DNA from: an uncultured Candidatus Saccharibacteria bacterium
Lineage (GTDB): Bacteria; Patescibacteriota; Saccharimonadia; Saccharimonadales; UBA4665
Assembly: GCA_964357905.1 (NCBI GenBank)
Contig: CAYHMQ010000003.1
Span: 26,855 to 90,854 of the forward strand
Length of the DNA stretch: 64,000 nucleotides
Direction of reading: 5' to 3'
The notes beneath the pieces were generated by a model. The model was not told where the DNA came from. It ran no database searches and was given only the letters and a program-made list of their open reading frames with translations. How positions within the stretch are numbered: position 1 is the first letter of the stretch; every line of letters begins with the position of its first letter. Below are positions 1 to 64,000 of the stretch, one piece after another. The translations under genes and the position numbers were made by a program.

Positions 1-175
1 AGCTGTCTAAAGTAGCCAGCTTGGCCGGGCATAATAGACTTGAGATAGCCTAGGCCTAGCAGTTCAGCCGGCCACGAGGAAGCCAGTATCATACCGCCTA
101 TAGCAAGATCGAAATTGCGCTTGGTGTGGGACTGGTGGTGAGGCGAATAGTCCGGGCGTAGCATACATAACCTAA

Positions 176-2263
176 CTATTTGGCGTTCTTGGCAATTATC
201 GCCTCGGCGACATGGTTTGGTACATCGGCGTAGTGATCGAGTTCCATGCTAGAGCTGGCGCGACCTTGGGTTGAGCTACGTAGGTTAGTGGTGTAGCCGA
301 ACATTTCACCCAAAGGTACGAAGGCAGTGATTTCCTTGACACCGGCACTGAGGTCTTCCATTGACTCGATGCGACCACGCTTACTGTTAAGATCACCAAT
401 GACGTCGCCCATGAACTCTTCGGGCGTAACAACTACAACCTTCATGATTGGCTCGAGCAGGACAGGACTTGCCTTCTTGACGCCTTCTTGAAGCGCCATT
501 GAGCCGGCAATCTTGAAGGCCATTTCTGAGGAGTCAACGTCGTGATAGCTACCGTCGTAGAGCTCAGCCTTGACGTCAACTACTGGGTAACCGGCGATAA
601 CACCGTTAGCCATAGCTTCTTCGATACCTTGCTGGACAGGCTTGACGTACTCGGCTGGCACAACGCCGCCCCTAATAGAGTTAATGAACTCAAAGCCTTT
701 GCCCGATTCATTCTGGCTAAGGCGCAACCAGACGTCACCGTACTGACCACGGCCACCGGATTGACGGACGAACTTACCTTGAACTTCGACAGCGTCCTTG
801 CGAATAGACTCACGGTAGGCCACCTGCGGCTGGCCAACATTGGCCTCGACATTGAATTCGCGCTTCATACGGTCAACAATAATCTCCAGGTGCAGCTCAC
901 CCATACCGGAGATAATGGTTTGGCCAGTTTCGTCGTTGACGTTGATTCGGAAGGTCGGGTCTTCTTCGGCCAAGCGCTGCATGGCAATACTCATCTTCTC
1001 TTGGTCGGCTTTGGTCTTAGGCTCGATAGCGATCGATACCGGAGGTTCTGGGAAGGTGATACTCTCGAGAACGATTGGGTTGTTCTGGTCAGCTAGTGTG
1101 TTACCAGTAGTGGTGCCTTTAAGACCGACTATGGCAGCAATGTCACCGGCGCCGACTTCGTCAACATCTTCACGCTTGTCAGCCTGCATACGAACAATAC
1201 GACCAACACGCTCTTTTGTACCTGTAGAACTGTTGAGGACATAAGAGCCAGAGGCTAGCTTGCCAGAGTAAACACGGAAGTACGCCAGTTTACCAACGAA
1301 GGGGTCAGTAGCGATCTTAAAGGCCAGGCCGCTAAACGGCTGGGCCTCTTCTGGCTTGCGCTCAACTTCGTCACCGGTCTTAGGATGCGTACCCCATGTA
1401 CTGCCGCGATCAAGCGGACTAGGCAGCAGCTCGTTAACAGCATCCAACACCTTCTCGACAATTACGCCACGCCCATCACCGCCAGTAACGGCATAGAACT
1501 TGCCGGTTAGTACGGCGCTACGAACGGCCTGGGTGATTTCTTCTGGACTTAGGCCTTCCTCACCAACTTCGAAGTACTTCTCGAGCATCTTCTCATCTTC
1601 GGCGACGGCGTTCTCAATTAGTAAGCTGCGGTAACGCTTGACCTTGTCGAGCATATCGGCTGGAATTTCGCCTTCGACCAGCTCGTGATCGGTAAATTCC
1701 TTGTAGGTATAAGCCTTCATGTGAATCAGGTCGACAACGCCGTTGATCTTCTGCTCAAAGCCGATTGGCAAGTGAATCGGGAAAGCGTGCTTACTCAGGC
1801 GAGCATGAATAGTATCTAGCGACTTGTAGAAATCGCCACCGGTCTGGTTAATCTTATTGATAAAACATATGCGAGGCACGCCGTACTTGTCGGCCTGGCG
1901 CCAAACGGTCTCGGATTGTGACTCAACGCCCATCTTGCCATCGAAGACAACCACAGCGCCATCAAGCACCCTTAATGAGCGTTCGACTTCAACTGTGAAG
2001 TCAATGTGACCGGGGGTGTCGATAATGTTGATCTGGTGCTGCTTCCAGTAGCAAGTGACGGCGGCCGACACGATGGTAATACCGCGCTCGCGCTCCTGGG
2101 CCATCCAGTCAGTGGTTGTTTCGCCTTCGTGCACAGCACCAATCTTATGCTTCAGTCCAGTGCGATAAAGTATGCCTTCGGTAGTAGTGGTCTTACCGGC
2201 GTCAATGTGAGCAATAATGCCGATGTTACGAATTTTGTCCATTAGTGTTTTCTTATTTGCCAT
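176..2263 (-). CDS. fusA: translation elongation factor G
   Basis: 695-aa ORF with the GTPase motifs AHIDAGKTT and DTPGHIDF. Full EF-G length. It lies downstream of rpsL-rpsG. ATG 2263 is preceded by AAGGGAA. Confidence 0.97.
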
Positions 2264-2281
2264 TCTATTCCCTTTTATTCC

Positions 2282-2560
2282 TTATTTAATGCCCGAACCA
2301 TCTTCAACCAAATCATCAACAAATTCTCTTAAACCCTTATTGCGGCATACGATACCATCCCCCATAGCTTGGGGCAGCTCGCTAGCTCGCCTTATGGCAG
2401 TATGGCCTGCCCACGACAGCTCGACATCTGTCTGCGTACCTGCCGGATTATCAACTCCACCAGGCCCCTCGCATTGTATTGAACATAAGCCACGTAAACG
2501 TCTGTCGTTGGCCGCTTCGCACCTTTCTTCACACAAAACTGGCAATTCTAGGCGAGCCAT
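2282..2560 (-). CDS. hypothetical 92-aa protein encoded between rpsG and fusA (twin CX3C N-terminus, acidic C-terminus)
   Basis: Its ATG follows the rpsG stop directly (TAAATG). Its TAA stop lies 18 nt before the fusA ATG, with the fusA SD in between. It fills an otherwise unexplained 297-nt rpsG-fusA gap. Cys residues at positions 10, 14, 26 and 30. No family recognised. Confidence 0.5.
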   Translation of the reverse strand: MARLELPVLCEERCEAANDRRLRGLCSIQCEGPGGVDNPAGTQTDVELSWAGHTAIRRASELPQAMGDGIVCRNKGLREFVDDLVEDGSGIK

Positions 2561-3040
2561 TTAAGTCCTGGCGAAGTGGGCGAAGGCGCGGTTAGCGTCT
2601 GCCATCTTATGTACATCTTCGCGCTTCTTAACAGCGGCGCCTTGGCCGTTGTAAGCGTCAACTAGCTCAAGCGCGATACGGTCTTGCATGCTCATGCCTT
2701 TGCGAGCACGGCAAGCCGCCACAAACCACATTGTAGTCAGGTGGTTCTGGCGTTGGCCACGAACTTCGAAGGGAATCTGGTAGTTGGCACCACCGACACG
2801 ACGAGAGCGAGTCTCCATGTGAGGCTGAATGTTCTTGAAGGCTTGTTCGAAGACTTCTAATGGGTTGTCGACTTTGAGCTTAGCCGCAGCCTTCTCCATA
2901 CCACCATAGACAAGACGTTCGGCAATCTGCTTCTTACCATTAAGCATGACGCGATTGATTAGGCGCTGCAAAGGCACGCTGCCATAAACGCGGTCAGCTG
3001 GAATATCACGAACTAGTGAGGCGGTCTTCTTGCGAGGCAT
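2561..3040 (-). CDS. rpsG: 30S ribosomal protein S7
   Basis: 159-aa ORF with typical S7 sequence (PRKK..., VRGQRQ..., AFAHFR). TAATG overlap with the rpsL stop. Confidence 0.97.
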   Translation of the reverse strand: MPRKKTASLVRDIPADRVYGSVPLQRLINRVMLNGKKQIAERLVYGGMEKAAAKLKVDNPLEVFEQAFKNIQPHMETRSRRVGGANYQIPFEVRGQRQNHLTTMWFVAACRARKGMSMQDRIALELVDAYNGQGAAVKKREDVHKMADANRAFAHFART

Positions 3041-3453
3041 TACTTGCCTCCCTTCTTGGTGCCGTACTTGCTGCGGCCTTGCTTACGATCTGTAACACCT
3101 TGAAGGTCGAGTGAACCACGTACGATGTGGTAACGCACACCCGGAAGGTCCTTAACGCGGCCGCCGCGTACTAAAACGACAGCGTGCTCTTGAAGGTTGT
3201 GACCTTCGCCACCGATGTAGGCCCAAACTTCGTAGCCATTGCTAAGGCGCACACGGGCAACCTTACGCAGGGCTGAGTTAGGCTTCTTAGGTGTCTTAGT
3301 GGTTACTTTGACACAAACACCACGCTTGAAAGGCGCAGGCTTCTCGTAGTTACGAGTTTTAAGATTATTAGTCACGCGCTGCATAGCTGGTGACTTGCTC
3401 TTAGTCGTTACCTTGGTACGCGGCTTACGCACTAACTGATTGATTGTTGGCAT
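3040..3453 (-). CDS. rpsL: 30S ribosomal protein S12
   Basis: 137-aa ORF starting [12 protein letters not shown], with the KKPNSALRK motif. SD AAGGGAG lies upstream. Confidence 0.98.
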
Positions 3454-3541
3454 TTATTCTCCCTTATCGGACTGCGATCTGCTGCTGTTAACGGCATGCC
3501 TACTGTCAAGCTCGGATCACTTAAGTTATGCAATGGTTGCT

Positions 3542-3550
3542 ATTGTAACA
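3542..3550 (-). promoter_or_regulatory. candidate extended -10 promoter (TGTTACAAT) for the rpsL-rpsG-fusA operon
   Basis: The minus strand reads TGTTACAAT about 10 nt after the rpoC stop and about 90 nt upstream of the rpsL ATG. There is no clear -35. Confidence 0.35.
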
Positions 3551-3559
3551 GGTTTGGAT

Positions 3560-6500
3560 CTAGACTTCAACTGCTGCTGGCTCTGGCGTACCAATGATTT
3601 GCTCGGCTTCTGCGGCCAGCTCGTCCTGTTCTTCCTCTTCGTCAGTCTTGACACCGGTACCGACAGGTATCTTGCGGCCTAGGATGACGTTCTCCTTAAG
3701 ACCGTACAGCTTGTCGACTTTACCACTGGTAGCGGCAGCTATCAGGACACGGGTAGTGTCTTGGAAGGACGCCGCGCTCAGGAAGGAGTCAGTGCTAAGA
3801 CTAGCCTTGGTAATACCAAGTAGCAATTGGTTGTACTTAGCCGGGCTCTTGCCGGCGGCAACTAGTGCCTCATTGGCTTCGACCACGGCTAGCTTACTGA
3901 CGATATCACCAGTTACGAAGTCACTGTCGACAGCTTCTTCAATCTGGACTCGGCTAAAGATCTGACGCACGATGATCTCGAGATGCTTGTCAGCAATATT
4001 CTGGCCTTGGGCAGCGAAAATCTTGAGAATCTCGCTCATGATGTAGCGCTGAGTGGATTCAACACCCTGCAAGCGAATTAGGTCTTGAAGATTGATTGAA
4101 CCGTTGGTCAAACGCTGACCGGAAACAACCTTGTCGCCATCCTTAATCTGTAATTGCTTGAAGCCTGGGATTTCGTAACGCACAACGCTCTGCTTGGTAG
4201 GCGTGATGACAACTTCCTTGTTGGTAACGTGAGCTTTGCCGGCCATTGGCGCGATCAGCGGCTCAGAAGCGTCTTCTAGAGCTGCCACAACATCACCAGC
4301 TACGACCTCGGTGCCATTAGCAACTTGGGCTTTGCGCTCACCAAGCTTGAGAGTAACTTTCTCTTTGTCGTCGGCAGTAACTTGAACGATGTAGTGATCG
4401 CCTTCTTCCCAAGTGTTAGCCACGCCAGAAATCTCAGTAACGTAGGCCTGCCCCTTAGGTGAACGAACTTCGAAGAGCTCTTCAATACGGCTCAGACCCT
4501 GCGCCGTGTCATCTGCAATGGCACCACCAGAACGGTGCTTGGAGTCAAGGCTCAGCTGCGTACCAGGTTCACCAATACTCTGTGCGGCAATGACGCCGAT
4601 TGGGTGATTGTTAGCAACGAGTTCGCCGGTAGCTGGGTCAACGCCGTAAGATTTCTGCGAAACGCCACGAACGTTAGTGCAGCTTAGGCCGCTCATGATC
4701 TTGATGCCATCAATCGATTCATCGTTGCCAATCTTCTCAGCAGCTTCCTCAGTAATGAGTTCGCCCTTCTTGGTCAGACCCTTACGAGTCTCAGCTGCAA
4801 AACGGCCGGTCAGACGCGAAGCGTAGCTCACGCCGATGTAGGCCGCATCTTCACGTAGCATTGCGAAGCCAGGATCACTAGTATCATCTTCTATCGTGAA
4901 GACGTCTTGTGAGACGTCCACCAAACGACGAGTCAAGTAACCAGCATCAGCTGTCTTAAGCGCAATGTCGATCAACGCCTTACGGGTACCACGGGTACCG
5001 GTGAAATACTCTAGTGGGTTCAAGCCGTTGATGTAACCAGACTTAATCGGCAGCTCAATGACGTTACCACCGGCGTCCTGCAAGACACCCAGCATACCAA
5101 CGGCATTGTTAAGCTGCGAAATGTTACCACGAGCACCAGAGTTAATAGCGATCGCCATCGAAGAATCCTGACCGACCATCTGTTCGGTCAGCATGTCTTG
5201 CACCTTACCCTCAACCTTGGTCCAGTTATCGACGGTCAATCGGTGACGCTCATCGTCGGTAATGAAACCTTCGTCGTATTGGTCAGAAATAGCCGCCGCA
5301 CGGACTTCACCCGCGTCAAGCTGTTTGTCCATGCCCTCAATTGGTGCGAAGTCGCCCATACCCATGCTTAAGCCTGATAGGGTAGCGTAATAGAAGCCTA
5401 TGTCCTTGAGGTCATCAGCAATTTCGGCGGTCTTCTCTTGACCGTAACGAGCGTAGACTTTGGCCATCACAGCCTGCAGTCGTTTCTTAGTCATAGTCTC
5501 ATCCTGAAGCGGAAAGTCCTCGGGGAAGATTTCGTTAAACAACAGACGCCCGAGGGTAGTGACACGAATTTCACCACGGAAAGGCAGACGGACTTGACTC
5601 TGGAGCGTAATACCACCGTTGTCAAGAGCCATCAGTGCCTCTTCTATGCTAGAGAAGTTGACTGCGTCCTTATTGGCGTTCTGTGGTCTTTCGTAAGTCA
5701 GGTAGTAACAACCAAGCACGATGTCCTGCTCGATGTGCAGAATCGGCGACCCATCAGCTGGCTTAAGTAGGTTGCGGTTGGCGGCCATAATCTCACGTGC
5801 CTCAGTCTGTGCCTTGTCGCTCAGCGGCAAGTGAACAGCCATCTGGTCACCATCGAAGTCGGCGTTAAAGCCTTTACAAACTAGCGGATGCAACTGGATA
5901 GCGCGACCCTCGATTAGAACCGGCTGGAAGGCCTGAATACTAAGACGGTGTAGCGATGGCGCACGGTTAAGTAGTACGTATTTGCCCTTAATGACTTCGT
6001 CAAGAGCATCCCAAACAGCAGTTTCGCCCATTTCGATCAGTCGGCTGGCGCTCCTAATGTTGTGAGCCTGTTCGCGGGCAATCAGTTCACCAATTACGAA
6101 TGGCTTGAATAGTTCTAGAGCCATCATCTTCGGCAAACCACACTGGTTGATCTTGAGCTCCGGACCAGCCACGATAACTGAACGACCGGAGTAGTCAACA
6201 CGCTTACCAAGCAGGTTCTGACGGAAACGACCCTGCTTGCCCTTAAGCATGTCGCTCAGACTCTTCAGGCGGCGGCGTTGGCCTGTAGCAGCTACAGCGC
6301 GGCCAGAACGGGTACTGTTGTTGTCGATCAAAGCGTCTACAGCTTCTTGAAGCATACGCTGTTCGTTGCGACAGATGACTTCTGGCGCATTGAGACCCAT
6401 TAACTTCTTAAGACGGTTATTGCGGTTGATGACACGACGGTAAAGGTCGTTAAGGTCGCTAGTTGCAAATCGGCCACCGGTGAGTTGAACCATCGGACGA

Positions 6501-7423
6501 AGGTCCGGTGGGATAACCGGCAGAACGCTCAAGCACATGCTCGAAGGCTTAATGCCGGCGCGGTCCATGCTCTCCAGCAAACGCAGTCGCTTCATCAGCT
6601 TCTTCTTGCGCTGACCCTTGGCGTCTTCGGCTTCTTTGCCTAGTTCTTCGATCAGGTCCTTAAGATTAATAGCTACTAGCAAGTCCTTGAGGGCTGCGCC
6701 ACCCATACCAACGGTAACTAGTGAACGTAGGTCACTTGGCAGATTGCGGTAGTCAGTCTCGTTGATGAGGCTGAGCTTCTGCAGGCCAGTGATTTGATCC
6801 TTGTAGGCTTCGAACTCGGCAGTGACTTGCTCGGTTTCTTTGGTCTGCATTTCGGCTAGAGCCTTGACGTTGGCGTCTTCTGCCTCGGCTTCTTTTTCGT
6901 AACGCAGCTTGATGGCTTCCTTGGCGGCGGCGAATTCAGCTTCTTTGTCAGCCAATAGTTGATCGCGCTTGTCAGCGTCAACAGTCTTAATGACGTAGCT
7001 GGCGAAGTAAGCCACACGCTCTAGGTTCTTGACAGTCATGCCAAGTAGTAGGCCCATGGCGCTTGGTGTGCCGCGGAGGAACCAAATGTGCGAAACGGGT
7101 ACAGCTAGAGCAATGTGGGCCATGCGTTCACGCCTGACAATGCTGCGGGTAACGAGCTCGCCCTTCTTGTCGACGGCGGCTTCACGGCTGCGAACACCTT
7201 TGTATTTGGCGTCGTGGGGGTTGATGTCTTTGACCGGGCCGAAGATACGCTCACAGAATAATCCGTCGCGCTCTGGCTTCTGGGTTCGGTAGTTAATGGT
7301 CTCGGGCTTGGTGACTTCACCATAGCTCCAGTCCATGATGTCGTCGGGGCTGGCGACAGCCAACCTCACAGCATCAAAGTCAGAAATATCAGTACCGGTA
7401 TTGGAATAGCGTTGCGGTGTCAT
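3560..7423 (-). CDS. rpoC: DNA-directed RNA polymerase subunit beta-prime
   Basis: Contains the NADFDGDQM catalytic motif. I chose the ATG at 7423 (MTPQRYSN...) because it lies 1 nt after the rpoB stop (TAATATG) and is preceded by AGGAGGGGAGG. The tracked ORF start at 7549 would overlap rpoB by 125 nt. Confidence 0.96.
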   Translation of the reverse strand: MTPQRYSNTGTDISDFDAVRLAVASPDDIMDWSYGEVTKPETINYRTQKPERDGLFCERIFGPVKDINPHDAKYKGVRSREAAVDKKGELVTRSIVRRERMAHIALAVPVSHIWFLRGTPSAMGLLLGMTVKNLERVAYFASYVIKTVDADKRDQLLADKEAEFAAAKEAIKLRYEKEAEAEDANVKALAEMQTKETEQVTAEFEAYKDQITGLQKLSLINETDYRNLPSDLRSLVTVGMGGAALKDLLVAINLKDLIEELGKEAEDAKGQRKKKLMKRLRLLESMDRAGIKPSSMCLSVLPVIPPDLRPMVQLTGGRFATSDLNDLYRRVINRNNRLKKLMGLNAPEVICRNEQRMLQEAVDALIDNNSTRSGRAVAATGQRRRLKSLSDMLKGKQGRFRQNLLGKRVDYSGRSVIVAGPELKINQCGLPKMMALELFKPFVIGELIAREQAHNIRSASRLIEMGETAVWDALDEVIKGKYVLLNRAPSLHRLSIQAFQPVLIEGRAIQLHPLVCKGFNADFDGDQMAVHLPLSDKAQTEAREIMAANRNLLKPADGSPILHIEQDIVLGCYYLTYERPQNANKDAVNFSSIEEALMALDNGGITLQSQVRLPFRGEIRVTTLGRLLFNEIFPEDFPLQDETMTKKRLQAVMAKVYARYGQEKTAEIADDLKDIGFYYATLSGLSMGMGDFAPIEGMDKQLDAGEVRAAAISDQYDEGFITDDERHRLTVDNWTKVEGKVQDMLTEQMVGQDSSMAIAINSGARGNISQLNNAVGMLGVLQDAGGNVIELPIKSGYINGLNPLEYFTGTRGTRKALIDIALKTADAGYLTRRLVDVSQDVFTIEDDTSDPGFAMLREDAAYIGVSYASRLTGRFAAETRKGLTKKGELITEEAAEKIGNDESIDGIKIMSGLSCTNVRGVSQKSYGVDPATGELVANNHPIGVIAAQSIGEPGTQLSLDSKHRSGGAIADDTAQGLSRIEELFEVRSPKGQAYVTEISGVANTWEEGDHYIVQVTADDKEKVTLKLGERKAQVANGTEVVAGDVVAALEDASEPLIAPMAGKAHVTNKEVVITPTKQSVVRYEIPGFKQLQIKDGDKVVSGQRLTNGSINLQDLIRLQGVESTQRYIMSEILKIFAAQGQNIADKHLEIIVRQIFSRVQIEEAVDSDFVTGDIVSKLAVVEANEALVAAGKSPAKYNQLLLGITKASLSTDSFLSAASFQDTTRVLIAAATSGKVDKLYGLKENVILGRKIPVGTGVKTDEEEEQDELAAEAEQIIGTPEPAAVEV

Positions 7424-7424
7424 A

Positions 7425-10400
7425 TTAGACCTCCCCTCCTTCGTCAGTGTCTGCAACGGCATCATCTCCATCTGATCTGTTCGATCCATCACTGGATACG
7501 AGGGCGAGATCATCAGCGTTGGCTTGGGCGTCAGCACTGCCGCTATCATCTACGGTCACAATGCTAAAATCTTCATCACCGCTAGACTCTTCGGTCACAT
7601 CAATGTCCGAGATAGCTGCTTGTGGCACTTCGACTTCGGCTGGATGTGCGGCTTCGTCTTGAATATTGCTAGCCAAGACGGCTTCGGCATCAACGACGGT
7701 GTCAGAGTGAACTAGATCGACTTTAAGGCCAAGACCTTGAAGCTCCTTAACCAGTACGTTGAAGCTTTCCGGTACTTTTGGCCCGACAATCTGAGTCTTC
7801 TTGATGATCGACTCGTAAGCCTTGCTTCGTCCGTAGACGTCGTCAGACTTGATGGTTAGCATTTCCTGCAAGGTGTTGGCAGCGCCGTAAGCTTCGAGAG
7901 CCCAGACTTCCATTTCGCCGAAGCGTTGTCCACCGTTCTGGGCTTTACCGCCCAGTGGCTGCTGGGTAACCATAGTGTATGGACCAGTTGAGCGGGCATG
8001 AATCTTGTCCGCAACCATGTGGTTCAGCTTAATCATGTACATTGAGCCGACTGTGGTGCGCTCGCTAAAAGGCTGGCCAGTGCGGCCATCAAATAGCTGT
8101 TGCTTACCGTCTTCGGGCAGGCCTGCTTCCTTAAGCAAGGAGTGGATCTTATCGACTGGTGCACCGTTAAAGGATGGGCTGGCAACCTTGATACCAAGAG
8201 CACGAGCCGCCATACCAAGGTGAGTTTCGAACAATTGTCCAACGTTCATACGAGATGGTACGCCGAGGGGGTTAAGTACGATTTCGACGGGTGTGCCGTC
8301 TTCCATAAAAGGCATGTCCTCAACTGGCAGGATCCGAGCAATAACGCCCTTGTTACCGTGACGACCACCAAGCTTGTCACCAACAGCTATCTTGCGCATC
8401 TGAGCCACGAAGACTTGGATTTGCATGATGACACCAGCTTTTAGCTCGTGACCGTTCTCGCGGCTGAAGACTTTGACACCGACGACTTTGCCGTGCTTGC
8501 CGTTGCTCATGCGCTGCGAGGTATCGCGGACTTCCTTGGCTTTTTCGCCAAAGATGGCGCGCAGCAGGCGTTCTTCTGAGCTAAGTTCTTGCTCACCCTT
8601 AGGTGTAATCTTACCGACTAGAATGTCGCCGGGGTGGACTTCGGCACCGATGCGAACGATACCGTCCTCATCAAGGTGGCGCAGAGTCTCCTCAGAAACG
8701 TTAGGAATGTCGGAAGTTACAATTTCAGGCCCAAGCTTGGTCTCGCGAACTTCAATCATGAAATCAACGATGTGAACCGATGTCAGCGTGTCGTCTTCGA
8801 CTAATTTGCGACTGATGATGATAGCGTCTTCGAAGTTGTAACCGCCCCAAGGCATGAAAGCCACGACCAGGTCTTTGCCAAGTGCTAACTCGCCGTCAGC
8901 AATTGACATGCCCTCTATCAGGACATCGCCCTTCTTGACCTTATCACCAGTGTTAACAACAACTTTTTGGTTGACAGAGGTGCCTTCGTTGCTGCGGATG
9001 AAACGCTGTGGCTCGTACTTGATGTTGCCTTCCTTGTACTTAACGACAACTTCTTGGGCGGTAGCCTTGGTGACTTCACCAGCGGCTTCGGCTAGGATGA
9101 CCTGACCAGTGTTACGAGCGGCTTCTAGTTCCAGACCAGTACCAACGATCGGGCTGGCTGGTTGGATCAAGGGAACGGCTTGACGCTGCTGGTTGCTGCC
9201 CATTAGTGAGCGATAAACATAGTTCTTCTCAATGAAAGGGATCAAGCCGGCGCTGCTGCCGATGATCTGATCGCGCGAAGCGTCCAAGTGAGTAACGTCG
9301 TTGGCGTCGACTTCACCAGGCTGCAGACGTGAACGAGCACTGACACGCTCATGCAAGAAATAGTCGTTAGCATCAAGCTCACTACCACCACCGGCGATAA
9401 CGGCCGACTCTTCTTCGTAGGCGTCAAGGTAAATGATGTCATTAGTGGCCTTGGCCTTGACTGGCCAAGTGACCTTAGAGGTAACCTTGGCTAGCTTCTT
9501 AGCATCAGCTGCGCTAATCTTGGCACCAGCTTTGACAAGAACTTTGCCCTTGTCGTCTGTCAAATCTTGAGCGGCAAGGTGGCCGACAATATCTTTAGGC
9601 GTGGCGGCGTTGATAACCTTGCGGTAAGGTGTCTCGATGAAGCCGTAATCGTTGACACGAGCATAGTTAGCTAGGTTAAGAACTAGGCCAATGTTGGCGC
9701 CTTCGGGGGTCTCAACGGCACAAATACGACCATAGTGAGTAGCGTGGGCGTCACGGACTTCGAAGCCGGCGCGTTCGCGGCTTAGTCCACCGGGGCCCAT
9801 TGAGCTTAAGCGTCGCTTGTGAGCTAGTTCGCTGAGAGGGTTAATCTGATCCATAAACTGGCTTAGTTGGGAGCTAGCGAAGAATTCGCGAACAGCCGCC
9901 ACAATTGGACGGGCGTTGATGAGCTGGCCAGGAGTAACAGTCTCGATCTCGGACATGCTCATGCGATCCTTGGTGTTGCGCTCCATGCGCAGCAGACCGA
10001 TACGGAACTGGCGCTGAACTAGTTCGCCGACCAATTTGACACGTCGGTTAGCCAAGCTGTCGATATCGTCAGCCGGATCCTGAGTGTTATTAAGCCGCAT
10101 CAACTCGGCGATAATAGCTTCGATATCCTCTAGGCGCAAAACGCGGTTCTCTAGCGTGTTAGGAATATCCAGGTCGAGGCGCTTATTGATCTTGTAGCGG
10201 CCGACGCGGCTGAAGTCAAAGCGCTTGTAGTTGTAGAACATGTTCTCGATTAGCGACTTGGCATTATCGACAGTAGCTAGATCACCTGGGCGCAGACGAC
10301 GATAGACTTCGATAAGGGCGTCGTTCTGGCCCTTAGTTGGGTCCTTTTCTAGCGTTGCTTCTAGGTAGCTGCGTTCGCCGGTGTCAACGTGCTTGAAGGT

Positions 10401-11024
10401 CTCTTTCATGCGAGCTTCGGTGACACCGAGAGCACGTAGCAAAGTAGTAACGGCTAGCTTTCGCTTACGGTCAATCTTAACGAAGAGAGCGCCGTTGGCA
10501 GCCGTCTCAAACTCTAGCCACGCACCACGGCCTGGGATAACCTTGGCACCATATAGGCTAGTTGCGCCATGCGGATCAGACGTAAAGAAAACGCCAGCTG
10601 AGCGGATCAGCTGGCTAACGACGACGCGCTCGGCACCGTTAATCACAAAAGTACCGCGGGCAGTCATCCAAGGATAGTCACCGAGATAGATCTCTTGCTC
10701 TTTGACTTCGCCAGTAACCTTATTAGTCAGTTCAACCTGAGCCATCAGGGGAGCTTCGTAGCTAACGTTGTTCTCACGAGCTTCAGCCTCGGATAACTTG
10801 GTCGGGCCGAAGTGATAATCCTTAAAGCGAAGTGATAACTTACCGCCGGTGTAGTCGTCGATCGGGCTGATTTCGGCCAAAAGCTCGCCCAAACCTTCTT
10901 CTACAAACCATTGGAAGGACTTGTTCTGATGGTCTACCAAGCTTGGAAGCTGGATAGCGTCATCTGTCTTAGTAAAATATTGTCGTTGTGTCTTAGCCTT
11001 AGTAGTAACCGGTGCTTTCGCCAT
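7425..11024 (-). CDS. rpoB: DNA-directed RNA polymerase subunit beta, with a 94-aa acidic C-terminal tail
   Basis: Full-length beta subunit with motifs such as GDKLGGRHGNKGV and NPLGVPSRMN. The tracked start at 11030 is TTG. The ATG two codons later (11024, MAKAPV) is the likelier start. Confidence 0.96.
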   Translation of the reverse strand: MAKAPVTTKAKTQRQYFTKTDDAIQLPSLVDHQNKSFQWFVEEGLGELLAEISPIDDYTGGKLSLRFKDYHFGPTKLSEAEARENNVSYEAPLMAQVELTNKVTGEVKEQEIYLGDYPWMTARGTFVINGAERVVVSQLIRSAGVFFTSDPHGATSLYGAKVIPGRGAWLEFETAANGALFVKIDRKRKLAVTTLLRALGVTEARMKETFKHVDTGERSYLEATLEKDPTKGQNDALIEVYRRLRPGDLATVDNAKSLIENMFYNYKRFDFSRVGRYKINKRLDLDIPNTLENRVLRLEDIEAIIAELMRLNNTQDPADDIDSLANRRVKLVGELVQRQFRIGLLRMERNTKDRMSMSEIETVTPGQLINARPIVAAVREFFASSQLSQFMDQINPLSELAHKRRLSSMGPGGLSRERAGFEVRDAHATHYGRICAVETPEGANIGLVLNLANYARVNDYGFIETPYRKVINAATPKDIVGHLAAQDLTDDKGKVLVKAGAKISAADAKKLAKVTSKVTWPVKAKATNDIIYLDAYEEESAVIAGGGSELDANDYFLHERVSARSRLQPGEVDANDVTHLDASRDQIIGSSAGLIPFIEKNYVYRSLMGSNQQRQAVPLIQPASPIVGTGLELEAARNTGQVILAEAAGEVTKATAQEVVVKYKEGNIKYEPQRFIRSNEGTSVNQKVVVNTGDKVKKGDVLIEGMSIADGELALGKDLVVAFMPWGGYNFEDAIIISRKLVEDDTLTSVHIVDFMIEVRETKLGPEIVTSDIPNVSEETLRHLDEDGIVRIGAEVHPGDILVGKITPKGEQELSSEERLLRAIFGEKAKEVRDTSQRMSNGKHGKVVGVKVFSRENGHELKAGVIMQIQVFVAQMRKIAVGDKLGGRHGNKGVIARILPVEDMPFMEDGTPVEIVLNPLGVPSRMNVGQLFETHLGMAARALGIKVASPSFNGAPVDKIHSLLKEAGLPEDGKQQLFDGRTGQPFSERTTVGSMYMIKLNHMVADKIHARSTGPYTMVTQQPLGGKAQNGGQRFGEMEVWALEAYGAANTLQEMLTIKSDDVYGRSKAYESIIKKTQIVGPKVPESFNVLVKELQGLGLKVDLVHSDTVVDAEAVLASNIQDEAAHPAEVEVPQAAISDIDVTEESSGDEDFSIVTVDDSGSADAQANADDLALVSSDGSNRSDGDDAVADTDEGGEV

Positions 11025-11265
11025 AAGCAATGCTGTCCCCTATTTATAATGATGTTTTTTGTGAAACAGGCAGCAAGCCCGCTAGTTTCTTTGCTCAAAT
11101 GTTTGTTTAATTTTGATTCGGCCGAAGATCCTAAGTTGAAACAGTTTTGGCTTAAATAAATCATAAGCGTCCCAACTTACACTACTTCTTAGGGTACCAT
11201 TGTGAGGCAAACTCATGCACATGTCAAATGTATTTTGACTGACCAAGCGAAGTATGAACCTATAC

Positions 11266-11293
11266 TTGATTTTTTTACTATTTATGTTAATGT
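11266..11293 (+). promoter_or_regulatory. candidate promoter (TTGATT-16-TAATGT) ending 7 nt before the ATG at 11301
   Basis: Hexamers read directly. No SD lies between the -10 and the ATG. Confidence 0.4.
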
Positions 11294-11300
11294 TACATAA

Positions 11301-12416
11301 ATGTACGAATTCTCGTCTGAAGCCCCGATCCAGATGCGTGAGCAGCGCTATAGCCGCCTCTTTGACGGCGAATTAATGTACATTAACCCAAGTCAGGCTC
11401 AGGTGGACCTAGGTATGAGCGCTCTTGCTAGAACTACTAATCGCGCTGGTGCGCGTCCGCCAGAATTAAGCGAACACCTGGAGACACTGCCACTAATCAT
11501 TGATAATATTTTAGAGAGGCATGACCTTGATGCTTTTGGCTGGCCTCCCTACGAATTGGATGGCGGCTCCGCAAATGCACTCTTCGGTTTTGTAAGTCCA
11601 GAGGGTCAGGAAATTGTTACTGGCATCGTAGCCGATATATTTAGACAGTGGGAAATTACTCGAAGTCGTCATGGTTTACAGCCATTAGCAACTGAGGGCG
11701 ATAGTGATGCGCGCTGGCTGGTAGTTGAAACAGCCGCTGCCGTTATGTATTGTGCGGCCAATTCATCAAACTTCAACTTGATTAAGAACCGTTCTGACAG
11801 AGAGAGTATAGCAAAGATCATAACTTGCTGGGGGCCTAAGTTCGCCGAAAAGTGGTTCGATGGCACCATATTGAGTAACTGGGCAGCTCAAAATAACATG
11901 ACAGAAGAAGAACTTGAACATTGGCGCGCAACTTTTAGCCCATCGACCCTCAAACATCTTGCCGACACTAACACGAGCGACCCATTGGGTGCGCTGGAAA
12001 AAATTAAGCACCATCTCGAAGTCACCTTAACCGACCAAAATATTGCCAAACATTTGGGCTGGAGCCGGACTCAAGTGTCAGAGACATTTAGCGCCAGCGA
12101 AAGAATGAAGTTTGCAGTACACAATCGAGCCAACCCGATAGGCGCCCTCAAACAAGTCAAGGATCACTTAGAAATGACCCTCACGGATGAGAGTTTAGCT
12201 CAATACCTGGGTTGGGAAGAGGCTAAGGTCAGGCAAGTTTTTACAGCTTACACTCGTAAATGCTTGGCAATCTCATACCGTAACGATCCTCTGAGTGCCT
12301 GCAAAGCCTGGGCGAGTGGCAAAATTAAGATAACTGCTACAAACGATTCGACGCGGGACAACAAGCTGTCGGGCAACGGTTATACCAAATTAGACGATTA
12401 TATGGTTGCGGTCTAG
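11301..12416 (+). CDS. hypothetical protein with tandem 51-aa helix-turn-helix-like repeats
   Basis: 371-aa ORF in a divergent orientation to rpoB. The C-terminal half carries two full repeats and one partial repeat. No family recognised. Confidence 0.7.
11979..12350 (+). repeat. in-frame 153-nt (51-aa) tandem repeat, two full units plus a partial third
   Basis: Unit 1 is [37 protein letters not shown] and unit 2 is [37 protein letters not shown]. Unit 3 starts [10 protein letters not shown]. Units start at 11979, 12132 and 12285. Confidence 0.8.
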
Positions 12417-13009
12417 GTCTGCTTGGGCGGGCTGTTGATAACGTCGTCGACAATGCCGTACTTCTTGGCGTCTTCGGCGGTTAGCCACTTGTCACGTTCC
12501 ATGTCTTCATGGATCTTCTTGACCGTTTGGCCGGTGTTTTTGGCCATGATTTCTTCGAGTAGCTTCTTGACTCTTAGGCTTTCGCGCAAATCGATTTCCT
12601 GGTCGGTAACCTTGCCGTGGGTGCCAGATGAGGGTTGGTGAATCATGACTGTCGAGTTAGGCAGCGTAAAGCGCTTGCCCTTGGTGCCACTGCTGAGCAA
12701 GAAGGCGGCGGCGGAAGCTTGTACGCCAATGCCGACCGTCTGGATATCATTGCCGACATACTGCATAGTGTCATAAATGGCCAGGGCGTCATAAACACTG
12801 CCGCCAGGACTATTAATGTAGAAAAAGATATCCTTCTTGGCATCCTCAGCCTGCAAGAACAGCAACTGCGCAACAACTATGTTCGCACTGGCCACGTTGA
12901 CGTCGCTGCCCAGGAAGATAATTCGGTCCTTGAGCAAACGGCTATAGATGTCATAAGCTCGCTCGTAACGGCCTTCGCTCTCGATAACGGTTGGGATTAG
13001 TACACTCAT
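12413..13009 (-). CDS. clpP: ATP-dependent Clp protease proteolytic subunit
   Basis: 198-aa ORF containing YINSPGGSV, the catalytic Ser context [11 protein letters not shown], and MIHQPS. Confidence 0.95.
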
Positions 13010-13016
13010 GGGGTTC

Positions 13017-13045
13017 AGTATAAGAAATTAGCACTCTCTAGTCAA
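13017..13045 (-). promoter_or_regulatory. clpP promoter TTGACT-17-TATACT, with the -10 ending 7 nt before the ATG (leaderless type)
   Basis: The minus strand reads TTGACTAGAGAGTGCTAATTTCTTATACTGAACCCCATG. No SD is present. Confidence 0.55.
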
Positions 13046-13054
13046 GAGTGCTAA
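13028..13054 (-). promoter_or_regulatory. CIRCE inverted repeat (HrcA-type operator), perfect match
   Basis: TTAGCACTC-TCTAGTCAA-GAGTGCTAA matches the consensus TTAGCACTC-N9-GAGTGCTAA. The -35 hexamer sits in the 9-nt spacer. The element also overlaps the last codons of the upstream ORF. Confidence 0.8.
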
Positions 13055-13936
13055 AAAGCCGCTTCTAGCGTGCCTGGTTCTGTCTTCTGGACTCATGACC
13101 ATCCGTCTAGAGTACCCGCCATTCATACCAGTAATGAAAGATACGTCGCCGTAACCGGCGTATATTTTACCGGTAGGTATCCACCCGTCGTCCGCAATAC
13201 AGCCCCCGTCGTCCGGCGCAAGAGAGATATCCCACACATAGGTTTTCCTATCAATAACGCCTGTAGTCTCTGGCTCAGGGTTGGTGCTACGCCATCGACT
13301 TGCTAGTACTGCCCCTGCAAATAGGTCTGCCGGCCACACATAAGGATGCTCTTTCCTAACCATGTCGAGAGCTTCAAGTTGGAATACGACTTTGTTTGGA
13401 TCAAAATTTCTCTCGTCCCTCAGCCTTGGCCCCACTCGATTCACATCATACCCTGTTTCCATTGCCACGAAACGGACTGGCCTTTCAGGATGTTCCGAGC
13501 TGAACTGACATAGCAGTCTTGGATCCCATTGTCTGAGGTCTCTCCAAAAATTTCTTTCCATATAACGATATGGTCTTTTTTCTCTTTTGGGACCAGCGTA
13601 ATCCCAAGCCCCTACAACTTCTTCATGGGTCAAATCGTAGTGAGGCACAGCCTGCAGAATCACAGGATCCGCATCTGTTGAGTATAACCCTGCGTTGATG
13701 GCCTCTATTACGCCTTTGCTCTCATCAATCCATTCTTCTGCCATGTCAGGCAACTTACCCTCAGGAACTATTGCGAGTTCACTTCCTTCAGACTCAGAGC
13801 GACCGGCTATGATGTTTTCGGCAATTCCGGTGTATAATCCAGCCGTTTCAGCTTCTATCGTTGATAGGAGCATGTCCTTTGTGACGATAGATTGTTCGCC
13901 GGATGTTCGACTAGGAGACGTTCCAAAACTACCCAT
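13028..13936 (-). CDS. hypothetical protein (orphan)
   Basis: The open frame runs to 13981 (317 aa). The ATG at 13936 (MGSFG..., 302 aa) has TATTAT 7 nt upstream, whereas 13981 has no promoter or SD. No family recognised. Confidence 0.6.
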   Translation of the reverse strand: MGSFGTSPSRTSGEQSIVTKDMLLSTIEAETAGLYTGIAENIIAGRSESEGSELAIVPEGKLPDMAEEWIDESKGVIEAINAGLYSTDADPVILQAVPHYDLTHEEVVGAWDYAGPKREKRPYRYMERNFWRDLRQWDPRLLCQFSSEHPERPVRFVAMETGYDVNRVGPRLRDERNFDPNKVVFQLEALDMVRKEHPYVWPADLFAGAVLASRWRSTNPEPETTGVIDRKTYVWDISLAPDDGGCIADDGWIPTGKIYAGYGDVSFITGMNGGYSRRMVMSPEDRTRHARSGFLALLTREC

Positions 13937-13992
13937 AGCCACAATAATACTGTGCTCGCATGAAATTGCAAAACTAGCCATAGCGCCAAAAA

Positions 13993-14021
13993 TTGATTTC
14001 CCCTCATTACTACGCTAATAT
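13993..14021 (+). promoter_or_regulatory. moeA promoter TTGATT-17-TAATAT, with the -10 ending 9 nt before the ATG
   Basis: Hexamers read directly. No SD is present. Confidence 0.5.
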
Positions 14022-14030
14022 TTGGCATAG

Positions 14031-15233
14031 ATGATCTCAGTAGAAGATGCTGAAAAACTCGTACTATCCCAATCTAGAGATTATGGGGTCGATAATATCC
14101 CGCTTGGCGAAGCGCTAGGTAGAATACTGGCTGAGCCGGTTATTGCCGACAGAGATTTTCCTCCTGCTAACAGAGCCACTATGGACGGGGTGGCTATAAA
14201 TTATCGTAGCTTCTCCAAAGGCCAGCGGATGTTTAGTGTCAAGGCTGTGCAGCCGGCAGGCAACAAGACTGTATCAATTAGTAAACCAGATCAGTGCATC
14301 GAGATAATGACAGGGGCAATACTGGACAACACGGTTGACACAGTCATACGTATTGAGGATGTTGATTTAAGGAATGGTCATGCTCTTATTACCACAGATA
14401 ATATTACGAGGGGTCAGTTTATTCACCGTCGCGGAGTTGACAAAAAACGTGGCGATCAAGTCGCAACTGCAGGCAGCGCTATTACGCCAACAACGATAGC
14501 CGTGTTAGCTAGCGCAGGCTATTCCTCAGTTAAAGTCAGAAAACTTCCTGACATTATCATCATGACCACAGGAGATGAACTTGTTGGGATAGATCAAAAG
14601 CCACGTGATTATCAACTTAGGCGATCCAATGACTGGGCAATAAGGTCAGTACTAGAAAGTTTGATGATAAAAACCGATACTCTGCATTTACCCGACAACG
14701 AGCAAATAATAAGGCAAGCCATCAGCGAATCATTGAAGAAATATGATGTTGTTTTACTTAGTGGCGGCGTATCCAAAGGAAAATACGACTATGTACAATC
14801 ATGTCTGGATAGTTTAGCCGTTAAGAAGATCTTTCACGGCGTCAGCCAGCGACCAGGCAAACCATTTTGGTTTGGTGTTTCCGGCAGCAAACTTGTATTC
14901 GCCTTTCCGGGTAATCCAGTTTCTTCGTTATTGTGTCTTTACCGATATTTTGTGCCTTGGTTAACTAAATCCCTTGGCGAGATGAACAAACAGCAAGTCA
15001 ATGCAATCTTGGACGAGTCTCTGCCGTCTAATGAACTTCTTACTCAGTTTGTGCCGGCAAACTTATCAATTGACGAATTCGGCCAGCTCTGCGCCGCACC
15101 AATCGCCAACAATGGCTCGGGTGATTTCATTAGCCTAGTCAAAGCCGACGCCTTCGTAGAGCTTCCCCCAAGTAAATCCATAAACCAAAAGGGTAGTCCG
15201 TACCGAGCCTGGCCGTTCGAACACATTGCCTAG
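14031..15233 (+). CDS. moeA: molybdopterin molybdenumtransferase
   Basis: 400-aa ORF with MoeA-type motifs TMDGVAI, GGVSKGKYDY and FPGNPVSS. Confidence 0.9.
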   Translation: MISVEDAEKLVLSQSRDYGVDNIPLGEALGRILAEPVIADRDFPPANRATMDGVAINYRSFSKGQRMFSVKAVQPAGNKTVSISKPDQCIEIMTGAILDNTVDTVIRIEDVDLRNGHALITTDNITRGQFIHRRGVDKKRGDQVATAGSAITPTTIAVLASAGYSSVKVRKLPDIIIMTTGDELVGIDQKPRDYQLRRSNDWAIRSVLESLMIKTDTLHLPDNEQIIRQAISESLKKYDVVLLSGGVSKGKYDYVQSCLDSLAVKKIFHGVSQRPGKPFWFGVSGSKLVFAFPGNPVSSLLCLYRYFVPWLTKSLGEMNKQQVNAILDESLPSNELLTQFVPANLSIDEFGQLCAAPIANNGSGDFISLVKADAFVELPPSKSINQKGSPYRAWPFEHIA

Positions 15234-15279
15234 TGTTTTGGACGCGCCTTAATCTTTCGAGCGTACTATAATAATAAGT

Positions 15280-15888
15280 ATGAGTGCCCGCCAAACCAGC
15301 AAGCCCAGTCTTTACGGCTTGGTGCTGGCCGGCGGCAAAAGTCGGCGCCTGGGCCATGACAAAGGCCTGATCGAGTGGCTCGGCAAACCTCAGCGCTACT
15401 ATCTGGCTGACTTGCTGGCTAGACATTGTGACGGCGCATATATTTCCTGTCGACCAGACCAAGTTGGGCAGATCGAACAATACGAGGCAATTTCTGATAT
15501 TTATCCTGATCTCGGCTCGTACGGCGCGTTATTGTCGGCCATGAGCCATTATCCGGATAAAAGTTGGCTGGTGGTAGCCTGCGACATGCCTTTCGTCGAC
15601 GATGACGCGATCGACAATCTCATCAAGCAGCGCGACGCTCAAAAACTGGCAACCGCCTACTTCAACCCCGAAAACGGCTTGCCGGAACCAATGTTGGCTA
15701 TCTGGGAGCCGACGGCCTTTGATAGGCTAGTCAGACTATCTAAGGCTGGACTTGACTGCCCGCGTAAGGCATTGATTAAGTTTGGCGACGAGGCAAACCT
15801 CGTTCGGCCACACCGTGCGGAGACAATTATCAATATTAACACGCCTGCTGATAAGGCGGCGGCCGAGGAAGCGTTGGCAAGCAAATGA
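15280..15888 (+). CDS. mobA: MobA-like molybdenum cofactor nucleotidyltransferase
   Basis: 202-aa ORF with the N-terminal motif LVLAGGKSRRLGHDKGL. TATAAT lies 7 nt upstream of the ATG. Confidence 0.8.
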   Translation: MSARQTSKPSLYGLVLAGGKSRRLGHDKGLIEWLGKPQRYYLADLLARHCDGAYISCRPDQVGQIEQYEAISDIYPDLGSYGALLSAMSHYPDKSWLVVACDMPFVDDDAIDNLIKQRDAQKLATAYFNPENGLPEPMLAIWEPTAFDRLVRLSKAGLDCPRKALIKFGDEANLVRPHRAETIININTPADKAAAEEALASK

Positions 15889-16928
15889 ACATGGCAGAAC
15901 GTTATAGCTGTCAGTTGCCCTTGGACGGATTCGGGTCGGCGGCTCAGCAAAAGTTGTCCAAGGCCAAAGTTCTGATAGTCGGTGTCGGGGGGCTGGGCTG
16001 TCCGGCTGGTCTGTACCTGACAGCTATGGGCATTGGCACTCTGGGCATAGCCGATTTTGACAAAGTCAACAAAAAGAATTTGCATCGGCAGGTGCTCTAC
16101 GGTGATTCCGATGTGGGCGAGCTAAAAGCCAAGGTCGCTTCAAAGCGCCTTGAGCGACAAAACCCTGCCACCAGGGTGATAGCACACACCGAAAAAGTCA
16201 CAGACCAGAACGTCATGGAGCTACTAAGCCAGTACGATGTTGTCATGGATTGTACGGACAATTTCGACACCAGATATCTGCTTAACGACGCTTGCGTGAT
16301 GGCAGGCAAGCCATTGGTCTACGGCGCTATCTTCCAGTACGAGGGTCAAGCTGCCGCCTGGAACGTTAAGAATTCCGACGGATCAATGTCGCCTAACTAT
16401 CGTGATGTATTTCCGTCCGCTGACGATAGCCAAATCCCCAACTGTGCGGATGGTGGCGTTATTCCGACTATTGCAGGCATAATCGGTTGCGTTCAGGCTA
16501 ATGAGGTCATCAAGTACATAGCCGGTATTGATGATTTACTGAGTGGCAAATTATTTATCTTTGATGCTAAAACCATGAACAGTTACATAACCAAGTTGCC
16601 GCATTCCAGTGGGGTCAGTATTAAGTCCTTGCCCGCCCAGCCACAAATCCCCCAAATCCCTGCCAAGGAGCTAAAATCCGCAATCGATAAAAATATCTAC
16701 GAGCTAATCGACGTACGCACACCCGAGGAGCATTCGGCTCGCAATATCGGCGGCAAAAATATTCCTCTCGACAGGCTCGACGAGCGACTGGACGAAGTCG
16801 ACTTCGCGAGACCCGTGGTGTTTTACTGCGCCTCAGGTGCGCGCAGTTCGGCAGCCGTCAAAAGCACCATGACAACGCATCCCGAAGCCACGATGATGTC
16901 GCTGAGCGGCGGAATTAACGCTTGGTAG
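15885..16928 (+). CDS. moeB: MoeB/ThiF-type adenylyltransferase fused to a C-terminal rhodanese domain (MoeZ-like)
   Basis: Contains the nucleotide-binding loop VLIVGVGGLGCP and the C-terminal rhodanese loop FYCASGARS. ATGA overlap with the mobA stop. Confidence 0.88.
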   Translation: MNMAERYSCQLPLDGFGSAAQQKLSKAKVLIVGVGGLGCPAGLYLTAMGIGTLGIADFDKVNKKNLHRQVLYGDSDVGELKAKVASKRLERQNPATRVIAHTEKVTDQNVMELLSQYDVVMDCTDNFDTRYLLNDACVMAGKPLVYGAIFQYEGQAAAWNVKNSDGSMSPNYRDVFPSADDSQIPNCADGGVIPTIAGIIGCVQANEVIKYIAGIDDLLSGKLFIFDAKTMNSYITKLPHSSGVSIKSLPAQPQIPQIPAKELKSAIDKNIYELIDVRTPEEHSARNIGGKNIPLDRLDERLDEVDFARPVVFYCASGARSSAAVKSTMTTHPEATMMSLSGGINAW

Positions 16929-16970
16929 ATTCTTGATGGACGTTTGGCAATATGAGTCAGCCCTTCAGAC

Positions 16971-17390
16971 CTATGGATGAGCTGAAACCCACTCTTCACC
17001 GCCCTCGAAAACTTCTTTTTTCCAGATTGGTACAGTTGTCTTGAGAGTATTGATGACGTACTGGCAGGCCTCTATGGCGTCTCTGCGATGCGAGGCTGAC
17101 ACGGCAATGATAACTGGTATTTCACCGGCGTCCACCTTGCCTTCGCGGTGATGAACTAGTAGTTTGTCTATGTTCCAACTTTTTATGGCGGTGTTAGTGA
17201 TTTTTTCCAGCTCTTTTTGAGCCATGTTGCTATAAACTTCGAACTCAAGGTATCTGACAACCCGCTCATTGGCACTAGGCCGGACACGGCCGATAAATAT
17301 GTTAACGCAACCGCTGTTGCCCGAGGCAGCCCAAGCCATAGCTGCTTTAATATCTAGGTTGTTTTTGGTGATTTGTATGTCCACGGGCAT
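16971..17390 (-). CDS. moaE: molybdopterin synthase catalytic subunit
   Basis: 139-aa ORF containing HHREGKV, IAVSASHRRDA and PIWKKE. GAGG lies 7 nt upstream and the gene is coupled to moaD. Confidence 0.88.
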   Translation of the reverse strand: MPVDIQITKNNLDIKAAMAWAASGNSGCVNIFIGRVRPSANERVVRYLEFEVYSNMAQKELEKITNTAIKSWNIDKLLVHHREGKVDAGEIPVIIAVSASHRRDAIEACQYVINTLKTTVPIWKKEVFEGGEEWVSAHP

Positions 17391-17397
17391 ATTAACC

Positions 17398-17631
17398 TCA
17401 ACCGCCGTTGGTGGGGGGTATTATGGCTATCTCGTCGCGCCGACGGATAATTTGATCGTCTTGGGCGTACTCAGCGTTTATGGCCAGCATGAACTCGGGT
17501 AGTGCCGAGTATTTTGTCTTGAGCATGGCGCGCAAATCGTCGGCAGAAGAACCGTCATCGAGATTCAGCTCGACAGTTCTGTGCCCCAAGATATCCTTGG
17601 CAATTCCAAAGGCCAGTATTTTTACAATCAT
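17398..17631 (-). CDS. moaD: molybdopterin synthase sulfur-carrier subunit (ThiS/MoaD fold)
   Basis: 77 aa counted from the ATG at 17631 (MIVKILAFG...), ending in GG. The longer tracked ORF (start 17700) would overlap the upstream transporter gene. Confidence 0.8.
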   Translation of the reverse strand: MIVKILAFGIAKDILGHRTVELNLDDGSSADDLRAMLKTKYSALPEFMLAINAEYAQDDQIIRRRDEIAIIPPTNGG

Positions 17632-17641
17632 ATCAGCCTGT

Positions 17642-17650
17642 ATTGTAACA
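17642..17650 (-). promoter_or_regulatory. candidate extended -10 promoter (TGTTACAAT) 10 nt upstream of the moaD ATG
   Basis: Read directly in the 25-nt gap after the transporter stop. No SD is present. Confidence 0.4.
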
Positions 17651-17656
17651 CTTGGG

Positions 17657-18850
17657 TCAGGCGAGTTTGATACGCTTGAAACGACGTGAGATATACACAA
17701 ACACCAGCGCCGCCGCCAGCGATAAGCCTAGCAGAGCTAAGGAATAAGAGCGTGTTCTTTGATAAGTCACGCCCAATATCAGGGGCGGCAAAAACCCGCC
17801 TAGCCCACCGCAAGCCCCGACAATACCGGTCACGCTGCCGATGGAGTCGGGCTTGGAGAGCTTGCTAACTAGAGCTATGATCGCGCCATTGCCACAACCC
17901 AATACGAAGGCTAAGCTCAGATAGGCGACCGTAGTTGCCGGTGCCAAGCTTGGCTGTAAGGCAACGAAGGCCGACAACACGGCGATACCCGCGAATACCG
18001 TTCTAATAACCCTTGCGCCGCCGACGTGATCACTCAGCCAGCCGCCGACGGGACGGGCGGCCGTAGCCAGCAACACGAAACCAGCTGCCCGCGCTGCCGC
18101 GTCGGTCAAAGACAAGCCGTATGAGACCTTGAGAAGCACGGGCAGATAGACCCCGAACGCAACAAAAGCACCAAAGCTTATGGAGTACAACAACGCAAGA
18201 TCCCATGTGTTATGGCTACTCATAGCCTTGGTTAGCCTAGCTATGGCCGAGCCTTTAGCCCTTTTCCAAGTTGGTGAGTCATGACCCCAAAGCATGAAGG
18301 CCACGCCAATTAACAACAGAGCTGCCGCGGCCGTGATGTAGGCTGTTTGCCGGTCAAAAGCGGTAGCTAGACTAGGTGTTAGAAATCCAGAAACAGCCGT
18401 ACCGGCGTTACCCATACTGTAAATACCCAAGACTAAGCCTCTTTTTTGTGGCGGAAACCAAGCGTTAACGTATGGTACGCCGACGGCGAAAGACGCGCCG
18501 GCAATTCCCAGGAACGCGCCGGCAACCAGGAACGCGTTATACGAGTCAACAAAAGCTAGCGCCATCACGGGTAGGATCGCTAAAAAACACACCGCTGTAA
18601 AAACCCTATGTCCGCCGAAGCGGTCGGTCAGCACGCCGAACGGAATTCTTGCCAGTGATCCAACCAACACCGGTACAGCCAACATAACAGATAGCCCGAC
18701 TGGACTTAGCGACAAATCAGCGGCGAACTTCGACCCTAGCGGTCCGAGCAACGACCACGCCCAGAAGTTAATTGTCAGCGCCGCGGTCGCCAGCGCCAGC
18801 GCGAAGACCGGAGAAGTTTTGGTAGCTTGTTTTTTGTTTTTGCTGGCCAC
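17657..18850 (-). CDS. MFS transporter, nitrate/nitrite porter (NarK/NNP)-like
   Basis: About 12 hydrophobic segments. Contains RIPFGVLTDRFGGHR, GIYSMGNAGTAVSGFLTP and GIVGACGGLGGFLPP. I prefer the GTG at 18850, 1 nt after the upstream TAG. The ATG at 18919 would overlap the upstream gene by 68 nt. Confidence 0.75.
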   Translation of the reverse strand: MASKNKKQATKTSPVFALALATAALTINFWAWSLLGPLGSKFAADLSLSPVGLSVMLAVPVLVGSLARIPFGVLTDRFGGHRVFTAVCFLAILPVMALAFVDSYNAFLVAGAFLGIAGASFAVGVPYVNAWFPPQKRGLVLGIYSMGNAGTAVSGFLTPSLATAFDRQTAYITAAAALLLIGVAFMLWGHDSPTWKRAKGSAIARLTKAMSSHNTWDLALLYSISFGAFVAFGVYLPVLLKVSYGLSLTDAAARAAGFVLLATAARPVGGWLSDHVGGARVIRTVFAGIAVLSAFVALQPSLAPATTVAYLSLAFVLGCGNGAIIALVSKLSKPDSIGSVTGIVGACGGLGGFLPPLILGVTYQRTRSYSLALLGLSLAAALVFVYISRRFKRIKLA

Positions 18851-18851
18851 T

Positions 18852-20348
18852 CTAGATCGACGCCTCCCAATCGAAGAACACCGTATCTTCACGGTAGCCG
18901 CCCCTGCCCTGCCCAACATTGTCGAACCGGTCTACAAACTCTATAGACTTCAGGTATTTGGCCATTTTGTAGCCATATTTCTTCTCGCAGCGCAAACGCA
19001 GTGGCGCGCCATACTGCGTCGGCAGTTTTTTGCCATTCATTTCATATGCCAAGATAGTCTGATCATCAAACATATCGCTCAGCCTCAAGCCCGAGTAATA
19101 GTAGGCGCCTTGCGGGTCAACATCGTGACAATGGAACAGCACGTACTTGGCACCCTCCTTGGGCTTACACAACTCAATAATATCGGTCATTTTCACCCCG
19201 CCCCATTCAGCGACAGCTGTCCAACCTTGGATGCAGTTATGCTTGGTAATTTGCTCCTGCTTAGGCATGTTATGTAGATCCTCGAGTGTCAGTTCGACAG
19301 GGTTTTCGACCATACCATGGATCTTAAGCGTCCAGTCCTTGTATCCGCCAGCTTGCAGCCTTTCGTACTCCTCAGTTTTGGGCGGGTAGCCATTGGCACG
19401 AAAAAATGGCGAGATGTCTTCCTTGGCGTACCTCTGTCTGGAGTTCATCCAGCCAAAAAAGAAGCGTACTATCGGCGCGTAAAACTTGGTTAATAGCTTA
19501 CGCAATCTGACCTGGTCGCCAAGCGTGAAGAAGGTAATCCAAACATTGAAGGCCGCGATCAATACGATAATTGCCAAGAACATTGTCAGCGCCAGACCAA
19601 AGTTTACATCCGTACTGCCGACAGTAAACTTCTTAACGCTGTCGTAGAAGTGAACAAGCATAGCCATTGTCACATGAACCAATATGAAGAGCGAGAACAC
19701 GACCATGCCAATAAAGTGTAGACTACGAGCAACTTGTCGCTTGTTGCCAAAAAGCTTCAAAAACCCCGGGAAACGTGCCACCAGCGCCGGAGACATAGCC
19801 AAGCCAGTTATTACCATCGAAGGTGCCAGCACAAACACAACAAACGCATAGGTCAACTGCTGCAGAGCATTGTGCGGATTAGACAGCGTATCAGCCGGCA
19901 GGTTTAGCGTCAGATAGCCGACAAAGACGTCAATTGCCCGCGAGAAAATTCCCCAATCAGTTGGAATTAGCCGCTGCCACTGACCCGAGCTGAACAAATA
20001 ACCAAGGTAAATCATGCCTGTGGTCAGCCAGGCTATAGCGGCCGTAAAATGCCAGTGCCTACCCGAACCTAGATTGTGTGTGCCGCCTGGCAAAGATAAC
20101 GGCCCAGCGTCCTCGGCCTCGTCAAGCGAAGTCCAGAGCCTATCTTTGGGCATTATCTTCTTACCGAAGCGCAGCCAGTGATTATCGTCAGCGGTGTCAT
20201 CTGTCCAATATAGCTTGGGGTGATCATAAAGGATTTGTATACCGCTCCTGATCAAAATAATCAGACAAAATAAATTTATAAGATGAGCGACAACTATCAG
20301 TACAGGGATGCTCGTGCCGTCCATTTTTTGTGACGCCTCCGTATACAT
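18852..20348 (-). CDS. fusion protein: N-terminal cytochrome-b561-like membrane domain and C-terminal sulfite-oxidase/YedY(MsrP)-fold molybdopterin oxidoreductase domain
   Basis: 498 aa with five hydrophobic helices. His residues sit in helices 1 and 2, and twice in helix 4 (HFIGMVVFSLFILVH). The C-terminal domain has KHNCIQGWTAVAEWGG (Cys Mo ligand context) and YGAPLRLRCEKKYGYKMAKYLKSIEF. Confidence 0.75.
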   Translation of the reverse strand: MYTEASQKMDGTSIPVLIVVAHLINLFCLIILIRSGIQILYDHPKLYWTDDTADDNHWLRFGKKIMPKDRLWTSLDEAEDAGPLSLPGGTHNLGSGRHWHFTAAIAWLTTGMIYLGYLFSSGQWQRLIPTDWGIFSRAIDVFVGYLTLNLPADTLSNPHNALQQLTYAFVVFVLAPSMVITGLAMSPALVARFPGFLKLFGNKRQVARSLHFIGMVVFSLFILVHVTMAMLVHFYDSVKKFTVGSTDVNFGLALTMFLAIIVLIAAFNVWITFFTLGDQVRLRKLLTKFYAPIVRFFFGWMNSRQRYAKEDISPFFRANGYPPKTEEYERLQAGGYKDWTLKIHGMVENPVELTLEDLHNMPKQEQITKHNCIQGWTAVAEWGGVKMTDIIELCKPKEGAKYVLFHCHDVDPQGAYYYSGLRLSDMFDDQTILAYEMNGKKLPTQYGAPLRLRCEKKYGYKMAKYLKSIEFVDRFDNVGQGRGGYREDTVFFDWEASI

Positions 20349-20449
20349 TACGGTTATGTTTTGCTACCAACTGGCATTATAGCAAAGAAGCGAATCCGCA
20401 CTGTGATTTCGCGCACACTCGTACACCGGTCAAGCAATAAGACAGTGGC

Positions 20450-21733
20450 TTACTTGCTGGCGTAGCCGCGGAGTTTGTCGAGAGTCTTCTCAGTTAGCAT
20501 GCGGCTCATGATGTCGCGGTGGTTTTCGGGCTTGTCGAGCTCGGCCTGCATAGCTGGATCAGCGTATTGACCTCTAAGTAGTTGAATGCGCAGTTCTAGT
20601 TCCTGGGGCGTCACGGTGACTTTTTCGTGAGATGATATTTCGCCTAGCACTAGGCCGGCTTTGACACGTAGCTCGGCATTAGGACGTTGCTTCTCGCGGT
20701 GAGCGTCGGCGTCTATACCTTCTTCGTCTAGGTGCTCTTGCCAAGTTTGGCCGCGATAGATGATATTACGTCTCTCTTCTTCTTCCATGCGATCGATTTC
20801 TTCATCGACCAGCACTTTTGGTATATCTACGCTACTCTTGGCAGCGATTTTTTCCAGTAGTTCGTTATCGTAGGTGCTTTGAGCCTGTTGCTGCTTCTCG
20901 GCAGTCAATTGCTTCTTAATATCAGACTTCAGCTCGGCCAGAGTCTTAAATGGCCCGATCGTGGCCGCAAAAGCGTCGTCTAGCTTGGCTAGCTTGAGCT
21001 CTTGGACCTTGCTGACCTTAACCTCGAAGTTAACCTTGCGGTTCTGCAGCTCAGTTGAGCCATAATCCTTGGGGAAAGTTATACTAAATGTCTTGTCGTC
21101 ACCCGCCTTGAGGCCAACCAGCTCATCTTCAAAGCCAGGTATAAAACTCTTGCTGCCAAGCACCAGCGGATAGTCCTTACCGTCAGCACCGCTTATAGGC
21201 TCCTTGGTCTTGTCATCAGTGCCCTTGAAGTCAATTGTCGCTTCGTCGCCCAGCTTGGCAGCTCGATCTACCTCAGACTTGGTAGCACCGCGACTACGCA
21301 GGTTATCGACGACACCGTTGACATCGTCGGCCGTGGCGCTGACCTTGGGCAGCTCAAGCTTGATCTTCTTATAATCCGGTAGCTGAACTGTGCCGACGAT
21401 CTCTACTTCGGCCGTGAATTCCATGGTCGAGAACGGTACAAACTTAGTCAGATTAATGTTCGGCTGGGCAACAGGCCTTAGCTTTTCACTCTCGACGGCG
21501 TGAACGTAAAAACGATTAACTGCCTGGTCGAGGAATTCTGATTGCAGGGCCGCTTGGTCAATATTCTTCTCGATTAGGTTGGCCGGCGCTTTGCCGGGAC
21601 GAAAGCCAGCGACTTTAACATTTTGGCTTAAATGGCTCAGGACTTCCTGCTTGAGCACATCCATAGCTGCCTGGTCGGCAACAACGGTTAGCTTGATGGA
21701 GGTAGGTGATAATTGTTCGCGTGTTATCTGCAT
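20450..21733 (-). CDS. tig: trigger factor
   Basis: 427-aa ORF with an N-terminal ribosome-binding region containing GFRPGKAP and a central FKBP-like segment. Confidence 0.92.
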   Translation of the reverse strand: MQITREQLSPTSIKLTVVADQAAMDVLKQEVLSHLSQNVKVAGFRPGKAPANLIEKNIDQAALQSEFLDQAVNRFYVHAVESEKLRPVAQPNINLTKFVPFSTMEFTAEVEIVGTVQLPDYKKIKLELPKVSATADDVNGVVDNLRSRGATKSEVDRAAKLGDEATIDFKGTDDKTKEPISGADGKDYPLVLGSKSFIPGFEDELVGLKAGDDKTFSITFPKDYGSTELQNRKVNFEVKVSKVQELKLAKLDDAFAATIGPFKTLAELKSDIKKQLTAEKQQQAQSTYDNELLEKIAAKSSVDIPKVLVDEEIDRMEEEERRNIIYRGQTWQEHLDEEGIDADAHREKQRPNAELRVKAGLVLGEISSHEKVTVTPQELELRIQLLRGQYADPAMQAELDKPENHRDIMSRMLTEKTLDKLRGYASK

Positions 21734-21781
21734 AGTGGTCTATCCTAACAGATGAAAGCCGGTTTGGCTAGTGTAAGCTGG

Positions 21782-21888
21782 CTCGCACTCAGTACTTACT
21801 TCCACGGCACGTTCCACGCGGAGCAATCCAGTAGGTTACTCCGGTTGCACTCGGCAATTAGTCCGTGGGAGTAAGCACTGAGTGTGGG
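21782..21888. repeat. long imperfect inverted repeat (22-26 bp arms, about 55-nt centre); candidate structured RNA or MITE-like element
   Basis: 21786-21807 (CACTCAGTACTTACTTCCACGG) pairs with 21863-21884 (CCGTGGGAGTAAGCACTGAGTG), with 1 mismatch and 1 wobble. An inner 7-bp hairpin pairs GGAGCAA with TTACTCC. Confidence 0.6.
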
Positions 21889-22347
21889 TCAGTAGCGCAA
21901 GAACTGTACTATTAAGATAATCATGGCTATCAGCCAAGTAACCTCGACGACAGCACCGATTGGGCGTCCGAACCATTGAATGCCGATGGCAAACTTGAAG
22001 TAGCCCTTGGCGCGCCATGATTGGCCGCGTCGAGTTTTGATATATCTATCAATCGACAGCAAATCGGGTGAGGCTGCCACAAAGGCACAAATAGCCGCTA
22101 ACAACCAATAAACGGGCTGCAAAATCGCTAGAGTTAGCACTATGCCAAAGCATATGGCTGCTTCGGCCATGAGATAGCGCTGATAGCCTTTGGTTTTGAG
22201 CAATACCTCGTCGGGCAGCAGGCTCCCGTAATGCGGCAGCGCGTCACAGACGAAGTGCGATGCCAAGGCTGCGGGTAACGCTATCAGTGGCTGCCCAGTT
22301 GCTAGCCCAATCAAAGTCCCAGTTAGGGCATGATTAACAGCGGTCAT
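21889..22347 (-). CDS. small membrane protein, possibly YdjM/DUF457-like metal-dependent hydrolase
   Basis: 152 aa and hydrophobic, with an N-terminal HALTG...HFVCDALPHYG pattern. ATGA overlap with the hisS stop. Confidence 0.45.
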   Translation of the reverse strand: MTAVNHALTGTLIGLATGQPLIALPAALASHFVCDALPHYGSLLPDEVLLKTKGYQRYLMAEAAICFGIVLTLAILQPVYWLLAAICAFVAASPDLLSIDRYIKTRRGQSWRAKGYFKFAIGIQWFGRPIGAVVEVTWLIAMIILIVQFLRY

Positions 22348-23648
22348 GCAATCGACGACTTGATGAGCTTGATCGCGTCAGCCAGAGCGACGGCTTGCTC
22401 CTTGCCAGTCTGGAGATTCTTGAGTGTGTATTGGCCGGTCTTAAGCTCATCCTGACCAATGATCAAGACTTGCTTTAGGCCCTTTTTATCGGCTGACTTG
22501 AACTGATCGCCAAGCTTCTTGCCACTTAGGTCAACAGCCAGATTGAGGCCAGCCGCCCTCAGCTGAGCAATTGGCTTCTGAGCCTGCTCCAGGACATCGC
22601 CTACAATCACCACATAGACATTGGTTTCTGGCTCGAATGGTGGCAGGAGACGATGAAGTTCCAAGAAATTAGCTAGGGTAACATCGCCCCAACCAAAGCC
22701 AACTGTCGGCACGGCTGCAACGCCGAACAAACCGACTAGGCCGTCGTAGCGCCCACCAGCAACCATTGAGCGATTATTGTCAGGGTGAGTGTCGAAGACC
22801 TCGAAGACAATATCGGTGTAGTAATCGAAGCCGCGCATGATGGTGATGTCGAAGACGGCATTCTTGATGCCGTTCTTACTTAACAAGTTAAGTGTAGACT
22901 GTAGCTCCTTAACTGAGTCAAGTGCTTGCAACTCCTTGGGCAGCTTGCCCAGCTGCTTGGTCTCGAGTACGGCGAGTAGCTTCTCGACAACGCCTGTCTC
23001 TCGGGCTTTGGCGCTAATGACTGCATCGACTTTCTTCAAGAAATCACTGCGCTGCATTTTCGACATACGATCAATCAACTTACTGACGTCATGCACCTCG
23101 GCCTTACTAAGACCTAGATATTTTCCCAACACAAAGTCCATGAGCTTGCGACTGTTAAGCCTGATCTGATACATGTTGGGCTTGGCACCAAACTCCTTGA
23201 ACATGGCGTCAACAAGATCGATTATCTCGTATTCTGCTGCGACACCAGCCACACCGAAGATATCGACATTAAGCTGCCAGTGCTCTCTCAGGCGGCCGCG
23301 TTGCGGCCGCTCGTATCGCCACAGATTAGGAATACTGTACCAGCGCAGAGGGTAGGCCAGCTCTTGACGTTTTGCAGCCACCATTCGACTAACCGTCGGT
23401 GTCATCTCTGGCCGGATTACTACCTGACGACCACCACGATCTTCGAAGCTATAAGTCTGCTCGTTGACAATTTCCTCCCCCGTCTTGGCTTGGTAAATAT
23501 CCAAAGCTTCTAGAATCGGCGCATCGTACTCCTCGTAGCCAAAACGCTCTGCTACTGTGCGCCACTTGGCGAACATATACTTCTGCAAGCGCTTATCCTC
23601 CGGGTAGAAGTCGCGTGCTCCCCTGTATGGTTTGGTTGATAGTGCCAT
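22344..23648 (-). CDS. hisS: histidine--tRNA ligase
   Basis: 434 aa with class II motif 2 (WRYERPQRGRLREHWQLNVD) and GGRYDGL. A C-terminal anticodon-binding-type domain is present. Confidence 0.88.
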   Translation of the reverse strand: MALSTKPYRGARDFYPEDKRLQKYMFAKWRTVAERFGYEEYDAPILEALDIYQAKTGEEIVNEQTYSFEDRGGRQVVIRPEMTPTVSRMVAAKRQELAYPLRWYSIPNLWRYERPQRGRLREHWQLNVDIFGVAGVAAEYEIIDLVDAMFKEFGAKPNMYQIRLNSRKLMDFVLGKYLGLSKAEVHDVSKLIDRMSKMQRSDFLKKVDAVISAKARETGVVEKLLAVLETKQLGKLPKELQALDSVKELQSTLNLLSKNGIKNAVFDITIMRGFDYYTDIVFEVFDTHPDNNRSMVAGGRYDGLVGLFGVAAVPTVGFGWGDVTLANFLELHRLLPPFEPETNVYVVIVGDVLEQAQKPIAQLRAAGLNLAVDLSGKKLGDQFKSADKKGLKQVLIIGQDELKTGQYTLKNLQTGKEQAVALADAIKLIKSSIA

Positions 23649-23667
23649 AGTTAAACTTTATTATAGA

Positions 23668-24954
23668 TCACTTCTCGTTTAAACGAATGGACACGGCTCT
23701 GACGTGCGCCGCCAGATTTTCGGCATCAGCTAATGTCACGATAGTCGGTGCCAAAGTTCTTAGACCGCTTTTCGTCAACATCTGAAATGTTACTTTTTTA
23801 ACAAAGCTATCGAGTGCCACACCACCGTAGCTGCGAGCCCAGCCATTGGTCGGCAACGTGTGGTTAGTGCCCGAGGCATAGTCACCGGCACTTTCTGGCG
23901 AATAGGCTCCTAGAAAGACTGACCCTGCATTGACGACGCCCTTACTAAAATTCTTTGGATTATTGACATTCAGAATCAGGTGCTCTGGGGCATATACATT
24001 CGCGAACTTCATAGCCGTATTCAGCTTCTCGAAGACAACGCAAAACGAATTCTCCAAAGCCTTCATGGCAATCTCTTGGCGCGGCAGTGCCTTAAGCTGG
24101 ATCTTTAGTTCCGCCTTAACGTCAGTCACCAGCCTAGCACTGTCGGTGACTAAAGCCACTTGGCTGTCAGCACCATGTTCAGCCTGACTTAATAAGTCAG
24201 CGGCCACATAAGCTGGACTGGCACTATTATCAGCAATTACCAGAACTTCAGACGGGCCGGCAGGCATATCAATTGCTACACCAAAGTTTTGGGCGTAAGT
24301 CTTGGCTGCCGTCACGTACTGATTGCCCGGGCCAAAAATCTTATCAACTTTTGGTACAGACTTGGTGCCGACAGCTAGCCCAGCGATCGCCTGAGCACCG
24401 CCAACTGCCACTACACGTGTAGCACCTATTTTACGAATCGCGTAACAGATAGCCGGATCGATTTTTCCATCTCTGTTGGGAGGAGTACAGACGATGATTT
24501 CCTTGCAACCCGCTAATTGTGCGGGCACCCCAAGCATCAAGACGGTTGATACCAAGGCAGCACTGCCGGCTGGAATGTAGAGTCCGACTCGCTCTATGGC
24601 TCGAGACTCTCGCCAGCACATGACACCTCGCTGGATTTGTACAGTTTCACGTTTTCCGTCCAATTGCTGAACTTCGTGGAACTGCCTTATGTTGCGCCAA
24701 GCTTCATCTATGGCACGCTTGAGTTCGGGCGAAACTTGTTTAGATAGCTCGTTAACCATTGTGGAGCTAACTATTAACTTATTGTGAGCTACGCCATCAA
24801 ACTGTTTGGTGTAGTTCGATAACGCCCGATCACCTTCTGATTGGACCGCCGTAAATATCTCATTTACGAGCTTACCCAACGCTGGGGCTGACATCGATGG
24901 TCGGGCACTTATCTTTTGCCACCTATTTGTTGGGGGGTTTTTGTAGAACTTCAT
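23668..24954 (-). CDS. hisD: histidinol dehydrogenase
   Basis: 428 aa containing SQAEHG, YAPEHL and GDYASGTNHTLPT. Confidence 0.93.
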   Translation of the reverse strand: MKFYKNPPTNRWQKISARPSMSAPALGKLVNEIFTAVQSEGDRALSNYTKQFDGVAHNKLIVSSTMVNELSKQVSPELKRAIDEAWRNIRQFHEVQQLDGKRETVQIQRGVMCWRESRAIERVGLYIPAGSAALVSTVLMLGVPAQLAGCKEIIVCTPPNRDGKIDPAICYAIRKIGATRVVAVGGAQAIAGLAVGTKSVPKVDKIFGPGNQYVTAAKTYAQNFGVAIDMPAGPSEVLVIADNSASPAYVAADLLSQAEHGADSQVALVTDSARLVTDVKAELKIQLKALPRQEIAMKALENSFCVVFEKLNTAMKFANVYAPEHLILNVNNPKNFSKGVVNAGSVFLGAYSPESAGDYASGTNHTLPTNGWARSYGGVALDSFVKKVTFQMLTKSGLRTLAPTIVTLADAENLAAHVRAVSIRLNEK

Positions 24955-25571
24955 AGATCACGACCCATCATGATAGCCGGATAAATATCACGTAGCTTAA
25001 AGACTTCTAGCAGGCCGTTCTGTCTAGCGGTTTCGCCAGAGAAAACAATATCAGCACCTATACCGACTCCGCTTAATCCAATTGCAGCTTCGACACTATC
25101 AGATATAGGCATTTCAAGGGGCTGAAATGGCAAATCTTGACCTTGTGCCGCTGCCATCAAAAGCTTCGGTAAGCCCGTTGGTATTGAAGTAGGGTAGCTG
25201 GGATATCGGCCGTCAGTGTTCAGTCGGGCTTCCACAAAAGATACCTTTTGCGGTTCGGCAAGTAGCGAAAACCTATACATTGATTGTCCTATGCTCTGGC
25301 AATCTACTTGTCTCGAGTCAGCATATTCCAGATACACGTCAGTGCCGGCAATACCTATATCTCCCCATTTTTTAGCTAAATATTTTGGTATGTCCCGCCC
25401 TTTTACTAACCAAAACTCTCTACCTTGAGATGTAGCTTTTAGCTCTTCGCCCCTGAATGTCGGGATCTCAATTCCGCTTATTGCCTGAAACTCATTAACG
25501 CATGGTAGATTATCACTACCTTTTGACACTAATATTCGTTCGGCCGAATCCACATTATCTAATATCTTCAT
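24951..25571 (-). CDS. hisG: ATP phosphoribosyltransferase, short form
   Basis: 206 aa containing GRDIPKYLAKKWGDIGIAGTDV and SVEAA...ADIVFSGETARQNGL. Strong SD AAGGAG 6 nt upstream. ATGA overlap with hisD. Confidence 0.8.
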   Translation of the reverse strand: MKILDNVDSAERILVSKGSDNLPCVNEFQAISGIEIPTFRGEELKATSQGREFWLVKGRDIPKYLAKKWGDIGIAGTDVYLEYADSRQVDCQSIGQSMYRFSLLAEPQKVSFVEARLNTDGRYPSYPTSIPTGLPKLLMAAAQGQDLPFQPLEMPISDSVEAAIGLSGVGIGADIVFSGETARQNGLLEVFKLRDIYPAIMMGRDL

Positions 25572-25606
25572 ATGTTTCTCCTTAAATAATTAATTACAAA
25601 TAAATC

Positions 25607-25632
25607 AAAAGCGCCGGAGCGATGTCCGGCGC
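25607..25632 (-). terminator. intrinsic terminator/attenuator in the hisG leader
   Basis: The minus strand reads GCGCCGGA-CATCGC-TCCGGCGC followed by TTTTGATTTATTTG. The stem is 8 bp and all but one pair is GC. It lies 36 nt upstream of the hisG ATG. Confidence 0.65.
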
Positions 25633-25662
25633 AGATATGCTTGATTTAAGGGCAATAGCTAG

Positions 25663-25722
25663 CTAACCGTGACGCTCCGGCTGAATATGTACATGGTGTT
25701 GGTTAGAAAACTGCTTTAACAT
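25663..25722 (-). CDS. putative 19-aa His-rich leader peptide MLKQFSNQHHVHIQPERHG
   Basis: The codons read ATG TTA AAG CAG TTT TCT AAC CAA CAC CAT GTA CAT ATT CAG CCG GAG CGT CAC GGT TAG. It lies between the promoter and the terminator upstream of hisG. Confidence 0.5.
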   Translation of the reverse strand: MLKQFSNQHHVHIQPERHG

Positions 25723-25730
25723 TGCGGATA

Positions 25731-25739
25731 ATTATACCA
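25731..25739 (-). promoter_or_regulatory. extended -10 promoter TGGTATAAT, 8 nt upstream of the leader-peptide ATG
   Basis: Read directly. It lies just after the stop of the upstream gene. Confidence 0.5.
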
Positions 25740-25761
25740 CTTATGTCAATGTATGCAAGTA

Positions 25762-26091
25762 TTAGATGGTTTTGCGCTGGAGTTGGCTGATTTCAACAGT
25801 ATGCAGATTGGCCAGTGCCACCGTACGGTCTAGCTTATCTTCGACCCTCACCATTCTAGCCTCCAGTCGATCGAAGCGCTTGTCGACTTGGTCGAAACGT
25901 TCAGATATCATCTGCAAGGCGTCCCCGACTATCTGACCAACCACATCACCGACAATTATTTCTACGCGCTTTAGGATACGCTCTTCCTGCTGCACGAGCA
26001 TTTTATCCATGCGCGTGAGCAGGCGCTCTTCCATCAGCAGCAAAAGTTCTTGGAGGTCGTTTTTGGTCACGTAGTGACTAGTGGTGATCAT
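25762..26091 (-). CDS. hypothetical coiled-coil protein (109 aa)
   Basis: The tracked start at 26118 is GTG. The ATG at 26091 (MITTSHYV...) has TATAGT 7 nt upstream. Heptad-like charged sequence. Resembles the ORF at 30281-30517. Confidence 0.6.
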   Translation of the reverse strand: MITTSHYVTKNDLQELLLLMEERLLTRMDKMLVQQEERILKRVEIIVGDVVGQIVGDALQMISERFDQVDKRFDRLEARMVRVEDKLDRTVALANLHTVEISQLQRKTI

Positions 26092-26173
26092 ACTATCCAC
26101 TATATGCCTCGGCAACACGAATCGCCAACAGATTGTGCTGTAATTATTAAATAATTTAATTATTTCGGTTGGC

Positions 26174-26758
26174 TCAAGCCTGGCGCTTCAAGAAACGGAT
26201 AAGGCTCGAGGCACCAAGCGTTAAGCTATACATAATCGCATAGCCATGCCGCAAGGCTGGCAAACGTTTCTCGGCGACGGTCGGTATGACTGTAGCTTCA
26301 TATGGTACGGTTCGGTCATCTGGTGAATATAGCGATAGCATCTTAGCTTTGTCGGCTGCCGATAGCTTGGGTAGGTTGGGTTGCAGAGCATATAACGCAG
26401 TTTTGAAGGCTGGGTTAGCAGCATAGGTCTTGGAACTGACTGTCTCTGGGGCATTGATTTTGGCACAAATATACACCAGTCCGGTGATGTCGTTAGATCG
26501 CTCGACATAAGCATTTAGAACCGCACTGGCGCCGGCGCTGGCGCCCACCAAGGAGACACGGTAGCCTTTAGCGATATATTTATCAATTCGCTCCAGCAAT
26601 CGCTGAAACTTGGACTCGTAAGCCTCTTCGCCAGCCCATGGCATCGGATGACAGTGACCCCTGACTCCATACAAGCGCCACAACCAGGTCGCCAAGCTCT
26701 GGACACGATATGCGTCATCTTGAATTCCAGGGATATAAATGACATGGTGTTGTGACAT
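26174..26758 (-). CDS. alpha/beta-hydrolase-fold protein
   Basis: Contains the nucleophile elbow LVGASAGAS. I chose the ATG at 26758 (MSQHHVIYIPG) because the longer ORF would run into the tRNA. Confidence 0.6.
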   Translation of the reverse strand: MSQHHVIYIPGIQDDAYRVQSLATWLWRLYGVRGHCHPMPWAGEEAYESKFQRLLERIDKYIAKGYRVSLVGASAGASAVLNAYVERSNDITGLVYICAKINAPETVSSKTYAANPAFKTALYALQPNLPKLSAADKAKMLSLYSPDDRTVPYEATVIPTVAEKRLPALRHGYAIMYSLTLGASSLIRFLKRQA

Positions 26759-26776
26759 TGAAATACTGCTTCTGAT

Positions 26777-26862
26777 TGGTGCGGATGAGAGGACTTGAAC
26801 CTCCACGCCCTAGGGGCACTAGTTCCTAAGACTAGCGTGTCTACCAATTCCACCACATCCGC
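26777..26862 (-). tRNA. tRNA-Leu (anticodon UAG), CCA encoded
   Basis: 86 nt: GCGGATG acceptor stem, anticodon stem CTAGT/ACTAG, loop CTTAGGA, long variable arm, TTCAAGT T-loop, CATCCGC-A-CCA. Confidence 0.93.
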
Positions 26863-26884
26863 ACACTATGCTAACCGATGTATT

Positions 26885-27418
26885 CTAGCGAATTTTTTGA
26901 TAAAAAACCAGCTGCGAGTCGCCGTAACTTTTGGATTGAACAGTTTGCAAATCCGCCAAAATCGGCAAGCGCACATTAGTCGGCCACGACAAAACGAAGG
27001 TGCCGGTCGCTGCCAGATGCCTGGGCAGCTTCTCAAGGTCACGATATGGAATGTTATCGTAGGGCGGGTCAGCAAAGATCAGATCAAACTTTAGGGCTTG
27101 ATGGCGAGTTGACCAGGCGCCGACAAATGCTCGCGTTACCTTAAGCCTATCTGTAATGCCTAGAGCCTCGGCGTTGGCAACGATTACGCCGTGAGCCGTC
27201 TTGTCGACCTCCACGGCGATGGCGCTTTTGGCGCCGCGGCTGATGGCTTCGTACGCTAGTGCACCGCTACCAGCGAAGGCGTCAAGCACAGTTAGGCCTT
27301 TGATGTCGCCCAGGACACCAAATATCGCACCGCGCATCTTGTCACTCATCGGGTGAGTACGATGACCGCCCGGACTACTGAAGTTGCGACCGCCAAGCCA
27401 GCCAGCTATAACTCTCAT
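26885..27418 (-). CDS. rsmD: 16S rRNA (guanine966-N2)-methyltransferase
   Basis: 177 aa containing LDAFAGSGALAYEAISRGA and DPPY. Confidence 0.85.
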   Translation of the reverse strand: MRVIAGWLGGRNFSSPGGHRTHPMSDKMRGAIFGVLGDIKGLTVLDAFAGSGALAYEAISRGAKSAIAVEVDKTAHGVIVANAEALGITDRLKVTRAFVGAWSTRHQALKFDLIFADPPYDNIPYRDLEKLPRHLAATGTFVLSWPTNVRLPILADLQTVQSKSYGDSQLVFYQKIR

Positions 27419-28215
27419 GCCTCCAGCTTACCAGCCTCATGACAAGCCGCATACCACGCTAGGGTAATCATTCGTACCATACGCGGGGCTAGCTCCTTGC
27501 GTACATCGCGAGTAACTGACCGCGTCCAGCCTAGCTCAATAAACCGTCCGTATAGTTCAAGTTCTGCAACCTCACTCATTAATCGCTTGAACGTATCGAT
27601 AACACCTTTGTTAGCTATACGTTCTAGATCAGCCCGAGACGGCAAAGCCTTATTAAATCGTAGCGGCGCAATGATAGCATAGGCGCCGGCTTCAAACATG
27701 GCATGGGTGGTCAGTAGACCTTTTGGCCCGGCTAGTTTGAGGCTATGCAGTACCGATTTGGTGATTGTCTCTTGCTTAACGAATACCCGACCAGCCAAGC
27801 CTTTACGTGTATGCCTAGGTTCGCCACCGCGCAGGCTAGCCAAGGCTGACTCGTACGGGTAATGATGAGCCGGGGTCAAGCCATCGACCAGAGCATGCGC
27901 CAGCCAGGCAGCTTCGAAGCTGGCTCGCACTTCATCGTTATCACGCAGAGCTTTGACCAGACTGTTATAGTGCTGCTCTATTTGCTTATATAAGTCTGTG
28001 TCATTCGGATTGTGCGGATCAATGAAGTGCCATGGCTGCTCGCTCCTGTTGTGACGCTTTAGCTTGGCGCTATCGGGACCGCGGCCGGCTTCAAACCGCA
28101 GCACTTGTCTGATCGAAGGAAAACAACTCTGGTCATGCGCCGGCAACAGACGTCTCAGATGTCTATGCGCAACTCTATCGAGCTTCTGGTGGGCATGAAA
28201 AACTATTGCGTACAT
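27415..28215 (-). CDS. hypothetical protein, possibly of the zinc phospholipase C / P1 nuclease-like superfamily
   Basis: 266 aa and His-rich. The segment AWLAHALVDGLTPAHH resembles the metal-binding helix of that superfamily. The call is weak. Confidence 0.35.
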   Translation of the reverse strand: MYAIVFHAHQKLDRVAHRHLRRLLPAHDQSCFPSIRQVLRFEAGRGPDSAKLKRHNRSEQPWHFIDPHNPNDTDLYKQIEQHYNSLVKALRDNDEVRASFEAAWLAHALVDGLTPAHHYPYESALASLRGGEPRHTRKGLAGRVFVKQETITKSVLHSLKLAGPKGLLTTHAMFEAGAYAIIAPLRFNKALPSRADLERIANKGVIDTFKRLMSEVAELELYGRFIELGWTRSVTRDVRKELAPRMVRMITLAWYAACHEAGKLEA

Positions 28216-28230
28216 CTAATAATTACAATG

Positions 28231-30267
28231 CTAGTTGAGGTTTGTTACGGTTCGCAACCGGTTTACGTTTTTCATAAGATGCTTATATTGTAACAAATTC
28301 TCGTTTTGGTCTAGTAGTTTATGGGCCGCTGCACGAGCGGCTGCGATTAGCTTGGTATCCGTTAGTTTGGCAATTCTAAGGTCAAGTTGGCCATGTTGCG
28401 AGGTGCCATAAATCGCGCCTGGACCGCGGATTTCCAGGTCAAGCTCGGCCAGCTTGAAGCCATCATTAGAGCTAGACAAAGCTCGCATTCGACGTGTTGG
28501 CGCACTTGAGTCACTCAATAATAAATAGCAATGGCCTTGGTCTGAACTACGCCCTACCCTGCCCCTTAGCTGATGTAGCTGAGCCAGCCCGAAGCGCTCA
28601 GCACTCTCGATTAGCATGATGTTGGCGTTGGGCACGTCAACACCAACCTCTATAACTGTGGTCGAAACCAGAATATCTAGTTCGTGACACACGAATTGTT
28701 CCATGATCGACTGTTTGTCTGTCGGCTTGAGTTTGCCGTGTAGCAGCCCAACACGGCGATGCTTGAAATCCTTCTGCGCAAGCTGTTGGTAGACTTGTTC
28801 TGCTGCGGCTGCATCAAGCACCGTCGAATCTGTAATAAGCGGACAAACCACAAACATTTGCTTACCCTCGTCCAGTTGCTTATCGATAGACTCGTAGAGC
28901 TGTGCTCTAGAATTGGGTGATACAATCTCGGTCTTAATAGCTTGGCGTCCGACAGGTTTTTCATCCAACACCGAAATATCCAGCTCTCCATAAAGCGTCA
29001 GAGCCAGCGAGCGCGGAATTGGTGTCGCTGTCAGGCTCAGGACGTGAGGCATGTGGCCAGCTTTGGCCATTAATGTCTTGCGCTGTTCAACCCCAAACCG
29101 GTGCTGCTCATCAATAATAATCAGAGCTAGCTTGTGCATATCGACCTGCTCCTGTATCAGAGCTTGCGTCCCAATTATGAAGCCTGCATGGCCGCTGGCT
29201 ATGGCAGCTCGTGCCTTGGTCTTCTGAGCTGGGCTTAGGCTGCCGACCAGCAGCACGACTTGCTTCTCAAGACCCAGCGGTTTTAGCAAGCCGTGAATGG
29301 TGTCAGCATGCTGGCGAGCCAATAATTCAGTCGGCGCCATCAGAGCCACTTGCCAATCTTGAGCCATGGCCATCAGAGCCGCCATGGTAGCAACTACAGT
29401 TTTGCCAGCACCTACATCACCTTCTAACAGGCGATTCATGGGGTGCTGCTTCTGCAAGTCTTGATATATTTGCCAGATGCTGCGGCGCTGTCCATCAGTT
29501 AGCTTAAAAGGCAAATGACTTACAAACTCGCGCGCCAGCTTCTCGTCAAACTCAATCGATAAGGCGGTTTCGCGCTGGTTCTCTCGCTTATTGAGCAAAC
29601 TGGCTAAACTTAACTGGAATACTTCTTCGAAGCCTAGACGACGCTGCGCTGCCGCCAGCTGTCCGCCCTCTAATGGCGCATGAATACCCAACAAGGCTTC
29701 GCTGCGACTCATCAAATCCTGGCTTTTGGTGATTTGGGGCGGCAGAGTCTCTGGCATCACCTTGATGATTTGCCTAGCCTCGTGCACAGCCAATCTGATC
29801 TGGCGTGAAGTTAAGCCTTTGGTCTCCCGATAAATAGCCAGGATCCGCCCAGCATTGACTGGCAAGTCACTGACCCGCTCAACACTGGGATTCATGATTG
29901 AGAAGCGCTGGTGACTTAGTTCGAATTGGCCAGATATGAAGTACTTCTGGCCGGCCTTGAGCGCTGCCGCGCGGTAAGGCTGATTGAACCAAATCAGACG
30001 CACGCTGCCTGTGGCGTCGCTGGCTATAGCCTCAGTGATGTGCAGGCCACGCCGGACATATCGACCCGTAGCCTGCTTGATGACAGCCTCAATCGTGACT
30101 GCCTCGGGGCGCAGCTTATTGATTGGCGTAACTTGTGAATAATCTTCGTAGCGACGCGGATAATAATCAATTAAGTCGCCGACCGTCTTGAGTCCCAAGA
30201 CAGCGAACTTCTTAGCTTGCGCTTCGCCCACTCCTTTAAGCTCCGTTAGCGGGCTATCGATGGTCAT
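28231..30267 (-). CDS. recG: ATP-dependent DNA helicase RecG
   Basis: 678 aa with an N-terminal wedge domain, GDVGAGKTVVA, DEQHRFGV and QLRGRVGR. TATACT lies 7 nt upstream of the ATG. Confidence 0.93.
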   Translation of the reverse strand: MTIDSPLTELKGVGEAQAKKFAVLGLKTVGDLIDYYPRRYEDYSQVTPINKLRPEAVTIEAVIKQATGRYVRRGLHITEAIASDATGSVRLIWFNQPYRAAALKAGQKYFISGQFELSHQRFSIMNPSVERVSDLPVNAGRILAIYRETKGLTSRQIRLAVHEARQIIKVMPETLPPQITKSQDLMSRSEALLGIHAPLEGGQLAAAQRRLGFEEVFQLSLASLLNKRENQRETALSIEFDEKLAREFVSHLPFKLTDGQRRSIWQIYQDLQKQHPMNRLLEGDVGAGKTVVATMAALMAMAQDWQVALMAPTELLARQHADTIHGLLKPLGLEKQVVLLVGSLSPAQKTKARAAIASGHAGFIIGTQALIQEQVDMHKLALIIIDEQHRFGVEQRKTLMAKAGHMPHVLSLTATPIPRSLALTLYGELDISVLDEKPVGRQAIKTEIVSPNSRAQLYESIDKQLDEGKQMFVVCPLITDSTVLDAAAAEQVYQQLAQKDFKHRRVGLLHGKLKPTDKQSIMEQFVCHELDILVSTTVIEVGVDVPNANIMLIESAERFGLAQLHQLRGRVGRSSDQGHCYLLLSDSSAPTRRMRALSSSNDGFKLAELDLEIRGPGAIYGTSQHGQLDLRIAKLTDTKLIAAARAAAHKLLDQNENLLQYKHLMKNVNRLRTVTNLN

Positions 30268-30280
30268 GCCCTTAAGTATA

Positions 30281-30517
30281 CTAGGCGGCTTCTAGATCGG
30301 TCAGACGCATTTCGTGATTACTCAAAATGCCGCCACTCTCTTTCATATAATATTTGAACATGCGGTTGTCGGCTTGCATTTCTGCGATAACTTCTTTAAT
30401 TTCCTTGATATCGGCAGGCACGTCGCGCAGCGGCACAAGAATCTCCATTATCAGTTTGAAACGCTCGTTCATCTCTTCGAGCAATGCACCCTGGTAATGA
30501 TCCTCACTTCGCTTCAT
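30281..30517 (-). CDS. hypothetical small coiled-coil protein (78 aa)
   Basis: The ATG at 30517 (MKRSEDHYQG...) has TATAAT 10 nt upstream. The tracked ORF extends to 30550. Possible paralog of the ORF at 25762-26091. Confidence 0.5.
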   Translation of the reverse strand: MKRSEDHYQGALLEEMNERFKLIMEILVPLRDVPADIKEIKEVIAEMQADNRMFKYYMKESGGILSNHEMRLTDLEAA

Positions 30518-30631
30518 CGTGTGACAAATTATAGTCCTGAGGCTGGGCAATAAGCAATTCTTTTTAGCTGGATTTAATGTAAATTTAACTTTTCTATTAT
30601 GCGCATGAGATGACGGCGTATGGGCAAGGGT

Positions 30632-31423
30632 TTAGCCCTTGCGCACTAAGAAGAAAATGCTGGGACCGAAGTAAATAGTCGCCAGAGGCCGCTGGACGGC
30701 GCGCTCGGCGCCGAGCATTATCTCTCGCGGCAGTAGCTTCTTGAGCCTGACACTGCGCAGATTGGATACTGATAACGTTCGCTCAACACGTAGACCAGCT
30801 TGGTTGAGTTGGCGAATTACTGTCTTGGGATTGTGGTTAACAAAAGGTATTTCGTCGTCACGCTTATTGGCTGCTGAGCGGATGTCAATCGGCTGCTTCG
30901 GTAGCCCCTTGAGACGAGCTAGATGCTTGAGACGATTGCGCATGTGTGCGTAGTTGGCGACCTCTACGATAGCGTAGCCACCGCTCTTGAGTACACGAGC
31001 TATCTCCTTAAACTCTGGCACCGGATCAGGCAAATGATGCATAACGCGAATCATAGTCAGTAGCCCAATACTACCATCGTCAAAAGGCATGTCACCGGCC
31101 TGCACCAGTCTACGGTCTATCTCGGGATGATCCTTTAGGAACTTGGCGGCAATGTCCAACTGTTGTTGACTGGGTTCAGCCAGAGTAACTTTGTCGGCGA
31201 ATTCTTCCAGCAATAGGCACAGTCGGCCGTAACCACCGCCGACATCAACGGCTGCCACGAAGTGTCTGCCTCTGAGAAGCTTGCGGATCGCGATTTCTTC
31301 AGCTAGGTGTTCATATTGTCGACCGTCCCAGTAACGTAAGTAGTTGTGAGTGGGGTCGTTGTACTGGTCGGCCTTGCGTTTGGCCTTTGTGGTATTTGCG
31401 GTTGTATTCGATTTTTTTGCCAT
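30632..31423 (-). CDS. class I SAM-dependent methyltransferase
   Basis: 263 aa with motif I VDVGGGYGRL. Confidence 0.75.
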   Translation of the reverse strand: MAKKSNTTANTTKAKRKADQYNDPTHNYLRYWDGRQYEHLAEEIAIRKLLRGRHFVAAVDVGGGYGRLCLLLEEFADKVTLAEPSQQQLDIAAKFLKDHPEIDRRLVQAGDMPFDDGSIGLLTMIRVMHHLPDPVPEFKEIARVLKSGGYAIVEVANYAHMRNRLKHLARLKGLPKQPIDIRSAANKRDDEIPFVNHNPKTVIRQLNQAGLRVERTLSVSNLRSVRLKKLLPREIMLGAERAVQRPLATIYFGPSIFFLVRKG

Positions 31424-31458
31424 AATTGCTACAAGTATACCCTGCTGTGCCTAAATCT

Positions 31459-32709
31459 CTAACCGTCCAGCTTGAGAACGGCGTTAACATTCTTGCCGCG
31501 GCGTACCATAACAGCACTTTTGGACTGGGCGTCGAAGTGAAAGTCTGAAGCTACCTTTTGATTATCAACATAGATGGCGCCGCCTTCCACGAAGCGACGC
31601 GCTTCGGTCTTGGACGAAGCCAGACCGGTCTTAACTAGAGCATCCGTCAGATCTTCTGGCGATAAGCCTTTGGAAACGTTAGCTGTTGGTAATTCTTTCT
31701 CGAGAATTGCGAACTCTTCTGTGCCAAGTTCGAGTGCCTCATCACCGCCGAACAAGACATCGACAATGCGTTTCTGGCTGTCGGCAGCTTCTTGGCCGTG
31801 AACCAGCTTAGTTACTTCGTAAGCCAAGGTTTTCTGCGCCAGACGGCTGCCACGGTTGTGACCAAACTCTTGCATTATGGCGTCAAGCCGGCCTTCGCCC
31901 TGCTCTGTGAAAAGCTTCAGATAATCGCCGACGCTCTCGTCATCAACGTTCAGCCAAAACTGATAGAACTGATAGGGGCTGGTCTTGTTGGCGTCTAGCC
32001 AAATGGCGCCGTCTTCGCTTTTGCCAAACTTCTGGCCGGTCGACTTGTTGACCACCAAGGGCACCGAGTAAACATTGGCTTCACCGCCAGTTTTGCGGCG
32101 GATCAGATCAACACCGGCGATACTATTGCCCCACTGGTCGGAGCCACAGACTTGAAGTGTCACGCCGTGTTCTTTATATAGGTGCAGGAAGTCGTAGGCC
32201 TGAATCAGAACGTAACTAAACTCGGCATAGCTGATACCGGCACCGTTTTCGCTTAAGCGGGTCTGGACAAAATCACGAGCTAGCATTTGGCGCATTGGTA
32301 CGTGCTTGCCTGTGTCACGCAAGAAATCCAGGTAATTAATACTCTTGAACCAGTCATAATTATCTACAACTTCGAAGTCTTGGCCTTCGAAGATCTGCTT
32401 ATACTGAGAGATGATGGCTTGTTTGTTACGTTCTAGTTCTTCAGATGATATGAGGTCACGCTCAGAGCTTTTGCCATCGGGATCACCGATCATACCAGTG
32501 GCACCGCCAACTAGCAGTACGGCTTTGTGCCCATGTTTGATAAATGACTTAACCATCATGGCCGCGGCCAGATTGCCGATAGTCATCGAATCAGCGCTAG
32601 GATCAACGCCCCAGTAGAAAGTAATTGGCTCGCCATCTAAGACGGCTATATCCTTGAAGGTCGTTTGGTGAACAAGGCCGCGCCAAGTTAGTTCTTGAGA
32701 GAGCATCAT
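31459..32709 (-). CDS. tyrS: tyrosine--tRNA ligase
   Basis: 416 aa with a HIGH-region variant (DPSADSMTIGNL), the KMSKS variant KFGKSE, and a C-terminal S4-like domain. Confidence 0.9.
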   Translation of the reverse strand: MMLSQELTWRGLVHQTTFKDIAVLDGEPITFYWGVDPSADSMTIGNLAAAMMVKSFIKHGHKAVLLVGGATGMIGDPDGKSSERDLISSEELERNKQAIISQYKQIFEGQDFEVVDNYDWFKSINYLDFLRDTGKHVPMRQMLARDFVQTRLSENGAGISYAEFSYVLIQAYDFLHLYKEHGVTLQVCGSDQWGNSIAGVDLIRRKTGGEANVYSVPLVVNKSTGQKFGKSEDGAIWLDANKTSPYQFYQFWLNVDDESVGDYLKLFTEQGEGRLDAIMQEFGHNRGSRLAQKTLAYEVTKLVHGQEAADSQKRIVDVLFGGDEALELGTEEFAILEKELPTANVSKGLSPEDLTDALVKTGLASSKTEARRFVEGGAIYVDNQKVASDFHFDAQSKSAVMVRRGKNVNAVLKLDG

Positions 32710-32783
32710 GTGGATAGTATAGCGTATCTGTGATTTGTCAAATAAAACATAGGCTTTTTATTCCAGCCTTTTTGATATAATGG

Positions 32784-35700
32784 ATGGAGGTTTTTCATGA
32801 GGGATACAGACAACCAATGAGCAAGCGATACACTGGCCGCAACCGTCGGTCTATTAATACTGTCACGACCAAGAGCGGCAAAACTATCAAGCTTAATCGC
32901 TCGCTGAGCGATAGGTCAAAGGCGCGCAATGCAGCTCGCTCGGCAGCCAAGGCGGCATACTTAGCAACTCTGCCCAAAGACCGTATTAAGCGCATCCTTT
33001 ATCGCATGCACCCCAGGAGGGTAGCTCAGTATTGGTTTAGCCGCGAAGGCGGCATTATGGCACTGAAGATAGTCGGCATCTCCATTGTTATCGGCTTCTT
33101 CCTGACAATTGGTTTGTTTGCTTACTTCCGCAAGGATTTGCCTAAGATTAAGAACTTGTCTGGCGCCAGCCTAGGCGGCAGCATTACCTATTATGATCGT
33201 ACTGGTCAAACTGTCTTATTTAATGATTACAACTCGGTTAAACGCATTCCGGTCGATAGCAAAGCTATATCGCCCTACATTAAGCAAGCCACGATCGCCA
33301 TCGAGGACAAAGATTTTTACAAACACGGCGCCTTCGACGTGCGCGGTATTATGCGAGCTGCAGTGCGTGATGTAACTGGCGGCAGCGGAGCAGTTCAGGG
33401 CGGATCTACAATAACCCAGCAATTAGTTAAGCTGAATGAAAACTGGACAGATAACCGCACTATAACTCGTAAGGTCAAAGAGCTGATCCTGGCCGTGGAG
33501 CTGGAACGAGAGTATACCAAGGACGATGTTCTAACCGGCTACCTTAATATTGCTCCCTACGGTGGCCAGGAATATGGTGTCGAGAGTGCAGCTCGCGATT
33601 ACTTCCAGACCAGTGCCAAGGACTTATCTTTAGCCCAAGCTACCATGCTGGCAGCTATCCCTCAGTCACCAAGTTACTACTCACCATATGCTGGCAACAG
33701 ATTTAATCCGGCAGTAACCGGCGACACCTTCAGTCCAGAGGCGCTGATTGGCAGACAGCATTACATCCTGGATCGCATGGTTGCCCAGAAGTACATCACC
33801 AAGAAGCAAGCTGAAGAAGCCAAAAAAGTCGACATTCTAGCTCAAGTACATCAGCAATCACCTAAGTTTTCTAACATTAGGGCGCCCTACTTCGTGCTGG
33901 CCGCTAAGCACGAACTTGAACAAACCTATGGCTCGAAGATTGTTCAACGCGGCGGCTGGAAAGTCATAACCACCTTGGACATGAGCCTTCAGGACAAGGC
34001 CGAACAGCTAGTTGCCTCTAACCTGGCAAATGTTAAGCGCTACGGCGCTAATCAAGAGGCTATGGTAGCCGAGGACGTCAAGACCGGACAAATCGTCTCG
34101 CTTGTTGGCGGTACTGACTTCAACAATGAGGAGTATGGTCAGAACAACTACGCGGCTGGCATTCTTATACCGCCCGGTTCTAGCTTCAAGCCATACGATT
34201 ACACGGCTCTAATCAATAACAATAATAATGTTGGCGCGGGATCAGTTCTGTATGACACGCAGGGCGCTTTGCCAGGTTACCCATGCACCAACAAAGCTCT
34301 GCCTAAAGTCGGCGGCAACTGCCTGCAAGATTTTGACTTCAAATACCCCGGACCTATGACCTTACGCTATGCCCTGGGCGGATCACGTAACGTTCCAGCC
34401 GTCAAGGCAATGCTGTCGTCCGTACCTAATGACAAAAGTAGCGGCCGAGTTGACTCGGTCAACAAAGTTATTAACACCGCTTCCTCACTTATGGACAATA
34501 AATATGCTCAATCAAAGAAGGCTAAACCCTACAATTGTTATGCGGATGAGCAGCTTACCCAAACCACTCAATGTTATGGGGCAGCGGCGATCGGCGATGG
34601 CGCCTTCCTGCATCTTGATGATCACGTCAACGGCCTTGCCAGCATAGCCAGACTGGGCAAAGCCATCCCCCGTACCTATATCCTCAAGATCACTGATGCG
34701 TCTCAGCAACCGCTATACGAATGGAAGCAGCCCAAAGCCCAGCAAGCAGTCAAGGCAGATGCCGCCTACATAGTCAACGATATGGCCTCTGATCCTAAGG
34801 CAAGTTACTTGCCGGGCAGCTGTACGGAGACTAATTGCACTGCTCTTAATCGCGGTGGCTATAAGTTTCATCGCTACAATGGTTGGAAATTTGCCGTCAA
34901 AACCGGTACCACCAATGATGGCTACGACGGTCTAATGACGAGCTGGTCGACTAAGTATGCAGTTGTCAGTTGGGTTGGACATCATACTCGTCGCGTCACC
35001 CTACGCAGCTCCATGGAGAATTTAACGGCGCCAATGACTAGGGGATGGATGGAGTACGCCCACCAGAACGACAAAGCAGTCAACTGGACTCAGCCGAGTA
35101 CTATCAAGTCAGCGTCAGCCTTTGTTGTGCGCAATAAGATAAGTTTTGGCGACATACCGCCAAGTCCGACTAATGACCTCTACCCTGGTTGGTACATTGG
35201 TGGTGGCACAGTTAAGAATACTTCTCAAACAATAGATAAGGTGTCAAACAAAATAGCGACATCGTGTACGCCAGCTTTGGCTAAAAATGTGGCAGCAAAT
35301 GCAAACGCTGCATCGTGGAACATCGACATCTTCAACGGCGGCAAGACTAGTATCGGTACTGGCAGTTCTGGCAACAACAGCACCAACCCAACCGCTACCG
35401 ACGATGTACATAACTGTAACGACAGCCCGCCGACAGTCACGCTCACGGCACCTAGCGACTGTCCAAGCAGCGGCTGTACAATCACGGCCACCGTGAGTCA
35501 GGGTACACATCAGCTTAGCGACCCTCGCTACGCACAGTTCCCTGGCACGATAACTTTTACGCTTAATGGTCAGCAAATCCACACCGAAAATGTTAGTGAA
35601 TCGCCACATACATCTTCGTTCACTTATACACCCGCCACGTCCGGTAGCGGCGCTCTGACGGTCACAGTGACTGACAGCGTACTATATCAAGGCACAGCAA

Positions 35701-35966
35701 CGCAGGCGTTCAACTATACAGCTCCTTCAGCGGCAGCTACCCTTGTGTTGGGTGCTCACTCAGGCACTAGCGCTAGCTTTAGCTGGAACAATGTCGGTGC
35801 TTCTGGCTACCAGCTTTGTTGGAATGGATTTAGCGGTGGGTGCTCCAATCAGAGTGGCACTTCTGCCAGCATCCCCGGGCTTGTGCCTACTAAACCCTAC
35901 TCGGCAACTATTACACCAGACGGCGGGCCTGCTTCAAACAGCGTTAGCTGGACTCAATTGCCCTAA
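32784..35966 (+). CDS. class A penicillin-binding protein (glycosyltransferase + transpeptidase) with Ig-like and FN3-like C-terminal domains
   Basis: GT51 motifs EDKDFYKHGAFD and GGSTITQQLVK. Transpeptidase motifs SSFKP, SRN and KTGTT. An alternative start at 32817 (MSKRY) is possible because TATAAT sits only 2 nt before 32784. Confidence 0.9.
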   Translation: MEVFHEGYRQPMSKRYTGRNRRSINTVTTKSGKTIKLNRSLSDRSKARNAARSAAKAAYLATLPKDRIKRILYRMHPRRVAQYWFSREGGIMALKIVGISIVIGFFLTIGLFAYFRKDLPKIKNLSGASLGGSITYYDRTGQTVLFNDYNSVKRIPVDSKAISPYIKQATIAIEDKDFYKHGAFDVRGIMRAAVRDVTGGSGAVQGGSTITQQLVKLNENWTDNRTITRKVKELILAVELEREYTKDDVLTGYLNIAPYGGQEYGVESAARDYFQTSAKDLSLAQATMLAAIPQSPSYYSPYAGNRFNPAVTGDTFSPEALIGRQHYILDRMVAQKYITKKQAEEAKKVDILAQVHQQSPKFSNIRAPYFVLAAKHELEQTYGSKIVQRGGWKVITTLDMSLQDKAEQLVASNLANVKRYGANQEAMVAEDVKTGQIVSLVGGTDFNNEEYGQNNYAAGILIPPGSSFKPYDYTALINNNNNVGAGSVLYDTQGALPGYPCTNKALPKVGGNCLQDFDFKYPGPMTLRYALGGSRNVPAVKAMLSSVPNDKSSGRVDSVNKVINTASSLMDNKYAQSKKAKPYNCYADEQLTQTTQCYGAAAIGDGAFLHLDDHVNGLASIARLGKAIPRTYILKITDASQQPLYEWKQPKAQQAVKADAAYIVNDMASDPKASYLPGSCTETNCTALNRGGYKFHRYNGWKFAVKTGTTNDGYDGLMTSWSTKYAVVSWVGHHTRRVTLRSSMENLTAPMTRGWMEYAHQNDKAVNWTQPSTIKSASAFVVRNKISFGDIPPSPTNDLYPGWYIGGGTVKNTSQTIDKVSNKIATSCTPALAKNVAANANAASWNIDIFNGGKTSIGTGSSGNNSTNPTATDDVHNCNDSPPTVTLTAPSDCPSSGCTITATVSQGTHQLSDPRYAQFPGTITFTLNGQQIHTENVSESPHTSSFTYTPATSGSGALTVTVTDSVLYQGTATQAFNYTAPSAAATLVLGAHSGTSASFSWNNVGASGYQLCWNGFSGGCSNQSGTSASIPGLVPTKPYSATITPDGGPASNSVSWTQLP

Positions 35967-35996
35967 GGGCCCTAGGCGCATCTCGCCGCGCATAAG

Positions 35997-37346
35997 CTAA
36001 TCCTTTTCTAGGAACTTGTTAAGAGCGTCGCGAACATCACGCACTCCATGTAGACCAGTTAGTTTCTTAGCTGTTTTGCTCACCGGTCCGATTGCTCCGT
36101 CGAAGCCGAGCTTTTTAGCTTCGGCTAATCTTTTGTCGGCATGCGGTACATGTCTTACTTCGCCAGATAAACCGACTTCACCGAACACTACGGCGTTGCG
36201 CTTGAGCTGCAAGCCTTTGGCTGCTGAACCAATTGCCAGACAGATTGCCAGATCAGCTGCCGGTTCGGTAATCTTAATGCCGCCGACAATATTGATATAA
36301 ATGTCATACTCTGCCAACTTGAGCTTGGTACGGCGTTCTAGCATAGCGACCAAAAGATTGAGTCGATTAAGATCGAAGCCGCTGGCTGCTCGCTTGGGAT
36401 AGCCATAACTGGTCTTATTAACTAGCGCCTGAACCTCAACCAATAGCGGCCTAGTTCCCTCAAGTGTAGCCAGTACAATTGAACCATCACTAACCTGGCG
36501 TTCGGCCAGTAGAGCAGCCGATGGATTGTCGACTGGCATCAGACCTTCTTCTACCATTTCAAAGATTCCAGCCTCGTTGGTTGAACCAAAACGGTTCTTA
36601 ATGGCTCTAATTAACTTAAAACCGCCGTAACGATCACCCTCGAGCTGTAAAACCACGTCTACAGCGTGTTCCAGTACCTTTGGGCCGGCTATAGAGCCCT
36701 CTTTGGTCACATGGCCGACCATAATAATCGCTGTATTGCTCTGCTTAGCGGCGAGCGTCAAAAGCTGTGTGGAATTGGTGATCTGCGAGACAGTGCCGGC
36801 AGCCGACGCTATGGCGCTACAAGTGACAGTCTGAATCGAGTCAACAATAACCAGCTTATATTCACCGCTAGCGATTGTGGCTGCAATGTCGTCGGCTGAC
36901 GTGCTAGTAGTAAGTTGCAAGTCCGAACGCACTGTACCGAGACGTTGAGCCCTTAGGCCGATCTGATGAGCCGACTCCTCGCCACTGACATATAGAACCG
37001 GTACTTTAGCTGCTATAAGATGGCTTAGCTGCAATAGCAGCGTGCTTTTGCCAATACCTGGCTGTCCGGCTATCAGATTGACACTGCCAGCGACTATACC
37101 GCCGCCGAAGACATCATCTATCTCTGACATACCTGTCTTCAGTCGCGGTTGATCGGAGGCGACTGACTTGGTAACTGATTGCGACTTCAGGACTCGGCCC
37201 TCGGCAACGCTGCCAGCCACGGTAGCTGCGGTTAATTGCTCGCTGAGGCTATTCCATTCGCCACACTGCAGACAGCGACCACTCCAGCTACTGCTGAGTG
37301 CGCCACAGTTGCTACAAACATATCTAGTCGAGGGCTTCTTGGCCAC
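35997..37346 (-). CDS. radA: DNA repair protein RadA/Sms
   Basis: Contains CSNCG...CLQCGEWN zinc finger, GQPGIGKST, KNRFG and a Lon-like C-terminus. GTG start with AAGGAG SD. Confidence 0.93.
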   Translation of the reverse strand: MAKKPSTRYVCSNCGALSSSWSGRCLQCGEWNSLSEQLTAATVAGSVAEGRVLKSQSVTKSVASDQPRLKTGMSEIDDVFGGGIVAGSVNLIAGQPGIGKSTLLLQLSHLIAAKVPVLYVSGEESAHQIGLRAQRLGTVRSDLQLTTSTSADDIAATIASGEYKLVIVDSIQTVTCSAIASAAGTVSQITNSTQLLTLAAKQSNTAIIMVGHVTKEGSIAGPKVLEHAVDVVLQLEGDRYGGFKLIRAIKNRFGSTNEAGIFEMVEEGLMPVDNPSAALLAERQVSDGSIVLATLEGTRPLLVEVQALVNKTSYGYPKRAASGFDLNRLNLLVAMLERRTKLKLAEYDIYINIVGGIKITEPAADLAICLAIGSAAKGLQLKRNAVVFGEVGLSGEVRHVPHADKRLAEAKKLGFDGAIGPVSKTAKKLTGLHGVRDVRDALNKFLEKD

Positions 37347-37412
37347 AGCTACTCCTTTGCTAACTAGTTTAACACCTCTAGCTAACTACTCGGAATCGGT
37401 AATAACCTCGAG

Positions 37413-38426
37413 CTATTGATTAATTGTGACTGTGTCATTGCTAAGCTCTTTGGACAATTGGTTAGCTTCCAATGCTACGGCATTACGGCTGGCAACCAAC
37501 GCGTTGTACTGGCTAATCAGACTTCGTAGATCGGCAACCTCAACATTATATTCGCTAACAAGCCCGTTATAGCTAGTCACGCCGGCGTTGTAGCTTCTGA
37601 AGTCGCCAGCGGCTTTTAGCTCGTTGAGGGTGATCTTCTGGTCGTCGATTATAGCTTGCCGGGTCTTGAGATCAGCTTCTGAGGCGTCGATTTGCTGCTT
37701 GAGATCGGACAGTTTGATGTCGGCTTGAGCAACAATTGTCTGCCGCGAAGTAAACTCTGCTTGATATTGAGCCGCAAAAGCAGCCACTTGAGCCCGATTA
37801 GTAAAGTATCGCTTGTAGTATTGCTCTAGACTGCTCGGCAAGCTGGCTATTTCGGTGGCGAAGATGGAATGCATTTCATTCACCAAGTCATTCGGCTCTG
37901 ACTTCTTGTAGGCGTCTATGGTGTCAAGGATGCGCTGGTCATTCAGCTCATGGCGATAATAATCCATCAGCATAGCATCGACTTTTGACCTGTCGGAACT
38001 ATTGAGTCGGTCATAGGCACCGTGCAGCATCTCATGCGCCGCAGTGACCTGCTCAACGCCATTAAGGCGCGGGTCGGTCACCTTCATCAGGAAGATGCCA
38101 GCTTGATCACTATGATAGCAACCAATTACAATCGTCTGTTCATGCTTGCCGCCACCTTTTAGGCACTGCTTGGCAAAGCTAGCCTTGTCTTGTATCTCGG
38201 GAGAATTAACATAGAAGACCTTACGCGCAAAGTCCGTCATGGTATCTTCAGTCGCCAATTGAGCCACTGGTGCTGGAGCTTGATACTGGCGTAGGCGCCA
38301 CCAATCAATAACATCCTGACGGTTTACAAGGACAAATCCAATCAAGGCAGTCCAAACCAGAAGCACCAAAAAGCTTCTTAATCGGTGATGGGGTCGAGGT
38401 GAAAGACTATTCGTTGGTTGTTGCAT
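37413..38426 (-). CDS. membrane-anchored hypothetical protein with an HExxH motif and a C-terminal coiled coil
   Basis: 337 aa with one N-terminal TM segment (LVLLVWTALIGFVLV). Contains AAHEMLHGAY and a heptad-rich C-terminus. Overlaps the clpC 3-prime end by 20 nt. Confidence 0.55.
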   Translation of the reverse strand: MQQPTNSLSPRPHHRLRSFLVLLVWTALIGFVLVNRQDVIDWWRLRQYQAPAPVAQLATEDTMTDFARKVFYVNSPEIQDKASFAKQCLKGGGKHEQTIVIGCYHSDQAGIFLMKVTDPRLNGVEQVTAAHEMLHGAYDRLNSSDRSKVDAMLMDYYRHELNDQRILDTIDAYKKSEPNDLVNEMHSIFATEIASLPSSLEQYYKRYFTNRAQVAAFAAQYQAEFTSRQTIVAQADIKLSDLKQQIDASEADLKTRQAIIDDQKITLNELKAAGDFRSYNAGVTSYNGLVSEYNVEVADLRSLISQYNALVASRNAVALEANQLSKELSNDTVTINQ

Positions 38427-40884
38427 AAGACAGGGCGCCGCGCTTGGAGGCTACCTGAATAATATCACCTTTTTCGTACTTCTCATCGAGCAAATCAAGA
38501 GCCAGGTGATCTTCTATAGTGTCCTGAATCAGCCGTCTCAGCGGTCGCACGCCATTGCGAGCATCATAGCCATGATCCAGCAGGTACTGCTTGGCGCTAG
38601 TGCTTAGTTGCAGACTCAGGCCTTTACGGTGCAGCCGAGCCTTAAGTTCGTCTATCTGCAGATCGATTATACGGAAGATATCCTTCTGGGTTAGGGCTCG
38701 GAAAACGATAGTTTTATCTATGCGGTTCAATAACTCTGGCCGAAGCATTTTCTTGAGCTCATCCTGGACGCGAGCCTTGTTGGATTCGTGCATAGCATCA
38801 AGGTCTTTAAGGTCACTGGTCTTAGAGGCATGGAAGCCCAGGCTAGCTTCTTTTTGTAGCTTGTCAGCACCGATGTTGCTGGTCATGATGACAATGGTAT
38901 TGGTGAAGTCGATACGACGCCCCTTGGCATCAGTCAGATAACCGTCTTCCAGCATCTGAAGCATCATATTGAAAACGTCAGGGTGAGCCTTTTCGATCTC
39001 GTCGAACAGAACCAAGCTATAGGGTTGGCGGCGAATCTTGTCAGTTAGCTGGCCACCCTCTTCGTAACCGACGTAGCCAGCCGGTGCGCCAACGAGGCGC
39101 GAGACATTGTGATGCTCACCGAACTCTGACATATCAATCTTGACCAGAGCGTTTTCGCTGCCGAAGAACTCTCGTGCCAGCACACGAGCCAGCTCAGTCT
39201 TACCAACGCCGGTAGGGCCCAGGAACACAAACGAGCCAATCGGCCGCTTATCGCTGCCTATGCCGCTACGATTACGTCGCACGGCCTTGGCGACGGCTTC
39301 TACAGCCTCAGCTTGGCCAACTATGTACTTGCTTAGGGTCTTTTCGAGAGTTAGAAGATACTTGGCCTCGCTACGAATGACCTTCTTGACTGGAACGCCA
39401 GTCATACGGGCAACCACATCAGCCAAGTCTTCGCTGCTTACATTTAGTCGCTTGGATCGTTTGCTGCTAGCACGCAAGCTGGTCAGCTCTTCGTTGATCT
39501 GTGAGGCGCGGGTTTTGGCCTTGGCGGCTCTTTCGTAATCTTCGGCTTCAACGGCTTCCTCGATCTGAGTATTAACTAGCTTTAGCTCCTTCTGAAGAGC
39601 GCGAACTTCTGGGCTGGTTTTGCCCTTATCGACACGCAGATGAGCAGCAGTTTCGTCAATCAGATCGATAGCCTTGTCAGGCATAAATCTATCATTAATG
39701 TAGCGCTTGGCCAGGGTAACAGCATCTTCGAGGACTTCGTCACTAAGGTTAACACCATGGAACTTTTCATAATGGCCGCGCAGACCCTTGAGTATAGCCA
39801 AAGTCTCGCTGGGGTTGGTCTCAGGTACTTGGATAGGCTGGAAACGGCGCTCCAGTGCGGCGTCTTTCTCAATGTACTTAGTATACTCGGTGGTAGTGGT
39901 GGCTCCGATCAGTTGGATCTTACCGCGGGCTAGTGCCGGCTTGAGAATGTTGCCAGCGTCCATCGCGCCCTCGGCCGCGCCAGCACCAACTATAAGGTGC
40001 AGCTCGTCGATGAAGACGATGGTGCGACTCTCCTTCTCGAGTTCGGCAATCACCTTCTTAAGGCGCTCTTCGAATTCACCACGGTACTTGGTGCCGGCGA
40101 TCATACCAGCCAGGTCTAGTGTGACAATCCTTTTATCAAGCAGGCTGTCAGGTACGTCTTCGGCAACAATACGTTGAGCTAGGCCTTCGACTATGGCAGT
40201 CTTGCCAACACCAGGCTCACCGATCAAAACAGGGTTGTTCTTGGTGCGACGGTTAAGAATCGTGATCACCCGGCGAATCTGATTATCGCGACCAACAACG
40301 GGGTCAAGTTTGCCCTGACGGGCTTCTAGAGTTAGGTCAGTGCTGAAGAAGTCGAGTGCTGTCTTCTTGCCCTTTTTGCCACGACGACTACCGTCGTTGC
40401 CGACTTCTTGCTCTTCGTACTGCTGGCGGCTTAGGAATTGCTCTAGCTCGCTAGTCAGGCCATCAACATTAATGTTCATATCTCGGAGTAGAATTGTTGC
40501 GCGAGCATTCTTCTGCGACAAAATACTGTGCAGTATATGCTCAGTGCCACAGTAATCTTGCGAATAATCTTGAGCAATGTCGTAGGCCATCTTGAGCGTC
40601 AGCTTGGCGGTTTCACTTAGCCCCTTAGCGCCAACATTAATGACCAAGGTCTTAGGCACTACATTGAGAGCGATGCGAGCACGATCCAGCGTTACGCCAG
40701 CGCCTTCTAGAACCTTAGAACCCATGCTGCCATCCTGAGCCAAAATGCCAAGCAGCAGATGCTCAGTACCCACATATGCACTGCCAAAACTGCGCGCAAT
40801 TGCATCGGCATGCTTGAGACTTTGCAGTGCGTTATTGGTTAAATGATTCAAGAATTCTTGGAAGTCAGGTGAATTAGGCATCAT
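38407..40884 (-). CDS. clpC: ATP-dependent Clp protease ATP-binding subunit ClpC
   Basis: 825 aa with Clp-N repeats ([10 protein letters not shown]), two Walker A motifs (GEPGVGKT and GPTGVGKT), and a UVR-like linker. Confidence 0.92.
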
Positions 40885-40948
40885 AGCTTGGTATGGCTCC
40901 TTTTTGCGGCGTAGTACGTCTTAATTATGCGACATTTTGCCTATAAAC

Positions 40949-40976
40949 ATAATAGCACTTGGCACTCGGTAGTCAA
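40949..40976 (-). promoter_or_regulatory. clpC promoter TTGACT-16-TATTAT overlapping CIRCE
   Basis: The minus strand reads TTGACTACCGAGTGCCAAGTGCTATTAT. A leader of about 58 nt with AAAGGAG follows before the ATG. Confidence 0.5.
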
Positions 40977-40985
40977 GAGTGCTAA
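40959..40985 (-). promoter_or_regulatory. CIRCE inverted repeat (one mismatch) upstream of clpC
   Basis: TTGGCACTC-GGTAGTCAA-GAGTGCTAA compared with TTAGCACTC-N9-GAGTGCTAA. It shares the 16-mer TAGTCAAGAGTGCTAA with the clpP element. Confidence 0.75.
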
Positions 40986-41005
40986 TTCAATCAGTCGTGC
41001 GGGGG

Positions 41006-42238
41006 CTACTCGCCGTGTTCTTCGATAGCTTCTAGTAGTGAGCTCTCGAGCTCGTTCTTCTTCTTGAGCTTGGGCTGCTTAGGCAGTTCGGTGGTCTGAA
41101 CTTTGCCCTCGACGCCTTCAGCGCCTTCAGTGCCTCCAGAAGCTTCGGCTTTGTCGCTAGATTCAGGAGCACTAGCACTAACGCTGGCGGTGGCCGAGAC
41201 TTTTTCGGCCTCGATGTCCAATTCGTAGCCAGTTAGCTTGCTAGCAAGACGAACGTTCTGGCCGCTTTTGCCGATGGCAATACTGAGCTGATCTTCGGGC
41301 ACGATAACGCGAGCCTTCTTGTTCTTCTCATCGATTACAACTTCTGCGACTTTGGTGGGGCTGAGGGCGGCAGTGATATATTCGACCGGCTGCTCGGCCC
41401 AGACAATGATGTCGATCTTCTCTTGTTCACCGACTTCGCCGACAACGGCGTTAACACGCGTACCGTGACCACCGACAAAGGTTCCGACTGGGTCAACACC
41501 GGGCACGTTGCTAGCGACAGCAATCTTGCTGCGAACACCAGCTTCGCGGGCGATGCCCTTAATCTCGACGGCGCCGCTTTCCATCTCAGGAACTTCGCCA
41601 CGGAATAACCATTCGATGAATTCTTTGTTGCCGCGACTAACGACCAGCTGTGGACCACGGAAGCCACGCTCGACGTCCTTAAGGAAGACTTTTAGGCGCT
41701 GGCCGGGGTAGTAACGCTCGCCTTGAATCTGTTCGCTGCGAGGCATGATGCCCTGAGCCTTGCCCAGATCTATACGGCAGATGTTGCCCTCAACGCGGGC
41801 GACGGTAGCATTAATGACAGTGCCGATCTTATCCTCGTACTCAGTCATGATGATTTCGCGCTCAGCTTCGCGCAGACGCTGCAGAATAACTTGCTTGGCA
41901 GTCTGAGCTGCCACGCGACCGAAAGTCTCGGCCTTCTCGTGAACTTCGATAGTTTCGCCAAGCTTAGAATTCTTGCGACGAGTCTGAGCCTCACTTAGGC
42001 TAATCTCAAAAGCTGGGTGCTCGACCTTCTCGACAATCTCCTTGCTAATGTAAGCATCGACGTCACCGGTGTTGAGGTTCATGGCTACGCGAATCTCTTG
42101 CTCGCGGTCACCATAATCTCGCTTGTAAGCGGCGGCCAACGCCTGTTCGACAACCTCTTGTACGGTGTCTTCTGGTAAGTTCTTCTCTTCGGCGATCGCC
42201 CGAATGGCGACAACCAGTTGTTTCATGTCCAAATCCAT
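41006..42238 (-). CDS. nusA: transcription termination/antitermination factor NusA
   Basis: 410 aa with N-terminal, S1 and two KH domains, plus an acidic/Lys-rich tail. Confidence 0.92.
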   Translation of the reverse strand: MDLDMKQLVVAIRAIAEEKNLPEDTVQEVVEQALAAAYKRDYGDREQEIRVAMNLNTGDVDAYISKEIVEKVEHPAFEISLSEAQTRRKNSKLGETIEVHEKAETFGRVAAQTAKQVILQRLREAEREIIMTEYEDKIGTVINATVARVEGNICRIDLGKAQGIMPRSEQIQGERYYPGQRLKVFLKDVERGFRGPQLVVSRGNKEFIEWLFRGEVPEMESGAVEIKGIAREAGVRSKIAVASNVPGVDPVGTFVGGHGTRVNAVVGEVGEQEKIDIIVWAEQPVEYITAALSPTKVAEVVIDEKNKKARVIVPEDQLSIAIGKSGQNVRLASKLTGYELDIEAEKVSATASVSASAPESSDKAEASGGTEGAEGVEGKVQTTELPKQPKLKKKNELESSLLEAIEEHGE

Positions 42239-42270
42239 GAGGGTTAATCCTTTCTTACTAAGATTCTAAT

Positions 42271-42290
42271 TATTGCAGTTTATTGCAGTC
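42271..42290. repeat. tandem 10-bp direct repeat TATTGCAGTT/TATTGCAGTC in the nusA leader
   Basis: Read directly. On the nusA strand it reads (G)ACTGCAATAA-ACTGCAATAA, 33-52 nt upstream of the ATG. Confidence 0.7.
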
Positions 42291-42295
42291 TCTAA

Positions 42296-42319
42296 ATTAA
42301 AAAAGCCGACCACTTCGGC
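42296..42319 (-). terminator. promoter-proximal weak intrinsic terminator in the nusA leader
   Basis: The minus strand reads GCCGA-AGTGG-TCGGC followed by TTTTTT. It begins about 15 nt downstream of the candidate -10. Confidence 0.45.
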
Positions 42320-42333
42320 CGGATCTGCTAATA

Positions 42334-42362
42334 AGTATAGTCTGGCCTGTTCCAAAAGTCAA
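42334..42362 (-). promoter_or_regulatory. nusA promoter TTGACT-17-TATACT
   Basis: Same hexamers as the clpP promoter. Read directly. Confidence 0.5.
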
Positions 42363-42402
42363 CCTGGTCATCAGTGTCCGGCATGTTAAACTTAGAGACA
42401 AT

Positions 42403-44985
42403 ATGAGCAAAAATGTTACGAGGCTGTTCGAGCAGTTTCAGCCTGAGAATTATGATTTGAGTCTTAATATTGACCGCGAGGGCATGACTTTTGCCGGCTC
42501 AGTTGTAGTGCACGGTAAGAAGGTCGGCCGACCATCACAACGCATCACCCTGCATCAGAAAGACCTCAAAGTTACCTCGGCCACCGTAGTGAAGCACGAC
42601 AAAAAGGGCGACCAAACAATCGAAGTTACGCGCGTTAACAATCAAGATAGCTACGACGAGGTCAGACTGCACACCGAGAGCATGATTTATCCTGGAGAGT
42701 ACACGATTAAGCTGGAGTTCGCCAGTGACATTACCCGGCCGATGCACGGCATCTATCCCTGCGTATTTGAGCATGACGGCAAGGATAAAAAGCTAATTGC
42801 CAGTCAGTTCGAGAGTCATCACGCCCGCGAAGCCTTTCCCTGCATTGACGAGCCGGAGGCCAAGGCCACCTTTGACCTGACCATATCAACACCGGCCGGC
42901 GAAACCGCCCTCGGCAACACGCCGATCAAGAGCCAAAAAACGGACAAAGACAAGCTAATCACTAGCTTCGAAACAACACCGAAGATGTCCGTCTACCTAT
43001 TGGCTTTTGTCTGCGGCGAAATCAGCTACAAAGAAGGCAAGACCAAGAACGGCACAGTTGTGAAATGTTACGCCACGCCAGATAATGTCGAGCATACGAC
43101 CTTCAGCGTTGAAGTCGCCGTCAAGTGTCTAGAATTCTTTGAAGATTACTTCGGCGTAGCCTATCCCCTGCCTAAGCTGGATATGGTGGCTCTGCCCGAC
43201 TTCGCCGTCGGTGCCATGGAGAACTGGGGTCTTATAACCTACCGCGAATCAGTCATGCTCGTCGATGAGAAGTCGTCTAGTATCGAATCACGCCAGATCT
43301 GCGCCTTGGTCGTTGCCCACGAGCTAAGCCACCAGTGGTTCGGCAACTTAGTAACCATGAAATGGTGGGATGATCTGTGGCTTAACGAGAGCTTCGCCAA
43401 TATGATGGAGTATTTGTCGGTGGATGCTATTTGGCCAGAGTGGAAAGTTTGGGAACAGTTCGTCAGTCACGAAACCGTCAGCGCCAAGCGGCGTGACAGC
43501 ATCGAAGACGTGCAGGCCGTGCACTGCGAAGTCCGTCATCCTGACGAAATCAGCACCCTATTTGACCCATCGATTGTCTATGCCAAGGGCGGTTCGCTGT
43601 TACATATGCTGATGCGCTACATAGGTGATGATGCCTTCCGTCGCGGCCTAAAAATCTACTTCGACAAGCACCAATACGGCAACACACAGGCCCAGGATCT
43701 CTGGGCAGCTCTCAGCGATTCCAGCGGCCAAGACATCGCCGCCTTCATGGATGGCTGGTTGGAGCGTCCCGGCTATCCTCTGGTTGATGTCGGTTGGCAG
43801 CCAGGCACTTCGCAAGTTAGCCTAAGCCAGAGGCGTTTCTTGAGTGACCCCAAGGCCGAAGTCAAGGCAGCGGAGCCTTGGCATGTACCTCTGGCTAGCA
43901 CTCAGGGGCTTAGCTCCCAGCTCTTCACTGAGTCAAAGGCTGAACTGACGATTAAGGCCAAGTCTGACGAGCCACTGCTACTCAACCACGATGGCCAAAG
44001 TTACTTCTTACCTTATTATTCGAACGATCTCCACATGTTACAGATTCTGTCAGGCCTCAAAGACGGCAAAGTCAGCACTATCGACCGTTTGTTGCTGCTA
44101 GATAACTATTCGTTGCTGCAACGTGGCGGTATCAGCAACACTGTTGAATTGCTAGAATTGCTGACCGCTTACGAAGGCGAGCAGGAAGAAAATGTCTGGG
44201 GAATGATCGCCATGAACTTAGCTGAAGTCCGGCGTCTTATCGACAATGACGAGGCCAGTATAGCTAAGCTTGATGCATTGATTCAGCCGTTGGTAACGCC
44301 ACTGATTGATAAGTTAGGCTGGGACGATCAGCCAGGTGATGATGCTCATACACTACGTCTGCGCGGACTGATCCATGCGCTTGCAGCTGGCGCCAAGTTG
44401 CCAGCCGTAATTGACGAGGGCCTGAAGCGCTTCGCGGCCTTTGACAGGCCTAGTGATTTGCCAGCGAGTATCCGAAGCGTGGTCTACCATATAGGTTCGC
44501 GCCATGGTACGGACCAAGATTTTAAGAAGTTGTTCGACCTTTACAGCTCTACTAAAAGTGCCGATGAAAAAGACGAGATCGCCAGCGGGCTAACCGGTGC
44601 GCATGATCCTGGCCGCTACAAACAATTGATCGATATTCTAAGCGGTGAGGTCATTCGCCGCCAGGACTTACTGCACTGGTTTGCGTGGTTATTACGAAAT
44701 CGTCACAGCCGTGCCGCATCTTGGCAATGGATGGTTAACAACTGGGTCTGGATAGAGCAAGAATTCGCTAGTGACAAGAATTATGACCACTTCCCGCGCT
44801 TCGCCGGCAGCGTCTTTAGTCACGCTTCCGAACTTGCGGACTTCAGGAAGTTCTTCGATGATAAGCGCTCCATCGTCGCTCTGACTCGCAATATCACCTT
44901 GGGCGAACAAGAAATTATAAGCCGCGTTGCTTGGCGTGATGCCAACGAAAAGCCGGTCAAAGACTGGCTCAAGAACCTCAAGTAG
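42403..44985 (+). CDS. pepN: M1-family aminopeptidase N
   Basis: 860 aa containing GAMENWG and HELSHQWFGNLVTMKWWDDLWLNESFA (HExxH-18-E). TGTTAAACT lies 10 nt upstream of the ATG. Confidence 0.92.
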   Translation: MSKNVTRLFEQFQPENYDLSLNIDREGMTFAGSVVVHGKKVGRPSQRITLHQKDLKVTSATVVKHDKKGDQTIEVTRVNNQDSYDEVRLHTESMIYPGEYTIKLEFASDITRPMHGIYPCVFEHDGKDKKLIASQFESHHAREAFPCIDEPEAKATFDLTISTPAGETALGNTPIKSQKTDKDKLITSFETTPKMSVYLLAFVCGEISYKEGKTKNGTVVKCYATPDNVEHTTFSVEVAVKCLEFFEDYFGVAYPLPKLDMVALPDFAVGAMENWGLITYRESVMLVDEKSSSIESRQICALVVAHELSHQWFGNLVTMKWWDDLWLNESFANMMEYLSVDAIWPEWKVWEQFVSHETVSAKRRDSIEDVQAVHCEVRHPDEISTLFDPSIVYAKGGSLLHMLMRYIGDDAFRRGLKIYFDKHQYGNTQAQDLWAALSDSSGQDIAAFMDGWLERPGYPLVDVGWQPGTSQVSLSQRRFLSDPKAEVKAAEPWHVPLASTQGLSSQLFTESKAELTIKAKSDEPLLLNHDGQSYFLPYYSNDLHMLQILSGLKDGKVSTIDRLLLLDNYSLLQRGGISNTVELLELLTAYEGEQEENVWGMIAMNLAEVRRLIDNDEASIAKLDALIQPLVTPLIDKLGWDDQPGDDAHTLRLRGLIHALAAGAKLPAVIDEGLKRFAAFDRPSDLPASIRSVVYHIGSRHGTDQDFKKLFDLYSSTKSADEKDEIASGLTGAHDPGRYKQLIDILSGEVIRRQDLLHWFAWLLRNRHSRAASWQWMVNNWVWIEQEFASDKNYDHFPRFAGSVFSHASELADFRKFFDDKRSIVALTRNITLGEQEIISRVAWRDANEKPVKDWLKNLK

Positions 44986-44988
44986 CTG

Positions 44989-45951
44989 TTATGGATTTAG
45001 CAGCGTGGCTTCAGCGCCTTTGTATATAAATGTTTCGCCAGGCTGGCTGTTTTCGTTAAGTACCTTGGTGATATCGCCCATCATTCGATCAGCAGACTGC
45101 TCATCAGTCACTCGACGCAGCCCGCCACACAATTCGAACACCACCGGATCAACATCTTTGAATCTGGCAACAACAGCCTGGGCATAAGTGCCGTCGCGAC
45201 CAAGTAAACTTCTGGTGCCGGCACCGATCGTCTCGACTATGGTTGCTCCATGAGTATCATAAGCATGTGACGTGCCCTCTGGTGCCCAAGTTATAATCAT
45301 GCCGCCCTGCGCCTGCTCTTCGCCGATATCTGTCATAACTAATCCGTTTTGCGTCTTAATTCGCCTCGTGTCAACCTGCTGAGCAAACTCAGACTCCCTT
45401 GTTTTGTCCGTACTAGGGAAGGTGTACCAAAGCTTGTGATTCATAAGCGCTAGGACATCGGGCATCGGCGGGTACTGGTCATCCACTTCGTAACCAAGTG
45501 TTGTTACGCCCTCACTAATGACCGTACCGAAGCGCACTGCCTTAAAGCCAATTTCGTGTAACATAATTTTTATAGCACCGAGCTCTAAGCCAAACTCAGG
45601 TAATGAACGATGATCCATGGAATTAAAAACAGTGTCGCCAGCTTCTAGCCGCTCACCTACTGCCGTTAGACCTAGGCGTTTCTGTTTATCATCTAGCGTT
45701 GCGTCAATCGTGGCTTCAAAACGAGAATCGACCATATTGCCAATACCTACTAGGGCGCTCATGGCTTCAGGATCGCTAAGGTCTATGGGTTGCCCCGCTC
45801 TAAGATAAGCGCCCTGATCTGGGTATTGTGCCGGGTTAATGTCCAGTTTAACCGTCTTGCCAACAGCGTGAGAGGCCGATAGTGCTTGTACTAGCTCCAG
45901 CTCTTCGATACTCCACGGCTCAGGCGGATAAAAATACTCAGGTGCGACCAT
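44989..45951 (-). CDS. hypothetical protein, possibly a divergent PlsC/LPLAT-type acyltransferase
   Basis: 320 aa. NSMDHRSLPE resembles motif I (NHxSxxD) and WAPEGTSH resembles motif III (FPEGTR). Candidate promoter TTCCAA-17-TATAAT ends 8 nt before the ATG. Confidence 0.4.
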   Translation of the reverse strand: MVAPEYFYPPEPWSIEELELVQALSASHAVGKTVKLDINPAQYPDQGAYLRAGQPIDLSDPEAMSALVGIGNMVDSRFEATIDATLDDKQKRLGLTAVGERLEAGDTVFNSMDHRSLPEFGLELGAIKIMLHEIGFKAVRFGTVISEGVTTLGYEVDDQYPPMPDVLALMNHKLWYTFPSTDKTRESEFAQQVDTRRIKTQNGLVMTDIGEEQAQGGMIITWAPEGTSHAYDTHGATIVETIGAGTRSLLGRDGTYAQAVVARFKDVDPVVFELCGGLRRVTDEQSADRMMGDITKVLNENSQPGETFIYKGAEATLLNP

Positions 45952-46002
45952 TGGGCGTAATTATATAATGAATATGCCGTATTTGGAAGCAGCAGCGTTT
46001 GG

Positions 46003-46356
46003 CTAGTAGACGTTTTCGATAAATCCCATCACAGCGAAGTCACGCCCAGCGATTTCAACAGCCGATAGCACGTACTGGCCTCGCCACTTAGCCTCATCAA
46101 TCCAAATCCAAGCCGCTCGTTGCATCTGCTTGAGCTTGGTGGCAGTAATCGCTTCGAGACCGCCGCCCTGCTCATAATCGCGACGATACTTAACCTCGAC
46201 AAAATGCACCACGTCATTCTTGCTGGCAATAATATCGATCTCGCAGCGCGGTCGACGCCAATTGGTCTCGATAATCTTGAAGCCGCGCATTTCTAGATAA
46301 ACCTTGGCGGCAATCTCGGCCTTGCGCCCAGCCTCAGTCGTTGTCAGCCGACCCAC
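46003..46356 (-). CDS. yraN: YraN-family (UPF0102) endonuclease
   Basis: 117 aa containing AKVYLEMRGFKIIETNWR...EIDIIA...HFVEVKYR. Confidence 0.85.
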   Translation of the reverse strand: MGRLTTTEAGRKAEIAAKVYLEMRGFKIIETNWRRPRCEIDIIASKNDVVHFVEVKYRRDYEQGGGLEAITATKLKQMQRAAWIWIDEAKWRGQYVLSAVEIAGRDFAVMGFIENVY

Positions 46357-46916
46357 TACAATAATGCCTTGATTGGCTTGAATGACTTCCTATGCAGTTC
46401 GATTACGCCGTGCAGCTTTAGTTGCTGCATATGGAATGCTGTGCCATACCCTACGTGTTTCTCGAAGCCATAATCAGGATATTTTTGGCTGGCCGCCGCC
46501 ATGTAGTTATCGCGGGCAACTTTGGCGAGAATACTGGCAGCGCTGACTGCTGGAACCGTGTCATCGGCCTTAATAACAGCCCTGGTCTTAGGCTGTTCGG
46601 CTAAGAAATTTAGATGGCCGTCTATTATTACCTCGTCATAGGCTGTTTTGATCTGTTGCAGGGCTTGTTGCATGGCCAGCTTGACAGCGGTGGTAATACC
46701 CACCTTGTCAACAGTGGCTGCGTCGACCCAGCCCAAGCCTACCGCCAAGGCCTTACGCTCAATCTCCTCGGCTAGCTCTTCGCGCCGTTTTTTGCTGAGT
46801 TGCTTGGAATCCCTTAGACCCTGGATTGGCTGACGGCCGTCCAGCACCACCGCACCGGCCACCAATGGACCCGCCCAACAGCCTCTTCCGACTTCATCAA
46901 TCCCAACAGTTATCAT
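46356..46916 (-). CDS. rnhB: ribonuclease HII
   Basis: 186 aa starting GIDEVGRGCWAGPLVAGAV, with DSKQLS. Confidence 0.92.
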   Translation of the reverse strand: MITVGIDEVGRGCWAGPLVAGAVVLDGRQPIQGLRDSKQLSKKRREELAEEIERKALAVGLGWVDAATVDKVGITTAVKLAMQQALQQIKTAYDEVIIDGHLNFLAEQPKTRAVIKADDTVPAVSAASILAKVARDNYMAAASQKYPDYGFEKHVGYGTAFHMQQLKLHGVIELHRKSFKPIKALL

Positions 46917-46972
46917 TAGTCTTAGTTTAGCAACTATTTATTAACTAATTATTAAATCCGACTAACAGATGT

Positions 46973-47497
46973 CTATTTGGCGGCTTCGTCGTGGCGGGCA
47001 ACAACGGCAGCAGCCTTGGCCTCTAGCTCAGCCTCTTCGGCGGCTTTGGCTTCAGCCTTGGCAGCAGCTTCGGTGGCCTTCTGCTCATGCAGCTTGGCTT
47101 CTTCAGCCTCGGCGGCTTCGTCGTGTACGGCGTTAACGGCTTCGCGGTCAAAATCTACACCGGTCATACGAGCTGATTTGCCGGTACGGTTGCGCATGTA
47201 ACTGAGGTAATTACGGCGGACGCGGCTTCGCTTGGTAACTTCGACTTGAACGACCAATGGGCTGTGCAATAAGAAACTCTTCTCGACGCCTACACCGCTG
47301 GCAATGCGGCGAACAGTAATACGGCTGGTCTGGCTGCCGCGCTTGCTGGTACGGATGACGAGGCCCTGGAAGATCTGAATACGTTCTTTGTTGCCTTCGC
47401 GAATCTTCTGGTGAACTTTGACGGTGTCGCCGGATCGGACGTCGACAACGGCCTTCTTCTTAGACCTGTCACTAATTATTTGTATAACACTCTGCAT
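46973..47497 (-). CDS. rplS: 50S ribosomal protein L19 with a 63-aa Ala/Glu-rich C-terminal extension
   Basis: Contains SGDTVKVHQKIREGNKERIQIFQGLVI. I chose the ATG at 47497 (MQSVIQ) from the promoter position. The tracked ORF start is 47554. Confidence 0.9.
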   Translation of the reverse strand: MQSVIQIISDRSKKKAVVDVRSGDTVKVHQKIREGNKERIQIFQGLVIRTSKRGSQTSRITVRRIASGVGVEKSFLLHSPLVVQVEVTKRSRVRRNYLSYMRNRTGKSARMTGVDFDREAVNAVHDEAAEAEEAKLHEQKATEAAAKAEAKAAEEAELEAKAAAVVARHDEAAK

Positions 47498-47506
47498 ATC
47501 CGGTAG

Positions 47507-47535
47507 ATTGTACACGATTTGCCCCTCTGTTGCAA
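47507..47535 (-). promoter_or_regulatory. rplS promoter TTGCAA-17-TACAAT, with the -10 ending 9 nt before the ATG
   Basis: The minus strand reads TTGCAACAGAGGGGCAAATCGTGTACAATCTACCGGATATG. No SD is present. Confidence 0.55.
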
Positions 47536-47581
47536 CCCTTTGGCCAAGCAGCAAGCCGCGCGGACTTGAGCCAGGCGCAGT

Positions 47582-49189
47582 TTAGCCGACGACGCGGTAG
47601 AGTTCTTCGAGGGTGGTCTCACCGGCAACGACTTTGAGCATGCCGTCCTGGAGCATGGTGCGCATGCTGGAATGTATGGCAGCCTCTTCAATGGCTTGGG
47701 CCGTGACATCAAGCTTAGGATTTTCTAGCAGATGGCGTAGCTTGTCGCCCATGGTGAACTGTTCTCGAATGGCTATTTGACCTTGGAAACCGTAAGGGTT
47801 TGCGGCAGAAGTGCCGGGCTTATAGAGCTTCAGACCTTCTAGGTTGGGTCGTGGGGCACCTTCGGGCAAAGTATCGATAACACTAGTTATTTTTTTTCGC
47901 TCGGCCTCACTGGGGTCATAGGGCTGCTTGAGATTGTCGTCGAGACGTCGAACTAGGCGCTGAGCCATGACCAGGCGGATAGCTGATATGAACAAGGGGT
48001 TTTGGCCGATAATATCAGCCAGGCGAGTCAGCGCTGCCGAGGCCGAGCTAGCGTGAAAGGTAGCGAGCACCAAGTGACCGGTCAGCGCCGCCTGCAGGGC
48101 GGTCTTGGCGGTGTCCATGTCACGGATCTCACCGACCATCACAATGTCCGGGTCAAGCCGCAGCACAGCCCGCAGCTTGTCGGCAAAGCTATCGTCATTG
48201 CCACCCTCACTGGAATGTACCGATATCTGGGTAATGCCGGCGAATTGGTACTCGACCGGGTCCTCAATCGTGATAATCTTGCGCTCCTCGGTGTTGAGCG
48301 AGTTCAGCATCGAATACAGGGTGGTGGTCTTGCCCGAACCGGTTGGACCGACGATCATTACTAGGCCGGTTGGCTTAGCAATAATGTCATCGACGATGCC
48401 CCGCTCAGCCTCCGACAAACCAAGACGATCAAGCGTATACATTGAGGCGTCCATATTGAACAGTCGCATCACCACGTCCATGCCATTGATAGTCGGCACT
48501 GTCTCCAGACGAACATTGACGTCGACCTGGGTGCCGTCGGCCATTTTGACCTTCTGAGCAATGTGACCCTGCTGAGCTTCGTTGGCAGAGGTCGAGACAT
48601 TACCAGCGCTAGCGATCGCTGATATCAGGACGCGGTATTTGTCCTGCTGCAAACGTGCCACGGCATGCAAAACGCCGTCGATGCGAAGACGAATTCTAAT
48701 ATCGTTGGCTTGGGTTTCGATGTGAATGTCCGAGGCGTTGAGATTGTGGGCTTGGGCTACCAGATAGGCCAGCATGTCGTCGGCGCGCACTTGCTCTAGA
48801 ACACCAGAAACCTTTTGCATTTGTTCTTCGTTGCCGGTTTCGTTGATGGCAATGTCATGGTAAACCACCTTTTGCGGTGGATCATACAACCTCATGTACT
48901 CGCGGTAGCCAGCATCAGAAATAATAGCCATGGTGACTCGCTGATCCTGGAAGCGCTGCCTAATACTGGCCATGGTTTGCTGTGAGGTAGTGGTCGTAAC
49001 GCCAAAAAATATATTACTCTTGTCAGCGCGCAGCGGTATGACCTTCAAGTTATATAATTCTTGGTTGCTGAAAATATCACGGTAAAGAGCCTTGCTGCCC
49101 GGCTGCGATGTGTCGGCATACTCCATGCCCAGCACGCGGGCACGGCGCTGTGCTGCCTGTTCTTCGTCCTGTCGAGCGTCTTGACCCAT
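47582..49189 (-). CDS. pilB: type IV pilus / type II secretion assembly ATPase (PilB/GspE family)
   Basis: 535 aa with a T2SSE N-domain, Walker A GPTGSGKTT, and Asp and His boxes. Confidence 0.88.
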   Translation of the reverse strand: MGQDARQDEEQAAQRRARVLGMEYADTSQPGSKALYRDIFSNQELYNLKVIPLRADKSNIFFGVTTTTSQQTMASIRQRFQDQRVTMAIISDAGYREYMRLYDPPQKVVYHDIAINETGNEEQMQKVSGVLEQVRADDMLAYLVAQAHNLNASDIHIETQANDIRIRLRIDGVLHAVARLQQDKYRVLISAIASAGNVSTSANEAQQGHIAQKVKMADGTQVDVNVRLETVPTINGMDVVMRLFNMDASMYTLDRLGLSEAERGIVDDIIAKPTGLVMIVGPTGSGKTTTLYSMLNSLNTEERKIITIEDPVEYQFAGITQISVHSSEGGNDDSFADKLRAVLRLDPDIVMVGEIRDMDTAKTALQAALTGHLVLATFHASSASAALTRLADIIGQNPLFISAIRLVMAQRLVRRLDDNLKQPYDPSEAERKKITSVIDTLPEGAPRPNLEGLKLYKPGTSAANPYGFQGQIAIREQFTMGDKLRHLLENPKLDVTAQAIEEAAIHSSMRTMLQDGMLKVVAGETTLEELYRVVG

Positions 49190-49197
49190 ATCCGTCT

Positions 49198-49226
49198 AGT
49201 ATAAAGCATAAGCTTTGATGCCGTAA
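49198..49226 (-). promoter_or_regulatory. pilB promoter TTACGG-17-TATACT, with the -10 ending 8 nt before the ATG
   Basis: Read directly. No SD is present. Confidence 0.4.
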
Positions 49227-49269
49227 CCCGCGGGGGCCAAAGGCCATTGATTACGGTATAGTGCTATGT

Positions 49270-49830
49270 ATGACGGAGCTGATTCTGATAGCCCACAATC
49301 TGCGCAGCGCCCATAATATTGGTTCGCTGCTGCGCACAGCCGAAGGCCTAGGAGTGGGTAAGATGTGGCTAAGTGGTTACTCCCCTTACCCACTGGCCAA
49401 AACTTATCTCGCTGGCAAAACCGATTCCGTCAGCAGAGACGATGACCGTTTGCCCCACTTGGCACAAAAAATCGATAAGCAAATAGCCAAGACGGCCCTG
49501 GGAGCCGAAAACACACTAGCCTGGGAGCACCAAGATGAAATCGCAGACCTATTGAAGGAGTTAAAGCAAGCTGGTTACCTGGTCGTCGCCCTCGAGCAAG
49601 CACCGAACGCTGTTAAACTACCAGACTTCCGATTGCCCGACTCGCCAGTCGAGCCTGCCCTACCGGCCAAACTTGCTCTAATAGTCGGCCGCGAAGTCGA
49701 AGGTATTGAGCCAGAAATCATGGCAATGTGCGATCAAATACTTGAAATACCAATGTTTGGTCGCAAGGAGTCGTTTAATGTTGTTCAAGCCGCGGCCATG
49801 GCGCTTTACCATTTGCGTTTTGTGGCCTAG
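49270..49830 (+). CDS. SpoU/TrmH-family RNA 2-prime-O-methyltransferase
   Basis: Contains NIGSLLRTAEGLG and IVGREVEGI...IPMFGRKESFNVVQAAAMALY. I chose the ATG at 49270 (TATAGT 7 nt upstream). The tracked start at 49261 is GTG. Confidence 0.85.
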   Translation: MTELILIAHNLRSAHNIGSLLRTAEGLGVGKMWLSGYSPYPLAKTYLAGKTDSVSRDDDRLPHLAQKIDKQIAKTALGAENTLAWEHQDEIADLLKELKQAGYLVVALEQAPNAVKLPDFRLPDSPVEPALPAKLALIVGREVEGIEPEIMAMCDQILEIPMFGRKESFNVVQAAAMALYHLRFVA

Positions 49831-49869
49831 TTATGTGTTAAAATATCCTTAGACTAATCTAAAACAAAT

Positions 49870-50298
49870 ATGGCTATAGCAACTCGACCAAAACCAAGTG
49901 TCTCGCACAAGAAGCGCCGGGCTCAGCATCATCGGCACAGCCGGCACTATCTTAAGGCCTATTCACCTTATCTGCCCATGCTGCTGATTGTGGGTCTTGG
50001 AGCAGCTGTTAATCAGTATTGGCCTTGGGCAGTCCAGGCAGCTCTCGTGCCAAGCGAACTGTTAAGCAGCGATGGGCAGCCGCTAACTCGTATCCAGACT
50101 CTGACCAATGACCAAACCGGGCAGATATTGTTGGTCGTCTTGGCAATAACAGCACTGGCCTTTGCAGTATTTGTATATCGTCACTGGTACCGTATACATC
50201 GCCTAGTGAATCGCGGTGAGAAGTTCGTTTATCAGCACGTTTGGATCGATGTTGCGGCGGTGTTTGTTTTTACTGCTGGGTTTGTGCTAACCCGCTAG
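49870..50298 (+). CDS. hypothetical membrane protein
   Basis: 142 aa with a basic His/Arg-rich N-terminus and three hydrophobic segments. Confidence 0.55.
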   Translation: MAIATRPKPSVSHKKRRAQHHRHSRHYLKAYSPYLPMLLIVGLGAAVNQYWPWAVQAALVPSELLSSDGQPLTRIQTLTNDQTGQILLVVLAITALAFAVFVYRHWYRIHRLVNRGEKFVYQHVWIDVAAVFVFTAGFVLTR

Positions 50299-50354
50299 GA
50301 GCTGGTTAGACAATTTGGGCTCGGCCTCCTCGCAAGTTGCTGCCAGCTGATCAG

Positions 50355-53300
50355 CTAGCGCAGCACAAGATTGTCAGAACCAACTAGCGTCTCGAGCTTA
50401 GTCAAACCTTCGCTAGCGCGATCAATGCCAGTTGGAAGCTTGATAGCTTGCTTGCTATCAGAGGCACCCAGCACCAAAACAACCTCGGTTTCGCCCTGGT
50501 GGCTATCGATTGTTTCTTTGAGTGAACGCAAGGTCTGCTCGTCACTGGTATTGACTAGCCGTATGTAGAGACGTTGATCGGCCGCCTCAGCTTCTGGCGA
50601 CTTGGCAGTTGCGACTACGGTAGGCTTGTGCTTAACGGCTGCGCGGGCTTTGGGCGTTTTGCGTTTCTTGCCAGTAGCTTCGTAAGCTGAAGCTTGCTGG
50701 GCAGTTATCTCGCGAGCATCGTCGACCATGATCTTAACTTCGCTGCTGCGATTGCCTTCTTTGTCACGGGCATTGATTTTGCCCCTGATTAGCACCACGC
50801 GGTCGCGCTCCCAGAGGCCAATTGTTTGCTGATAGCTGTTGGGGAATAGTATGGCTTCAATCTCGCCGTAGCGATCTTCCAGTTTGACGAAAGCCATGCG
50901 CTGCCCAGTCTTGGTAGTGATTTCACGAAAGTCGGTTATCGCACCACCAATACTAACTTGTTTACCGTCATGATCGTGAGTCAGGGTATTAATAGGTACG
51001 GTTTGTTCGCTGAGGATAGTTTCGAATAACTCCAGCGGGTGCTGGCTGAGGTATAGTCCTAGCAGTTCACGTTCCCATAAGAGTTGCTCTCGGCTGTCGG
51101 CTACTTCGCTGGGGATCTGAAGTTCAAGACCAGGGCGTTGCACTGATTTATCGTCAATTGCGTCGCCGAAGATGTCGGTCTGGCCGCTGCTGGCCTGTTT
51201 CTGAAGTCTAGCCGCATAAGCCAATAACATATCGAGGTTATGCAGCAGGGTCGTTCGATCACCAAAGCGATCGAACGCACCCGCCTTGACTAAGCTTTCC
51301 ATGGGCTTGCGATTAACGATTCGGTTGCTGACGCGGCTAAGGAAATCTTCTAGACTTTCGAAGTTGCCATCGTTACGAGCTCGCAAGATCTCTTCAACTG
51401 CGCCAGTACCAACATTCTTGATAGCCGCCATGCCGAAACGAATTTGATCCTTGTCTGGAACTACCGAGAATTCTACGAACGACTCGTTAACATCGGGTGG
51501 CAAAACCGTAATTCCCATGTGCTTACACTCGGTGATTTCGATAGCCAGGCGATCAGTGTCGTCATAGTCGCTGGTCATCAGCGCCGCCATGAAGGCCGCA
51601 GGGTAGTGAGCCTTGAGGTAGGCGGTCTGGTAAGCAATCGTGGCGTAGCAGGAGGAATGCGCCTTGGGGAAACAGTAGGCTGCGAAGGCCTCCAGTGAAC
51701 GCCAGAACTCCTCGATCTTGGACTTGCTGATATCGGAGTTCTTGAGGGCACCATCGATAAAATCCTTCTTAAGAGCGGCCAGCACCTCGGGCTTCTTCTT
51801 GGCTACGCCTTTACGCAAGGTATCGGCCTGGCCACCACTAAAGCCACAGAGATCCTTGGCAATCTGCATCACCTGCTCCTGATAAACCAGGATGCCGTAG
51901 GTGTTTTCGAGGGCATTCTGGGTCTTGTCATGCAGATATTCAATGACGCGCTTGCCGTGTTTGCGGTTGATAAAGTCATCAATCCACTGCATCGGACCGG
52001 GGCGATAGAGGGCGTTCATGGCAATCAGGTCGTCAAAGACGGTTGGCTTAAGCTCCTTGAGATAGCGCTTCATTCCAGCCGATTCAAACTGGAAAACACC
52101 GGTGGTATCACCACGCTGGAAGAGTTCATATGTCGTGTTGTCATCGAGCGGGATAGTGCTAATATCAATATCTTTGTGGTGTACTCGCTTGATAATTCGC
52201 AGCGCGTTCTTGATAATCGTCAAGTTAGACAATCCCAGGAAGTCCATCTTAAGTAGGCCTAGGTCTTCAATCGGACCCATCGAATACTGGGTGGCGATGA
52301 CGCCTTTTTGAGCCATTTCGAGTGGAGTGTAGTGGACTATATCTTCGGGGGCAATCACCACACCGGCGGCATGGACACCGTGAGAGCGAATCGTGCCTTC
52401 TAGTTGAACCGCCAGGTCAAAGACTTCCCGAGCGGTCTCGTTAGTCTCGTATTCTTGCTTGAGATCGCGATTTTCTCTAAGCGAGGTTTCCAGTAGAATG
52501 TGCCGGCCTTGGATAGGTGGTGGAATCATCTTAGCTAAGCGGTCGGCCTCAGCATAAGGCACTTGCAGCACGCGCGAGACGTCACGTACGGCGTTGCGGG
52601 CGGCCATTCGGCCAAAGGTAACTATATTGGCCACACGCTCTTTGCCATATTTGTCGACACAGTACTGGATGACTTCTTCGCGGCGATTATCCTGAATGTC
52701 GATATCAACATCGGGCATGCTAATACGGTCAGGGTTTAGGAATCTCTCGAACAGCAGATCGTACTCCAAGGGATCAAGCTCGGTAATCTTAAGAGCATAG
52801 GAAATTATTGAACCGGCCGCGCTACCCCGCCCCGGGCCAAAGACGATGCCCTGATCCTTACCCCAGCCGACGAAGTCGGCAATAATCAAGAAGTAGCCGT
52901 TGAAGCCCATTTGTTCGATTACACCTAGCTCGTATCTAGCACGATCCAGAACCTCTTTTGACAGAGTTTTTTTGGCATCGGCGATTGTCATGACCTTGGC
53001 TTCTTTGCTGGCAATACGCTTGCCGCTCAAGGTACGGCCATAGCGACGGCTCAGACCACGATAAACCAGCTTCTCAAGATAGGATTTTTCGGTTTCACCT
53101 TTGGGAACCGGAAACTTTGGAATCAGAATTTTGCCGAGATCAAGCGTCAGATCGCAGCGTGCCGCGACAGCGCGCGTATTAGTTATGAAGTCAGGGTACT
53201 CAGCGCCCCAACGCTCAATTACTTCCTCGGGCTTGTTAACATGTAGGTCGAACTCCTTGAGGCTCATGCGTCTTTCGTCACTTAGGAAGGAACCAGTCTG

Positions 53301-54029
53301 GACGCATAGCAATATTTCGTGGGCAGCTTGGTCTTCATGCTTGAGATAGTGGGCGTCACAAGTCACTACGCAAGGAATATCAAGCTCTTTGCTAAGCTGA
53401 ATTAACTGATCATTAATGCCCTTCTGAACTGTCCAATGCGCCGGATGATCGGGGTGGCCGTGATCTTGGATTTCGAGATAATAACGATCACCAAAGGTCT
53501 TCTTATACCACTGCGCTAGTGACTTGGCTTGATCATATTGACCTTGACGCAGAGCATCGCCAACTTCACCGCTGGCACAGCCGCTTAGACAGATTAGACC
53601 TTCGTTATACTGCTCCATCAGAGCATGGTCGATACGCGGCTTGTAATATAGACCCTCGAGGTTGGCAATGGTCGAAAGCTTCATCAAGTTTTGGTAGCCC
53701 TGTGCGTTCATGGCCAGCAAGATCACGTGATAATACTGCTTGTCCTTGGCCGGATCACGATCATCAATACTGCGAGACGCGACGTAAGCTTCCATGCCAA
53801 TAATTGGCTTGATGTCGGCGGCCTTGGCCTTCTTGTAAAACTCAATGGCGCCACTAAGAGTGCCATGGTCAGTCATAGCCACCGCCGTCATGCCGCTGTC
53901 TTTGACGTGTTCGATCAGCGGCGGTATCTTAGTCAAACCGTCGAGCAAGCTATACTGCGTGTGATTGTGCAGGTGCACATAGTCGCTAGCGACAAGCGCC
54001 GTCTTTTTTTTGGCCAAAATATCCCTCAA
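50355..54029 (-). CDS. dnaE: DNA polymerase III alpha subunit
   Basis: 1224 aa with a PHP domain (HLHNHTQYS), a polymerase core and an OB fold. TTG start at 54029 with TAAGGT upstream. Confidence 0.95.
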   Translation of the reverse strand: MRDILAKKKTALVASDYVHLHNHTQYSLLDGLTKIPPLIEHVKDSGMTAVAMTDHGTLSGAIEFYKKAKAADIKPIIGMEAYVASRSIDDRDPAKDKQYYHVILLAMNAQGYQNLMKLSTIANLEGLYYKPRIDHALMEQYNEGLICLSGCASGEVGDALRQGQYDQAKSLAQWYKKTFGDRYYLEIQDHGHPDHPAHWTVQKGINDQLIQLSKELDIPCVVTCDAHYLKHEDQAAHEILLCVQTGSFLSDERRMSLKEFDLHVNKPEEVIERWGAEYPDFITNTRAVAARCDLTLDLGKILIPKFPVPKGETEKSYLEKLVYRGLSRRYGRTLSGKRIASKEAKVMTIADAKKTLSKEVLDRARYELGVIEQMGFNGYFLIIADFVGWGKDQGIVFGPGRGSAAGSIISYALKITELDPLEYDLLFERFLNPDRISMPDVDIDIQDNRREEVIQYCVDKYGKERVANIVTFGRMAARNAVRDVSRVLQVPYAEADRLAKMIPPPIQGRHILLETSLRENRDLKQEYETNETAREVFDLAVQLEGTIRSHGVHAAGVVIAPEDIVHYTPLEMAQKGVIATQYSMGPIEDLGLLKMDFLGLSNLTIIKNALRIIKRVHHKDIDISTIPLDDNTTYELFQRGDTTGVFQFESAGMKRYLKELKPTVFDDLIAMNALYRPGPMQWIDDFINRKHGKRVIEYLHDKTQNALENTYGILVYQEQVMQIAKDLCGFSGGQADTLRKGVAKKKPEVLAALKKDFIDGALKNSDISKSKIEEFWRSLEAFAAYCFPKAHSSCYATIAYQTAYLKAHYPAAFMAALMTSDYDDTDRLAIEITECKHMGITVLPPDVNESFVEFSVVPDKDQIRFGMAAIKNVGTGAVEEILRARNDGNFESLEDFLSRVSNRIVNRKPMESLVKAGAFDRFGDRTTLLHNLDMLLAYAARLQKQASSGQTDIFGDAIDDKSVQRPGLELQIPSEVADSREQLLWERELLGLYLSQHPLELFETILSEQTVPINTLTHDHDGKQVSIGGAITDFREITTKTGQRMAFVKLEDRYGEIEAILFPNSYQQTIGLWERDRVVLIRGKINARDKEGNRSSEVKIMVDDAREITAQQASAYEATGKKRKTPKARAAVKHKPTVVATAKSPEAEAADQRLYIRLVNTSDEQTLRSLKETIDSHQGETEVVLVLGASDSKQAIKLPTGIDRASEGLTKLETLVGSDNLVLR

Positions 54030-54079
54030 GAAACCTTATATCCGTTACTAATTATAACACTTGTCTAGAGGACTAGAGC

Positions 54080-54490
54080 CTACTTCTTGAGGTAGTCGCG
54101 CAGGTGTTCTAGGGCTTTGTTAGCATCCTTGATGGCCTTGGCCAGATCTTTGTCATTGGCGTCGCCTTCGTGAAGCGCACTGAGCATTTCACGGGCTTTT
54201 TGCTTAGTATCTTTGGCTCCAGCGACCAGCTTGTCGAGCTCTTTTTGAGCTCTAGAGCTTAGCTTGCCGCCCCTGGTCTTGGCTTCTTTGATAATGTTAT
54301 CCAGATCGGTATGCAAGCGCTTGAGATCCTTCTCAGCTTCGGTCATGGTTCGCTCGGCAGTGTCCTTGATGTCAGCCCGCGTCTCTTTGCCGCTCTTGGG
54401 CGCAGTTAGGACACCAGCTACATATCCAGCCACAGCTGCGACTGCACCACCAATGGCTATATTCTTTGCGTTACTGTGCTTCTTGCCCAT
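54080..54490 (-). CDS. YtxH-domain protein
   Basis: 136 aa with an N-terminal hydrophobic segment followed by APKSGKETRADIKD. Confidence 0.75.
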   Translation of the reverse strand: MGKKHSNAKNIAIGGAVAAVAGYVAGVLTAPKSGKETRADIKDTAERTMTEAEKDLKRLHTDLDNIIKEAKTRGGKLSSRAQKELDKLVAGAKDTKQKAREMLSALHEGDANDKDLAKAIKDANKALEHLRDYLKK

Positions 54491-54744
54491 TATTTTTTGC
54501 GCCCTTTCTGAGTTAACTTAATGATATTGCTGATAAGCTTGAAGAAAGCCAGCCGGCCTTGGGTGTCCTTGAGGACTTCTGCGGCTGATTCGACAGAATC
54601 AACTACGTCTTCGGCCTTGGCAGCAACCCGCCTAATACTGGCAAGTAGTTGCAGCAACCCGATGACTAGAGCAATGCAGAGTATAAAAAAGATGCTTAGC
54701 AAACTGGTCAGAACGATCAATAGAACTTCTTCAGTTGTAGTCAT
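54490..54744 (-). CDS. DUF948-like small membrane protein
   Basis: 84 aa with one TM segment plus a coiled coil. Typical partner of YtxH. TATAAT lies 6 nt upstream of the ATG. Confidence 0.6.
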   Translation of the reverse strand: MTTTEEVLLIVLTSLLSIFFILCIALVIGLLQLLASIRRVAAKAEDVVDSVESAAEVLKDTQGRLAFFKLISNIIKLTQKGRKK

Positions 54745-54771
54745 ATACTTATTATATAACTAGTTGTGCGC

Positions 54772-55683
54772 TTAGCCCAATTTTTTACGCAAATGCTCTT
54801 TGAGCTCGGCGCCAATGTCGTCACGCTCCAGGGCAAAATCGAAGACTGTCTTGAGGTATTCTAGCTGGTTGCCAGTGTCGTAATACGTGCCTTCTTTGAT
54901 TTCGCAGCCATATATGTGATGACCGTCTTCGACCATGCGCTGCATGGCTTCTTGAATCATGAATTCTCCGGATTTGTCATAAGTATCGAGTTCTTCCTCG
55001 AGGTATTTGAGAATGACAGGGTCGAACACGTAGCCGCTGACTGAGGCTAGATCTGATGGGGCTTTGTCACGACTGCCTGGCTTCTCGACTATGGTCTCCA
55101 TATCAATCAGGCCAGGGCTGATTTCTTTGCCAGCAATATAACCATAACGAGAGTAATCGGCATCGGAATCTCTTCGCACACAGGTTAGAACTGAACCACC
55201 CTTATCAGCGTGGACTTGCAGCAATTGCTCAAAACGACTAGGATTTGAGGCCACGAAGTCATCGGCAAAAGTATAGATAAACGGCTCGTCGCCCATCAGG
55301 TGAGCGGCGTTGAGTAGCGGTGTGCCGGTTCCGTATGGGCCCTTCTGCCTTATGTAGGCGAAATTGGCCAGGCTGGAAATCTTAGCTGTGTCTTCTAGCA
55401 GTTTGTCCTTGCCAGCTTGTTGTAGGTTGGCCTTGAGATCGGCGCTAAGGTGATCGAAGTGGTCCTCTATGGTGCGCTTATGATAACCAGTCACGATCAC
55501 TATGTCAGTAATGCCGGCCTGGCAAAGTTCCTCGACAATGTGCTGGATAATCGGCTTGTTGACCAGAGGGAGCATCTCCTTGGGCATGGCCTTGGTCTGT
55601 GGCAAAAACCGCGTTCCAAAACCAGCCGCGGCGATAACTGCTTTGCGCACACGTGGCTGATCAGATTTCTGAGGTTGGCTCAT
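54772..55683 (-). CDS. galU: UTP--glucose-1-phosphate uridylyltransferase
   Basis: Contains KAVIAAAGFGTRFLPQTKAMPKEMLP. I chose the ATG at 55683. The tracked start at 55716 is TTG. Confidence 0.9.
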   Translation of the reverse strand: MSQPQKSDQPRVRKAVIAAAGFGTRFLPQTKAMPKEMLPLVNKPIIQHIVEELCQAGITDIVIVTGYHKRTIEDHFDHLSADLKANLQQAGKDKLLEDTAKISSLANFAYIRQKGPYGTGTPLLNAAHLMGDEPFIYTFADDFVASNPSRFEQLLQVHADKGGSVLTCVRRDSDADYSRYGYIAGKEISPGLIDMETIVEKPGSRDKAPSDLASVSGYVFDPVILKYLEEELDTYDKSGEFMIQEAMQRMVEDGHHIYGCEIKEGTYYDTGNQLEYLKTVFDFALERDDIGAELKEHLRKKLG

Positions 55684-55690
55684 TGCTACG

Positions 55691-55699
55691 ATTGTACCA
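55691..55699 (-). promoter_or_regulatory. extended -10 promoter TGGTACAAT, 7 nt upstream of the galU ATG
   Basis: Read directly in the 34-nt gap after the Nudix gene. No SD is present. Confidence 0.45.
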
Positions 55700-55717
55700 C
55701 GATAATTAGTCGGCAAG

Positions 55718-56260
55718 TTACTCTGATTTGGTCAATGAGTTCAGGTGCTTGTCTGCCATTAACACGGCGACTGCATCGGTCATATTTCCGTTGCGAGCAT
55801 TGTCACGTAATCGCTTAACAGTAATAGTAATTACCTCCACGAACTCGCCCTGCTCAAGCTTCTGATCACTAGTTTTGACGCAGTCATAGGCGATAAAGTA
55901 GTTAGAAGTACTGTTTTTATAGGCATCACGATAAGCAAAGCCGAGATACTCAACATTGCTCGAACGATAACCGGTTTCTTCGGCTAGTTCCCGCAAGGCA
56001 GCCTCTTGTAGCTCTTCACCGTCATCGGCTCTGCCACCCGGCAATTCATCCATTACGCGTTCTGGACCAGCTCTGAACTGACGAGCAATAATCACCTTGT
56101 TATCCCTTGTTATGGCGATTACGGCGACATCTTGTGAATCGTTTTTACCGTATGTCGTGAACTCGTGTTCGCTGCCGTCAGGCATTAAAAACCGTTTAAT
56201 AGTTAGTACTCTGTAGCCGACATTTTCGACTTTTTGACTGAGCTTTTTCCAAGCTGGCAT
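55718..56260 (-). CDS. NUDIX hydrolase
   Basis: 180 aa with the Nudix box GGRADDGEELQEAALRELAEETG. Confidence 0.85.
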   Translation of the reverse strand: MPAWKKLSQKVENVGYRVLTIKRFLMPDGSEHEFTTYGKNDSQDVAVIAITRDNKVIIARQFRAGPERVMDELPGGRADDGEELQEAALRELAEETGYRSSNVEYLGFAYRDAYKNSTSNYFIAYDCVKTSDQKLEQGEFVEVITITVKRLRDNARNGNMTDAVAVLMADKHLNSLTKSE

Positions 56261-57727
56261 CTATAGACCAAGCTGTTTTTTGATCAAATCTTGGGCTAGG
56301 CTAGGGTTAGCCTTACCCTTGGACTCTTTCATGACTTGGCCAACCAAGAAGCCGATGGCTTTCATCTCACCGTTTTTGACGTCCTCGGCAGCCTTGGGGT
56401 TGTCGGCCAGGACTTGGGTGACGATCTTGGCTATTTCGCCTTCGTCAGAGACTTGTATGTAGCCTTTGTCGGTAGCAAACTCCTCAATGTTCTTGGGTGC
56501 CAAGCCTGAAGTAAAAATATCGTTTATGATATCTTTGGCACGGGAAGAGCTCAGCTTACCGCCTTGGATTAATTGATAGATGGCCGGTAGTACATCAGAC
56601 CATTCAAGCCTGACAAATTTGTCTGAGCCAGATCTTAGCGGTTCAATAATATTCACAAAAGTATTGGTAATCCACTTGGCAAAATCTTTGTCCGATAGAT
56701 TCTGCTCAATGAATTCCAAATATTGATATTCGGGCAAATCGGCTTGGTAATCGATAATTAGCTCAACGGTCTTTTGGTCGACGCCTAGACCACTTAAGCG
56801 CTGACGCCACTCGGAGGGCATAATCGGCATTTCCTTGCCAATCTTGGCTACATATTCATCCGTTAGGACGATTGGAGGAATGTCAGGGTCAGGCATGTAG
56901 CGGTAGTCATCGGCGTTTTCTTTGCTGCGCTGGGAGAAAGTCTTCTGCTTAGCGTCGTCCCAACCGCGAGTTTCCTGGATGATCCGTTCGCCCTTTTCTA
57001 GCGATTCGATCTGTCTGGTGACTTCGTAGTCGACAGCCTTCTCTACACTGCGGAAGCTGTTGAGGTTCTTGGTTTCGGAACGAGTACCAAGGTCATCGGT
57101 TTTGCTAACGCTGACGTTGACGTCAAAGCGCATGTTGCCGTAATAGAGATTGGCGTCCGAAACATCGGCATAGCGCATTCGCAGATAAAGCTCGCGGGCG
57201 TAGGCCTTGGCCTCGGCGCTGCTGTGCATGTCTGGTTCGCTAACAATCTCAAGCAAAGGTGTGCCGGCACGGTTGAGATCAACAAGGCTGTAGTCACTGC
57301 CGGCTTTATGCGTGCTTTTGCCAGCGTCTTCTTCTAGGTGAGCACGAGTGATGCCGACAGCCATGAGCTTACCGTCAACTTCGATGGTGATTTCGCCCTT
57401 GCCGATAATTGGCTCATCATACTGGCTGATCTGATAACCCTTGGGCAAGTCTGGGTAGAAATAATGCTTACGGTCGAACTTGCTGAAGCGCTCAGGCTCT
57501 GTGCCCAGTGCGAAAGCTGCTCGGGTCGCCAGATGCAAAGCCTCTTCATTAAGAACCGGCAGAGCGCCAGGTAAGCCAAAGCAAATATGGCTAACTAGTG
57601 TGTTCGGGGCAGCCTCGCGAGCGTCGTTGCCAACCGCGGCAAACAGCTTGGTCTTGGTCTTGAGCTGGACATGGCACTCAATGCCGATGGTTACCCTGTA
57701 CTGCTGGCGGGTTTCTTGACTAATCAT
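56261..57727 (-). CDS. gatB: Asp/Glu-tRNA amidotransferase subunit B
   Basis: 488 aa. The N-terminal GIECHVQL and the C-terminal GatB/YqeY domain are typical. Confidence 0.94.
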   Translation of the reverse strand: MISQETRQQYRVTIGIECHVQLKTKTKLFAAVGNDAREAAPNTLVSHICFGLPGALPVLNEEALHLATRAAFALGTEPERFSKFDRKHYFYPDLPKGYQISQYDEPIIGKGEITIEVDGKLMAVGITRAHLEEDAGKSTHKAGSDYSLVDLNRAGTPLLEIVSEPDMHSSAEAKAYARELYLRMRYADVSDANLYYGNMRFDVNVSVSKTDDLGTRSETKNLNSFRSVEKAVDYEVTRQIESLEKGERIIQETRGWDDAKQKTFSQRSKENADDYRYMPDPDIPPIVLTDEYVAKIGKEMPIMPSEWRQRLSGLGVDQKTVELIIDYQADLPEYQYLEFIEQNLSDKDFAKWITNTFVNIIEPLRSGSDKFVRLEWSDVLPAIYQLIQGGKLSSSRAKDIINDIFTSGLAPKNIEEFATDKGYIQVSDEGEIAKIVTQVLADNPKAAEDVKNGEMKAIGFLVGQVMKESKGKANPSLAQDLIKKQLGL

Positions 57728-58077
57728 GACGGCAATGCCCCCAGATCACGCAGGGCTTGACGGAAGCCCGCCAAGGCATCGATTACGTCTTTTTTCTTCA
57801 ACTTGCGGACATCTTCGCTAGTAATAGTCTTGCAAAGCTTATGCCCATACCAGACAGTGTCGTTACTTGTTAGGGTGTGCTGAGCAGCAACAAGGCGCTC
57901 TCCGGTTGTCTTGCCCTTGAAGCGACACTTCTTGAGCGCTTCATCTAACAGATCGTCGGCTTCGATGATGGCGTCGGGCCAGGTTTTGCGACTGGCGCAA
58001 TGCAGCTGTAAGGCCTTCCAGCGCTCAGTGAAATGTTCCATGTTAAGAGATTTTTTGCGGCGACGGAATAATCTCAT
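57724..58077 (-). CDS. hypothetical 117-aa protein inserted between gatA and gatB
   Basis: ATGA start/stop overlaps on both sides (58074-58077 and 57724-57727). Basic N-terminus. Contains the motif EADDLLDEALKK...GERL. No named family recognised. Confidence 0.65.
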   Translation of the reverse strand: MRLFRRRKKSLNMEHFTERWKALQLHCASRKTWPDAIIEADDLLDEALKKCRFKGKTTGERLVAAQHTLTSNDTVWYGHKLCKTITSEDVRKLKKKDVIDALAGFRQALRDLGALPS

Positions 58078-59504
58078 ACCAGTAGCTCCTCGGCGTGCTT
58101 AGCCATAGCCAGAAGCTGCCTATCGGCGCGCTGCGGAGCCATCAGCTGTAGTCCCACGGGTAAGCCTTGGCTGAGACCAGCTGGCAAGCTGATAGCTGGC
58201 ACACCCGCCAGGTTAGCCGCTACGGTCATCACGTCACTTAAGTACATATGTAATGGATTGTCTGAATTCTCACCAATCTTGAAAGCTGTCGTTGGCGCCA
58301 CTGGTCCAAACAAGAAGTCAACTTGCTTAAACGCATCACCGAATTCATTGATAAGCTTGGTGCGTACCGTTTGCGCCTGTTTGTAATAAGCATCGTAGTA
58401 GCCGCTGCTTAGCACGTAAGTACCGATCATGATGCGTCGCTTGGCTTCTTTGCCGAAGCCGCGACCACGCGAGCCACTGTAGCTTGCGTCGAGATCCTTG
58501 GCCTTGTCGTAACTATAGCCGTAGCGCTGACCGTCGTAACGACCCAGGTTACTGCTAACTTCGGCTGGACAGAGCACATAGTAAACGGCTAAGGCTGCTG
58601 GCAGTGACGGTAGGCTAAGCTCGGTAATCGTGGCACCAGCTTCTTTTAGCTTCTCGACTGCTGTCTCAATAAGCTGTTTGACGTCGGGAGCGATGCCCTC
58701 GCTCAAATACTCCTTGATAACTCCAATTTTTTGACCCTTTAGGCTGCCTTGGAGCGTTGCGTAACCGACTTCATCGCGTTCGATAGTCGTTCCATCTAAG
58801 GAGTCGCGACCCGCCATAGCATCCAGCACCAAAGCCGCGTCCTCAACCGTACGCGTTAATGGCCCAATAACGTCGAGACTGCTGCCCATGGCCACTACAC
58901 CCGATCGACTAACTAGTCCGTAGGTCGGCTTGTAGCCAACCACACCACAAAAGCTTGATGGTTGTCGAATCGATCCGCCAGTATCAGTACCCAGGGCAAA
59001 GGGCGCCAGCTCCAAGGCTACAGCCGCGGCTGAACCACCAGAACTGCCGCCGGGAACTCGTGTTTTATCATGAGGGTTCTTGGTGGTGAAAAAATCACTG
59101 TTCTCAGTACTAGCACCGTGGGCAAAAGCGTCTAGATTGGCCTTGGCAACGCAGATTGCGCCTTCGGCCTCAAGCTTCTCAATAGCTGTCGCTTGATAGG
59201 GCGCTTCGAAGCCTTTGAGAATGTTGCTAGCCGCGGTCGTGTCAGCACCGAATACCAAGAAATTGTCTTTGGCAATGAATGGCACACCGGCCAATCGGCC
59301 AACTTTGCCACCTTTGGCAATGCGGCCATCTATTTCTGAGGCTCGCTGGCGCGCTCGCTTTTCTGTTGTGGCAATGATAGATTGGTAATCCTGATTACCT
59401 GCTATGGCCTTCAGAGACTGCTCAACGAGATCAACTGCCTTAAGATCGCCCGACTGCACTTTGGCAGCCAATTCAGCAATTGGCGACCACTTACTGGCTG
59501 CCAT
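58074..59504 (-). CDS. gatA: Asp/Glu-tRNA amidotransferase subunit A
   Basis: 476 aa with the amidase signature GGSSGGSAAAV. Confidence 0.95.
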   Translation of the reverse strand: MAASKWSPIAELAAKVQSGDLKAVDLVEQSLKAIAGNQDYQSIIATTEKRARQRASEIDGRIAKGGKVGRLAGVPFIAKDNFLVFGADTTAASNILKGFEAPYQATAIEKLEAEGAICVAKANLDAFAHGASTENSDFFTTKNPHDKTRVPGGSSGGSAAAVALELAPFALGTDTGGSIRQPSSFCGVVGYKPTYGLVSRSGVVAMGSSLDVIGPLTRTVEDAALVLDAMAGRDSLDGTTIERDEVGYATLQGSLKGQKIGVIKEYLSEGIAPDVKQLIETAVEKLKEAGATITELSLPSLPAALAVYYVLCPAEVSSNLGRYDGQRYGYSYDKAKDLDASYSGSRGRGFGKEAKRRIMIGTYVLSSGYYDAYYKQAQTVRTKLINEFGDAFKQVDFLFGPVAPTTAFKIGENSDNPLHMYLSDVMTVAANLAGVPAISLPAGLSQGLPVGLQLMAPQRADRQLLAMAKHAEELLV

Positions 59505-59797
59505 TATCCGATCATCCGCTTAACTTTGATCTGTCCGTTTTGTTTGGCCGGCAAATTATCAAGCAACTTCTCCGGCGCGTAGCCGTAGTCAGCGACTTCG
59601 TCACGACGTGTAACATTGGTTAATCCAGTAACTTGGTTGGTTGGTTTGAGGCCTTTGACATCAACGCTACCCAGCTGTTCGACGTATTGCAATATCTCAG
59701 TCAGCTCAATGCTGTACTCTTCAATTTCATCGTCAGTCAGCTCAAGCCTAGCCAATCGAGCTAATTTCAACACATCTTCTCGGGTAAGTTTCGCCAT
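59504..59797 (-). CDS. gatC: Asp/Glu-tRNA amidotransferase subunit C
   Basis: 97 aa counted from the ATG at 59797 (MAKLTREDVLKLARLARLEL). The tracked ORF start at 59959 is an upstream extension. Confidence 0.88.
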   Translation of the reverse strand: MAKLTREDVLKLARLARLELTDDEIEEYSIELTEILQYVEQLGSVDVKGLKPTNQVTGLTNVTRRDEVADYGYAPEKLLDNLPAKQNGQIKVKRMIG

Positions 59798-59807
59798 GTT
59801 ATCTACA

Positions 59808-59837
59808 ATTGTAACAGAGGGGTTGCCATTAGTTGAA
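59808..59837 (-). promoter_or_regulatory. gatC promoter TTCAAC-18-TACAAT, with the -10 ending 10 nt before the ATG
   Basis: Read directly. The -10 lies in the palindrome TACAATTGTA. Confidence 0.4.
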
Positions 59838-59926
59838 GAATATAGTTTGTTAATTTGACGACAAACATACTTTACAAAGTGCCTCGTCAAGCATAGCATT
59901 AAGCTTGAAGTCCTAACGACAACTAA

Positions 59927-61108
59927 ATGCATAGGTCGACATTGCCGAAAGTGGCTCACGGAAGCCAGCCAAACCTAAACGTAGGCCCTGACACGAACTC
60001 TCCCCGTCCCAGCGACGGGGATTTTGTTGATGAGGCATTGCTTGCGCAACAAGAAGCATTGGCAACCCTGACGATGCCGCAAGTCGCCGTAATTAGTCGA
60101 AAGTCTAGGAACGATCCAGAACGATTTGCGGGCAGCACAATTTATAGAGAAAGCGTCCGTTTTAGCGATGGCTCTGTTAGGTTGGCTACAATTGTGGAAC
60201 CAGATGTTCCGGTAACCGACGTATTAACAGTATCAGCAGACCCATGGGTAACTGGCGAGAAAGGCTTCAACAAGGGCGAAATAGAGCAAATGGCTGAGCT
60301 GAGCCTACCGCTGGTCTGGCTGCACCATCAGAGCCGCCATCGGATTTTCCCCCCGACACGTAGCCGATTACTTACCTTAACCAATCTTGCAACGTCTAAG
60401 GGCATAGCCCAAGCCGCAGGGCAAGAACTGGCATTAGTCAATGACCTGTCGACCAACTCAGATCGCGATCATAAAAAGCTTATGAGGCGAGGTTACTCCA
60501 GAAGCGGCATGTCAGGCAACGCCTTTATAGTTCAGGCTGAGGAGCAAGGTGCAGAAGTCGTATTCAGCCATCACGAAGCTGAGTGCTTCCCTCATGCCAT
60601 AGGTATGGTCGCCTTGGCTAAAACCTTTGTTAAGCAGAGTGTGCGCGAAGGCATTACCATATCCGGCGGCGCAACTGAATTAATTAATCTCCGAGATGTT
60701 GGCGGCACCGTCTGCAGAGTAGTTGAATATCTTCAAACACTTGACATCCATCCAATGAATATTGCAAACGAAATGTTATGGATAAAAGAGTTTATGAGTG
60801 GCGAAGCCGGTGACTATGCCCAAGCCGTTCGCCTTGACGCTAAGGGGATAAGATTACACTATGAGGCCGATGAATGGGCACAGATTTCTAAGTGGCTACC
60901 TATTAACAACTCAAGGCCTGGCATTGTCACAGTCGAAATGCCCGGCGCACATACAGCAGGCGCGAGACGTAAGATGCGCACCATCAAAGGTAAAATTTTT
61001 AGCAATATTGCTGAGTATGCGTTGGGTCACTACAGACAACTTGATGGCATCAGGGTAAATGACGTATTGCCGGATGAATGTAAGCAGTATATTGTTTCGA
61101 CTGCTTAA
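59927..61108 (+). CDS. hypothetical protein (orphan)
   Basis: 393-aa ORF with no recognisable motifs beyond a loose GYSRSGMSG. The start is uncertain because there is no promoter or SD at 59927. Confidence 0.5.
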   Translation: MHRSTLPKVAHGSQPNLNVGPDTNSPRPSDGDFVDEALLAQQEALATLTMPQVAVISRKSRNDPERFAGSTIYRESVRFSDGSVRLATIVEPDVPVTDVLTVSADPWVTGEKGFNKGEIEQMAELSLPLVWLHHQSRHRIFPPTRSRLLTLTNLATSKGIAQAAGQELALVNDLSTNSDRDHKKLMRRGYSRSGMSGNAFIVQAEEQGAEVVFSHHEAECFPHAIGMVALAKTFVKQSVREGITISGGATELINLRDVGGTVCRVVEYLQTLDIHPMNIANEMLWIKEFMSGEAGDYAQAVRLDAKGIRLHYEADEWAQISKWLPINNSRPGIVTVEMPGAHTAGARRKMRTIKGKIFSNIAEYALGHYRQLDGIRVNDVLPDECKQYIVSTA

Positions 61109-61944
61109 AGTCTTTGGACGTTTTGTGTTTGCAGCATCAAGAACCGAACACCGTAGCCAGAGAGTCCGGAGTCGTTTGACCAGCCAGAGTACAATGTATC
61201 GCCACACATTCCTATACGTGGGCCAAACGCAGGATGAGTGCCAACCTTGCCACAAGCATGCTGGACAAGTCTAGAAACAGTCTTGGCATCCAGCACAACA
61301 CCATCTCGTGTTTCTGCCTCAGCCGCATGAGCAAAAACGAAGTCACCATAGGACGGCAGGAATAAGCCGGTAGCCGTCCTGTCTCGAGCGTATTCGTCAA
61401 TCTTGGCTTGGGCGGCCTTCTGCTGCTCTGACCATGTTTTAGTGCCAAAGTATAGGCCTGCTTCGCCTGGATGATCACCGCCTTGCAGCCAGCCAACGAC
61501 CCTACCTTGGAATGGCTGAGCTGGCGCTGTGACTCGTTCAACAATACTGCGCTTGTTGAGCTCGACGTCTGAAAATTGCGACCACAGTTCAGCCCAGGGC
61601 TTGAAGGCTTTGTGTCCGGCGGCTCGATATCTGCCAAGCAAGCCATCACGAGTAAGGACGTCTGGATCCAAATCTAAGCTATAGCCTGTCAACACCTCCG
61701 GACCACCATTCTCAGCATCAGTTTGTTGAACCTCATCGAACAGCTTTACCTGCTCAGTGATCGTGTCAACCAATTCTCTGCTGTACGAATGAATCCTAAG
61801 TGACGCTAGAGTCGCAACTATGACACCAGCCCTATCGCCGCGACTAGGCTTTTGGCGCTGCTCTGCGGCAACAGTGTCGCCAACGTCACCAGCAATATCA
61901 GACCCATATACTTGTTCGGCTAGGTTTGCTCCAAGCTCAGTCAT
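61105..61944 (-). CDS. hypothetical protein (orphan)
   Basis: 279-aa ORF. Its stop overlaps the convergent ORF stop (TTAA). Its C-terminal C-x6-GW-x7-GYG motif resembles the ORF at 13028-13936. Confidence 0.55.
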   Translation of the reverse strand: MTELGANLAEQVYGSDIAGDVGDTVAAEQRQKPSRGDRAGVIVATLASLRIHSYSRELVDTITEQVKLFDEVQQTDAENGGPEVLTGYSLDLDPDVLTRDGLLGRYRAAGHKAFKPWAELWSQFSDVELNKRSIVERVTAPAQPFQGRVVGWLQGGDHPGEAGLYFGTKTWSEQQKAAQAKIDEYARDRTATGLFLPSYGDFVFAHAAEAETRDGVVLDAKTVSRLVQHACGKVGTHPAFGPRIGMCGDTLYSGWSNDSGLSGYGVRFLMLQTQNVQRL

Positions 61945-62002
61945 ATCTTTGTTTGCACAGCCTCATAAATTACATATAAATAACCACATCATGTTGCTCG
62001 TG

Positions 62003-63967
62003 TCAAAGTTTGGATTTTATTGCTTTAATGATGTCGCGCAACTCGGCGGCGGTTTCAAACTGGAGATTAGCAGCAGCCAGATCCATCTGCGCCGAAAGAT
62101 CCTTGATCAAGGCGCCATACTCTTCCTTAGGAATCTTCTTGAGGTTAAGCTTGGCGGTCTTGGCTTCTTGGTCTAGCTCGGGTCGCATCCCAGCTTCAAC
62201 TGCGCGCTTGATTCCGGTCGGGGTAATGCCATGCTCCTGGTTGTAAGCTTCTTGGATTTTGCGGCGACGCGTGGTTTCGTCGATGGTTGCCTGCATACTC
62301 TTGGTTACCGTGTCGGCATACATGATGACATGCCCCTTCTCATGCCGAGCAGCGCGGCCAACTGTTTGAATCAGAGCCTGTTCACTTCTCAGGAAACCTT
62401 CCTTGTCGGCGTCAAGAATGGCCACTAGGGAAACTTCTGGCAAATCCAGCCCCTCGCGAAGCAGGTTTATCCCAACTAGCACGTCATAAACACCCAGCCG
62501 CAGATCGCGCAAAATATCGGTTCGATCGAGCGTATCGACGTCACTGTGCAGATAGGCTACCTTAATATTTAACTCCTTGAGGTATTCGGCGAGGTCTTCG
62601 CTCATGCGCTTGGTCAGCGTGGTCACCAGCACACGCTGATGCTTGGCCGTGGTGTCACGAATCTCGGCAATCAGATCGTCTATCTGGCCTTCGATAGGCC
62701 TTACCTCGATCGGGGGATCGAGCAAGCCAGTCGGCCTGATCACCTGCTGGGCAGGTTCGGGACTCCTTGACAGTTCATATTCGGCTGGCGTAGCTGAGAC
62801 ATAGACGACCTGATTAACATGCCTTTCGAACTCTGTGAAAGTCAGCGGCCGGTTGTCTAAGGCGCTGGGCAGGCGGAAGCCGTGCTCCACCAGCACTTCC
62901 TTGCGCGCCCGATCACCGTTATACATGCCGCGGACTTGCGGAATCGTCATATGTGACTCATCGATCATGAACAGATAGTCATCCGGGAAATAATCCATCA
63001 AGGTTGCCGGTTGCTCGCCCTCTTCGCGGTTGGTCAGGTAGCGTGAGTAGTTCTCAATGCCCTTCACGAAGCCGGTTTCCTGCATCATCTCCAGATCAAA
63101 ACGCGTGCGCTGCTCGATGCGTTGCGCCTCGATAAGCTTGCCCTGCTTCTTGAAGTCTTTGACGCGCTGTTGCAGCTCTGATTCTATCTGTCCAAGAGCC
63201 AACTTGAGTTTCTCCTGTGGCGTTACATAGTGCGAACTTGGGAAAATCTTATAACTATCGGGCTTGGCCAGAATCTCACCGGTCAAAGGATCGATCTGGG
63301 TAATCCGCTCTACATCGTCACCGAAAAATTCCATTCGATAAGCCAGTTCTTCGCCAGCCGGGAAGACATCAACCACATCGCCCCGAACTCGAAAAGTACC
63401 ACGGCGAAAGTCTATGTCGTTGCGCTGGTACTGGATGTCCGTTAGCTGCCGCAGGAACTTGTCACGCACCTTGCGTTCACCGACTTTGACGTTCACGGAC
63501 AGGCCGTCATAGTCATCGACCGAGCCAATTCCATAGATACAACTGACGCTGGCTACGATAATCACATCCTTGCGACTCAAGAGAGAATCAGTAGCGGCGT
63601 GGCGTAGACGATCGATCTCCTCGTTAATCTGGCTGTCTTTCTCGATGAAAGTATCCGAACGGGCAATATAGGCTTCAGGCTGGTAATAATCGAAGTAGCT
63701 AACGAAGTAATGAACGGCGTTATCGGGGAAGAAATGTTTGAATTCGCTATATAGCTGGGCGGCCAACGTCTTGTTGTGGCTAAGAATCAGTGTTGGCTTC
63801 TGGACGTTCTGAATGAGGTTGGCCATGCTAAAGGTCTTGCCCGAACCCGTCACACCCTTCAACACCTGATGTTTCAAGCCGCCCTGAAGACCCTTGGTCA
63901 ACTGGTCAATCGCCGTCGGCTGATCGCCGGTAGGCTTAAAGTCGGCCTTTAGCTGAAACTTAGACAT
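62003..63967 (-). CDS. uvrB: excinuclease ABC subunit B
   Basis: 654 aa containing [12 protein letters not shown] and a C-terminal UVR domain. TACAAT lies 6 nt upstream of the ATG. Confidence 0.96.
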
Positions 63968-64000
63968 CTACTAATTGTATAACTTCACGCCACGCTAGCC

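Follow-up and report, generated by a model that had tools for sequence, protein, structure and literature searches.

In the genome of an uncultured Saccharibacterium (TM7, candidate phyla radiation) and in some 160 genome pieces from relatives, over half of the leading genes have the -10 box of their promoter 6-10 bases before the ATG and lack a Shine-Dalgarno (SD) sequence, which makes it very probable that their mRNAs begin at the start codon. A sigma-70-type -10 box at the ATG, leaderless mRNAs, SD sequences for internal genes and the same arrangement across the clade together form the best explanation of the data, with a probability of roughly 0.85. Leaderless architecture is already known ('group C' of GeneMarkS-2) and the lineage is new for it; a literature search found no paper tying Saccharibacteria or the candidate phyla radiation to leaderless mRNAs.

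The window, the whole 64,000-nt stretch of DNA analysed, comes from an uncultured Saccharibacterium from groundwater. Its boxed genes are listed with site, strand, hexamer (preceded by TGn where present) and gap in nucleotides to the start codon.

11288..11303, plus strand: orf371, TAATGT (TGt before), gap 7, ATG 11301
13007..13045, minus strand: clpP, -35 TTGACT 13040-13045, 17-nt spacer, TATACT 13017-13022, gap 7, ATG 13009
13934..13949, minus strand: orphan ORF, TATTAT, gap 7, ATG 13936 (longest-ORF ATG 13981)
14016..14033, plus strand: moeA, TAATAT, gap 9, ATG 14031
15267..15282, plus strand: mobA, TATAAT, gap 7, ATG 15280
17629..17650, minus strand: moaD (ThiS family), TGtTACAAT, gap 10, ATG 17631
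21731..21750, minus strand: tig, TGtTAGGAT (weak hexamer, extended -10), gap 8, ATG 21733
23646..23665, minus strand: hisS, TATAAT, gap 11, ATG 23648
26089..26104, minus strand: ORF at 26091, TATAGT, gap 7, ATG 26091
30265..30280, minus strand: recG, TATACT, gap 7, ATG 30267
30515..30533, minus strand: ORF at 30517, TATAAT, gap 10, ATG 30517
31421..31439, minus strand: methyltransferase, TATACT, gap 10, ATG 31423
32704..32721, minus strand: tyrS, TATACT, gap 6, ATG 32709 (alternative: TACTAT, gap 7, to the adjacent ATG 32706)
42384..42405, plus strand: pepN, TGtTAAACT, gap 10, ATG 42403
45949..45965, minus strand: ORF at 45951, TATAAT, gap 8, ATG 45951
46914..46932, minus strand: rnhB, TGcTAAACT, gap 7, ATG 46916
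47495..47535, minus strand: rplS, -35 TTGCAA 47530-47535, 17-nt spacer, TACAAT 47507-47512, gap 9, ATG 47497
49187..49203, minus strand: pilB, TATACT, gap 8, ATG 49189
49257..49272, plus strand: SpoU/TrmH-like methyltransferase, TATAGT, gap 7, ATG 49270
54742..54756, minus strand: small membrane protein (noted as DUF948), TATAAT, gap 6, ATG 54744
55681..55699, minus strand: galU, TGgTACAAT, gap 7, ATG 55683
59795..59816, minus strand: gatC, TGtTACAAT, gap 10, ATG 59797
63965..63979, minus strand: uvrB, TACAAT 63974-63979, gap 6, ATG 63967, near the window end

All 23 combinations of hexamer, gap and ATG in a preliminary description of this DNA, which included the his leader discussed below and lacked hisS, are present exactly as written. 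The gene names given there are borne out by Pfam (clpP, with its promoter within the 3' end of and 18-nt spacer after the upstream gene, matches CLP_protease), except that the DUF948 gene, before which the box and the gap of 6 stand, has no Pfam match and is a small membrane protein. Start codons corrected with the aid of the box (rplS, tig, gatC, galU, trmH and moaD) agree with Pfam boundaries and orthologues; for rplS, positions 2-108 of the L19 profile align to residues 4-111 and homologues have 173-183 aa. The longest-ORF starts TTG 17700 of moaD, where ATG 17631 agrees with both Pfam boundaries and orthologues, and GTG 59959 of gatC, where the GatC domain begins at residue 20, were rejected. 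No family assignment was obtained for the ORFs at 13936, 26091, 30517 and 45951, the first of which also gave no homologues, and the box is the main argument for their reality or start.

Starts were then taken mechanically as the first ATG of each ORF (52 genes), so that the start choices of the earlier reader have no influence; the comparison with shuffled controls that the preliminary description had proposed gave clear enrichment. TANNNT occurs at a gap of 6-10 in 22 of the 52 genes, against 5.9±2.2 (z 7.3) when the 60 nt upstream of each start are shuffled 2000 times with dinucleotides preserved, and hexamers matching TATAAT in at least five of six positions precede 14 genes, against 1.6±1.2 (z 10). 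The background at internal in-frame ATGs and at all window ATGs is ∼1-2% per position. Chance or composition, by which AT-rich intergenic DNA and in-frame TAA or TAG codons before the first ATG would yield TANNNT, could draw on upstream regions that are AT-richer (∼60% A+T) than the window (49%) and on starts that the earlier reader picked with the box in mind. Its probability is nevertheless negligible: the shuffles peak at 15, the other 5-nt gap bins are 3-5 times lower (1-7 genes each, although bin 11-15 holds 12), the mechanical starts recover 21 of the 23 noted sites, and the boxes are conserved over 56-79 species per gene. The clade-wide peak, moreover, spans gaps of 6, 7, 8 and 9 (128, 92, 73 and 76 genes, with a background of ∼25) and not just multiples of 3, which excludes an artefact of in-frame stop codons.

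The box also separates two classes of gene. Of the 38 genes that have a divergent neighbour or at least 10 nt of spacer, 21 carry it, compared with one of 14 abutting or overlapping genes, and an SD-like 4-mer precedes one of the 22 boxed genes versus 11 of the 30 unboxed genes (Fisher p 0.008). In an E. coli K-12 control stretch with annotated starts, two of 42 genes are boxed and 26 are SD-like. The label 'first in operon' used in the preliminary description is loose, as several boxed genes start just 13-35 nt after the gene before them ends, with no terminator; their promoters therefore lie within the 3' end of that neighbour, and read-through (polycistronic) transcripts may cover them. Enrichment and conservation support leaderless initiation as a default for operon-leading genes, but the leaderless share appears to be about 55-60% of leading genes rather than all of them, and several operons are leadered.

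The leadered genes are rpoB/rpoC, rpsL-rpsG-fusA, nusA, clpC, radA, dnaE, hisG, an MsrQP-like gene, a PBP gene and orf49870; several large information-processing and chaperone operons belong to this class. The leader of orf49870 is A-rich and has no SD. The SD sequences given for six genes in the preliminary description were all located, and two further leadered genes are added.

7421..7440, minus strand: rpoC, SD AGGAGGGGAGG 7430-7440, ATG 7423, operon-internal
3459-3465: rpsL SD, AAGGGAG
2268-2274: fusA SD, AAGGGAA
25578-25583: hisG SD, AAGGAG
37352-37357: radA SD, AAGGAG
17396-17399: moaE SD, GAGG
42236..42362, minus strand: nusA, own promoter TTGACT-17-TATACT (42362-42334), SD AAAGGA 42248-42253, ATG 42238; leader of ∼90 nt with a terminator-like hairpin 42322-42306
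54027..54064, minus strand: dnaE, start TTG 54029 with TGtTATAAT ∼23 nt before it, AAGG in a short leader

The dnaE promoter motif is that of the leaderless genes set further from the start, and the same TGnTAnAAT motif lies 20-90 nt upstream of the SD-led dnaE, MsrQP-like, PBP, orf49870 and nusA genes. In the window the start codon is ATG at 23 of 23 sites and TGn precedes the -10 at eight of 23. The -35 is weak, and a two-hexamer promoter scan was not enriched (22 versus 16.3±4.7). A pyrimidine at -1 is equally frequent (65%) in boxed and unboxed genes and thus does not strengthen the case for transcription beginning with the A. When 355 sites from the clade were aligned on TA...T alone, with the remaining positions free, A was found in 75% at position 4 and A or C in 84% at position 5, T and G at -3 and -2 in 47% and 54%, and TTG at a spacer of 16-18 nt in 25% versus 2-6% at control spacers. 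The start is ATG in 349 of these 355, a count biased by the mechanical rule, which takes the first ATG.

The TGn, the A in the fourth place of the hexamer and the TTG 16-18 nt away mark a sigma-70-type promoter and not a translation signal. A TA-rich hexamer acting in a longer leader as a non-SD ribosome-binding site, an S1 or standby site or an unstructured AT-rich stretch would be in keeping with the leader of orf49870; signals of this type have been proposed for Bacteroidota and cyanobacteria, and non-SD genes of several phyla are known to be biased towards A and T around -10 to -20, the meaning of which is debated (PMC5397173). This explanation is nonetheless very improbable, since the -10 signature with its invariant T-A....T and its accompanying elements plays no role in translation, the identical motif stands 20-90 nt upstream of SD-led genes, the box goes with genes that have a spacer or divergent neighbour and not with operon-internal ones, and the anti-SD system is clearly used by other genes.

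Conservation was followed in about 160 loci or genome pieces from related Saccharimonadales, and both these and the window statistics fit the reading of the hexamers as -10 promoter elements. Other Saccharibacteria (aa identity 56-85%) have TANNNT, mostly TATACT, 6-8 nt before the ATG at 55 of 60 recG loci (92%), while the flanks have diverged. The box is likewise found in orthologues of pepN (52/56, 93%, at 6-10 nt), rnhB (51/62, 82%), rplS (91%; 51 of the 60 with a box have the gap of 9), pilB (62/79, 78%), the trmH-like gene (68/73, 93%), the small membrane protein (37/40, 92%) and galU (13/19, 68%), and orthologues of the methyltransferase at 31423 carry TATACT at 5-13 nt. Orthologues of other genes show the opposite pattern: nusA (SD in 51/53, 96%; box 0%), ytxH (SD 94%, box 0%), gatB (SD 76%, box 0%), clpC (SD 76%, box 7%) and dnaE (SD 60%, box 3%), with radA keeping its SD without a box. 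Across the clade the box precedes 380 of 915 leading genes (42%), and 108 of 282 genes without an orthologue in the window. This gene organisation characterises the Saccharimonadales clade as a whole and is kept gene by gene.

Alternatively, the promoters could be real and the true starts lie further downstream, giving ordinary SD-less leaders and a leaderless appearance that is an artefact of annotation. The four ORFs without family assignment, the two adjacent ATGs of tyrS and the PBP gene, with TATAAT 2 nt before its first ATG and a true start probably downstream of it, would agree with this. It is quite unlikely overall, as Pfam profiles align from residues 1-4 for tig (Trigger_N, from residue 1 for start 21733), moeA (MoeA_N, from residue 2), rplS and rnhB, tblastn alignments of orthologues begin at residues 1-8, the next in-frame ATGs have no preceding SD, and a conserved box-ATG distance of 6-9 nt would be pointless if the ATG were unused. 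The conservation of the ATGs, another check proposed in the preliminary description, also points to the listed starts, the ATG being kept at its position in 56-79 species per gene.

From these features, the position of the transcription start and the mode of ribosome loading at the boxed genes can be proposed. The hexamers are -10 elements of sigma-70-type promoters (consensus TA(t/c)A(a/c)T), many of which have an extended TGn and, 16-18 nt upstream, a weak -35 TTG; they are positioned 6-10 nt upstream of the ATG in the first genes of transcription units. At gaps of 6-8, RNA polymerase would begin transcription with the A of the ATG, and at gaps of 9-11 it would begin 1-4 nt ahead of it. The resulting mRNAs would have no SD and no usable 5' leader, and the ribosome would initiate on the 5'-terminal AUG, as in leaderless translation in Actinobacteria, Deinococcus and archaea. 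Downstream operon genes use SD sequences or overlapping stop and start codons, and a minority of transcription units (rpoBC, rpsL-rpsG-fusA, nusA, clpC, radA, dnaE and hisGD) are leadered with an SD. Gaps of 9-11 nt, seen at five to seven sites, would mean short leaders of 2-5 nt rather than strictly leaderless mRNAs: 2-4 nt for the seven entries of the preliminary description with gaps of 9-10, and about 4-5 nt for hisS. None of the RNA runs searched for the window sequence contains the window, and metatranscriptome contigs of a relative are of low depth and undirected, span intergenic regions, possibly through DNA carry-over, and carry no information on 5' ends.

One boxed site precedes a small ORF upstream of hisG.

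25607..25739, minus strand: his leader, TGgTATAAT 25731-25739, gap 8, ATG 25722, 19-codon ORF MLKQFSNQHHVHIQPERHG, TAG 25663-25665

The ORF has His codons at positions 9, 10, 12 and 18, and a segment of the leader (GCCGGAGCG, 25673-25681) shows complementarity to the loop and 3' arm of a terminator hairpin at 25607-25632 (GCGCCGGA-CATCGC-TCCGGCGC-TTTT), which is followed by AAGGAG and hisG. The arrangement resembles the enterobacterial his leader (Rfam His_leader) in having an ORF with His codons upstream of hisG and then an intrinsic terminator, and leader-peptide attenuators in that part of the ORF can form base pairs with the terminator's 3' arm. It differs in having four His codons only and no run of seven, and in that the ORF would be translated from a leaderless start; leaderless small ORFs are reported in mycobacteria. 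An Rfam search of the leader gave no match. The genes most like hisD are those of Bacteroidota, and the single Saccharibacteria relative found has a different gene order.

Sequences of cultured Saccharibacteria show both classes of gene (PMC10633639 Table S4): the TM7x NS2 arm (TTGACA-17-TATATT-6-ATG), S. epibionticum 0377 (TATAAT-9-ATG) and speE (TATGAT-7-ATG) are boxed, and tuf, cas9 and ftsZ have SD leaders. Group C comprises Actinobacteria (Mycobacterium tuberculosis, M. smegmatis, Streptomyces, Corynebacterium) and Deinococcus-Thermus (D. deserti), and shares with the window a Pribnow box that precedes the start codon of an operon's first gene by ∼6-10 nt, boxed genes without an SD, operon-internal and leadered genes with one, and a high fraction of leaderless transcription units. 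In M. tuberculosis 40% of operons are leaderless and their box lies 6-8 nt ahead of the start; in D. deserti 167 of 262 mapped genes are leaderless (PMC6028130). The present case differs in its lineage (Saccharibacteria/CPR), in a genome of ∼51% G+C rather than high G+C, in a clean TAyAaT -10 with frequent TGn and in a very compact genome, in which promoters therefore often lie within the 3' end of the upstream gene; group C organisms, moreover, have mapped transcription starts, whereas those proposed here are read from sequence. As in archaea (GeneMarkS-2 group D: Haloferax, Sulfolobus), leading genes are mostly leaderless and internal genes use an SD, but the archaeal promoter is a TATA box/BRE ∼26 nt upstream and that of the Saccharibacteria a bacterial -10 at ∼7 nt.

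All 23 hexamers that the preliminary description had placed shortly before a start codon, as a mark of leaderless initiation, were recovered with exactly the gap given there when all candidate start codons were listed with their upstream sequence and every claimed site was then checked by script; the Shine-Dalgarno (SD) sequences quoted for rpoC, rpsL, fusA, hisG, radA and moaE were likewise exact. The gap between hexamer and start codon, which is ATG at all 23 sites, is 6 nt (n = 3), 7 nt (n = 9), 8 nt (n = 4), 9 nt (n = 2) or 10 nt (n = 5), and TGn lies immediately 5' of the hexamer at eight sites. So that the earlier reader had no freedom of start choice, 52 non-shadow ORFs were each given their first ATG as a mechanical start, with 2000 dinucleotide-preserving shuffles of the 60 nt upstream regions of these ORFs as the null model. 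TANNNT at a gap of 6-10 nt is enriched, as the preliminary description had implied, occurring before 22 of the 52 genes compared with a shuffled mean of 5.9 ± 2.2 (maximum 15), and a match of at least five of six positions to TATAAT occurs at this distance in 14 genes compared with 1.6 ± 1.2. The remaining distance bins of the same upstream regions hold 1-7 genes each, with 12 in the 11-15 nt bin, and the background of TANNNT is 1-2% per position both at internal in-frame ATGs and at all ATGs of the window. The box is carried by 21 of the 38 genes with a spacer of at least 10 nt or a divergent neighbour, whereas only one of 14 abutting or overlapping genes has it. The claimed absence of SD sequences from boxed genes also holds, an SD-like 4-mer being rarer at boxed starts (one of 22) than at unboxed ones (11 of 30; p 0.008); in an E. 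coli K-12 control of 42 genes with annotated starts, two are boxed and 26 are SD-like. A localised -10 box, an SD dichotomy and ATG start codons, all sequence features of GeneMarkS-2 group C, are present.

The window has a G+C content of 50.8% over its 64 kb. The best relatives of its RecG (at most 85% amino-acid identity) occur only in metagenome-assembled genomes (MAGs) labelled Candidatus Saccharibacteria or Saccharimonadales; the DNA sequencing runs that contain the stretch are groundwater metagenomes, and a search of RNA sequencing runs for the window sequence found none. By its RecG relatives and the DNA runs, the source is an uncultured member of the Saccharibacteria (TM7; candidate phyla radiation, CPR). 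Pfam agrees with the gene names assigned previously, confirming fusA, rpsG, rpsL, rpoC, rpoB, clpP, moeA, mobA, a ThiF-rhodanese protein, moaE, moaD, tig, hisS, hisD, a short hisG, recG, tyrS, radA, a ClpC-like ATPase, nusA, pepN, rnhB, rplS, pilB, a SpoU methyltransferase, dnaE, galU, gatCAB and uvrB. The single tRNA-Leu is the sole gathering match in an Rfam scan of the window. Regions discussed individually are as follows.

7423-7549 (-), start region of rpoC
11301-12416 (+), orf371, divergent from rpoB
14031-20348, molybdenum-cofactor gene set
23668-25571 (-), hisD
26758-26862 (-), hydrolase-like ORF following tRNA-Leu
32776-32819 (+), start region of the PBP (transglycosylase) gene
42238-42362 (-), nusA promoter and leader
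49825-49872 (+), upstream region of orf49870

The molybdenum-cofactor region comprises moeA, mobA, the ThiF-rhodanese protein, moaE and moaD together with an MFS transporter and a single cytochrome b561-molybdopterin oxidoreductase domain fusion (MsrQ-MsrP-like), metabolic equipment that is unusual for a CPR bacterium. The product of orf371 weakly resembles sigma-70 region 3 and a Crp-type helix-turn-helix, with scores below threshold, and may be a divergent transcription factor.

The strongest support for the proposed architecture comes from related Saccharibacteria. TANNNT, mostly as TATACT, lies 6-8 nt before the ATG of recG in 55 of 60 loci of other Saccharibacteria species, across which the sequence around the box is not alignable; in a few orthologues a GTG start follows the box. 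The recG outcome is repeated for individual genes in 80 further loci taken from around pilB (1.36 Mb in all), in which the box was scored at 5-11 nt.

Box and SD-like sequence before orthologues of window genes
pepN: box 93%, SD-like 9%
rnhB: box 82%, SD-like 6%
rplS: box 91% (gap 9 in 51 of 60 boxed), SD-like 20%
pilB: box 78%, SD-like 11%
trmH-like: box 93%, SD-like 10%
small membrane protein (54744): box 92%, SD-like 12%
galU: box 68%, SD-like 16%
nusA: box 0%, SD-like 96%
ytxH: box 0%, SD-like 94%
gatB: box 0%, SD-like 76%
clpC: box 7%, SD-like 76%
dnaE: box 3%, SD-like 60%
radA: box 17%, SD-like 83%

Conservation of this arrangement, which holds for individual genes, spans more than 100 species. 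Among the mechanically called genes of those loci, the box precedes 380 of 915 leading genes, that is, genes at the head of a transcription unit (42%), and 38% of the 282 leading genes that have no orthologue in the window. The gap profile of the clade peaks at 6-9 nt (128, 92, 73 and 76 sites) over a background of about 25. In-frame stop codons as the source of the box are ruled out, since the peak is not confined to gaps that are multiples of three. The start codon is ATG at 349 of 355 clade sites, a count that is biased because the mechanical rule favours ATG.

In orthologues of tyrS (L001-L080 of the compared loci) the box lies 6-7 nt from the ATG in 28 of 63 cases, and others carry TATACT 25-35 nt before the start, followed by an SD-like leader; this alternation suggests that leaderless and leadered states interconvert within the clade. 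Strain variants of an activated-sludge relative (L145:10453-10641) were seen in metatranscriptome contigs in which the spacer 5' of rnhB is replaced or deleted, and one such variant retains TATAAT-7-ATG at the same ATG. The contigs matching this relative in wastewater metatranscriptomes are short, fragmentary, undirected and of low depth (95-99% alike); they cross divergent intergenic regions and are uninformative on 5' ends.

When the 355 sites were aligned by T1, A2 and T6 alone, the free positions of the hexamer showed A in 75% at position 4 and A or C in 84% at position 5, accompanied by an extended -10 element (T in 47% at -3 and G in 54% at -2) and a T-T-G signal 21-23 nt upstream. Measured by spacer length, 25% of the sites have TTG at 16-18 nt, compared with 2-6% at control spacers. 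Judged by its sequence, the motif is a sigma-70-type promoter with a weak -35 element and not a translation signal. TGnTAnAAT also occurs before the SD-led dnaE, MsrQP-like gene, PBP gene, orf49870 and nusA, there at a distance of 20-90 nt. The promoters of clpP (TTGACT-17-TATACT-7-ATG) and rplS (TTGCAA-17-TACAAT-9-ATG) are textbook cases. A scan of the window that required both promoter hexamers gave no enrichment (22 compared with 16.3 ± 4.7) because the -35 element is weak, and recovered only the rplS and nusA promoters. A pyrimidine at -1 with a purine at +1, as a signature of the transcription start site, is equally frequent in boxed and unboxed genes and therefore uninformative. Two further hexamers were dismissed as chance occurrences: TAATCT with a gap of 9 before orf49870, the orthologues of which put the genuine promoter some 25 nt upstream, and TAAGCT with a gap of 6 before rsmD, the orthologues of which show no promoter there.

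The distance from the -10 element to the transcription start is usually 6-8 nt. The distribution of start sites across bacteria has its centre 7 bp downstream of this element (PMC12641261); that work includes 188 start sites derived from RNA-seq of TM7x (GEO GSE196744, cited in bioRxiv 10.1101/2022.03.25.485537). At gaps of 6-8 nt (16 of the 23 sites) the first transcribed base would be the A of the ATG, and at gaps of 9-11 nt a leader of 1-5 nt would remain, which is too short for an SD sequence. With this spacing the mRNAs would lack a leader, and the ribosome would begin translation at a 5'-terminal AUG without SD pairing. Operon-internal genes would start by means of an SD sequence or overlapping stop and start codons; gene spacers of -4 and -1 are common in the window. 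The earlier proposal that leaderless initiation is the default for operon-leading genes is supported for a majority, roughly 21-23 of about 38 leading window genes being of the leaderless type, but has to be qualified for a leadered minority that includes rpoB/rpoC, rpsL-rpsG-fusA, nusA, clpC, radA, dnaE and hisGD.

The start codons corrected in the preliminary description agree with independent evidence where this is present, whereas those of the orphan ORFs at 13936, 26091, 30517 and 45951 are without such support. Alignment begins at residue 4 of the rplS product for the L19 profile (120 close homologues are mostly 173-183 residues long), at residue 1 of tig for Trigger_N and at residue 2 of moeA for MoeA_N, and the GatC domain is compatible with a 97-residue gatC product. 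The longest rpoC ORF (ATG 7549) shares 125 nt with rpoB; the true start codon is the ATG at 7423, which lies behind AGGAGGGGAGG and overlaps the rpoB stop codon, making rpoC a further longest-ORF error, corrected through its SD sequence instead of a box. In the PBP gene TATAAT lies just 2 nt before ATG 32784, which is therefore probably outside the mRNA; GGAGG precedes an out-of-frame seven-codon uORF (ATG 32797), and the start of the gene is likely to be ATG 32817. Relatives retain TGcTATAAT and the stretch 'ATGAGGGA'.

Other kinds of 5' end are also seen. The hydrolase-like ORF, which begins 18 nt behind tRNA-Leu, has neither an SD sequence nor a box, and in relatives (L004, L012, L016, L017, L021 and others) it follows tRNA-Leu by 4-21 nt in eight of 14 cases; relatives without the neighbouring tRNA have a TANNNT box 6-9 nt upstream. 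Processing of the tRNA may generate a near-leaderless 5' end for this ORF. The nusA gene has a strong promoter of its own (TTGACT-17-TATACT) and a leader of about 90 nt with a terminator-like hairpin (42322-42306), which may be an autoregulatory attenuator. Upstream of orf49870, TGnTAnAAT is kept about 25 nt from the start (L081-L160), with an A-rich leader devoid of an SD sequence in 48 orthologues; this gene represents a third class, with a short non-SD leader.

The his leader is a 19-codon ORF (ATG 25722) with four His codons in all, at positions 9, 10, 12 and 18 (HHVH and a separate fourth), which form no long run. The ORF precedes a hairpin, GCGCCGGA/TCCGGCGC, with a T-run (25607-25632), and the segment GCCGGAGCG of the ORF (25673-25681) has 9 nt of complementarity to the loop and 3' arm of this terminator. 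An intrinsic terminator and an alternative antiterminator that uses the leader ORF can thus both be predicted, and the arrangement fits leader-peptide attenuation begun from a leaderless AUG. The Rfam scan of the window matched neither the His_leader model nor any other leader RNA, and no orthologous his-leader context was found among the 80 best hisD relatives (L162-L241). These relatives are nearly all from Bacteroidota (52-58% amino-acid identity) and include one Saccharibacterium, in which the genes are ordered differently; horizontal transfer from Bacteroidota is the probable origin of the short hisG-hisD pair. The remaining histidine-pathway genes are absent from the window, in which hisS directly follows hisD.

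Leaderless initiation may be the ancestral and selectively maintained default of Saccharibacteria, possibly extending more widely in CPR and supplemented by tRNA-processed 5' ends and a leaderless His leader, a tentative reading to which a probability of about 0.3 is assigned. If true, it would imply a reduced CPR translation apparatus specialized for the 5'-terminal AUG and an expression grammar held in common with the actinobacterial hosts. Ribosomal protein bS1 of CPR bacteria mostly has three or four S1 domains (PMC9297842). A deep-branching, genome-reduced lineage would be added to those bacteria that rely mainly on leaderless translation, with consequences for the question whether the mode is an ancestral one or goes with genome compaction and reduced ribosomes. 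As for regulation, leaders are kept by several large genes for information processing and chaperones, some of them with attenuator-like hairpins, and housekeeping genes of other kinds would be leaderless. For annotation, gene callers that are trained on SD sequences or choose the longest ORF would misplace starts in MAGs of Saccharibacteria and CPR, in the window at least those of rplS, gatC, galU, moaD, trmH and several small ORFs, and the box-to-ATG rule would offer a cheap correction.

Saccharibacteria have become transformable only recently. Expression in the published cassettes is driven by the tuf and rpsJ promoters, both leadered (PMC10633639); the TM7x tuf promoter used in genetics consists of TTTACA-17-TATAAT and is followed by some 80 nt of leader and AAGGAG, and the same table also lists TM7x and S. 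epibionticum sequences of the leaderless type (PMC10633639 Table S4). The native majority form, TGnTAyAaT-6/8-ATG, could provide compact expression signals and help to predict which heterologous genes are expressed. A literature search for 'leaderless' with Saccharibacteria, Patescibacteria, CPR or TM7x returned no report beyond reference lists among the papers searched, and such genomes may already have been classified automatically as group C. The architecture itself is already known: it matches that of GeneMarkS-2 group C genomes, in which a Pribnow box lies about 10 nt from first-in-operon starts and SD sequences are used elsewhere, a group that is frequent in Actinobacteria and Deinococcus-Thermus (PMC6028130).

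Follow-up and report, generated by a model that had tools for sequence, protein, structure and literature searches.

The window, by which we mean the whole 64,000-nt stretch of DNA that was analysed, corresponds to C3:26855-90854 of a Saccharimonadales genome of 948,744 bp (0.95 Mb), which is assembled in 14 contigs and is 98.5% complete. Its minus strand carries clpP and a clpC-type Clp ATPase gene, each of them preceded by a CIRCE element, the operator motif of the HrcA repressor. The features concerned are as follows:

12413..13009, minus strand: clpP, 198 aa, monocistronic in this genome
13007..13009, minus strand: ATG of clpP, 7 nt after the -10 element and without a Shine-Dalgarno sequence
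13017..13022, minus strand: -10 element TATACT, 17 nt after the -35 element; a TAnnnT at 17-18 nt is kept in relatives
13040..13045, minus strand: -35 element TTGACT, occupying CIRCE spacer positions 1-6 right after the left arm
13028..13054, minus strand (palindromic; serves the minus-strand clpP promoter): CIRCE, matching 18/18 positions of the consensus TTAGCACTC-N9-GAGTGCTAA
13028..13981, minus strand: upstream lineage-restricted gene of unassigned function; a real gene that has homologues
38407..40884, minus strand: clpC-type Clp ATPase gene, 825 aa, with an LGF loop
40959..40985, minus strand: second CIRCE (clpC promoter), with 1 mismatch, TTGACT in its spacer and TATTAT 16 nt later

The earlier note on this DNA had described a perfect CIRCE embedded in a leaderless clpP promoter, and the anatomy that it gave proved exact to the base. 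The CIRCE is made up of TTAGCACTC at 13028-13036, the spacer TCTAGTCAA at 13037-13045, and GAGTGCTAA at 13046-13054. Read along the minus strand, the region runs TTAGCACTC-TTGACTAGA-GAGTGCTAA-TTTCT-TATACT-GAACCCC-ATG, and it contains each of the promoter elements that had been claimed for the clpP strand: the TTGACT within the CIRCE spacer (13045-13040), the TATACT serving as -10 element 17 nt downstream of the -35 (13022-13017), and the clpP ATG 7 nt past the -10 (13009-13007). The encoded protein matched the Pfam family CLP_protease (E=3.4e-74) as well as the NCBIfam model PRK00277 (287 bits, over the cut-off), and its N-terminus aligned with those of relatives from residue 1-2. By promoter scan, TTGACT/TATACT was the top-ranked sigma-70-like site of the region, with 10/12 matches. 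The CIRCE overlaps the -35 element and the promoter spacer of this site, which is the sole good promoter before clpP. The predicted transcription start falls at or beside the A of the ATG, and the clpP mRNA would in that case be leaderless.

The CIRCE also overlaps the upstream ORF on the same strand, and the overlap with its last eight codons was likewise as originally described; the stop codon lies in the overlap too. Homologues of this ORF were found in metagenome assemblies at 48-55% identity; a collection of 5.8 billion proteins yielded four matches, counting the protein from the window itself. The homologues terminate at ...RRMVMK, and the copy in this genome continues for 19 more codons (13031-13087), stopping at the TAA that closes the CIRCE. 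Because this 19-residue tail is unconserved read-on to the TAA, the overlap is a by-product, and we rejected the idea that it has a meaning of its own. In relatives (L083 and others) the gene directly upstream of the CIRCE-clpP unit is that for trigger factor (tig). The tig-clpP linkage is broken in this genome, where an unrelated rare gene has taken the place of tig, indicating that the operator-promoter travels with clpP. On the other side of clpP lies a convergent ORF (11301-12416, plus strand, 371 aa), for which weak helix-turn-helix matches to Sigma70_r3 and HTH_Crp_2 were obtained, both below the cut-offs.

We compared the number of CIRCE matches with that expected by chance. With up to three mismatches allowed, the window contains 2 matches compared to 0.03 expected and the whole genome contains 6 compared to 0.32 expected; the number of perfect matches expected in the genome is 1.4e-5. 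At exactly four mismatches we found three sites genome-wide compared to approximately 3.4 expected. This count is at chance level, and the four-mismatch sites are therefore considered noise. All six of the better sites are located on promoters of protein-quality-control genes, with the following number of mismatches to the consensus:

clpP: 0 mismatches
clpC: 1 mismatch
hrcA-(orf)-grpE: 1 mismatch
(orf)-dnaK...dnaJ: 2 mismatches
groES-groEL: 3 mismatches
ftsH: 3 mismatches

A genome scan for further copies of the element had been suggested in the earlier note, and groES, dnaK and clpC are among the genes that it brought to light. TTGACT stands immediately after the left arm in four of the six sites (clpP, clpC, hrcA and dnaK). 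The groES site is a variant in which the -10 element, TATATT, lies within the CIRCE spacer, with TTGACC positioned 17 nt upstream. Two small ORFs are found in CIRCE-controlled units (C1:258291-258665 and C1:259225-259602, of 124 and 125 aa), one situated between hrcA and grpE and the other between the CIRCE and dnaK; both of these may be further members of the regulon.

The clpC promoter is followed by a leader of approximately 75 nt that contains the motif AAGGAG, and among relatives a CIRCE was present upstream of clpC in all of the loci that had upstream DNA (29/29). No ClpX was found in this genome. This absence rules out ClpX as an additional partner of ClpP and leaves ClpC as the sole canonical ClpP partner found. 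The genome also encodes another AAA+ protein of the Clp/Hsp100-like kind (788 aa; C2:81133-83499, minus strand), which has an N-terminal membrane-spanning region instead of Clp_N repeats; its gene is without a CIRCE, and its start overlaps the gene upstream.

The site at ftsH (C1:250261-250324) is a degenerate CIRCE, TTGGCACTC-N9-GAGCGCTAG, with GAGCGC in its weaker right arm. It overlaps a TAGGCA-17-TATAAT promoter, the -10 element of which stops 7 nt short of the ATG. In 25 of 30 loci from relatives (L182-L211) this CIRCE is kept as TTrGCACTC-N9-GAsCGCTAG, and in every conserved case the right arm has the same replacement of T by C. The ftsH element resembles an HrcA site of lesser strength, and the gene behind it appears to be leaderless.

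To assess conservation at clpP, we used clpP loci from 29 relatives, which sample the genus itself, another 20 genera within its family, and 8 more families within the order; the clpP locus of a thirtieth relative sits at a contig edge and is outside this set. The core GCACTC-N9-GAGTGC was found 20-130 bp upstream of clpP in 29/29 of these loci with upstream DNA, representing at least nine families. When the loci are aligned, the CIRCE arms form invariant columns and the flanking DNA is unconserved. TTGAC is present within the spacer in 27 of the 29 clpP promoters, at spacer positions 1-5 in 19 of them and at positions 5-9 in the other 8. In the latter group the TAnnnT -10 element is also found 4 nt further downstream, such that the 17-18 nt spacing is retained. 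This joint 4-nt shift of the -35 and -10 elements argues strongly that the two hexamers make up a working promoter and, from sequence comparison, likewise strongly for selection that holds the promoter interlocked with the operator. The distance between promoter and start codon also falls into two classes. A gap of 7-9 nt between the -10 element and the ATG, which we call leaderless, is found in 18/29 genomes and is equivalent to the layout described here (7 nt and no Shine-Dalgarno sequence); 10/29 genomes have a leader of 21-30 nt that bears a clear Shine-Dalgarno sequence of the GGAGG type.

A gene for the cognate repressor, which the earlier note had proposed to look for, is present in the genome. 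It lies at C1:257630-258337, where it heads an hrcA-grpE unit that carries its own CIRCE. The protein scored 60.2 bits against PF01628 (cut-off 22), and its winged helix (residues 2-118) aligns to T. maritima HrcA (PDB 1STZ). It is 235 aa in length compared to 338 for 1STZ and about 340 for canonical HrcA, approximately 100 aa of the C-terminal region being missing, and its score of 175.5 bits against the NCBIfam equivalog TIGR00331 is just under the cut-off of 197.2. The winged-helix domain is conserved, including the SATIR..PHTSAGRIPTDKGYRFY segment. The short form of HrcA was found in 39/41 relatives and in 32/32 high-quality genomes, and is 70-96% identical across the order. Because the protein is shorter by approximately 100 aa and scores under the equivalog cut-off, its dimerisation and its sensing of stress may differ from those of canonical HrcA.

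We also considered the regulators known to control such genes elsewhere. A search for ctsR, which the earlier note had likewise called for, found no match to PF05848 in the genome, and no CtsR box (tandem heptad) was found near clpP or clpC; with neither gene nor box, CtsR is ruled out as the clp regulator. The genome contains a single sigma-70-family gene, identified by its Sigma70_r2 domain in the region C1:109930-110139. This being the sole member of the family in a genome that is 98.5% complete, there is no RpoH, and we exclude RpoH or another alternative sigma factor as the source of regulation. An operator of the ClgR type (CGC-N5-GCG) had no match at 13010-13110 or at 40885-41005, and a ClgR-like operator was accordingly rejected for both of the clp promoters. 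The regulatory and Clp repertoire of this genome is, overall, extremely reduced.

The extent of this arrangement outside the order was examined by a CIRCE census (up to two mismatches) in which 96 Patescibacteria, sampled evenly from outside the order, were set against 5 genomes of the order. The outside genomes had a median of 2 CIRCE per genome (range 0-5), whereas the 5 Saccharimonadales, this one included, had a median of 6 (range 4-8). A control with the reversed pattern gave zero matches. A CIRCE was located at most 1.5 kb upstream of clpP in 3/36 outside Patescibacteria (two with less than 0.7 kb of upstream DNA), compared to 3/4 further genomes of the order. In a control set of 76 clpP loci, 75 of them from outside Saccharibacteria, no CIRCE was found within 1.5 kb of clpP (0/76). 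The rarity of the association elsewhere makes the expansion to Clp genes essentially a trait of Saccharimonadales, with sporadic parallels in other lineages.

The exact motif TTAGCACTC-TTGAC-N4-GAGTGCTAA is found in public genomes mostly in Saccharibacteria, where the counts by target were 32 sites before dnaK, 28 before clpC-like genes, 27 before hrcA, and 8 before clpP. It is also found in Streptococcus mitis and Streptococcus oralis (before hrcA), in cyanobacteria (before groEL), and in Dehalococcoides, Fervidobacterium, and other CPR groups. These occurrences rule out the placement of a -35 element inside the CIRCE spacer as a feature unique to the lineage. Genes for Clp-type ATPases likewise follow a perfect CIRCE that has TTGAC in its spacer in a Fervidobacterium locus (L215, Thermotogota) and in a Spechtbacteria locus (L254, CPR), the ATPases being approximately 42% identical to the ClpC described here. 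Clp ATPases may thus have come under HrcA control more than once.

Several other explanations for the element before clpP need to be weighed. The simplest is that the CIRCE match is a chance palindrome, in favour of which there is nothing beyond the small size of the element. It is refuted by the counts in the window and in the genome, where a perfect match is expected only 1.4e-5 times, and by the presence of the element in 29/29 relatives; its probability is close to nil. One may also read the repeat mainly as an intrinsic terminator that serves the gene upstream (13028-13981, minus strand), with its likeness to CIRCE being secondary. The structure in this genome lends itself to such a reading, since the spacer lengthens the stem to 11 pairs (-15.2 kcal/mol), the stem is followed by TTTCTTAT, and the element is listed by a terminator scan. 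But a terminator does not account for the match at 18/18 consensus positions, for the presence of the element before clpP regardless of which gene lies upstream (tig in relatives), or for the occurrence of the same motif before hrcA, dnaK, clpC and groES, and the features specific to a terminator, the stem extension and the T-tract, are unconserved in relatives. We consider it extremely unlikely that termination is the main role of the repeat, which could nevertheless act secondarily as a terminator in this one genome.

The remaining alternatives accept the element as a CIRCE. CIRCE is known from B. subtilis and several other bacteria in a position downstream of the transcription start, and by this precedent the CIRCE before clpP could be functional with TTGACT/TATACT not being a promoter; transcription would then start further upstream, the CIRCE would act as a roadblock or RNA stability element in the 5' UTR, and the mRNA would not be leaderless. 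Several lines of evidence make this improbable. The -35 and -10 elements move jointly by 4 nt among relatives while keeping a spacing of 17-18 nt; relatives in which the gap is longer have a Shine-Dalgarno sequence, but none is found in this genome in the stretch from the CIRCE to the ATG; and upstream of the CIRCE the DNA codes for protein and is unconserved. A further potential concern is the HrcA protein itself, whose C-terminal region is short by approximately 100 aa and whose equivalog score is slightly below the cut-off. Some other regulator, and not the short HrcA, could bind the sites, or the short HrcA could have ceased to repress, leaving relic sites. The winged-helix domain is conserved, however, in a protein that is 70-96% identical across the order, hrcA bears a CIRCE of its own, and the operator arms are, unlike relics, invariant over at least nine families. 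We therefore judge loss or replacement of the repressor to be very unlikely.

Together with the observed anatomy, repressor gene and site distribution, and with the conservation and co-variation of the sites, these considerations make it highly probable that the element works as an operator for HrcA and is fused to a sigma-70-type promoter that serves clpP. What follows on HrcA binding, induction by stress, the point where transcription starts and the involvement of GroEL is proposed by analogy with the B. subtilis model. The 9-bp arms would position HrcA on both sides of the -35 element, and the right arm occupies the 17-nt promoter spacer in its first half. A dimer of HrcA on these arms would cover the -35 element and half of the promoter spacer, and so exclude RNA polymerase from the promoter. 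Repression of clpP by such promoter occlusion had been suggested in the earlier note, and the placement of the arms around the -35 element fits this suggestion. Upon heat or protein-folding stress HrcA would become inactive and the clpP promoter would fire. HrcA activity is lost in the B. subtilis model because unfolded proteins titrate GroEL away; we assume the same route of inactivation in Saccharimonadales. Transcription would then begin approximately 7 nt past the -10 element, at or beside the ATG, and the leaderless clpP mRNA would be translated. The same design is present at clpC, hrcA-grpE and dnaK-dnaJ, and variants of it at groESL and ftsH.

At the level of the regulon, the comparison with relatives supports the further proposal of the earlier note that Clp genes belong to the HrcA regulon, the sites at both clpP and clpC being kept order-wide. 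All of the checks suggested in that note that are open to computation gave favourable outcomes. One repressor very probably co-regulates the chaperones and ClpCP in Saccharimonadales, and FtsH is probably under that repressor as well. HrcA very probably holds here the place that CtsR, ClgR or sigma-32 holds elsewhere. A broader proposal is that the truncated HrcA of approximately 235 aa governs the entire proteostasis network (chaperones, ClpCP and FtsH) in Saccharimonadales as its one master regulator, acting at promoters of the lone sigma factor that have their -35 element in the operator spacer; we rate the chances for and against this proposal about equally. If it is true, the order would have a minimal, one-repressor stress response that replaces CtsR, ClgR or sigma-32 circuits, and the missing HrcA domain may mean that stress is sensed in a manner unlike that of the GroEL-titration model.

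Gene regulation is almost unstudied in the Saccharibacteria and other CPR bacteria, which live as ultrasmall epibionts and have very few transcription factors, and our literature search for HrcA in Saccharibacteria or CPR found nothing relevant. The six promoters described here constitute a concrete and conserved regulon that is easy to test. The prediction is that a protease arm (ClpCP and probably FtsH) and a chaperone arm would be induced together by way of one repressor. According to passages found of a transcriptome study of TM7x, clpP rises together with a gene for a Clp ATPase, named clpB in that study, and in these passages no TM7x chaperone genes are given alongside the two, a point against the proposal. 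The promoter-operator units, leaderless and leadered, are natural cassettes and represent possible stress-inducible expression tools for cultivable Saccharibacteria.

The system can be compared to several that are known. It is like the HrcA/CIRCE system of B. subtilis in the operator consensus and the repressor family, in the autoregulation of hrcA by a CIRCE at the head of hrcA-grpE, and in having groESL and dnaK in the regulon. It differs from the B. subtilis type in that the operator encloses the -35 element, rather than lying downstream of the transcription start, and in that the regulon adds clpP, clpC and probably ftsH. It differs also in its HrcA, which is 235 aa long as against about 340, and in that no second heat-shock regulator (CtsR or an alternative sigma factor) was found in this genome.

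Precedents exist for the inclusion of individual Clp and protease genes. The clpP gene of S. salivarius is reportedly regulated by both CtsR and HrcA (Chastanet and Msadek 2003). A CIRCE at the clpP promoter and the membership of ClpP in the HrcA regulon would be common to that species and to this genome. In S. salivarius CtsR is a co-regulator, whereas the genome analysed here has no ctsR gene or CtsR box, HrcA being apparently the sole regulator, and here clpC is a target too. In Lactobacillus gasseri, clpL is another Clp gene in the HrcA/CIRCE regulon. The HrcA regulon of Mollicutes includes dnaK, clpB and lon, and its set of sites is decaying in Spiroplasma. Mollicutes and Saccharimonadales both have reduced genomes with few transcription factors, and in both HrcA/CIRCE appears to have spread from chaperones to AAA+ proteases or disaggregases, which makes the regulon described here a parallel to an independent development in Mollicutes. 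The two differ in phylum and in targets (clpP, clpC and ftsH here, clpB and lon there), and the site set is conserved order-wide in Saccharimonadales as opposed to decaying in Spiroplasma.

The CtsR regulon of Firmicutes and the ClgR regulon of Actinobacteria follow a logic like that proposed here, with clpP and its ATPase gene placed under one stress-responsive transcription factor. They differ in both regulator and operator, since there is no ctsR, CtsR box or ClgR-like motif here. With the precedents of clpP in S. salivarius, of clpL, and of clpB and lon in hand, the finding amounts to order-wide new members of a known regulon and not to a new system. The comparative sequence data support an HrcA regulon that has been expanded lineage-wide in Saccharimonadales, in which a classical system would have been widened without recourse to a new mechanism.

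What the first reader, a model, noticed from the sequence alone, without database searches (positions are those of the whole stretch)
17657..20348. Cytochrome-b / sulfite-oxidase-fold fusion enzyme coupled to a NarK-type transporter
Seen: one 498-aa protein joins two domains.
- The N-terminal part is a five-helix domain with His residues in helices 1 and 2 and twice in helix 4. This is a b561/HyaC-like arrangement for two hemes.
- The C-terminal part is a YedY/MsrP/sulfite-oxidase-type Moco domain (KHNCIQGWTAVAEWGG; YGAPLRLR...YGYKMAKYLKSIEF).

Its TAG is followed 1 nt later by the GTG of an MFS protein carrying nitrate/nitrite-porter signatures, and then by moaD-moaE.

Known: bacterial nitrate reductases are bis-MGD enzymes. 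Sulfite-oxidase-fold nitrate reductase is a eukaryotic invention. MsrP is a soluble, Tat-exported protein that partners a separate membrane heme protein, MsrQ.

Inference: this is a self-contained, membrane-anchored heme-Moco redox module with a dedicated anion transporter. The substrate is unknown; candidates are nitrate/nitrite, sulfite and sulfoxides.

Basic residues follow helix 3 (FLKLFGNKRQVAR) and helix 5 (RLRKLLTK). This suggests the Moco domain may face the cytoplasm, which would fit substrate import by the transporter. The topology is not certain from the sequence alone.
Basis: partly seen in the sequence, partly recalled or inferred. Interest (0 to 1): 0.7.

Follow-up and report, generated by a model that had tools for sequence, protein, structure and literature searches.

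The report
Inward-facing heme-molybdenum reductase with nitrite/nitrate transporter
A tiny parasitic bacterium (Saccharibacteria), thought to lack respiration, carries a mobile gene cassette for a one-protein membrane enzyme (two hemes plus a molybdenum site that probably faces the cell interior), tightly coupled to a nitrate/nitrite transporter, which looks like a previously undescribed, minimal way to reduce nitrate.

Summary
One gene on the minus strand (18852-20324; 490 aa from the likely start) fuses an FdnI/HyaC-type di-heme cytochrome b (PF01292) to a YedY/MsrP-like sulfite-oxidase-fold Moco domain (PF00174). All four heme-ligand His and the Mo-ligand Cys are conserved. Its TAG is followed after 1 nt by the GTG of a NarK-family transporter, then by moaD-moaE. 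moeB-mobA-moeA lie convergent.

The organism is a Saccharibacterium.

New findings:
- The family lacks the twin-arginine motif of the known fused heme-Moco proteins (Sco3746 type).
- Its charge bias is the opposite of theirs, its TM5 is strongly hydrophobic, and it has Gln where they have Glu next to the Mo-Cys.
- In closely related genomes with the same operon and synteny, NarK is replaced by an HPP-family protein. The only tested HPP member transports nitrite.
- More distant relatives, in soil metagenomes and in Corynebacterium, stand alone.

Best reading: an inward-facing quinol-dependent reductase acting on nitrate (or nitrite), working like a one-polypeptide NarGHI. The substrate is inferred, not shown. 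I rate it a new variant of a known kind. It is of high interest because CPR bacteria are thought to lack respiratory chains.

The parts
18852..20324 (-). Fusion enzyme gene (490 aa from Met9; the ORF extends to an upstream ATG at 20348). The product is a di-heme cytochrome b joined to a SUOX-fold Moco domain.
19455..20324 (-). N-terminal membrane domain, residues 1-290. It has five TM helices: an FdnI/HyaC-like four-helix di-heme core plus TM5. His14 is at 20283-85, His92 at 20049-51, His203 at 19716-18 and His217 at 19674-76. An NxxQ quinone-site-like motif lies before TM3.
   Evidence: PF01292 at E 3e-20. Alignment to E. coli FdnI and HyaC. Hydropathy profile. Conservation. Coordinates.
18855..19442 (-). 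C-terminal Moco domain, residues 295-490, of the YedY/MsrP-like SUOX fold and with no dimerisation domain. The Mo-ligand Cys364 is at 19233-35. The family-specific Gln366 is at 19227-29.
   Evidence: PF00174 at E 3e-38. YedY 1xdq at E 2e-17, with Cys102 aligned. Foldseek match to YedY at E 1e-11. Gln versus Glu split.
17657..18850 (-). NarK-family (NNP) MFS transporter of 397 aa. Its GTG start lies 1 nt after the TAG of the enzyme gene.
   Evidence: TIGR00886 at E 2e-63. The only PDB hits are NarK and NarU, and the substrate residues are conserved. Junction sequence. Adjacency is conserved in 24 loci.
17398..17631 (-). moaD (molybdopterin synthase sulfur carrier, ending in GG).
16971..17390 (-). 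moaE (molybdopterin synthase catalytic subunit).
15885..16928 (+). moeB/moeZ-like adenylyltransferase with a C-terminal rhodanese domain.
15280..15888 (+). MobA-like nucleotidyltransferase (NTP_transf_3).
14031..15233 (+). moeA (molybdenum insertase).
20376..20417 (-). Tentative promoter. It has a TATAAT box (20376-20381) and a CRP/FNR-type palindrome TGTGCGCGAAATCACA (20402-20417) centred about 41 nt upstream of the inferred transcription start.
   Evidence: A similar box is present in only 3 of 36 related loci, so this part is weak.

Best explanation
The gene encodes a single-polypeptide membrane oxidoreductase. Its parts are an FdnI/HyaC-type four-helix di-heme cytochrome b, a fifth helix, and a small YedY-like Mo-molybdopterin domain.

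It is inserted in the opposite orientation to FdnI and to the known Tat-dependent heme-Moco fusions. The N-terminus is outside and the Moco domain is in the cytoplasm.

Proposed mechanism:
1. A quinol is oxidised at the conserved quinone-site-like pocket near the outer heme (His14/His217), releasing protons outside.
2. Electrons cross the membrane through the two hemes to the inner heme (His92/His203).
3. They pass to the Mo centre (Cys364), which reduces an N-oxyanion using cytoplasmic protons. This is the logic of NarGHI compressed into 490 residues.
4. The translationally coupled NarK-type transporter brings nitrate in and takes nitrite out. In sister genomes an HPP-family protein (a family with a nitrite-transporting member) takes its place.
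5. The co-located moaD, moaE, moeB, moeA and mobA genes supply the cofactor.

The seven genes behave as a mobile cassette in Saccharibacteria.

Shown: the domain architecture, the ligand residues, the operon structure, the distribution and the transporter swap.
Inferred from sequence statistics: the topology.
Inferred from context: quinol as the donor, and nitrate-to-nitrite as the reaction.
For: Architecture and ligands.

Topology:
- There is no twin-arginine motif before TM5 in 121 Saccharibacterial homologues or in the distant ones. Ten of 100 locus-encoded relatives do have an RR in that loop, but it lies about 20 residues before TM5.
- TM5 is strongly hydrophobic, with a score of 2.49.
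- K+R counts in the 15-residue flanks are 8-25 on the Moco side against 2-18 on the N-tail side, and the Moco side is richer in 98 of 101 homologues.
- E. coli FdnI shows the opposite bias.
- Sister fusions P0172 and P0135 carry classical Tat motifs (GRRRVIFAG, TRRNFFVR). They have a weakly hydrophobic TM5 and the opposite bias, 17 and 15 against 7 and 8.
- Among the 150 best representatives, the 59 with Gln at Cys+2 show no classical Tat signal; where RR occurs it is mostly in the basic stretch after TM5. Of the 25 with Glu, 16 have an RR upstream, several within classical Tat signals.
- Extra N-terminal helices with an Arg-rich N-side in P0127, P0130 and P0291 fit an N-out core.

Quinone link:
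- The NxxQ motif of the FdnI quinone site is conserved.
- A VKOR gene lies directly upstream in 6 loci.

N-oxyanion link:
- The NarK-like gene sits at a 1-nt spacing, and the pairing recurs in 24 loci.
- The NarK substrate-binding residues are conserved.
- Within one syntenic context (DHFR, hyp205, enzyme, X, moaD, moaE, moeB-mobA-moeA, thyA), X is a NarK-like MFS in L115 and L117, and an HPP family protein (PF04982) in L108/L109 and L116.
- An HPP protein has nitrite transport activity (Maeda 2014, as cited in PMC7438415).
- A Crp-family regulator is adjacent in 7 loci.

Ecology: Saccharibacteria made up 35-45% of reads in partial-denitrification reactors that accumulate nitrite (PMC9063028).
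Against: - No activity data exist for any member of the family.
- The nearest characterised relative, MsrP/YedY, reduces sulfoxides, not nitrate.
- Most of the family has no transporter neighbour at all. This includes soil relatives at 41-52% identity, Corynebacterium, and several Saccharibacterial subclades. Nitrate may therefore be a lineage-specific use, or not the substrate.
- HPP is known only for nitrite. An HPP-only cassette leaves nitrate import unexplained.
- Saccharibacteria are not known to make quinones.
- Fre/FNR-like flavoprotein genes lie next to the enzyme gene in 5 loci. They suggest a cytoplasmic electron donor, which would make more sense for an outward-facing enzyme.
- The topology rests on prediction only.
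- A MobA gene in the cassette is not explained by a Mo-MPT enzyme.
Confidence: 0.45

Rival explanations
1. The enzyme is inward-facing but acts on nitrite rather than nitrate. One version is one-electron reduction of nitrite to NO, a side activity known for sulfite oxidase, mARC and plant nitrate reductase. Another is a different way of disposing of nitrite. In either case the transporter imports nitrite.
For: Nitrite is the substrate shared by NarK-type and HPP-type transporters. In L029 the gene cluster includes reductase modules resembling the reductase domain of the NO-inducible flavohemoprotein Hmp.
Against: Producing NO in the cytoplasm of a minimal cell with no visible NO reductase would be harmful. 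The NarK residues are equally compatible with nitrate. The ecological correlation is with nitrite accumulation, not nitrite consumption.
Confidence: 0.15
2. It is a general cytoplasmic, quinol-driven reductase for sulfoxides or N-oxides, such as free or protein-bound methionine sulfoxide, biotin sulfoxide or hydroxylamines. This would be an inward-facing counterpart of MsrPQ. On this view the link to nitrate/nitrite transporters in some Saccharibacteria is secondary.
For: The closest characterised family is MsrP/YedY. Most family members stand alone without a transporter, which fits membrane-permeant or endogenous substrates.
Against: The MsrP score is half the family cut-off (103 against 207 bits). 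The residue two positions after the Mo-Cys is Gln in every member, where MsrP and the Tat-type relatives have Glu. The 1-nt coupling to NarK and the in-situ swap to HPP are hard to explain as coincidence.
Confidence: 0.17
3. It is an outward-facing, MsrPQ-like fusion of the Sco3746 type. The Moco domain lies outside the membrane, and electrons come from the cytoplasm (a Fre-like flavoprotein) or from quinol. The neighbouring transporter is unrelated.
For: All characterised PF01292 proteins have the N-terminus inside. Known heme-Moco fusions are outward-facing. Basic residues after the last helix are also a feature of those proteins. Fre-like genes are neighbours in 5 loci.
Against: There is no Tat motif, although Moco proteins are folded and loaded in the cytoplasm. 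TM5 is strongly hydrophobic. The charge bias is the opposite of that in genuine Tat-type sisters and FdnI, analysed in the same way.
Confidence: 0.07
4. It is a sulfite dehydrogenase. It oxidises cytoplasmic sulfite and passes the electrons through the hemes to quinone.
For: The fold is the sulfite-oxidase fold. SorA, SoxC and SorT models give weak matches.
Against: Scores for the sulfite dehydrogenase models are far below their cut-offs (62 bits against a cut-off of 600 for SorA) and lower than the MsrP score. There is no dimerisation domain. The transporters point to N-oxyanions, not S-oxyanions.
Confidence: 0.04

Closest known systems
Sco3746-type polytopic heme-Moco proteins (dual Sec/Tat substrates; Tooke et al. 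2017, PMC5449189).
   Same: Five TM helices, predicted di-heme b, a C-terminal SUOX-fold Moco domain and basic residues after TM5. P0172 and P0135 have the same two Pfam domains, PF01292 and PF00174.
   Different: - Those proteins have a twin-arginine motif directly before a weakly hydrophobic TM5.
- They have an Arg/Lys-rich N-tail and Glu at Cys+2, and the Moco domain is exported.
- The window protein has no RR, a strongly hydrophobic TM5, the inverted charge bias and Gln at Cys+2.
MsrP/MsrQ (YedY/YedZ) of E. coli
   Same: A YedY-like Moco domain, with 30% identity and Foldseek E 1e-11, wired to a membrane heme b protein. It is a reductase rather than an oxidase.
   Different: - MsrP is soluble, Tat-exported and periplasmic.
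- Its partner MsrQ belongs to the ferric-reductase-domain family, not PF01292.
- MsrP has Glu104 where this family has Gln.
- The window protein scores 103 bits against the MsrP cut-off of 207.
Respiratory nitrate reductase NarGHI with NarK
   Same: The proposed logic is the same: a di-heme b subunit oxidises quinol at the outer face, the catalytic site is cytoplasmic, and a NarK antiporter is genetically linked.
   Different: There is no homology. NarG is a bis-MGD enzyme with an FeS relay, and NarI belongs to a different heme b family (PF02665). Here there is one 490-aa polypeptide, Mo-MPT of the SUOX fold and no FeS clusters. This is a functional analogy only, and it is untested.
FdnI / HyaC (gamma subunits of formate dehydrogenase-N and hydrogenase-1)
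   Same: The same four-helix fold. The four heme-ligand His residues are at equivalent positions, and the NxxQ quinone-site motif is present.
   Different: FdnI and HyaC have the N-terminus inside, and their quinone site is at the cytoplasmic face. Here the predicted orientation is reversed, and a fifth helix and a catalytic domain are fused on.
Eukaryotic assimilatory nitrate reductase
   Same: A SUOX-fold Moco domain acting (here hypothetically) on nitrate, and partnered with an NRT2/NarK-family transporter (PMC6400420).
   Different: The eukaryotic enzyme is soluble and has a dimerisation domain, cytochrome b5 and an FAD/NADH domain. It arose within eukaryotes by gene fusion. The window protein has none of these extra domains and is closer to YedY than to nitrate reductase.

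Membership tests
PF01292 prokaryotic cytochrome b561 / FdnI-HyaC di-heme cytochrome b | Profile match above the curated cut-off | tested here: met
   73.1 bits against a cut-off of 30.1.
PF01292 prokaryotic cytochrome b561 / FdnI-HyaC di-heme cytochrome b | Four bis-His heme ligands: one in TM1, one in TM2 and two in TM4 spaced 14 residues apart | tested here: met
   His14, His92, His203 and His217 align with FdnI H18, H57, H155 and H169. They are conserved in 96-100% of homologues.
PF01292 prokaryotic cytochrome b561 / FdnI-HyaC di-heme cytochrome b | N-terminus and C-terminus of the four-helix core in the cytoplasm | tested here: not met
   The positive-inside bias is reversed relative to FdnI and to Tat-type sister proteins. 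This is a prediction only.
SUOX-fold Moco enzymes (PF00174) | Profile match and fold | tested here: met
   131.6 bits against a cut-off of 24. The AF2 model (pLDDT 81) matches YedY, SorA, SO and NR at E 1e-11 to 1e-8.
SUOX-fold Moco enzymes (PF00174) | Conserved Cys that ligates Mo | tested here: met
   Cys364 aligns with YedY Cys102. It is invariant in 121 close homologues and present in 96% of 100 diverse homologues.
SUOX-fold Moco enzymes (PF00174) | Bound Mo-molybdopterin | not testable with these tools
   The only support is genetic linkage to moaD, moaE, moeB and moeA.
MsrP (NCBIfam NF003767 equivalog) | Score at or above the equivalog cut-off | tested here: not met
   103.3 bits against a cut-off of 207.
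MsrP (NCBIfam NF003767 equivalog) | N-terminal Tat signal and a periplasmic location | tested here: not met
   There is no Tat signal, and the domain follows five TM helices.
MsrP (NCBIfam NF003767 equivalog) | C-V-E-[AG]-W active-site motif (Glu104) | tested here: not met
   The motif here is C-I-Q-G-W. Gln is found in all 59 Q-type representatives and Glu in all 25 Tat-type or MsrP-like ones.
Sco3746-type dual Sec/Tat heme-Moco proteins | Five TM domains followed by a C-terminal Moco domain | tested here: met
Sco3746-type dual Sec/Tat heme-Moco proteins | [quoted passage not shown] | tested here: not met
   The sequence here is SVKKFTVG. No RR motif is conserved in the family. The defining feature is taken from PMC5449189.
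Sco3746-type dual Sec/Tat heme-Moco proteins | [quoted passage not shown] | tested here: not met
   The Kyte-Doolittle mean is 2.49 here, against 1.93 and 1.51 in the Tat-type proteins P0172 and P0135.
NarK / NNP family (TIGR00886), for the neighbouring transporter | Profile score at or above the curated cut-off | tested here: not met
   214.6 bits against a cut-off of 311.7. It is still the best family by 40 orders of magnitude in E-value.
NarK / NNP family (TIGR00886), for the neighbouring transporter | Substrate-site residues of E. coli NarK (R89, R305, F49, F147, N175, Y263, F267) and the Gly-rich nitrate signature motifs | tested here: met
   All seven residues align with identical residues, and S411 is replaced by Gly. 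The only PDB hits are NarK and NarU. The roles assigned to these residues come from my knowledge of the NarK structures.
NarK / NNP family (TIGR00886), for the neighbouring transporter | Nitrate/nitrite transport activity | not testable with these tools
   -
Eukaryotic-type nitrate reductase | Moco domain plus dimerisation domain, cytochrome b5 and an FAD/NAD(P)H domain | tested here: not met
   Only PF00174 is present, and PF01292 takes the place of the other domains. The architecture of the eukaryotic enzyme is taken from PMC6400420.

The most novel reading that the evidence does not exclude
This is the first prokaryotic nitrate reductase built on the sulfite-oxidase fold. It would be a single 490-residue, quinol-oxidising, proton-motive 'mini-Nar' with no FeS clusters and no bis-MGD cofactor. 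It is carried on a mobile seven-gene cassette, and it would give supposedly non-respiring Saccharibacteria (CPR) an anaerobic electron sink that converts nitrate to nitrite. That would explain their blooms in partial-denitrification reactors.
Probability: 0.33. Interest if true: 0.9.

Novelty: new variant of a known kind. Interest (0 to 1): 0.72.

Why it matters
1. CPR/Patescibacteria are generally described as lacking electron transport chains. A self-sufficient cassette holding the enzyme, a transporter and cofactor synthesis genes would be a concrete, testable exception.

2. If the substrate is nitrate, this would be a fourth, structurally unrelated class of prokaryotic nitrate reductase, and by far the smallest membrane-bound one. 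That matters for nitrogen-cycle gene surveys, which would miss it. It also matters for wastewater processes that rely on nitrite accumulation.

3. The family is the mirror image of the Tat-dependent heme-Moco fusions. The two share the same domains, but they differ in membrane orientation, and the Tat motif, the charge bias, TM5 hydrophobicity and one active-site residue change together. This is a clean natural experiment in how the topology of a redox enzyme is flipped.

4. A homologue exists in cultivable Corynebacterium species, so the biochemistry can be done.

Tried and rejected
- Sco3746 family. I first expected the protein to belong to the published Sco3746 dual Sec/Tat family. I rejected this after finding no twin-arginine motif, a hydrophobic TM5 and an inverted charge bias. 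Genuine Tat-type sisters served as a positive control.
- Family-wide NarK pairing. I looked for it in 80 metagenome loci and found none outside the Saccharibacterial clade. There was also no other conserved neighbour.
- Shared CRP/FNR box upstream of the enzyme genes. A near-perfect box occurs in only 3 of 36 loci, so it is not a family feature.
- N-terminal extensions of longer homologues. They have no Pfam domain, so they add nothing beyond the extra helix.
- The unannotated 317-aa ORF next to moeA in the window is unrelated to the unannotated ORF at the equivalent place in L004.
- Specificity-determining positions between the Gln-type and Glu-type Moco domains. Only the Gln/Glu and Ile/Val pair next to the Cys emerged, probably because many representatives are fragments.
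- Literature searches for this enzyme in Saccharibacteria or for bacterial SUOX-fold nitrate reductases found nothing.
- Limits. The coordinates of the structure model could not be inspected, so no heme-to-Mo distances or pocket electrostatics were obtained.


Full report
**What is there**

The minus strand of window 16971-20348 carries four tightly packed genes.

- The first ORF is 498 aa. All 120 closest database relatives start at its Met9, and a GGAGG lies 11 nt upstream of that ATG. I therefore take the product to be 490 aa, 18852-20324. All residue numbers below count from Met9.
- Pfam finds PF01292 (prokaryotic cytochrome b561, E 3e-20) over the first 230 residues, and PF00174 (molybdopterin-binding oxidoreductase domain, E 3e-38) over residues 329-466.
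- The TAG stop is followed by one base and then the GTG of a 397-aa MFS protein, with a GGGAGG ribosome-binding site inside the end of the first gene.
- The best family for the MFS protein is the NarK nitrate/nitrite group, TIGR00886, at E 2e-63. The next family scores E 2e-23.
- moaD and moaE follow. On the other strand, converging on them, are moeA, a mobA-like gene and a moeB/moeZ-rhodanese gene.

**Organism and setting**

- All 24 genome loci recovered with the enzyme, and all named database hits, are Candidatus Saccharibacteria/Saccharimonadales.
- The rest of the window is housekeeping: fusA, rpsG, rpoC, rpoB, clpP, tig, hisS, recG, tyrS, radA, clpC, nusA, gatAB and others.
- The Moco cassette sits between clpP and tig, which are neighbours in many bacteria (my own knowledge).
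- In other Saccharibacteria the same seven genes lie in a different chromosomal context, between DHFR and thyA. Elsewhere they lie in a different order between phage terminase genes and a serine recombinase. The cassette is therefore mobile.

**The heme domain**

- Hydropathy gives five membrane segments.
- Aligned with E. coli FdnI and HyaC, His14, His92, His203 and His217 fall on the four heme ligands (FdnI H18, H57, H155, H169). The 14-residue spacing in helix 4 matches, and so does the NxxQ motif before helix 3. In FdnI that motif lines the quinone pocket, according to my knowledge of structure 1KQF.
- The four His residues are invariant in 121 close homologues and present in 96-98% of 100 diverse ones.

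**The Moco domain**

- The closest solved structure by sequence is E. coli YedY/MsrP (E 2e-17). Cys364 lies on the Mo ligand Cys102.
- An AlphaFold model (pLDDT 81, pTM 0.78) matches YedY best, followed by SorA, plant and animal sulfite oxidase and yeast nitrate reductase.
- The domain is minimal, at about 195 residues with no dimerisation domain.
- It is not an MsrP orthologue: it scores 103 bits against a cut-off of 207.

**Topology**

Fused heme-Moco membrane proteins are already known. Tooke et al. (PMC5449189) showed that Sco3746 and its homologues have five helices, a twin-arginine motif directly before a weakly hydrophobic fifth helix, and basic residues after it. The Tat system exports their Moco domain.

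I expected the window protein to be one of these. It is not.

- No twin-arginine motif is conserved before helix 5 in Saccharibacteria (SVK[KRLQ]ITLG and variants) or in distant full-length relatives, including those from Corynebacterium and Nocardioidaceae. Ten of 100 locus-encoded relatives have an RR in that loop, but it lies about 20 residues before helix 5.
- Helix 5 is strongly hydrophobic.
- Counting Lys+Arg in 15-residue flanks, the side that carries the Moco domain is the richer one in 98 of 101 homologues, with a mean of 12 against 4.8.
- FdnI, analysed the same way, shows the opposite bias.

The representative search also returned genuine Tat-type fusions with the same two Pfam domains (P0172, P0135, P0201). 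These carry GRRRVIFAG, TRRNFFVR and RRRFISAG before a weakly hydrophobic helix 5, and have Arg-rich N-tails. P0172 and P0135 show the opposite charge bias, 17 and 15 on the N-tail side against 7 and 8 on the Moco side.

One active-site residue tracks the split. Two positions after the Mo-Cys, all 59 representatives of the window's type have Gln. All 25 of the other type, including E. coli MsrP, have Glu.

Homologues with an extra N-terminal helix have the Arg-rich segment on its N-side. This also puts the start of the core outside.

This remains a prediction.

**What the transporter says**

- The MFS protein hits only NarK and NarU in the PDB. In that alignment NarK residues R89, R305, F49, F147, N175, Y263 and F267 are matched by identical residues. 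The roles of these residues come from my knowledge of the NarK structures.
- The enzyme-transporter pair recurs in 21 of the 22 genome loci that extend far enough downstream, and in three metagenome loci.
- A neighbour-joining tree puts the window in a large clade where a transporter is always present.

The most informative result comes from one syntenic context: DHFR, a 205-aa unknown gene, the enzyme, X, moaD, moaE, then moeB-mobA-moeA and thyA.

- X is the NarK-like MFS in L115 and L117.
- X is a 164-170-aa HPP-family membrane protein (PF04982, with the HPP motif) in L108/L109 and L116.
- An HPP protein of cyanobacteria and chloroplasts has nitrite transport activity (Maeda 2014, cited in PMC7438415).

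The in-situ replacement of one N-oxyanion transporter by an unrelated one argues that the enzyme's substrate or product is nitrite and/or nitrate, and that it has to cross the membrane. That fits a cytoplasmic active site.

**Limits of that inference**

- The pairing is not a property of the whole family.
- Four other Saccharibacterial lineages have the enzyme gene alone.
- Seventy-odd soil metagenome relatives at 41-52% identity have no NarK-like neighbour and no conserved neighbour of any kind.
- Occasional neighbours in those loci are a PoxB-like pyruvate oxidase (6 loci), Fre/FNR-like flavoproteins (5) and a pyridine-nucleotide-disulfide oxidoreductase (5).
- In Saccharibacteria the recurrent extras are a His_Phos_1 gene (16 loci), a Crp-family regulator (7) and VKOR (6).

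**Mechanism proposed**

- Quinol is oxidised at the outer face, next to the His14/His217 heme.
- Electrons cross to the His92/His203 heme and then to Mo.
- An N-oxyanion, most simply nitrate, is reduced in the cytoplasm.
- NarK exchanges nitrate for nitrite.

This is the NarGHI-NarK logic carried out by unrelated and far smaller parts, and it would be electrogenic. The Gln-for-Glu change removes a negative charge next to Mo, which is reasonable for an anionic substrate; this point is inference.

There is circumstantial ecological support. Saccharibacteria reached 35-45% of reads in glucose-fed partial-denitrification reactors that accumulate nitrite (PMC9063028).

Points against:
- No member of the family has been assayed.
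- The nearest characterised enzyme is a sulfoxide reductase.
- HPP is documented only for nitrite.
- Quinone supply in Saccharibacteria is unknown.
- The Fre-like neighbours would suit an outward-facing enzyme better.

**Novelty**

- The fusion itself is known, and so are both domains.
- What I could not find described is the inward-facing, Tat-independent, Gln-type family, its cassette with Moco synthesis genes, and its coupling to nitrate/nitrite transporters in a CPR lineage.
- I rate it a new variant of a known kind.
- If the substrate proves to be nitrate, it would be a new class of prokaryotic nitrate reductase. SUOX-fold nitrate reductase is otherwise a eukaryotic invention made by gene fusion (PMC6400420).

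Noticed in passing
window 14031-17631; L108, L115-L117, L004-type loci: The Moco cassette has moaD, moaE, moeB/moeZ-rhodanese, moeA and a MobA-like gene. It has no moaA, moaC, mogA/moaB or modABC nearby. MobA makes the guanine dinucleotide form of the cofactor, which no known SUOX-fold enzyme uses. Either these genomes hold other Mo enzymes and the early pathway genes elsewhere, or cPMP is obtained from the host.
   Followed up: partly
L029 4894-12526 (616-kb metagenome contig; enzyme 56% identical): The locus contains a Fre/Hmp-reductase-like flavoprotein, the fusion enzyme, a NarK-like MFS and a Crp-family regulator. It also has a stand-alone 204-aa SUOX-fold Moco protein whose gene overlaps that of a FAD_binding_6/NAD_binding_1 reductase. 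That last pair is a two-gene arrangement reminiscent of the Moco and NADH-reductase modules of eukaryotic nitrate reductase.
   Followed up: partly
window 12413-13009 and 20450-21733: clpP and tig are adjacent in many bacteria. Here they are separated by the 7.3-kb Moco cassette plus an unannotated 317-aa ORF (13028-13981). In other Saccharibacteria the same cassette sits between DHFR and thyA, or next to phage terminase and serine recombinase genes. This indicates mobility.
   Followed up: partly
window 20402-20417 (-): A CRP/FNR-type palindrome, TGTGCGCGAAATCACA, is centred about 41 nt upstream of the inferred transcription start of the enzyme gene, next to a TATAAT box with no clear -35 element. 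Perfect TGTGA-N6-TCACA boxes also occur upstream of the enzyme gene in L018 and L029, but not in 33 other loci.
   Followed up: yes
L002 10675-11406; L113 7434-8165; 16 loci in all: A histidine-phosphatase-superfamily gene (CobC/PGM-like) follows the transporter gene in 16 Saccharibacterial loci. In L113, which has no transporter, it directly follows the enzyme gene. It is absent from the window.
   Followed up: partly
L004 7259-7870 and five other loci: A VKOR (vitamin K epoxide reductase family) gene lies immediately upstream of the enzyme gene. This hints that these Saccharibacteria have a membrane quinone pool.
   Followed up: no
L108 9242-9865; L115 6319-6936; L116 6303-6929; L117 6315-6932: A soluble 205-208-aa protein with no Pfam match lies directly upstream of the enzyme gene, on the same strand, in the DHFR/thyA-context loci. 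It falls into two subgroups (28% identity between them) that track the NarK-type and HPP-type cassettes.
   Followed up: partly
window 11301-12416 (+), 21889-22347 (-), 26174-26806 (-), 27415-28215 (-), 37413-38426 (-), 44989-45951 (-), 59927-61108 (+): Several sizeable ORFs among the housekeeping genes have no Pfam family above the curated cut-off. The 371-aa ORF 11301-12416 gives only a sub-threshold Sigma70_r3 hit (24.1 bits against a cut-off of 25.3). The 152-aa ORF next to hisS looks like a small membrane protein.
   Followed up: no

Follow-up and report, generated by a model that had tools for sequence, protein, structure and literature searches.

A conserved histidine-codon leader ahead of hisS operons in Saccharibacteria, probably a leaderless ribosome-mediated attenuator

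The window, by which is meant the whole stretch of 64,000 nucleotides that was analysed, carries on its minus strand a short leader in front of a HisG-like gene, hisD and hisS. This leader is very probably a conserved histidine-starvation switch, i.e., a ribosome-mediated attenuator which would sense charged tRNA-His and which has hisS as its constant member. Judged from sequence, it is a new family within a known kind of regulator, in a phylum with none known before. A wider, joint reading has about even chances of being right: the leader would be the first amino-acid-sensing cis-element described from the candidate phyla radiation (CPR), a Saccharibacteria-wide leaderless His attenuator of hisS and of salvage or remnant genes, fused in one clade to a TrpR-like gene. 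A preliminary description of this DNA had proposed ribosome-mediated attenuation of the operon; the conservation of the leader, the covariation of both terminator and antiterminator, and the folding of ribosome-masked leaders back this proposal. The -10 box, the ORF, the His codons, GCCGGAGCG, the terminator and the Shine-Dalgarno sequence that it had listed are all confirmed on the minus strand, and so are the coordinates given there. The features are the following (positions are those of the window).

25753..25758, minus strand: -35-like hexamer TTGCAT, weak and below the consensus scan, 16 nt before the -10 box
25731..25739, minus strand: extended -10 box TGgTATAAT (TGGTATAAT), read from sequence
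25663..25722, minus strand: leader ORF of 19 codons plus TAG, peptide MLKQFSNQHHVHIQPERHG; ATG at 25722, TAG at 25665-25663
25687..25698, minus strand: sensor codons CAC CAT GTA CAT (His9, His10, Val11, His12)
25698-25696, 25695-25693, 25689-25687 and 25671-25669, minus strand: His codons of the ORF
25701..25706, minus strand: segment 1, CUAACC, 5' strand of the candidate anti-antiterminator P1; partner GGUUAG at 25668-25663
25673..25681, minus strand: segment 2a, GCCGGAGCG, codons 14-17, outer strand of the antiterminator; partner CGCUCCGGC at 25621-25613
25663..25669, minus strand: segment 2b, CGGUUAG, running from the end of the His18 codon through the Gly codon to the stop
25611..25632, minus strand: intrinsic terminator hairpin; 5' arm 25632-25625, loop 25624-25619, 3' arm 25618-25611
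25601..25610, minus strand: U-tract UUUUGAUUUA
24951..25583, minus strand: Shine-Dalgarno sequence AAGGAG (25583-25578) and HisG-like gene, 206 aa
23668..24954, minus strand: hisD, histidinol dehydrogenase (TIGR00069, 510 bits), with a 4-nt overlap with the HisG-like stop
22344..23648, minus strand: hisS, histidine--tRNA ligase with anticodon-binding domain (TIGR00442, 352 bits)
21889..22347, minus strand: 152-aa membrane ORF, with a 4-nt overlap with the hisS stop codon

From its start to the U-tract the leader measures about 112 nt. The terminator reads GCGCCGGA, a CATCGC loop (CAUCGC in the RNA), TCCGGCGC (RNA UCCGGCGC) and then TTTTGATTTA. With eight pairs, seven of which are G-C, it is the strongest terminator that a consensus scan finds between positions 20000 and 27000; its hairpin has a folding energy of -15.4 kcal/mol (z -4.2), which none of 200 shuffles equals. 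The complementarity between GCCGGAGCG and CGCTCCGGC (25621-25613) is exact over 9 bp. Segment 2b serves twice: its CGGU pairs with the GCCG of the terminator 5' arm, and its GGUUAG is the 3' strand of P1.

The ATG of the leader ORF in the window lies 8 nt past the -10 box and has no Shine-Dalgarno sequence. A similar layout is seen throughout the 26 leaders that stand as separate ORFs, most of which are in the relatives described below. With leader start codons assigned by the position of the -10 box, this box, mostly TGn-extended, precedes the ATG by 6 nt in 17 of the 26 and by 7-12 nt in the nine others; the relatives have TTGACA-like -35 hexamers at 16-18 nt. None of the 26 leaders (0/26) has a Shine-Dalgarno sequence and the structural genes do have one. 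Because a transcript is expected to start about 7 nt after the -10 box, the AUG would coincide with the 5' end or lie a few nucleotides from it. Thus, the leader ORF appears to be leaderless or to follow a 5' UTR no longer than about 3 nt, with a transcription start that we infer from the promoter sequence.

Relatives were sought in two ways. The HisG-like protein was used as a query against a set of 5.8 billion proteins, and so was its most divergent match. Homologues are rare: 9-10 were found, 40-53% identical to the window protein, and the leader is directly upstream of the HisG-like gene in all 9-10 loci. Since these loci were retrieved through the protein, the presence of the leader in them is unbiased. 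The stand-alone leader ORFs of six of the protein-retrieved loci are MLKQLTNQHHSHIQPERHG, MCKTYSNQHHLHLLPERVG, MYKIVLTTQHHLHISPERIG, MSIFNRTHHVHILPERIG, MSVYNRTHHVHMSPERIG and MVYNQLHHLHILPERVG. The preliminary description had named the alignment of upstream regions in related genomes as a check, and here the ORF, the His codons and both pairings are conserved despite the low identity of the HisG-like proteins. A profile search of genome contigs with an alignment of three HisG-like proteins gave no match.

The second approach was a scan of one genome per GTDB species with the pattern GCCGGAGCGNNNCGGTTAN{30,55}CGCTYCGGCG, which contains neither His codons, nor the terminator 5' arm, nor any gene. 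It gave 21 matches, 19 of which are real; the two others, L142 (Acidobacteria) and L143 (Cyanobacteriota), were discarded as chance matches within GC-rich sequence. Eighteen of the 19 are in MAGs labelled Saccharibacteria, Saccharimonadia, Saccharimonadales or Patescibacteria. The remaining one, L152, is labelled Verrucomicrobiia, yet its genes are 68-72% identical to those of the window. All 19 loci have an in-frame ORF which starts with ATG, keeps a constant spacing between its [H]HxH and the pairing segment, and ends in [H/Q/N/Y][H/Q/L]xH-[ILMT]-[LSQ]-P-E-R-x-G-stop. Altogether, the whole arrangement is found at 29 further loci, 19 of them via this pattern free of His codons, and its recurrence puts it beyond chance. 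A covariance model (R1) finds one copy per retrieved locus and a single copy in the 64-kb window. Another pattern, GCCGGAGCGN{35,65}CGCTCCGGC, was tried on metagenomes and rejected: it is its own reverse complement and is common in GC-rich DNA, and none of the 120 loci that it returned (L009-L128) has the leader. As a separate observation, identical copies of the window's HisG-like protein occur in one Patescibacteria MAG and in Hainich groundwater assemblies.

The 26 stand-alone leader ORFs are all in frame, are 17-20 codons long and contain two to four His codons (two in five leaders). They were aligned with L133 to give an alignment of 27 sequences (A3). At the first sensor position, 23 of the 27 sequences have a His codon, and at the second, 25 do, with synonymous CAC/CAT variation at both; the third position is invariably CAT (27/27). 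The preliminary description had counted four His codons in the ORF. The HHxH sensor is indeed conserved, but the fourth His, codon 18, is without conservation. The length of the ORF differs only 5' of the His codons, and by whole codons; the part from the third His codon to the stop is free of indels. CGGUUA is invariant in every protein-retrieved locus, including the clade in which segment 2a is altered; in 19 of the sequences, the search pattern itself fixed GCCGGAGCG, CGGTTA and CGCTYCGGCG.

The terminator is conserved as a structure. Columns 99-106 of A3 pair with columns 115-122 in 216 of 216 cells, three pairs are altered on both sides, and none of 500 shuffles matches the covariation score. 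For example, 15 sequences have A-U and 12 have G-C at the pair 105-116. When the register is slid, the pairing drops to 31-48%. The 5' arm of this hairpin is outside the search pattern.

The RNAalifold consensus of A3 is the antiterminator, with two nested helices, and not the terminator. In the outer helix (columns 45-54 with 112-121), GCCGGAGCG and one more base pair with the CGC of the loop and with the 3' arm; in the inner helix (columns 57-61 with 101-105), the sequence xCGGU, in the region of the Gly codon, pairs with the GCCGR of the 5' arm. In the window the inner helix joins CGGU (25669-25666) to GCCG (25630-25627), and it can form ahead of the transcription of the 3' arm. The antiterminator thus sequesters both arms of the terminator. 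The 9-bp pairing had been presented earlier as the structure which excludes the terminator; it is exact in the window, and conserved and covarying in the relatives. As an account of the antiterminator it is right about the pairing but incomplete, since the second helix takes the 5' arm of the terminator too. A comparison of the energies of the alternative folds, suggested at the same time, gives -28.6 kcal/mol (z -2.8) for the antiterminator of about 15 bp in the window, versus the -15.4 kcal/mol of the terminator. A direct A:T5 pairing (CCGGAGCG with UGCGCCGG), considered as a classical 2:3 antiterminator, was rejected: it fails in terminators of the GCCGAA and L133 types.

The outer helix is paired in 99.6% of the cells of A3, with three compensatory pairs which all come from L133. 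In L133, L155 and L156, GCCGGAGCG is changed to GCCAGCCCG and its partner to (C/A)GGGCUGGC; the pairing of GCCAGCCCG with CGGGCUGGC is perfect in L156, has one bulge in L155 and one mismatch in L133. In this clade, column 115 is altered along with both of its alternative partners (A51, A106 and U115 become C, C and G). Such a joint change at columns 51, 106 and 115 is what one would predict if two helices, both functional, exclude each other. All the compensatory changes in the antiterminator are from this single clade, and they represent roughly one evolutionary event.

The same three loci have no separate leader ORF. Instead, a full-length TrpR-like gene carries the sensor and the antiterminator strand as its final 11 codons, and its tail reads ...GYAAAL(K/E)(E/Q)(I/V)HH(N/I)HI(L/A/S)PARAG-stop; in L155, the TrpR-like Pfam domain ends at residue 97 of 108, directly before the first His. 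The codons of the tail are changed (CCG to CCA, GAG to GCC, CGA to CGC/CGA) with P, R and G being kept, and masked folds show that the terminator/antiterminator logic is also kept. In this clade, ribosomes that complete a normal TrpR-like protein would act as the attenuation sensor. To our knowledge, sensor codons fused to the end of an ordinary gene have no described precedent; if confirmed, this arrangement widens the design space of attenuators.

The retention of P, R and G at the amino-acid level despite the nucleotide changes is also what a different sensor would call for. The nascent peptide P-x-R-x-G-stop could be a sensor, or a second one, in the manner of TnaC or SecM: slow or arrested termination, perhaps in response to free histidine, would keep segment 2 covered and so impose termination of transcription. 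The stop codon is inside segment 2, and termination after a C-terminal Gly or Pro is poor in E. coli. However, two RNA pairings constrain the same codons (GGU, like the CG of the Arg codon, falls within the helices), and the change of Glu to Ala follows the RNA covariation; the RNA constraint alone therefore accounts for most of the conservation of the C-terminus. Moreover, the His codons would be unexplained if the C-terminus alone mattered. We consider a peptide sensor improbable, and the stalling of ribosomes at the His codons the better reading.

The effect of ribosome position was modelled with ViennaRNA: each leader was folded through the last base of its terminator, the 5' part being masked as it would be by a ribosome. 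If the A site holds His1 or His2 and the mask extends to +16 from the first P-site nucleotide, the antiterminator is obtained in 27 of 27 sequences, and in three of three of the L133 clade. With the ribosome at the stop codon, the minimum free energy structure is the terminator, again in 27/27 and 3/3. For a ribosome that has the invariant third His codon in its A site, a mask to +16 gives the terminator in 26 of 27 sequences, and a mask to +13 (the 27) or +11 (L133 clade) gives antiterminator pairing. In this position, the first base of GCCGGAGCG is exactly at +11, counted from the first P-site nucleotide; the ribosomal helicase is placed at +11 in published work. Which codon is the effective sensor thus depends, in these models, on the extent of the mask (+11 versus +16).

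In the absence of a ribosome, the full-length leader folds into the antiterminator in 24 of 27 cases. An untranslated leader which is to be "off" therefore needs a kinetic trap, and P1 (CUAACC:GGUUAG) is a plausible candidate for this anti-antiterminator on the basis of the folds. It is present in the minimum free energy structure of the nascent leader in 22 of 27 sequences, versus 10.3 expected from shuffles; in the window, P1 is no more stable than in shuffles (z +0.71). In the relatives, CUAACC is 0-2 codons ahead of the His codons. In L129 the P1 motif is in a different reading frame, which argues for a constraint at the RNA level.

That the free leader favours the antiterminator would also fit a riboswitch which is on by default. 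One may consider antitermination by RNA alone or with the help of a factor (a riboswitch, a reduced tRNA-His T-box or a HutP-like protein), the ORF with its His codons being either incidental or an RNA recognition element. Terminator and antiterminator fit any such switch, and in Gram-positive bacteria hisS is found under T-boxes (PMC2965389). On the other side, no Rfam family matches even at E up to 10. In Rfam 15, the whole window matches only tRNA-Leu at gathering thresholds, and at E up to 10 the region 25400-25900 matches neither the T-box (RF00230) nor His_leader (RF00514); a "freshwater-2" match of 15.7 bits was set aside as meaningless, as it consists of the hairpin and the Shine-Dalgarno sequence. 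The leader of about 112 nt contains no UGGN bulge and no Stem I. All 26 stand-alone leaders keep the frame, the ATG at the predicted start, the in-frame stop and the CAC/CAT variation, and one clade translates its His codons as part of a real protein, at the C-terminus. An element that is left untranslated would be expected to show none of these features. Such a device is thus very unlikely, less likely still than a peptide sensor.

The operon that follows the leader in the window is made of the HisG-like gene, hisD, hisS and the ORF for a 152-aa membrane protein. The latter is probably the final gene: it is kept 3' of hisS in L133, L145, L151 and L152, and it is followed by tig in the window. 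The first gene had been called hisG. Its product is a divergent HisG-like protein, which passes the cut-off of Pfam PF01634 (39.8 bits, cut-off 25.5) but fails that of the NCBIfam hisG model (39.9, cut-off 75.75); the assignments of hisD and hisS are unambiguous. The preliminary description had also placed the histidyl-tRNA ligase under the same control as the his genes. The relatives bear this out, the presence of hisS being the most conserved aspect across loci: it is found in nearly all the leader operons for which there is enough downstream sequence. The exception is L148, where the leader is followed by a gene for an S66 LD-carboxypeptidase, with no hisS within about 3.5 kb downstream.

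In L136, L140, L147 and L149 the leader is directly before hisS. At other loci, the genes inserted between them code for HisG-like protein and HisD, PRA-CH and PRA-PH, a class I/II aminotransferase together with a HAD phosphatase, an M15 dipeptidase, an AstE/AspA-like deacylase and a SLOG protein. The accessory genes of the leader operons are mostly tied to histidine, namely those for HisG-like protein, HisD, PRA-CH, PRA-PH, the aminotransferase and the HAD phosphatase. Because hisS is constant downstream and the other genes vary, the element, as far as comparative sequence can tell, is primarily an attenuator of hisS, with a variable set of histidine-related genes.

The consensus scan reveals no promoter-like site between the terminator and the HisG-like start codon (there are 35 nt from the U-tract to the Shine-Dalgarno sequence), so the operon must be transcribed through the terminator. 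This speaks against the view that there is no regulation at all, the ORF being an independent HHxH metal-binding small protein, or the hairpin the terminator of the upstream 118-aa gene, and the his operon having its own promoter. Small His-rich peptides exist, and the hairpin, about 130 nt past the upstream stop codon (25762), could serve the 118-aa gene, but the tight spacing between leader and gene is repeated in the relatives, the upstream gene varies among loci while the leader stays with the hisS operon, and a conserved, covarying antiterminator has no use in a plain terminator, which makes this the least credible of the explanations considered.

From the observed anatomy, conservation, covariation and thermodynamic switching under ribosome masks, we infer a mechanism that comprises the transcription start, leaderless translation, ribosome stalling and the response to histidine. 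Transcription would begin at the leader AUG or no more than about 3 nt from it, and the leaderless 5' end would be bound by a ribosome. With ample His-tRNA, this ribosome would reach the UAG, which is inside segment 2 (GCCGGAGCG..CGGUUAG), and cover this segment; the terminator hairpin, 27-35 nt downstream, would then form and transcription would stop at the U-tract. When His-tRNA is scarce, the ribosome would stall with a codon of the HHxH motif in the A site, on segment 1 (CUAACC), and leave segment 2 free. The free CGGU would catch GCCG once the 5' arm of the terminator emerges, and GCCGGAGCG would then zip to the CGC of the loop and to the 3' arm. The antiterminator would block termination, and the HisG-like gene, hisD and hisS would be transcribed.

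Regulation is almost unexplored in Patescibacteria and Saccharibacteria, which have tiny genomes, depend on their hosts for amino acids and are hard to culture. As obligate epibionts, they are mostly unable to make amino acids. If the mechanism proposed above is correct, these bacteria monitor the charging of tRNA-His and adjust the synthetase and histidine-acquisition genes to it, and leaderless translation works in Saccharibacteria. The genes inserted between leader and hisS (coding for HisG-like protein, HisD, HisI/E, aminotransferase, HAD phosphatase and several peptidases) would then be candidate histidine-supply genes. The element is short and sharply bounded, which makes it amenable to in vitro tests, and it might be used as a marker or reporter of histidine limitation in co-cultures of epibionts and hosts. 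Searches of the full-text literature, with subscription journals partly covered, turned up no paper that deals with leader peptides or attenuation in Saccharibacteria or Patescibacteria, or with leaderless regulation in these bacteria.

Among the known systems, the his operons of enterobacteria are controlled by hisL attenuation, and hisL of E. coli has seven consecutive His codons. The element of the window resembles hisL in that His codons lie in a leader ORF and that an intrinsic terminator is mutually exclusive with an antiterminator which would be set by the position of the ribosome, with read-through expected when His-tRNA is short. It has no homology to hisL in sequence or structure, as there is no match to RF00514. 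It also differs in that its family has two to four His codons instead of seven and appears to be leaderless instead of being led by a Shine-Dalgarno sequence, in that the antiterminator takes both arms of the terminator, in that the constant target would be hisS rather than a biosynthetic operon, and in its host (Patescibacteria/Saccharibacteria).

Naville and Gautheret (2010, PMC2965389) predicted His leader peptides before a hisS paralogue and before hisZ in bacilli, and leaders with a stretch of His codons are described in Firmicutes (PMC2965389). Similarly to the element of the window, these are His-codon attenuators before a gene of the histidyl-tRNA synthetase family, a likeness which is based on their descriptions. 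They belong to another phylum, and in the present family the target would be the main, apparently the only, hisS, often accompanied by remnants of the his pathway.

The ilvBNC, trp and leuA attenuators of Corynebacterium glutamicum (PMC11857589, PMC3890552) have leaderless leader peptides, as is proposed here, and a scheme of three hairpins (anti-antiterminator, antiterminator and terminator) is likewise proposed for these actinobacterial systems. They respond to other amino acids, their sequences are unrelated and their phylum is different; in addition, the anti-antiterminator of the present family is weakly supported. Finally, the T-boxes of hisS in Firmicutes have the role that is proposed for the present element, i.e., to raise the synthesis of HisRS by a terminator/antiterminator switch when tRNA-His is uncharged. 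The T-box reads uncharged tRNA directly, over about 200 nt, with a Stem I and a T-box bulge which are all absent here, whereas the element of the window would read the charging of tRNA-His indirectly, via the speed of the ribosome.

The position of the His sensor codons, the conserved [H]HxH of the leader ORF, differs in the clade formed by loci L133, L155 and L156. In these loci, which come from other genomes or assemblies, a full-length TrpR-like (PF01371) gene supplies both the sensor codons and the antiterminator strand as its final 11 codons, HH[NI]HI[LAS]PARAG-stop, in place of a separate leader ORF. The Pfam domain of the L155 protein ends at residue 97 of 108. This arrangement is seen at the following positions:
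L133, 477-839, TrpR-like gene
L155, 4593-4919, TrpR-like gene
L156, 1-63, TrpR-like gene

The promoter block of the leader, TTGCAAgtaTTGACAtaagtRgTATAAT, is near-identical throughout the clade of the window, despite a divergence of about 50% between the coding sequences. It occupies the following position:
25731-25758 of the window, promoter block, with a counterpart in L001, L002, L145, L151 and L152
It includes a perfect TTGACA located just 7 nt from the -10 box, a possible operator or second register of the promoter.

Shortly after the leader ORF, CCUUAAAU (window 25644-25651) is complementary to AUUUAAGG (25579-25586), a segment that includes part of the HisG-like gene's Shine-Dalgarno sequence. 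A computed MFE fold contains this pairing, but a comparison with L002 shows that it is not conserved in that locus, and it is therefore probably incidental.

One tRNA gene of the window overlaps predicted ORFs:
26777-26862, minus strand, tRNA-Leu (anticodon UAG)
The mechanically called ORF 26515-26856 and the 5' end of ORF 26174-26806 both overlap it, and these ORFs are likely spurious or mis-started.

Downstream of hisS lies a membrane ORF:
21889-22347 of the window, 152-aa membrane ORF, 4-nt overlap with the hisS stop codon
This ORF has no family match, and it is kept directly after hisS in L133, L145, L151 and L152 (53-58% identity), with tig next. The L152 contig (DATHNF010000059.1) is labeled Verrucomicrobiia, yet its leader is of the Saccharibacteria type; its hisS, 152-aa ORF and tig share 53-72% identity with their counterparts in the window, and the contig is probably mis-binned.

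Beside hisS, the window has just two genes of the pathway: hisD (23668-24954) and the gene of a divergent HisG-like protein (24951-25571), whose score does not reach the NCBIfam threshold for hisG. L151 and L152 each carry the HisG-like gene as two separate ORFs (3386-3541 and 3561-4034 in L151, 4135-4281 and 4316-4753 in L152), which reflects either a frameshift, pseudogenization or an error in assembly. In the relatives L131, L146 and L151, other parts of the histidine pathway are present, namely PRA-CH, PRA-PH, an aminotransferase and a HAD phosphatase. Together with the genes of the window, they suggest a pathway that is incomplete or has been repurposed, and the organism is expected to be auxotrophic.

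Some leader-controlled operons also include peptidase/deacylase genes (M15 dipeptidase, S66 LD-carboxypeptidase, AstE/AspA-like) or a SLOG/LOG-like gene, mostly placed between the leader and hisS:
L150, 3878-4576, accessory gene
L148, 2996-3961, accessory gene
L153, 4709-5437, accessory gene
L134, 5811-6347, accessory gene
The products of these genes may have histidine-scavenging functions.
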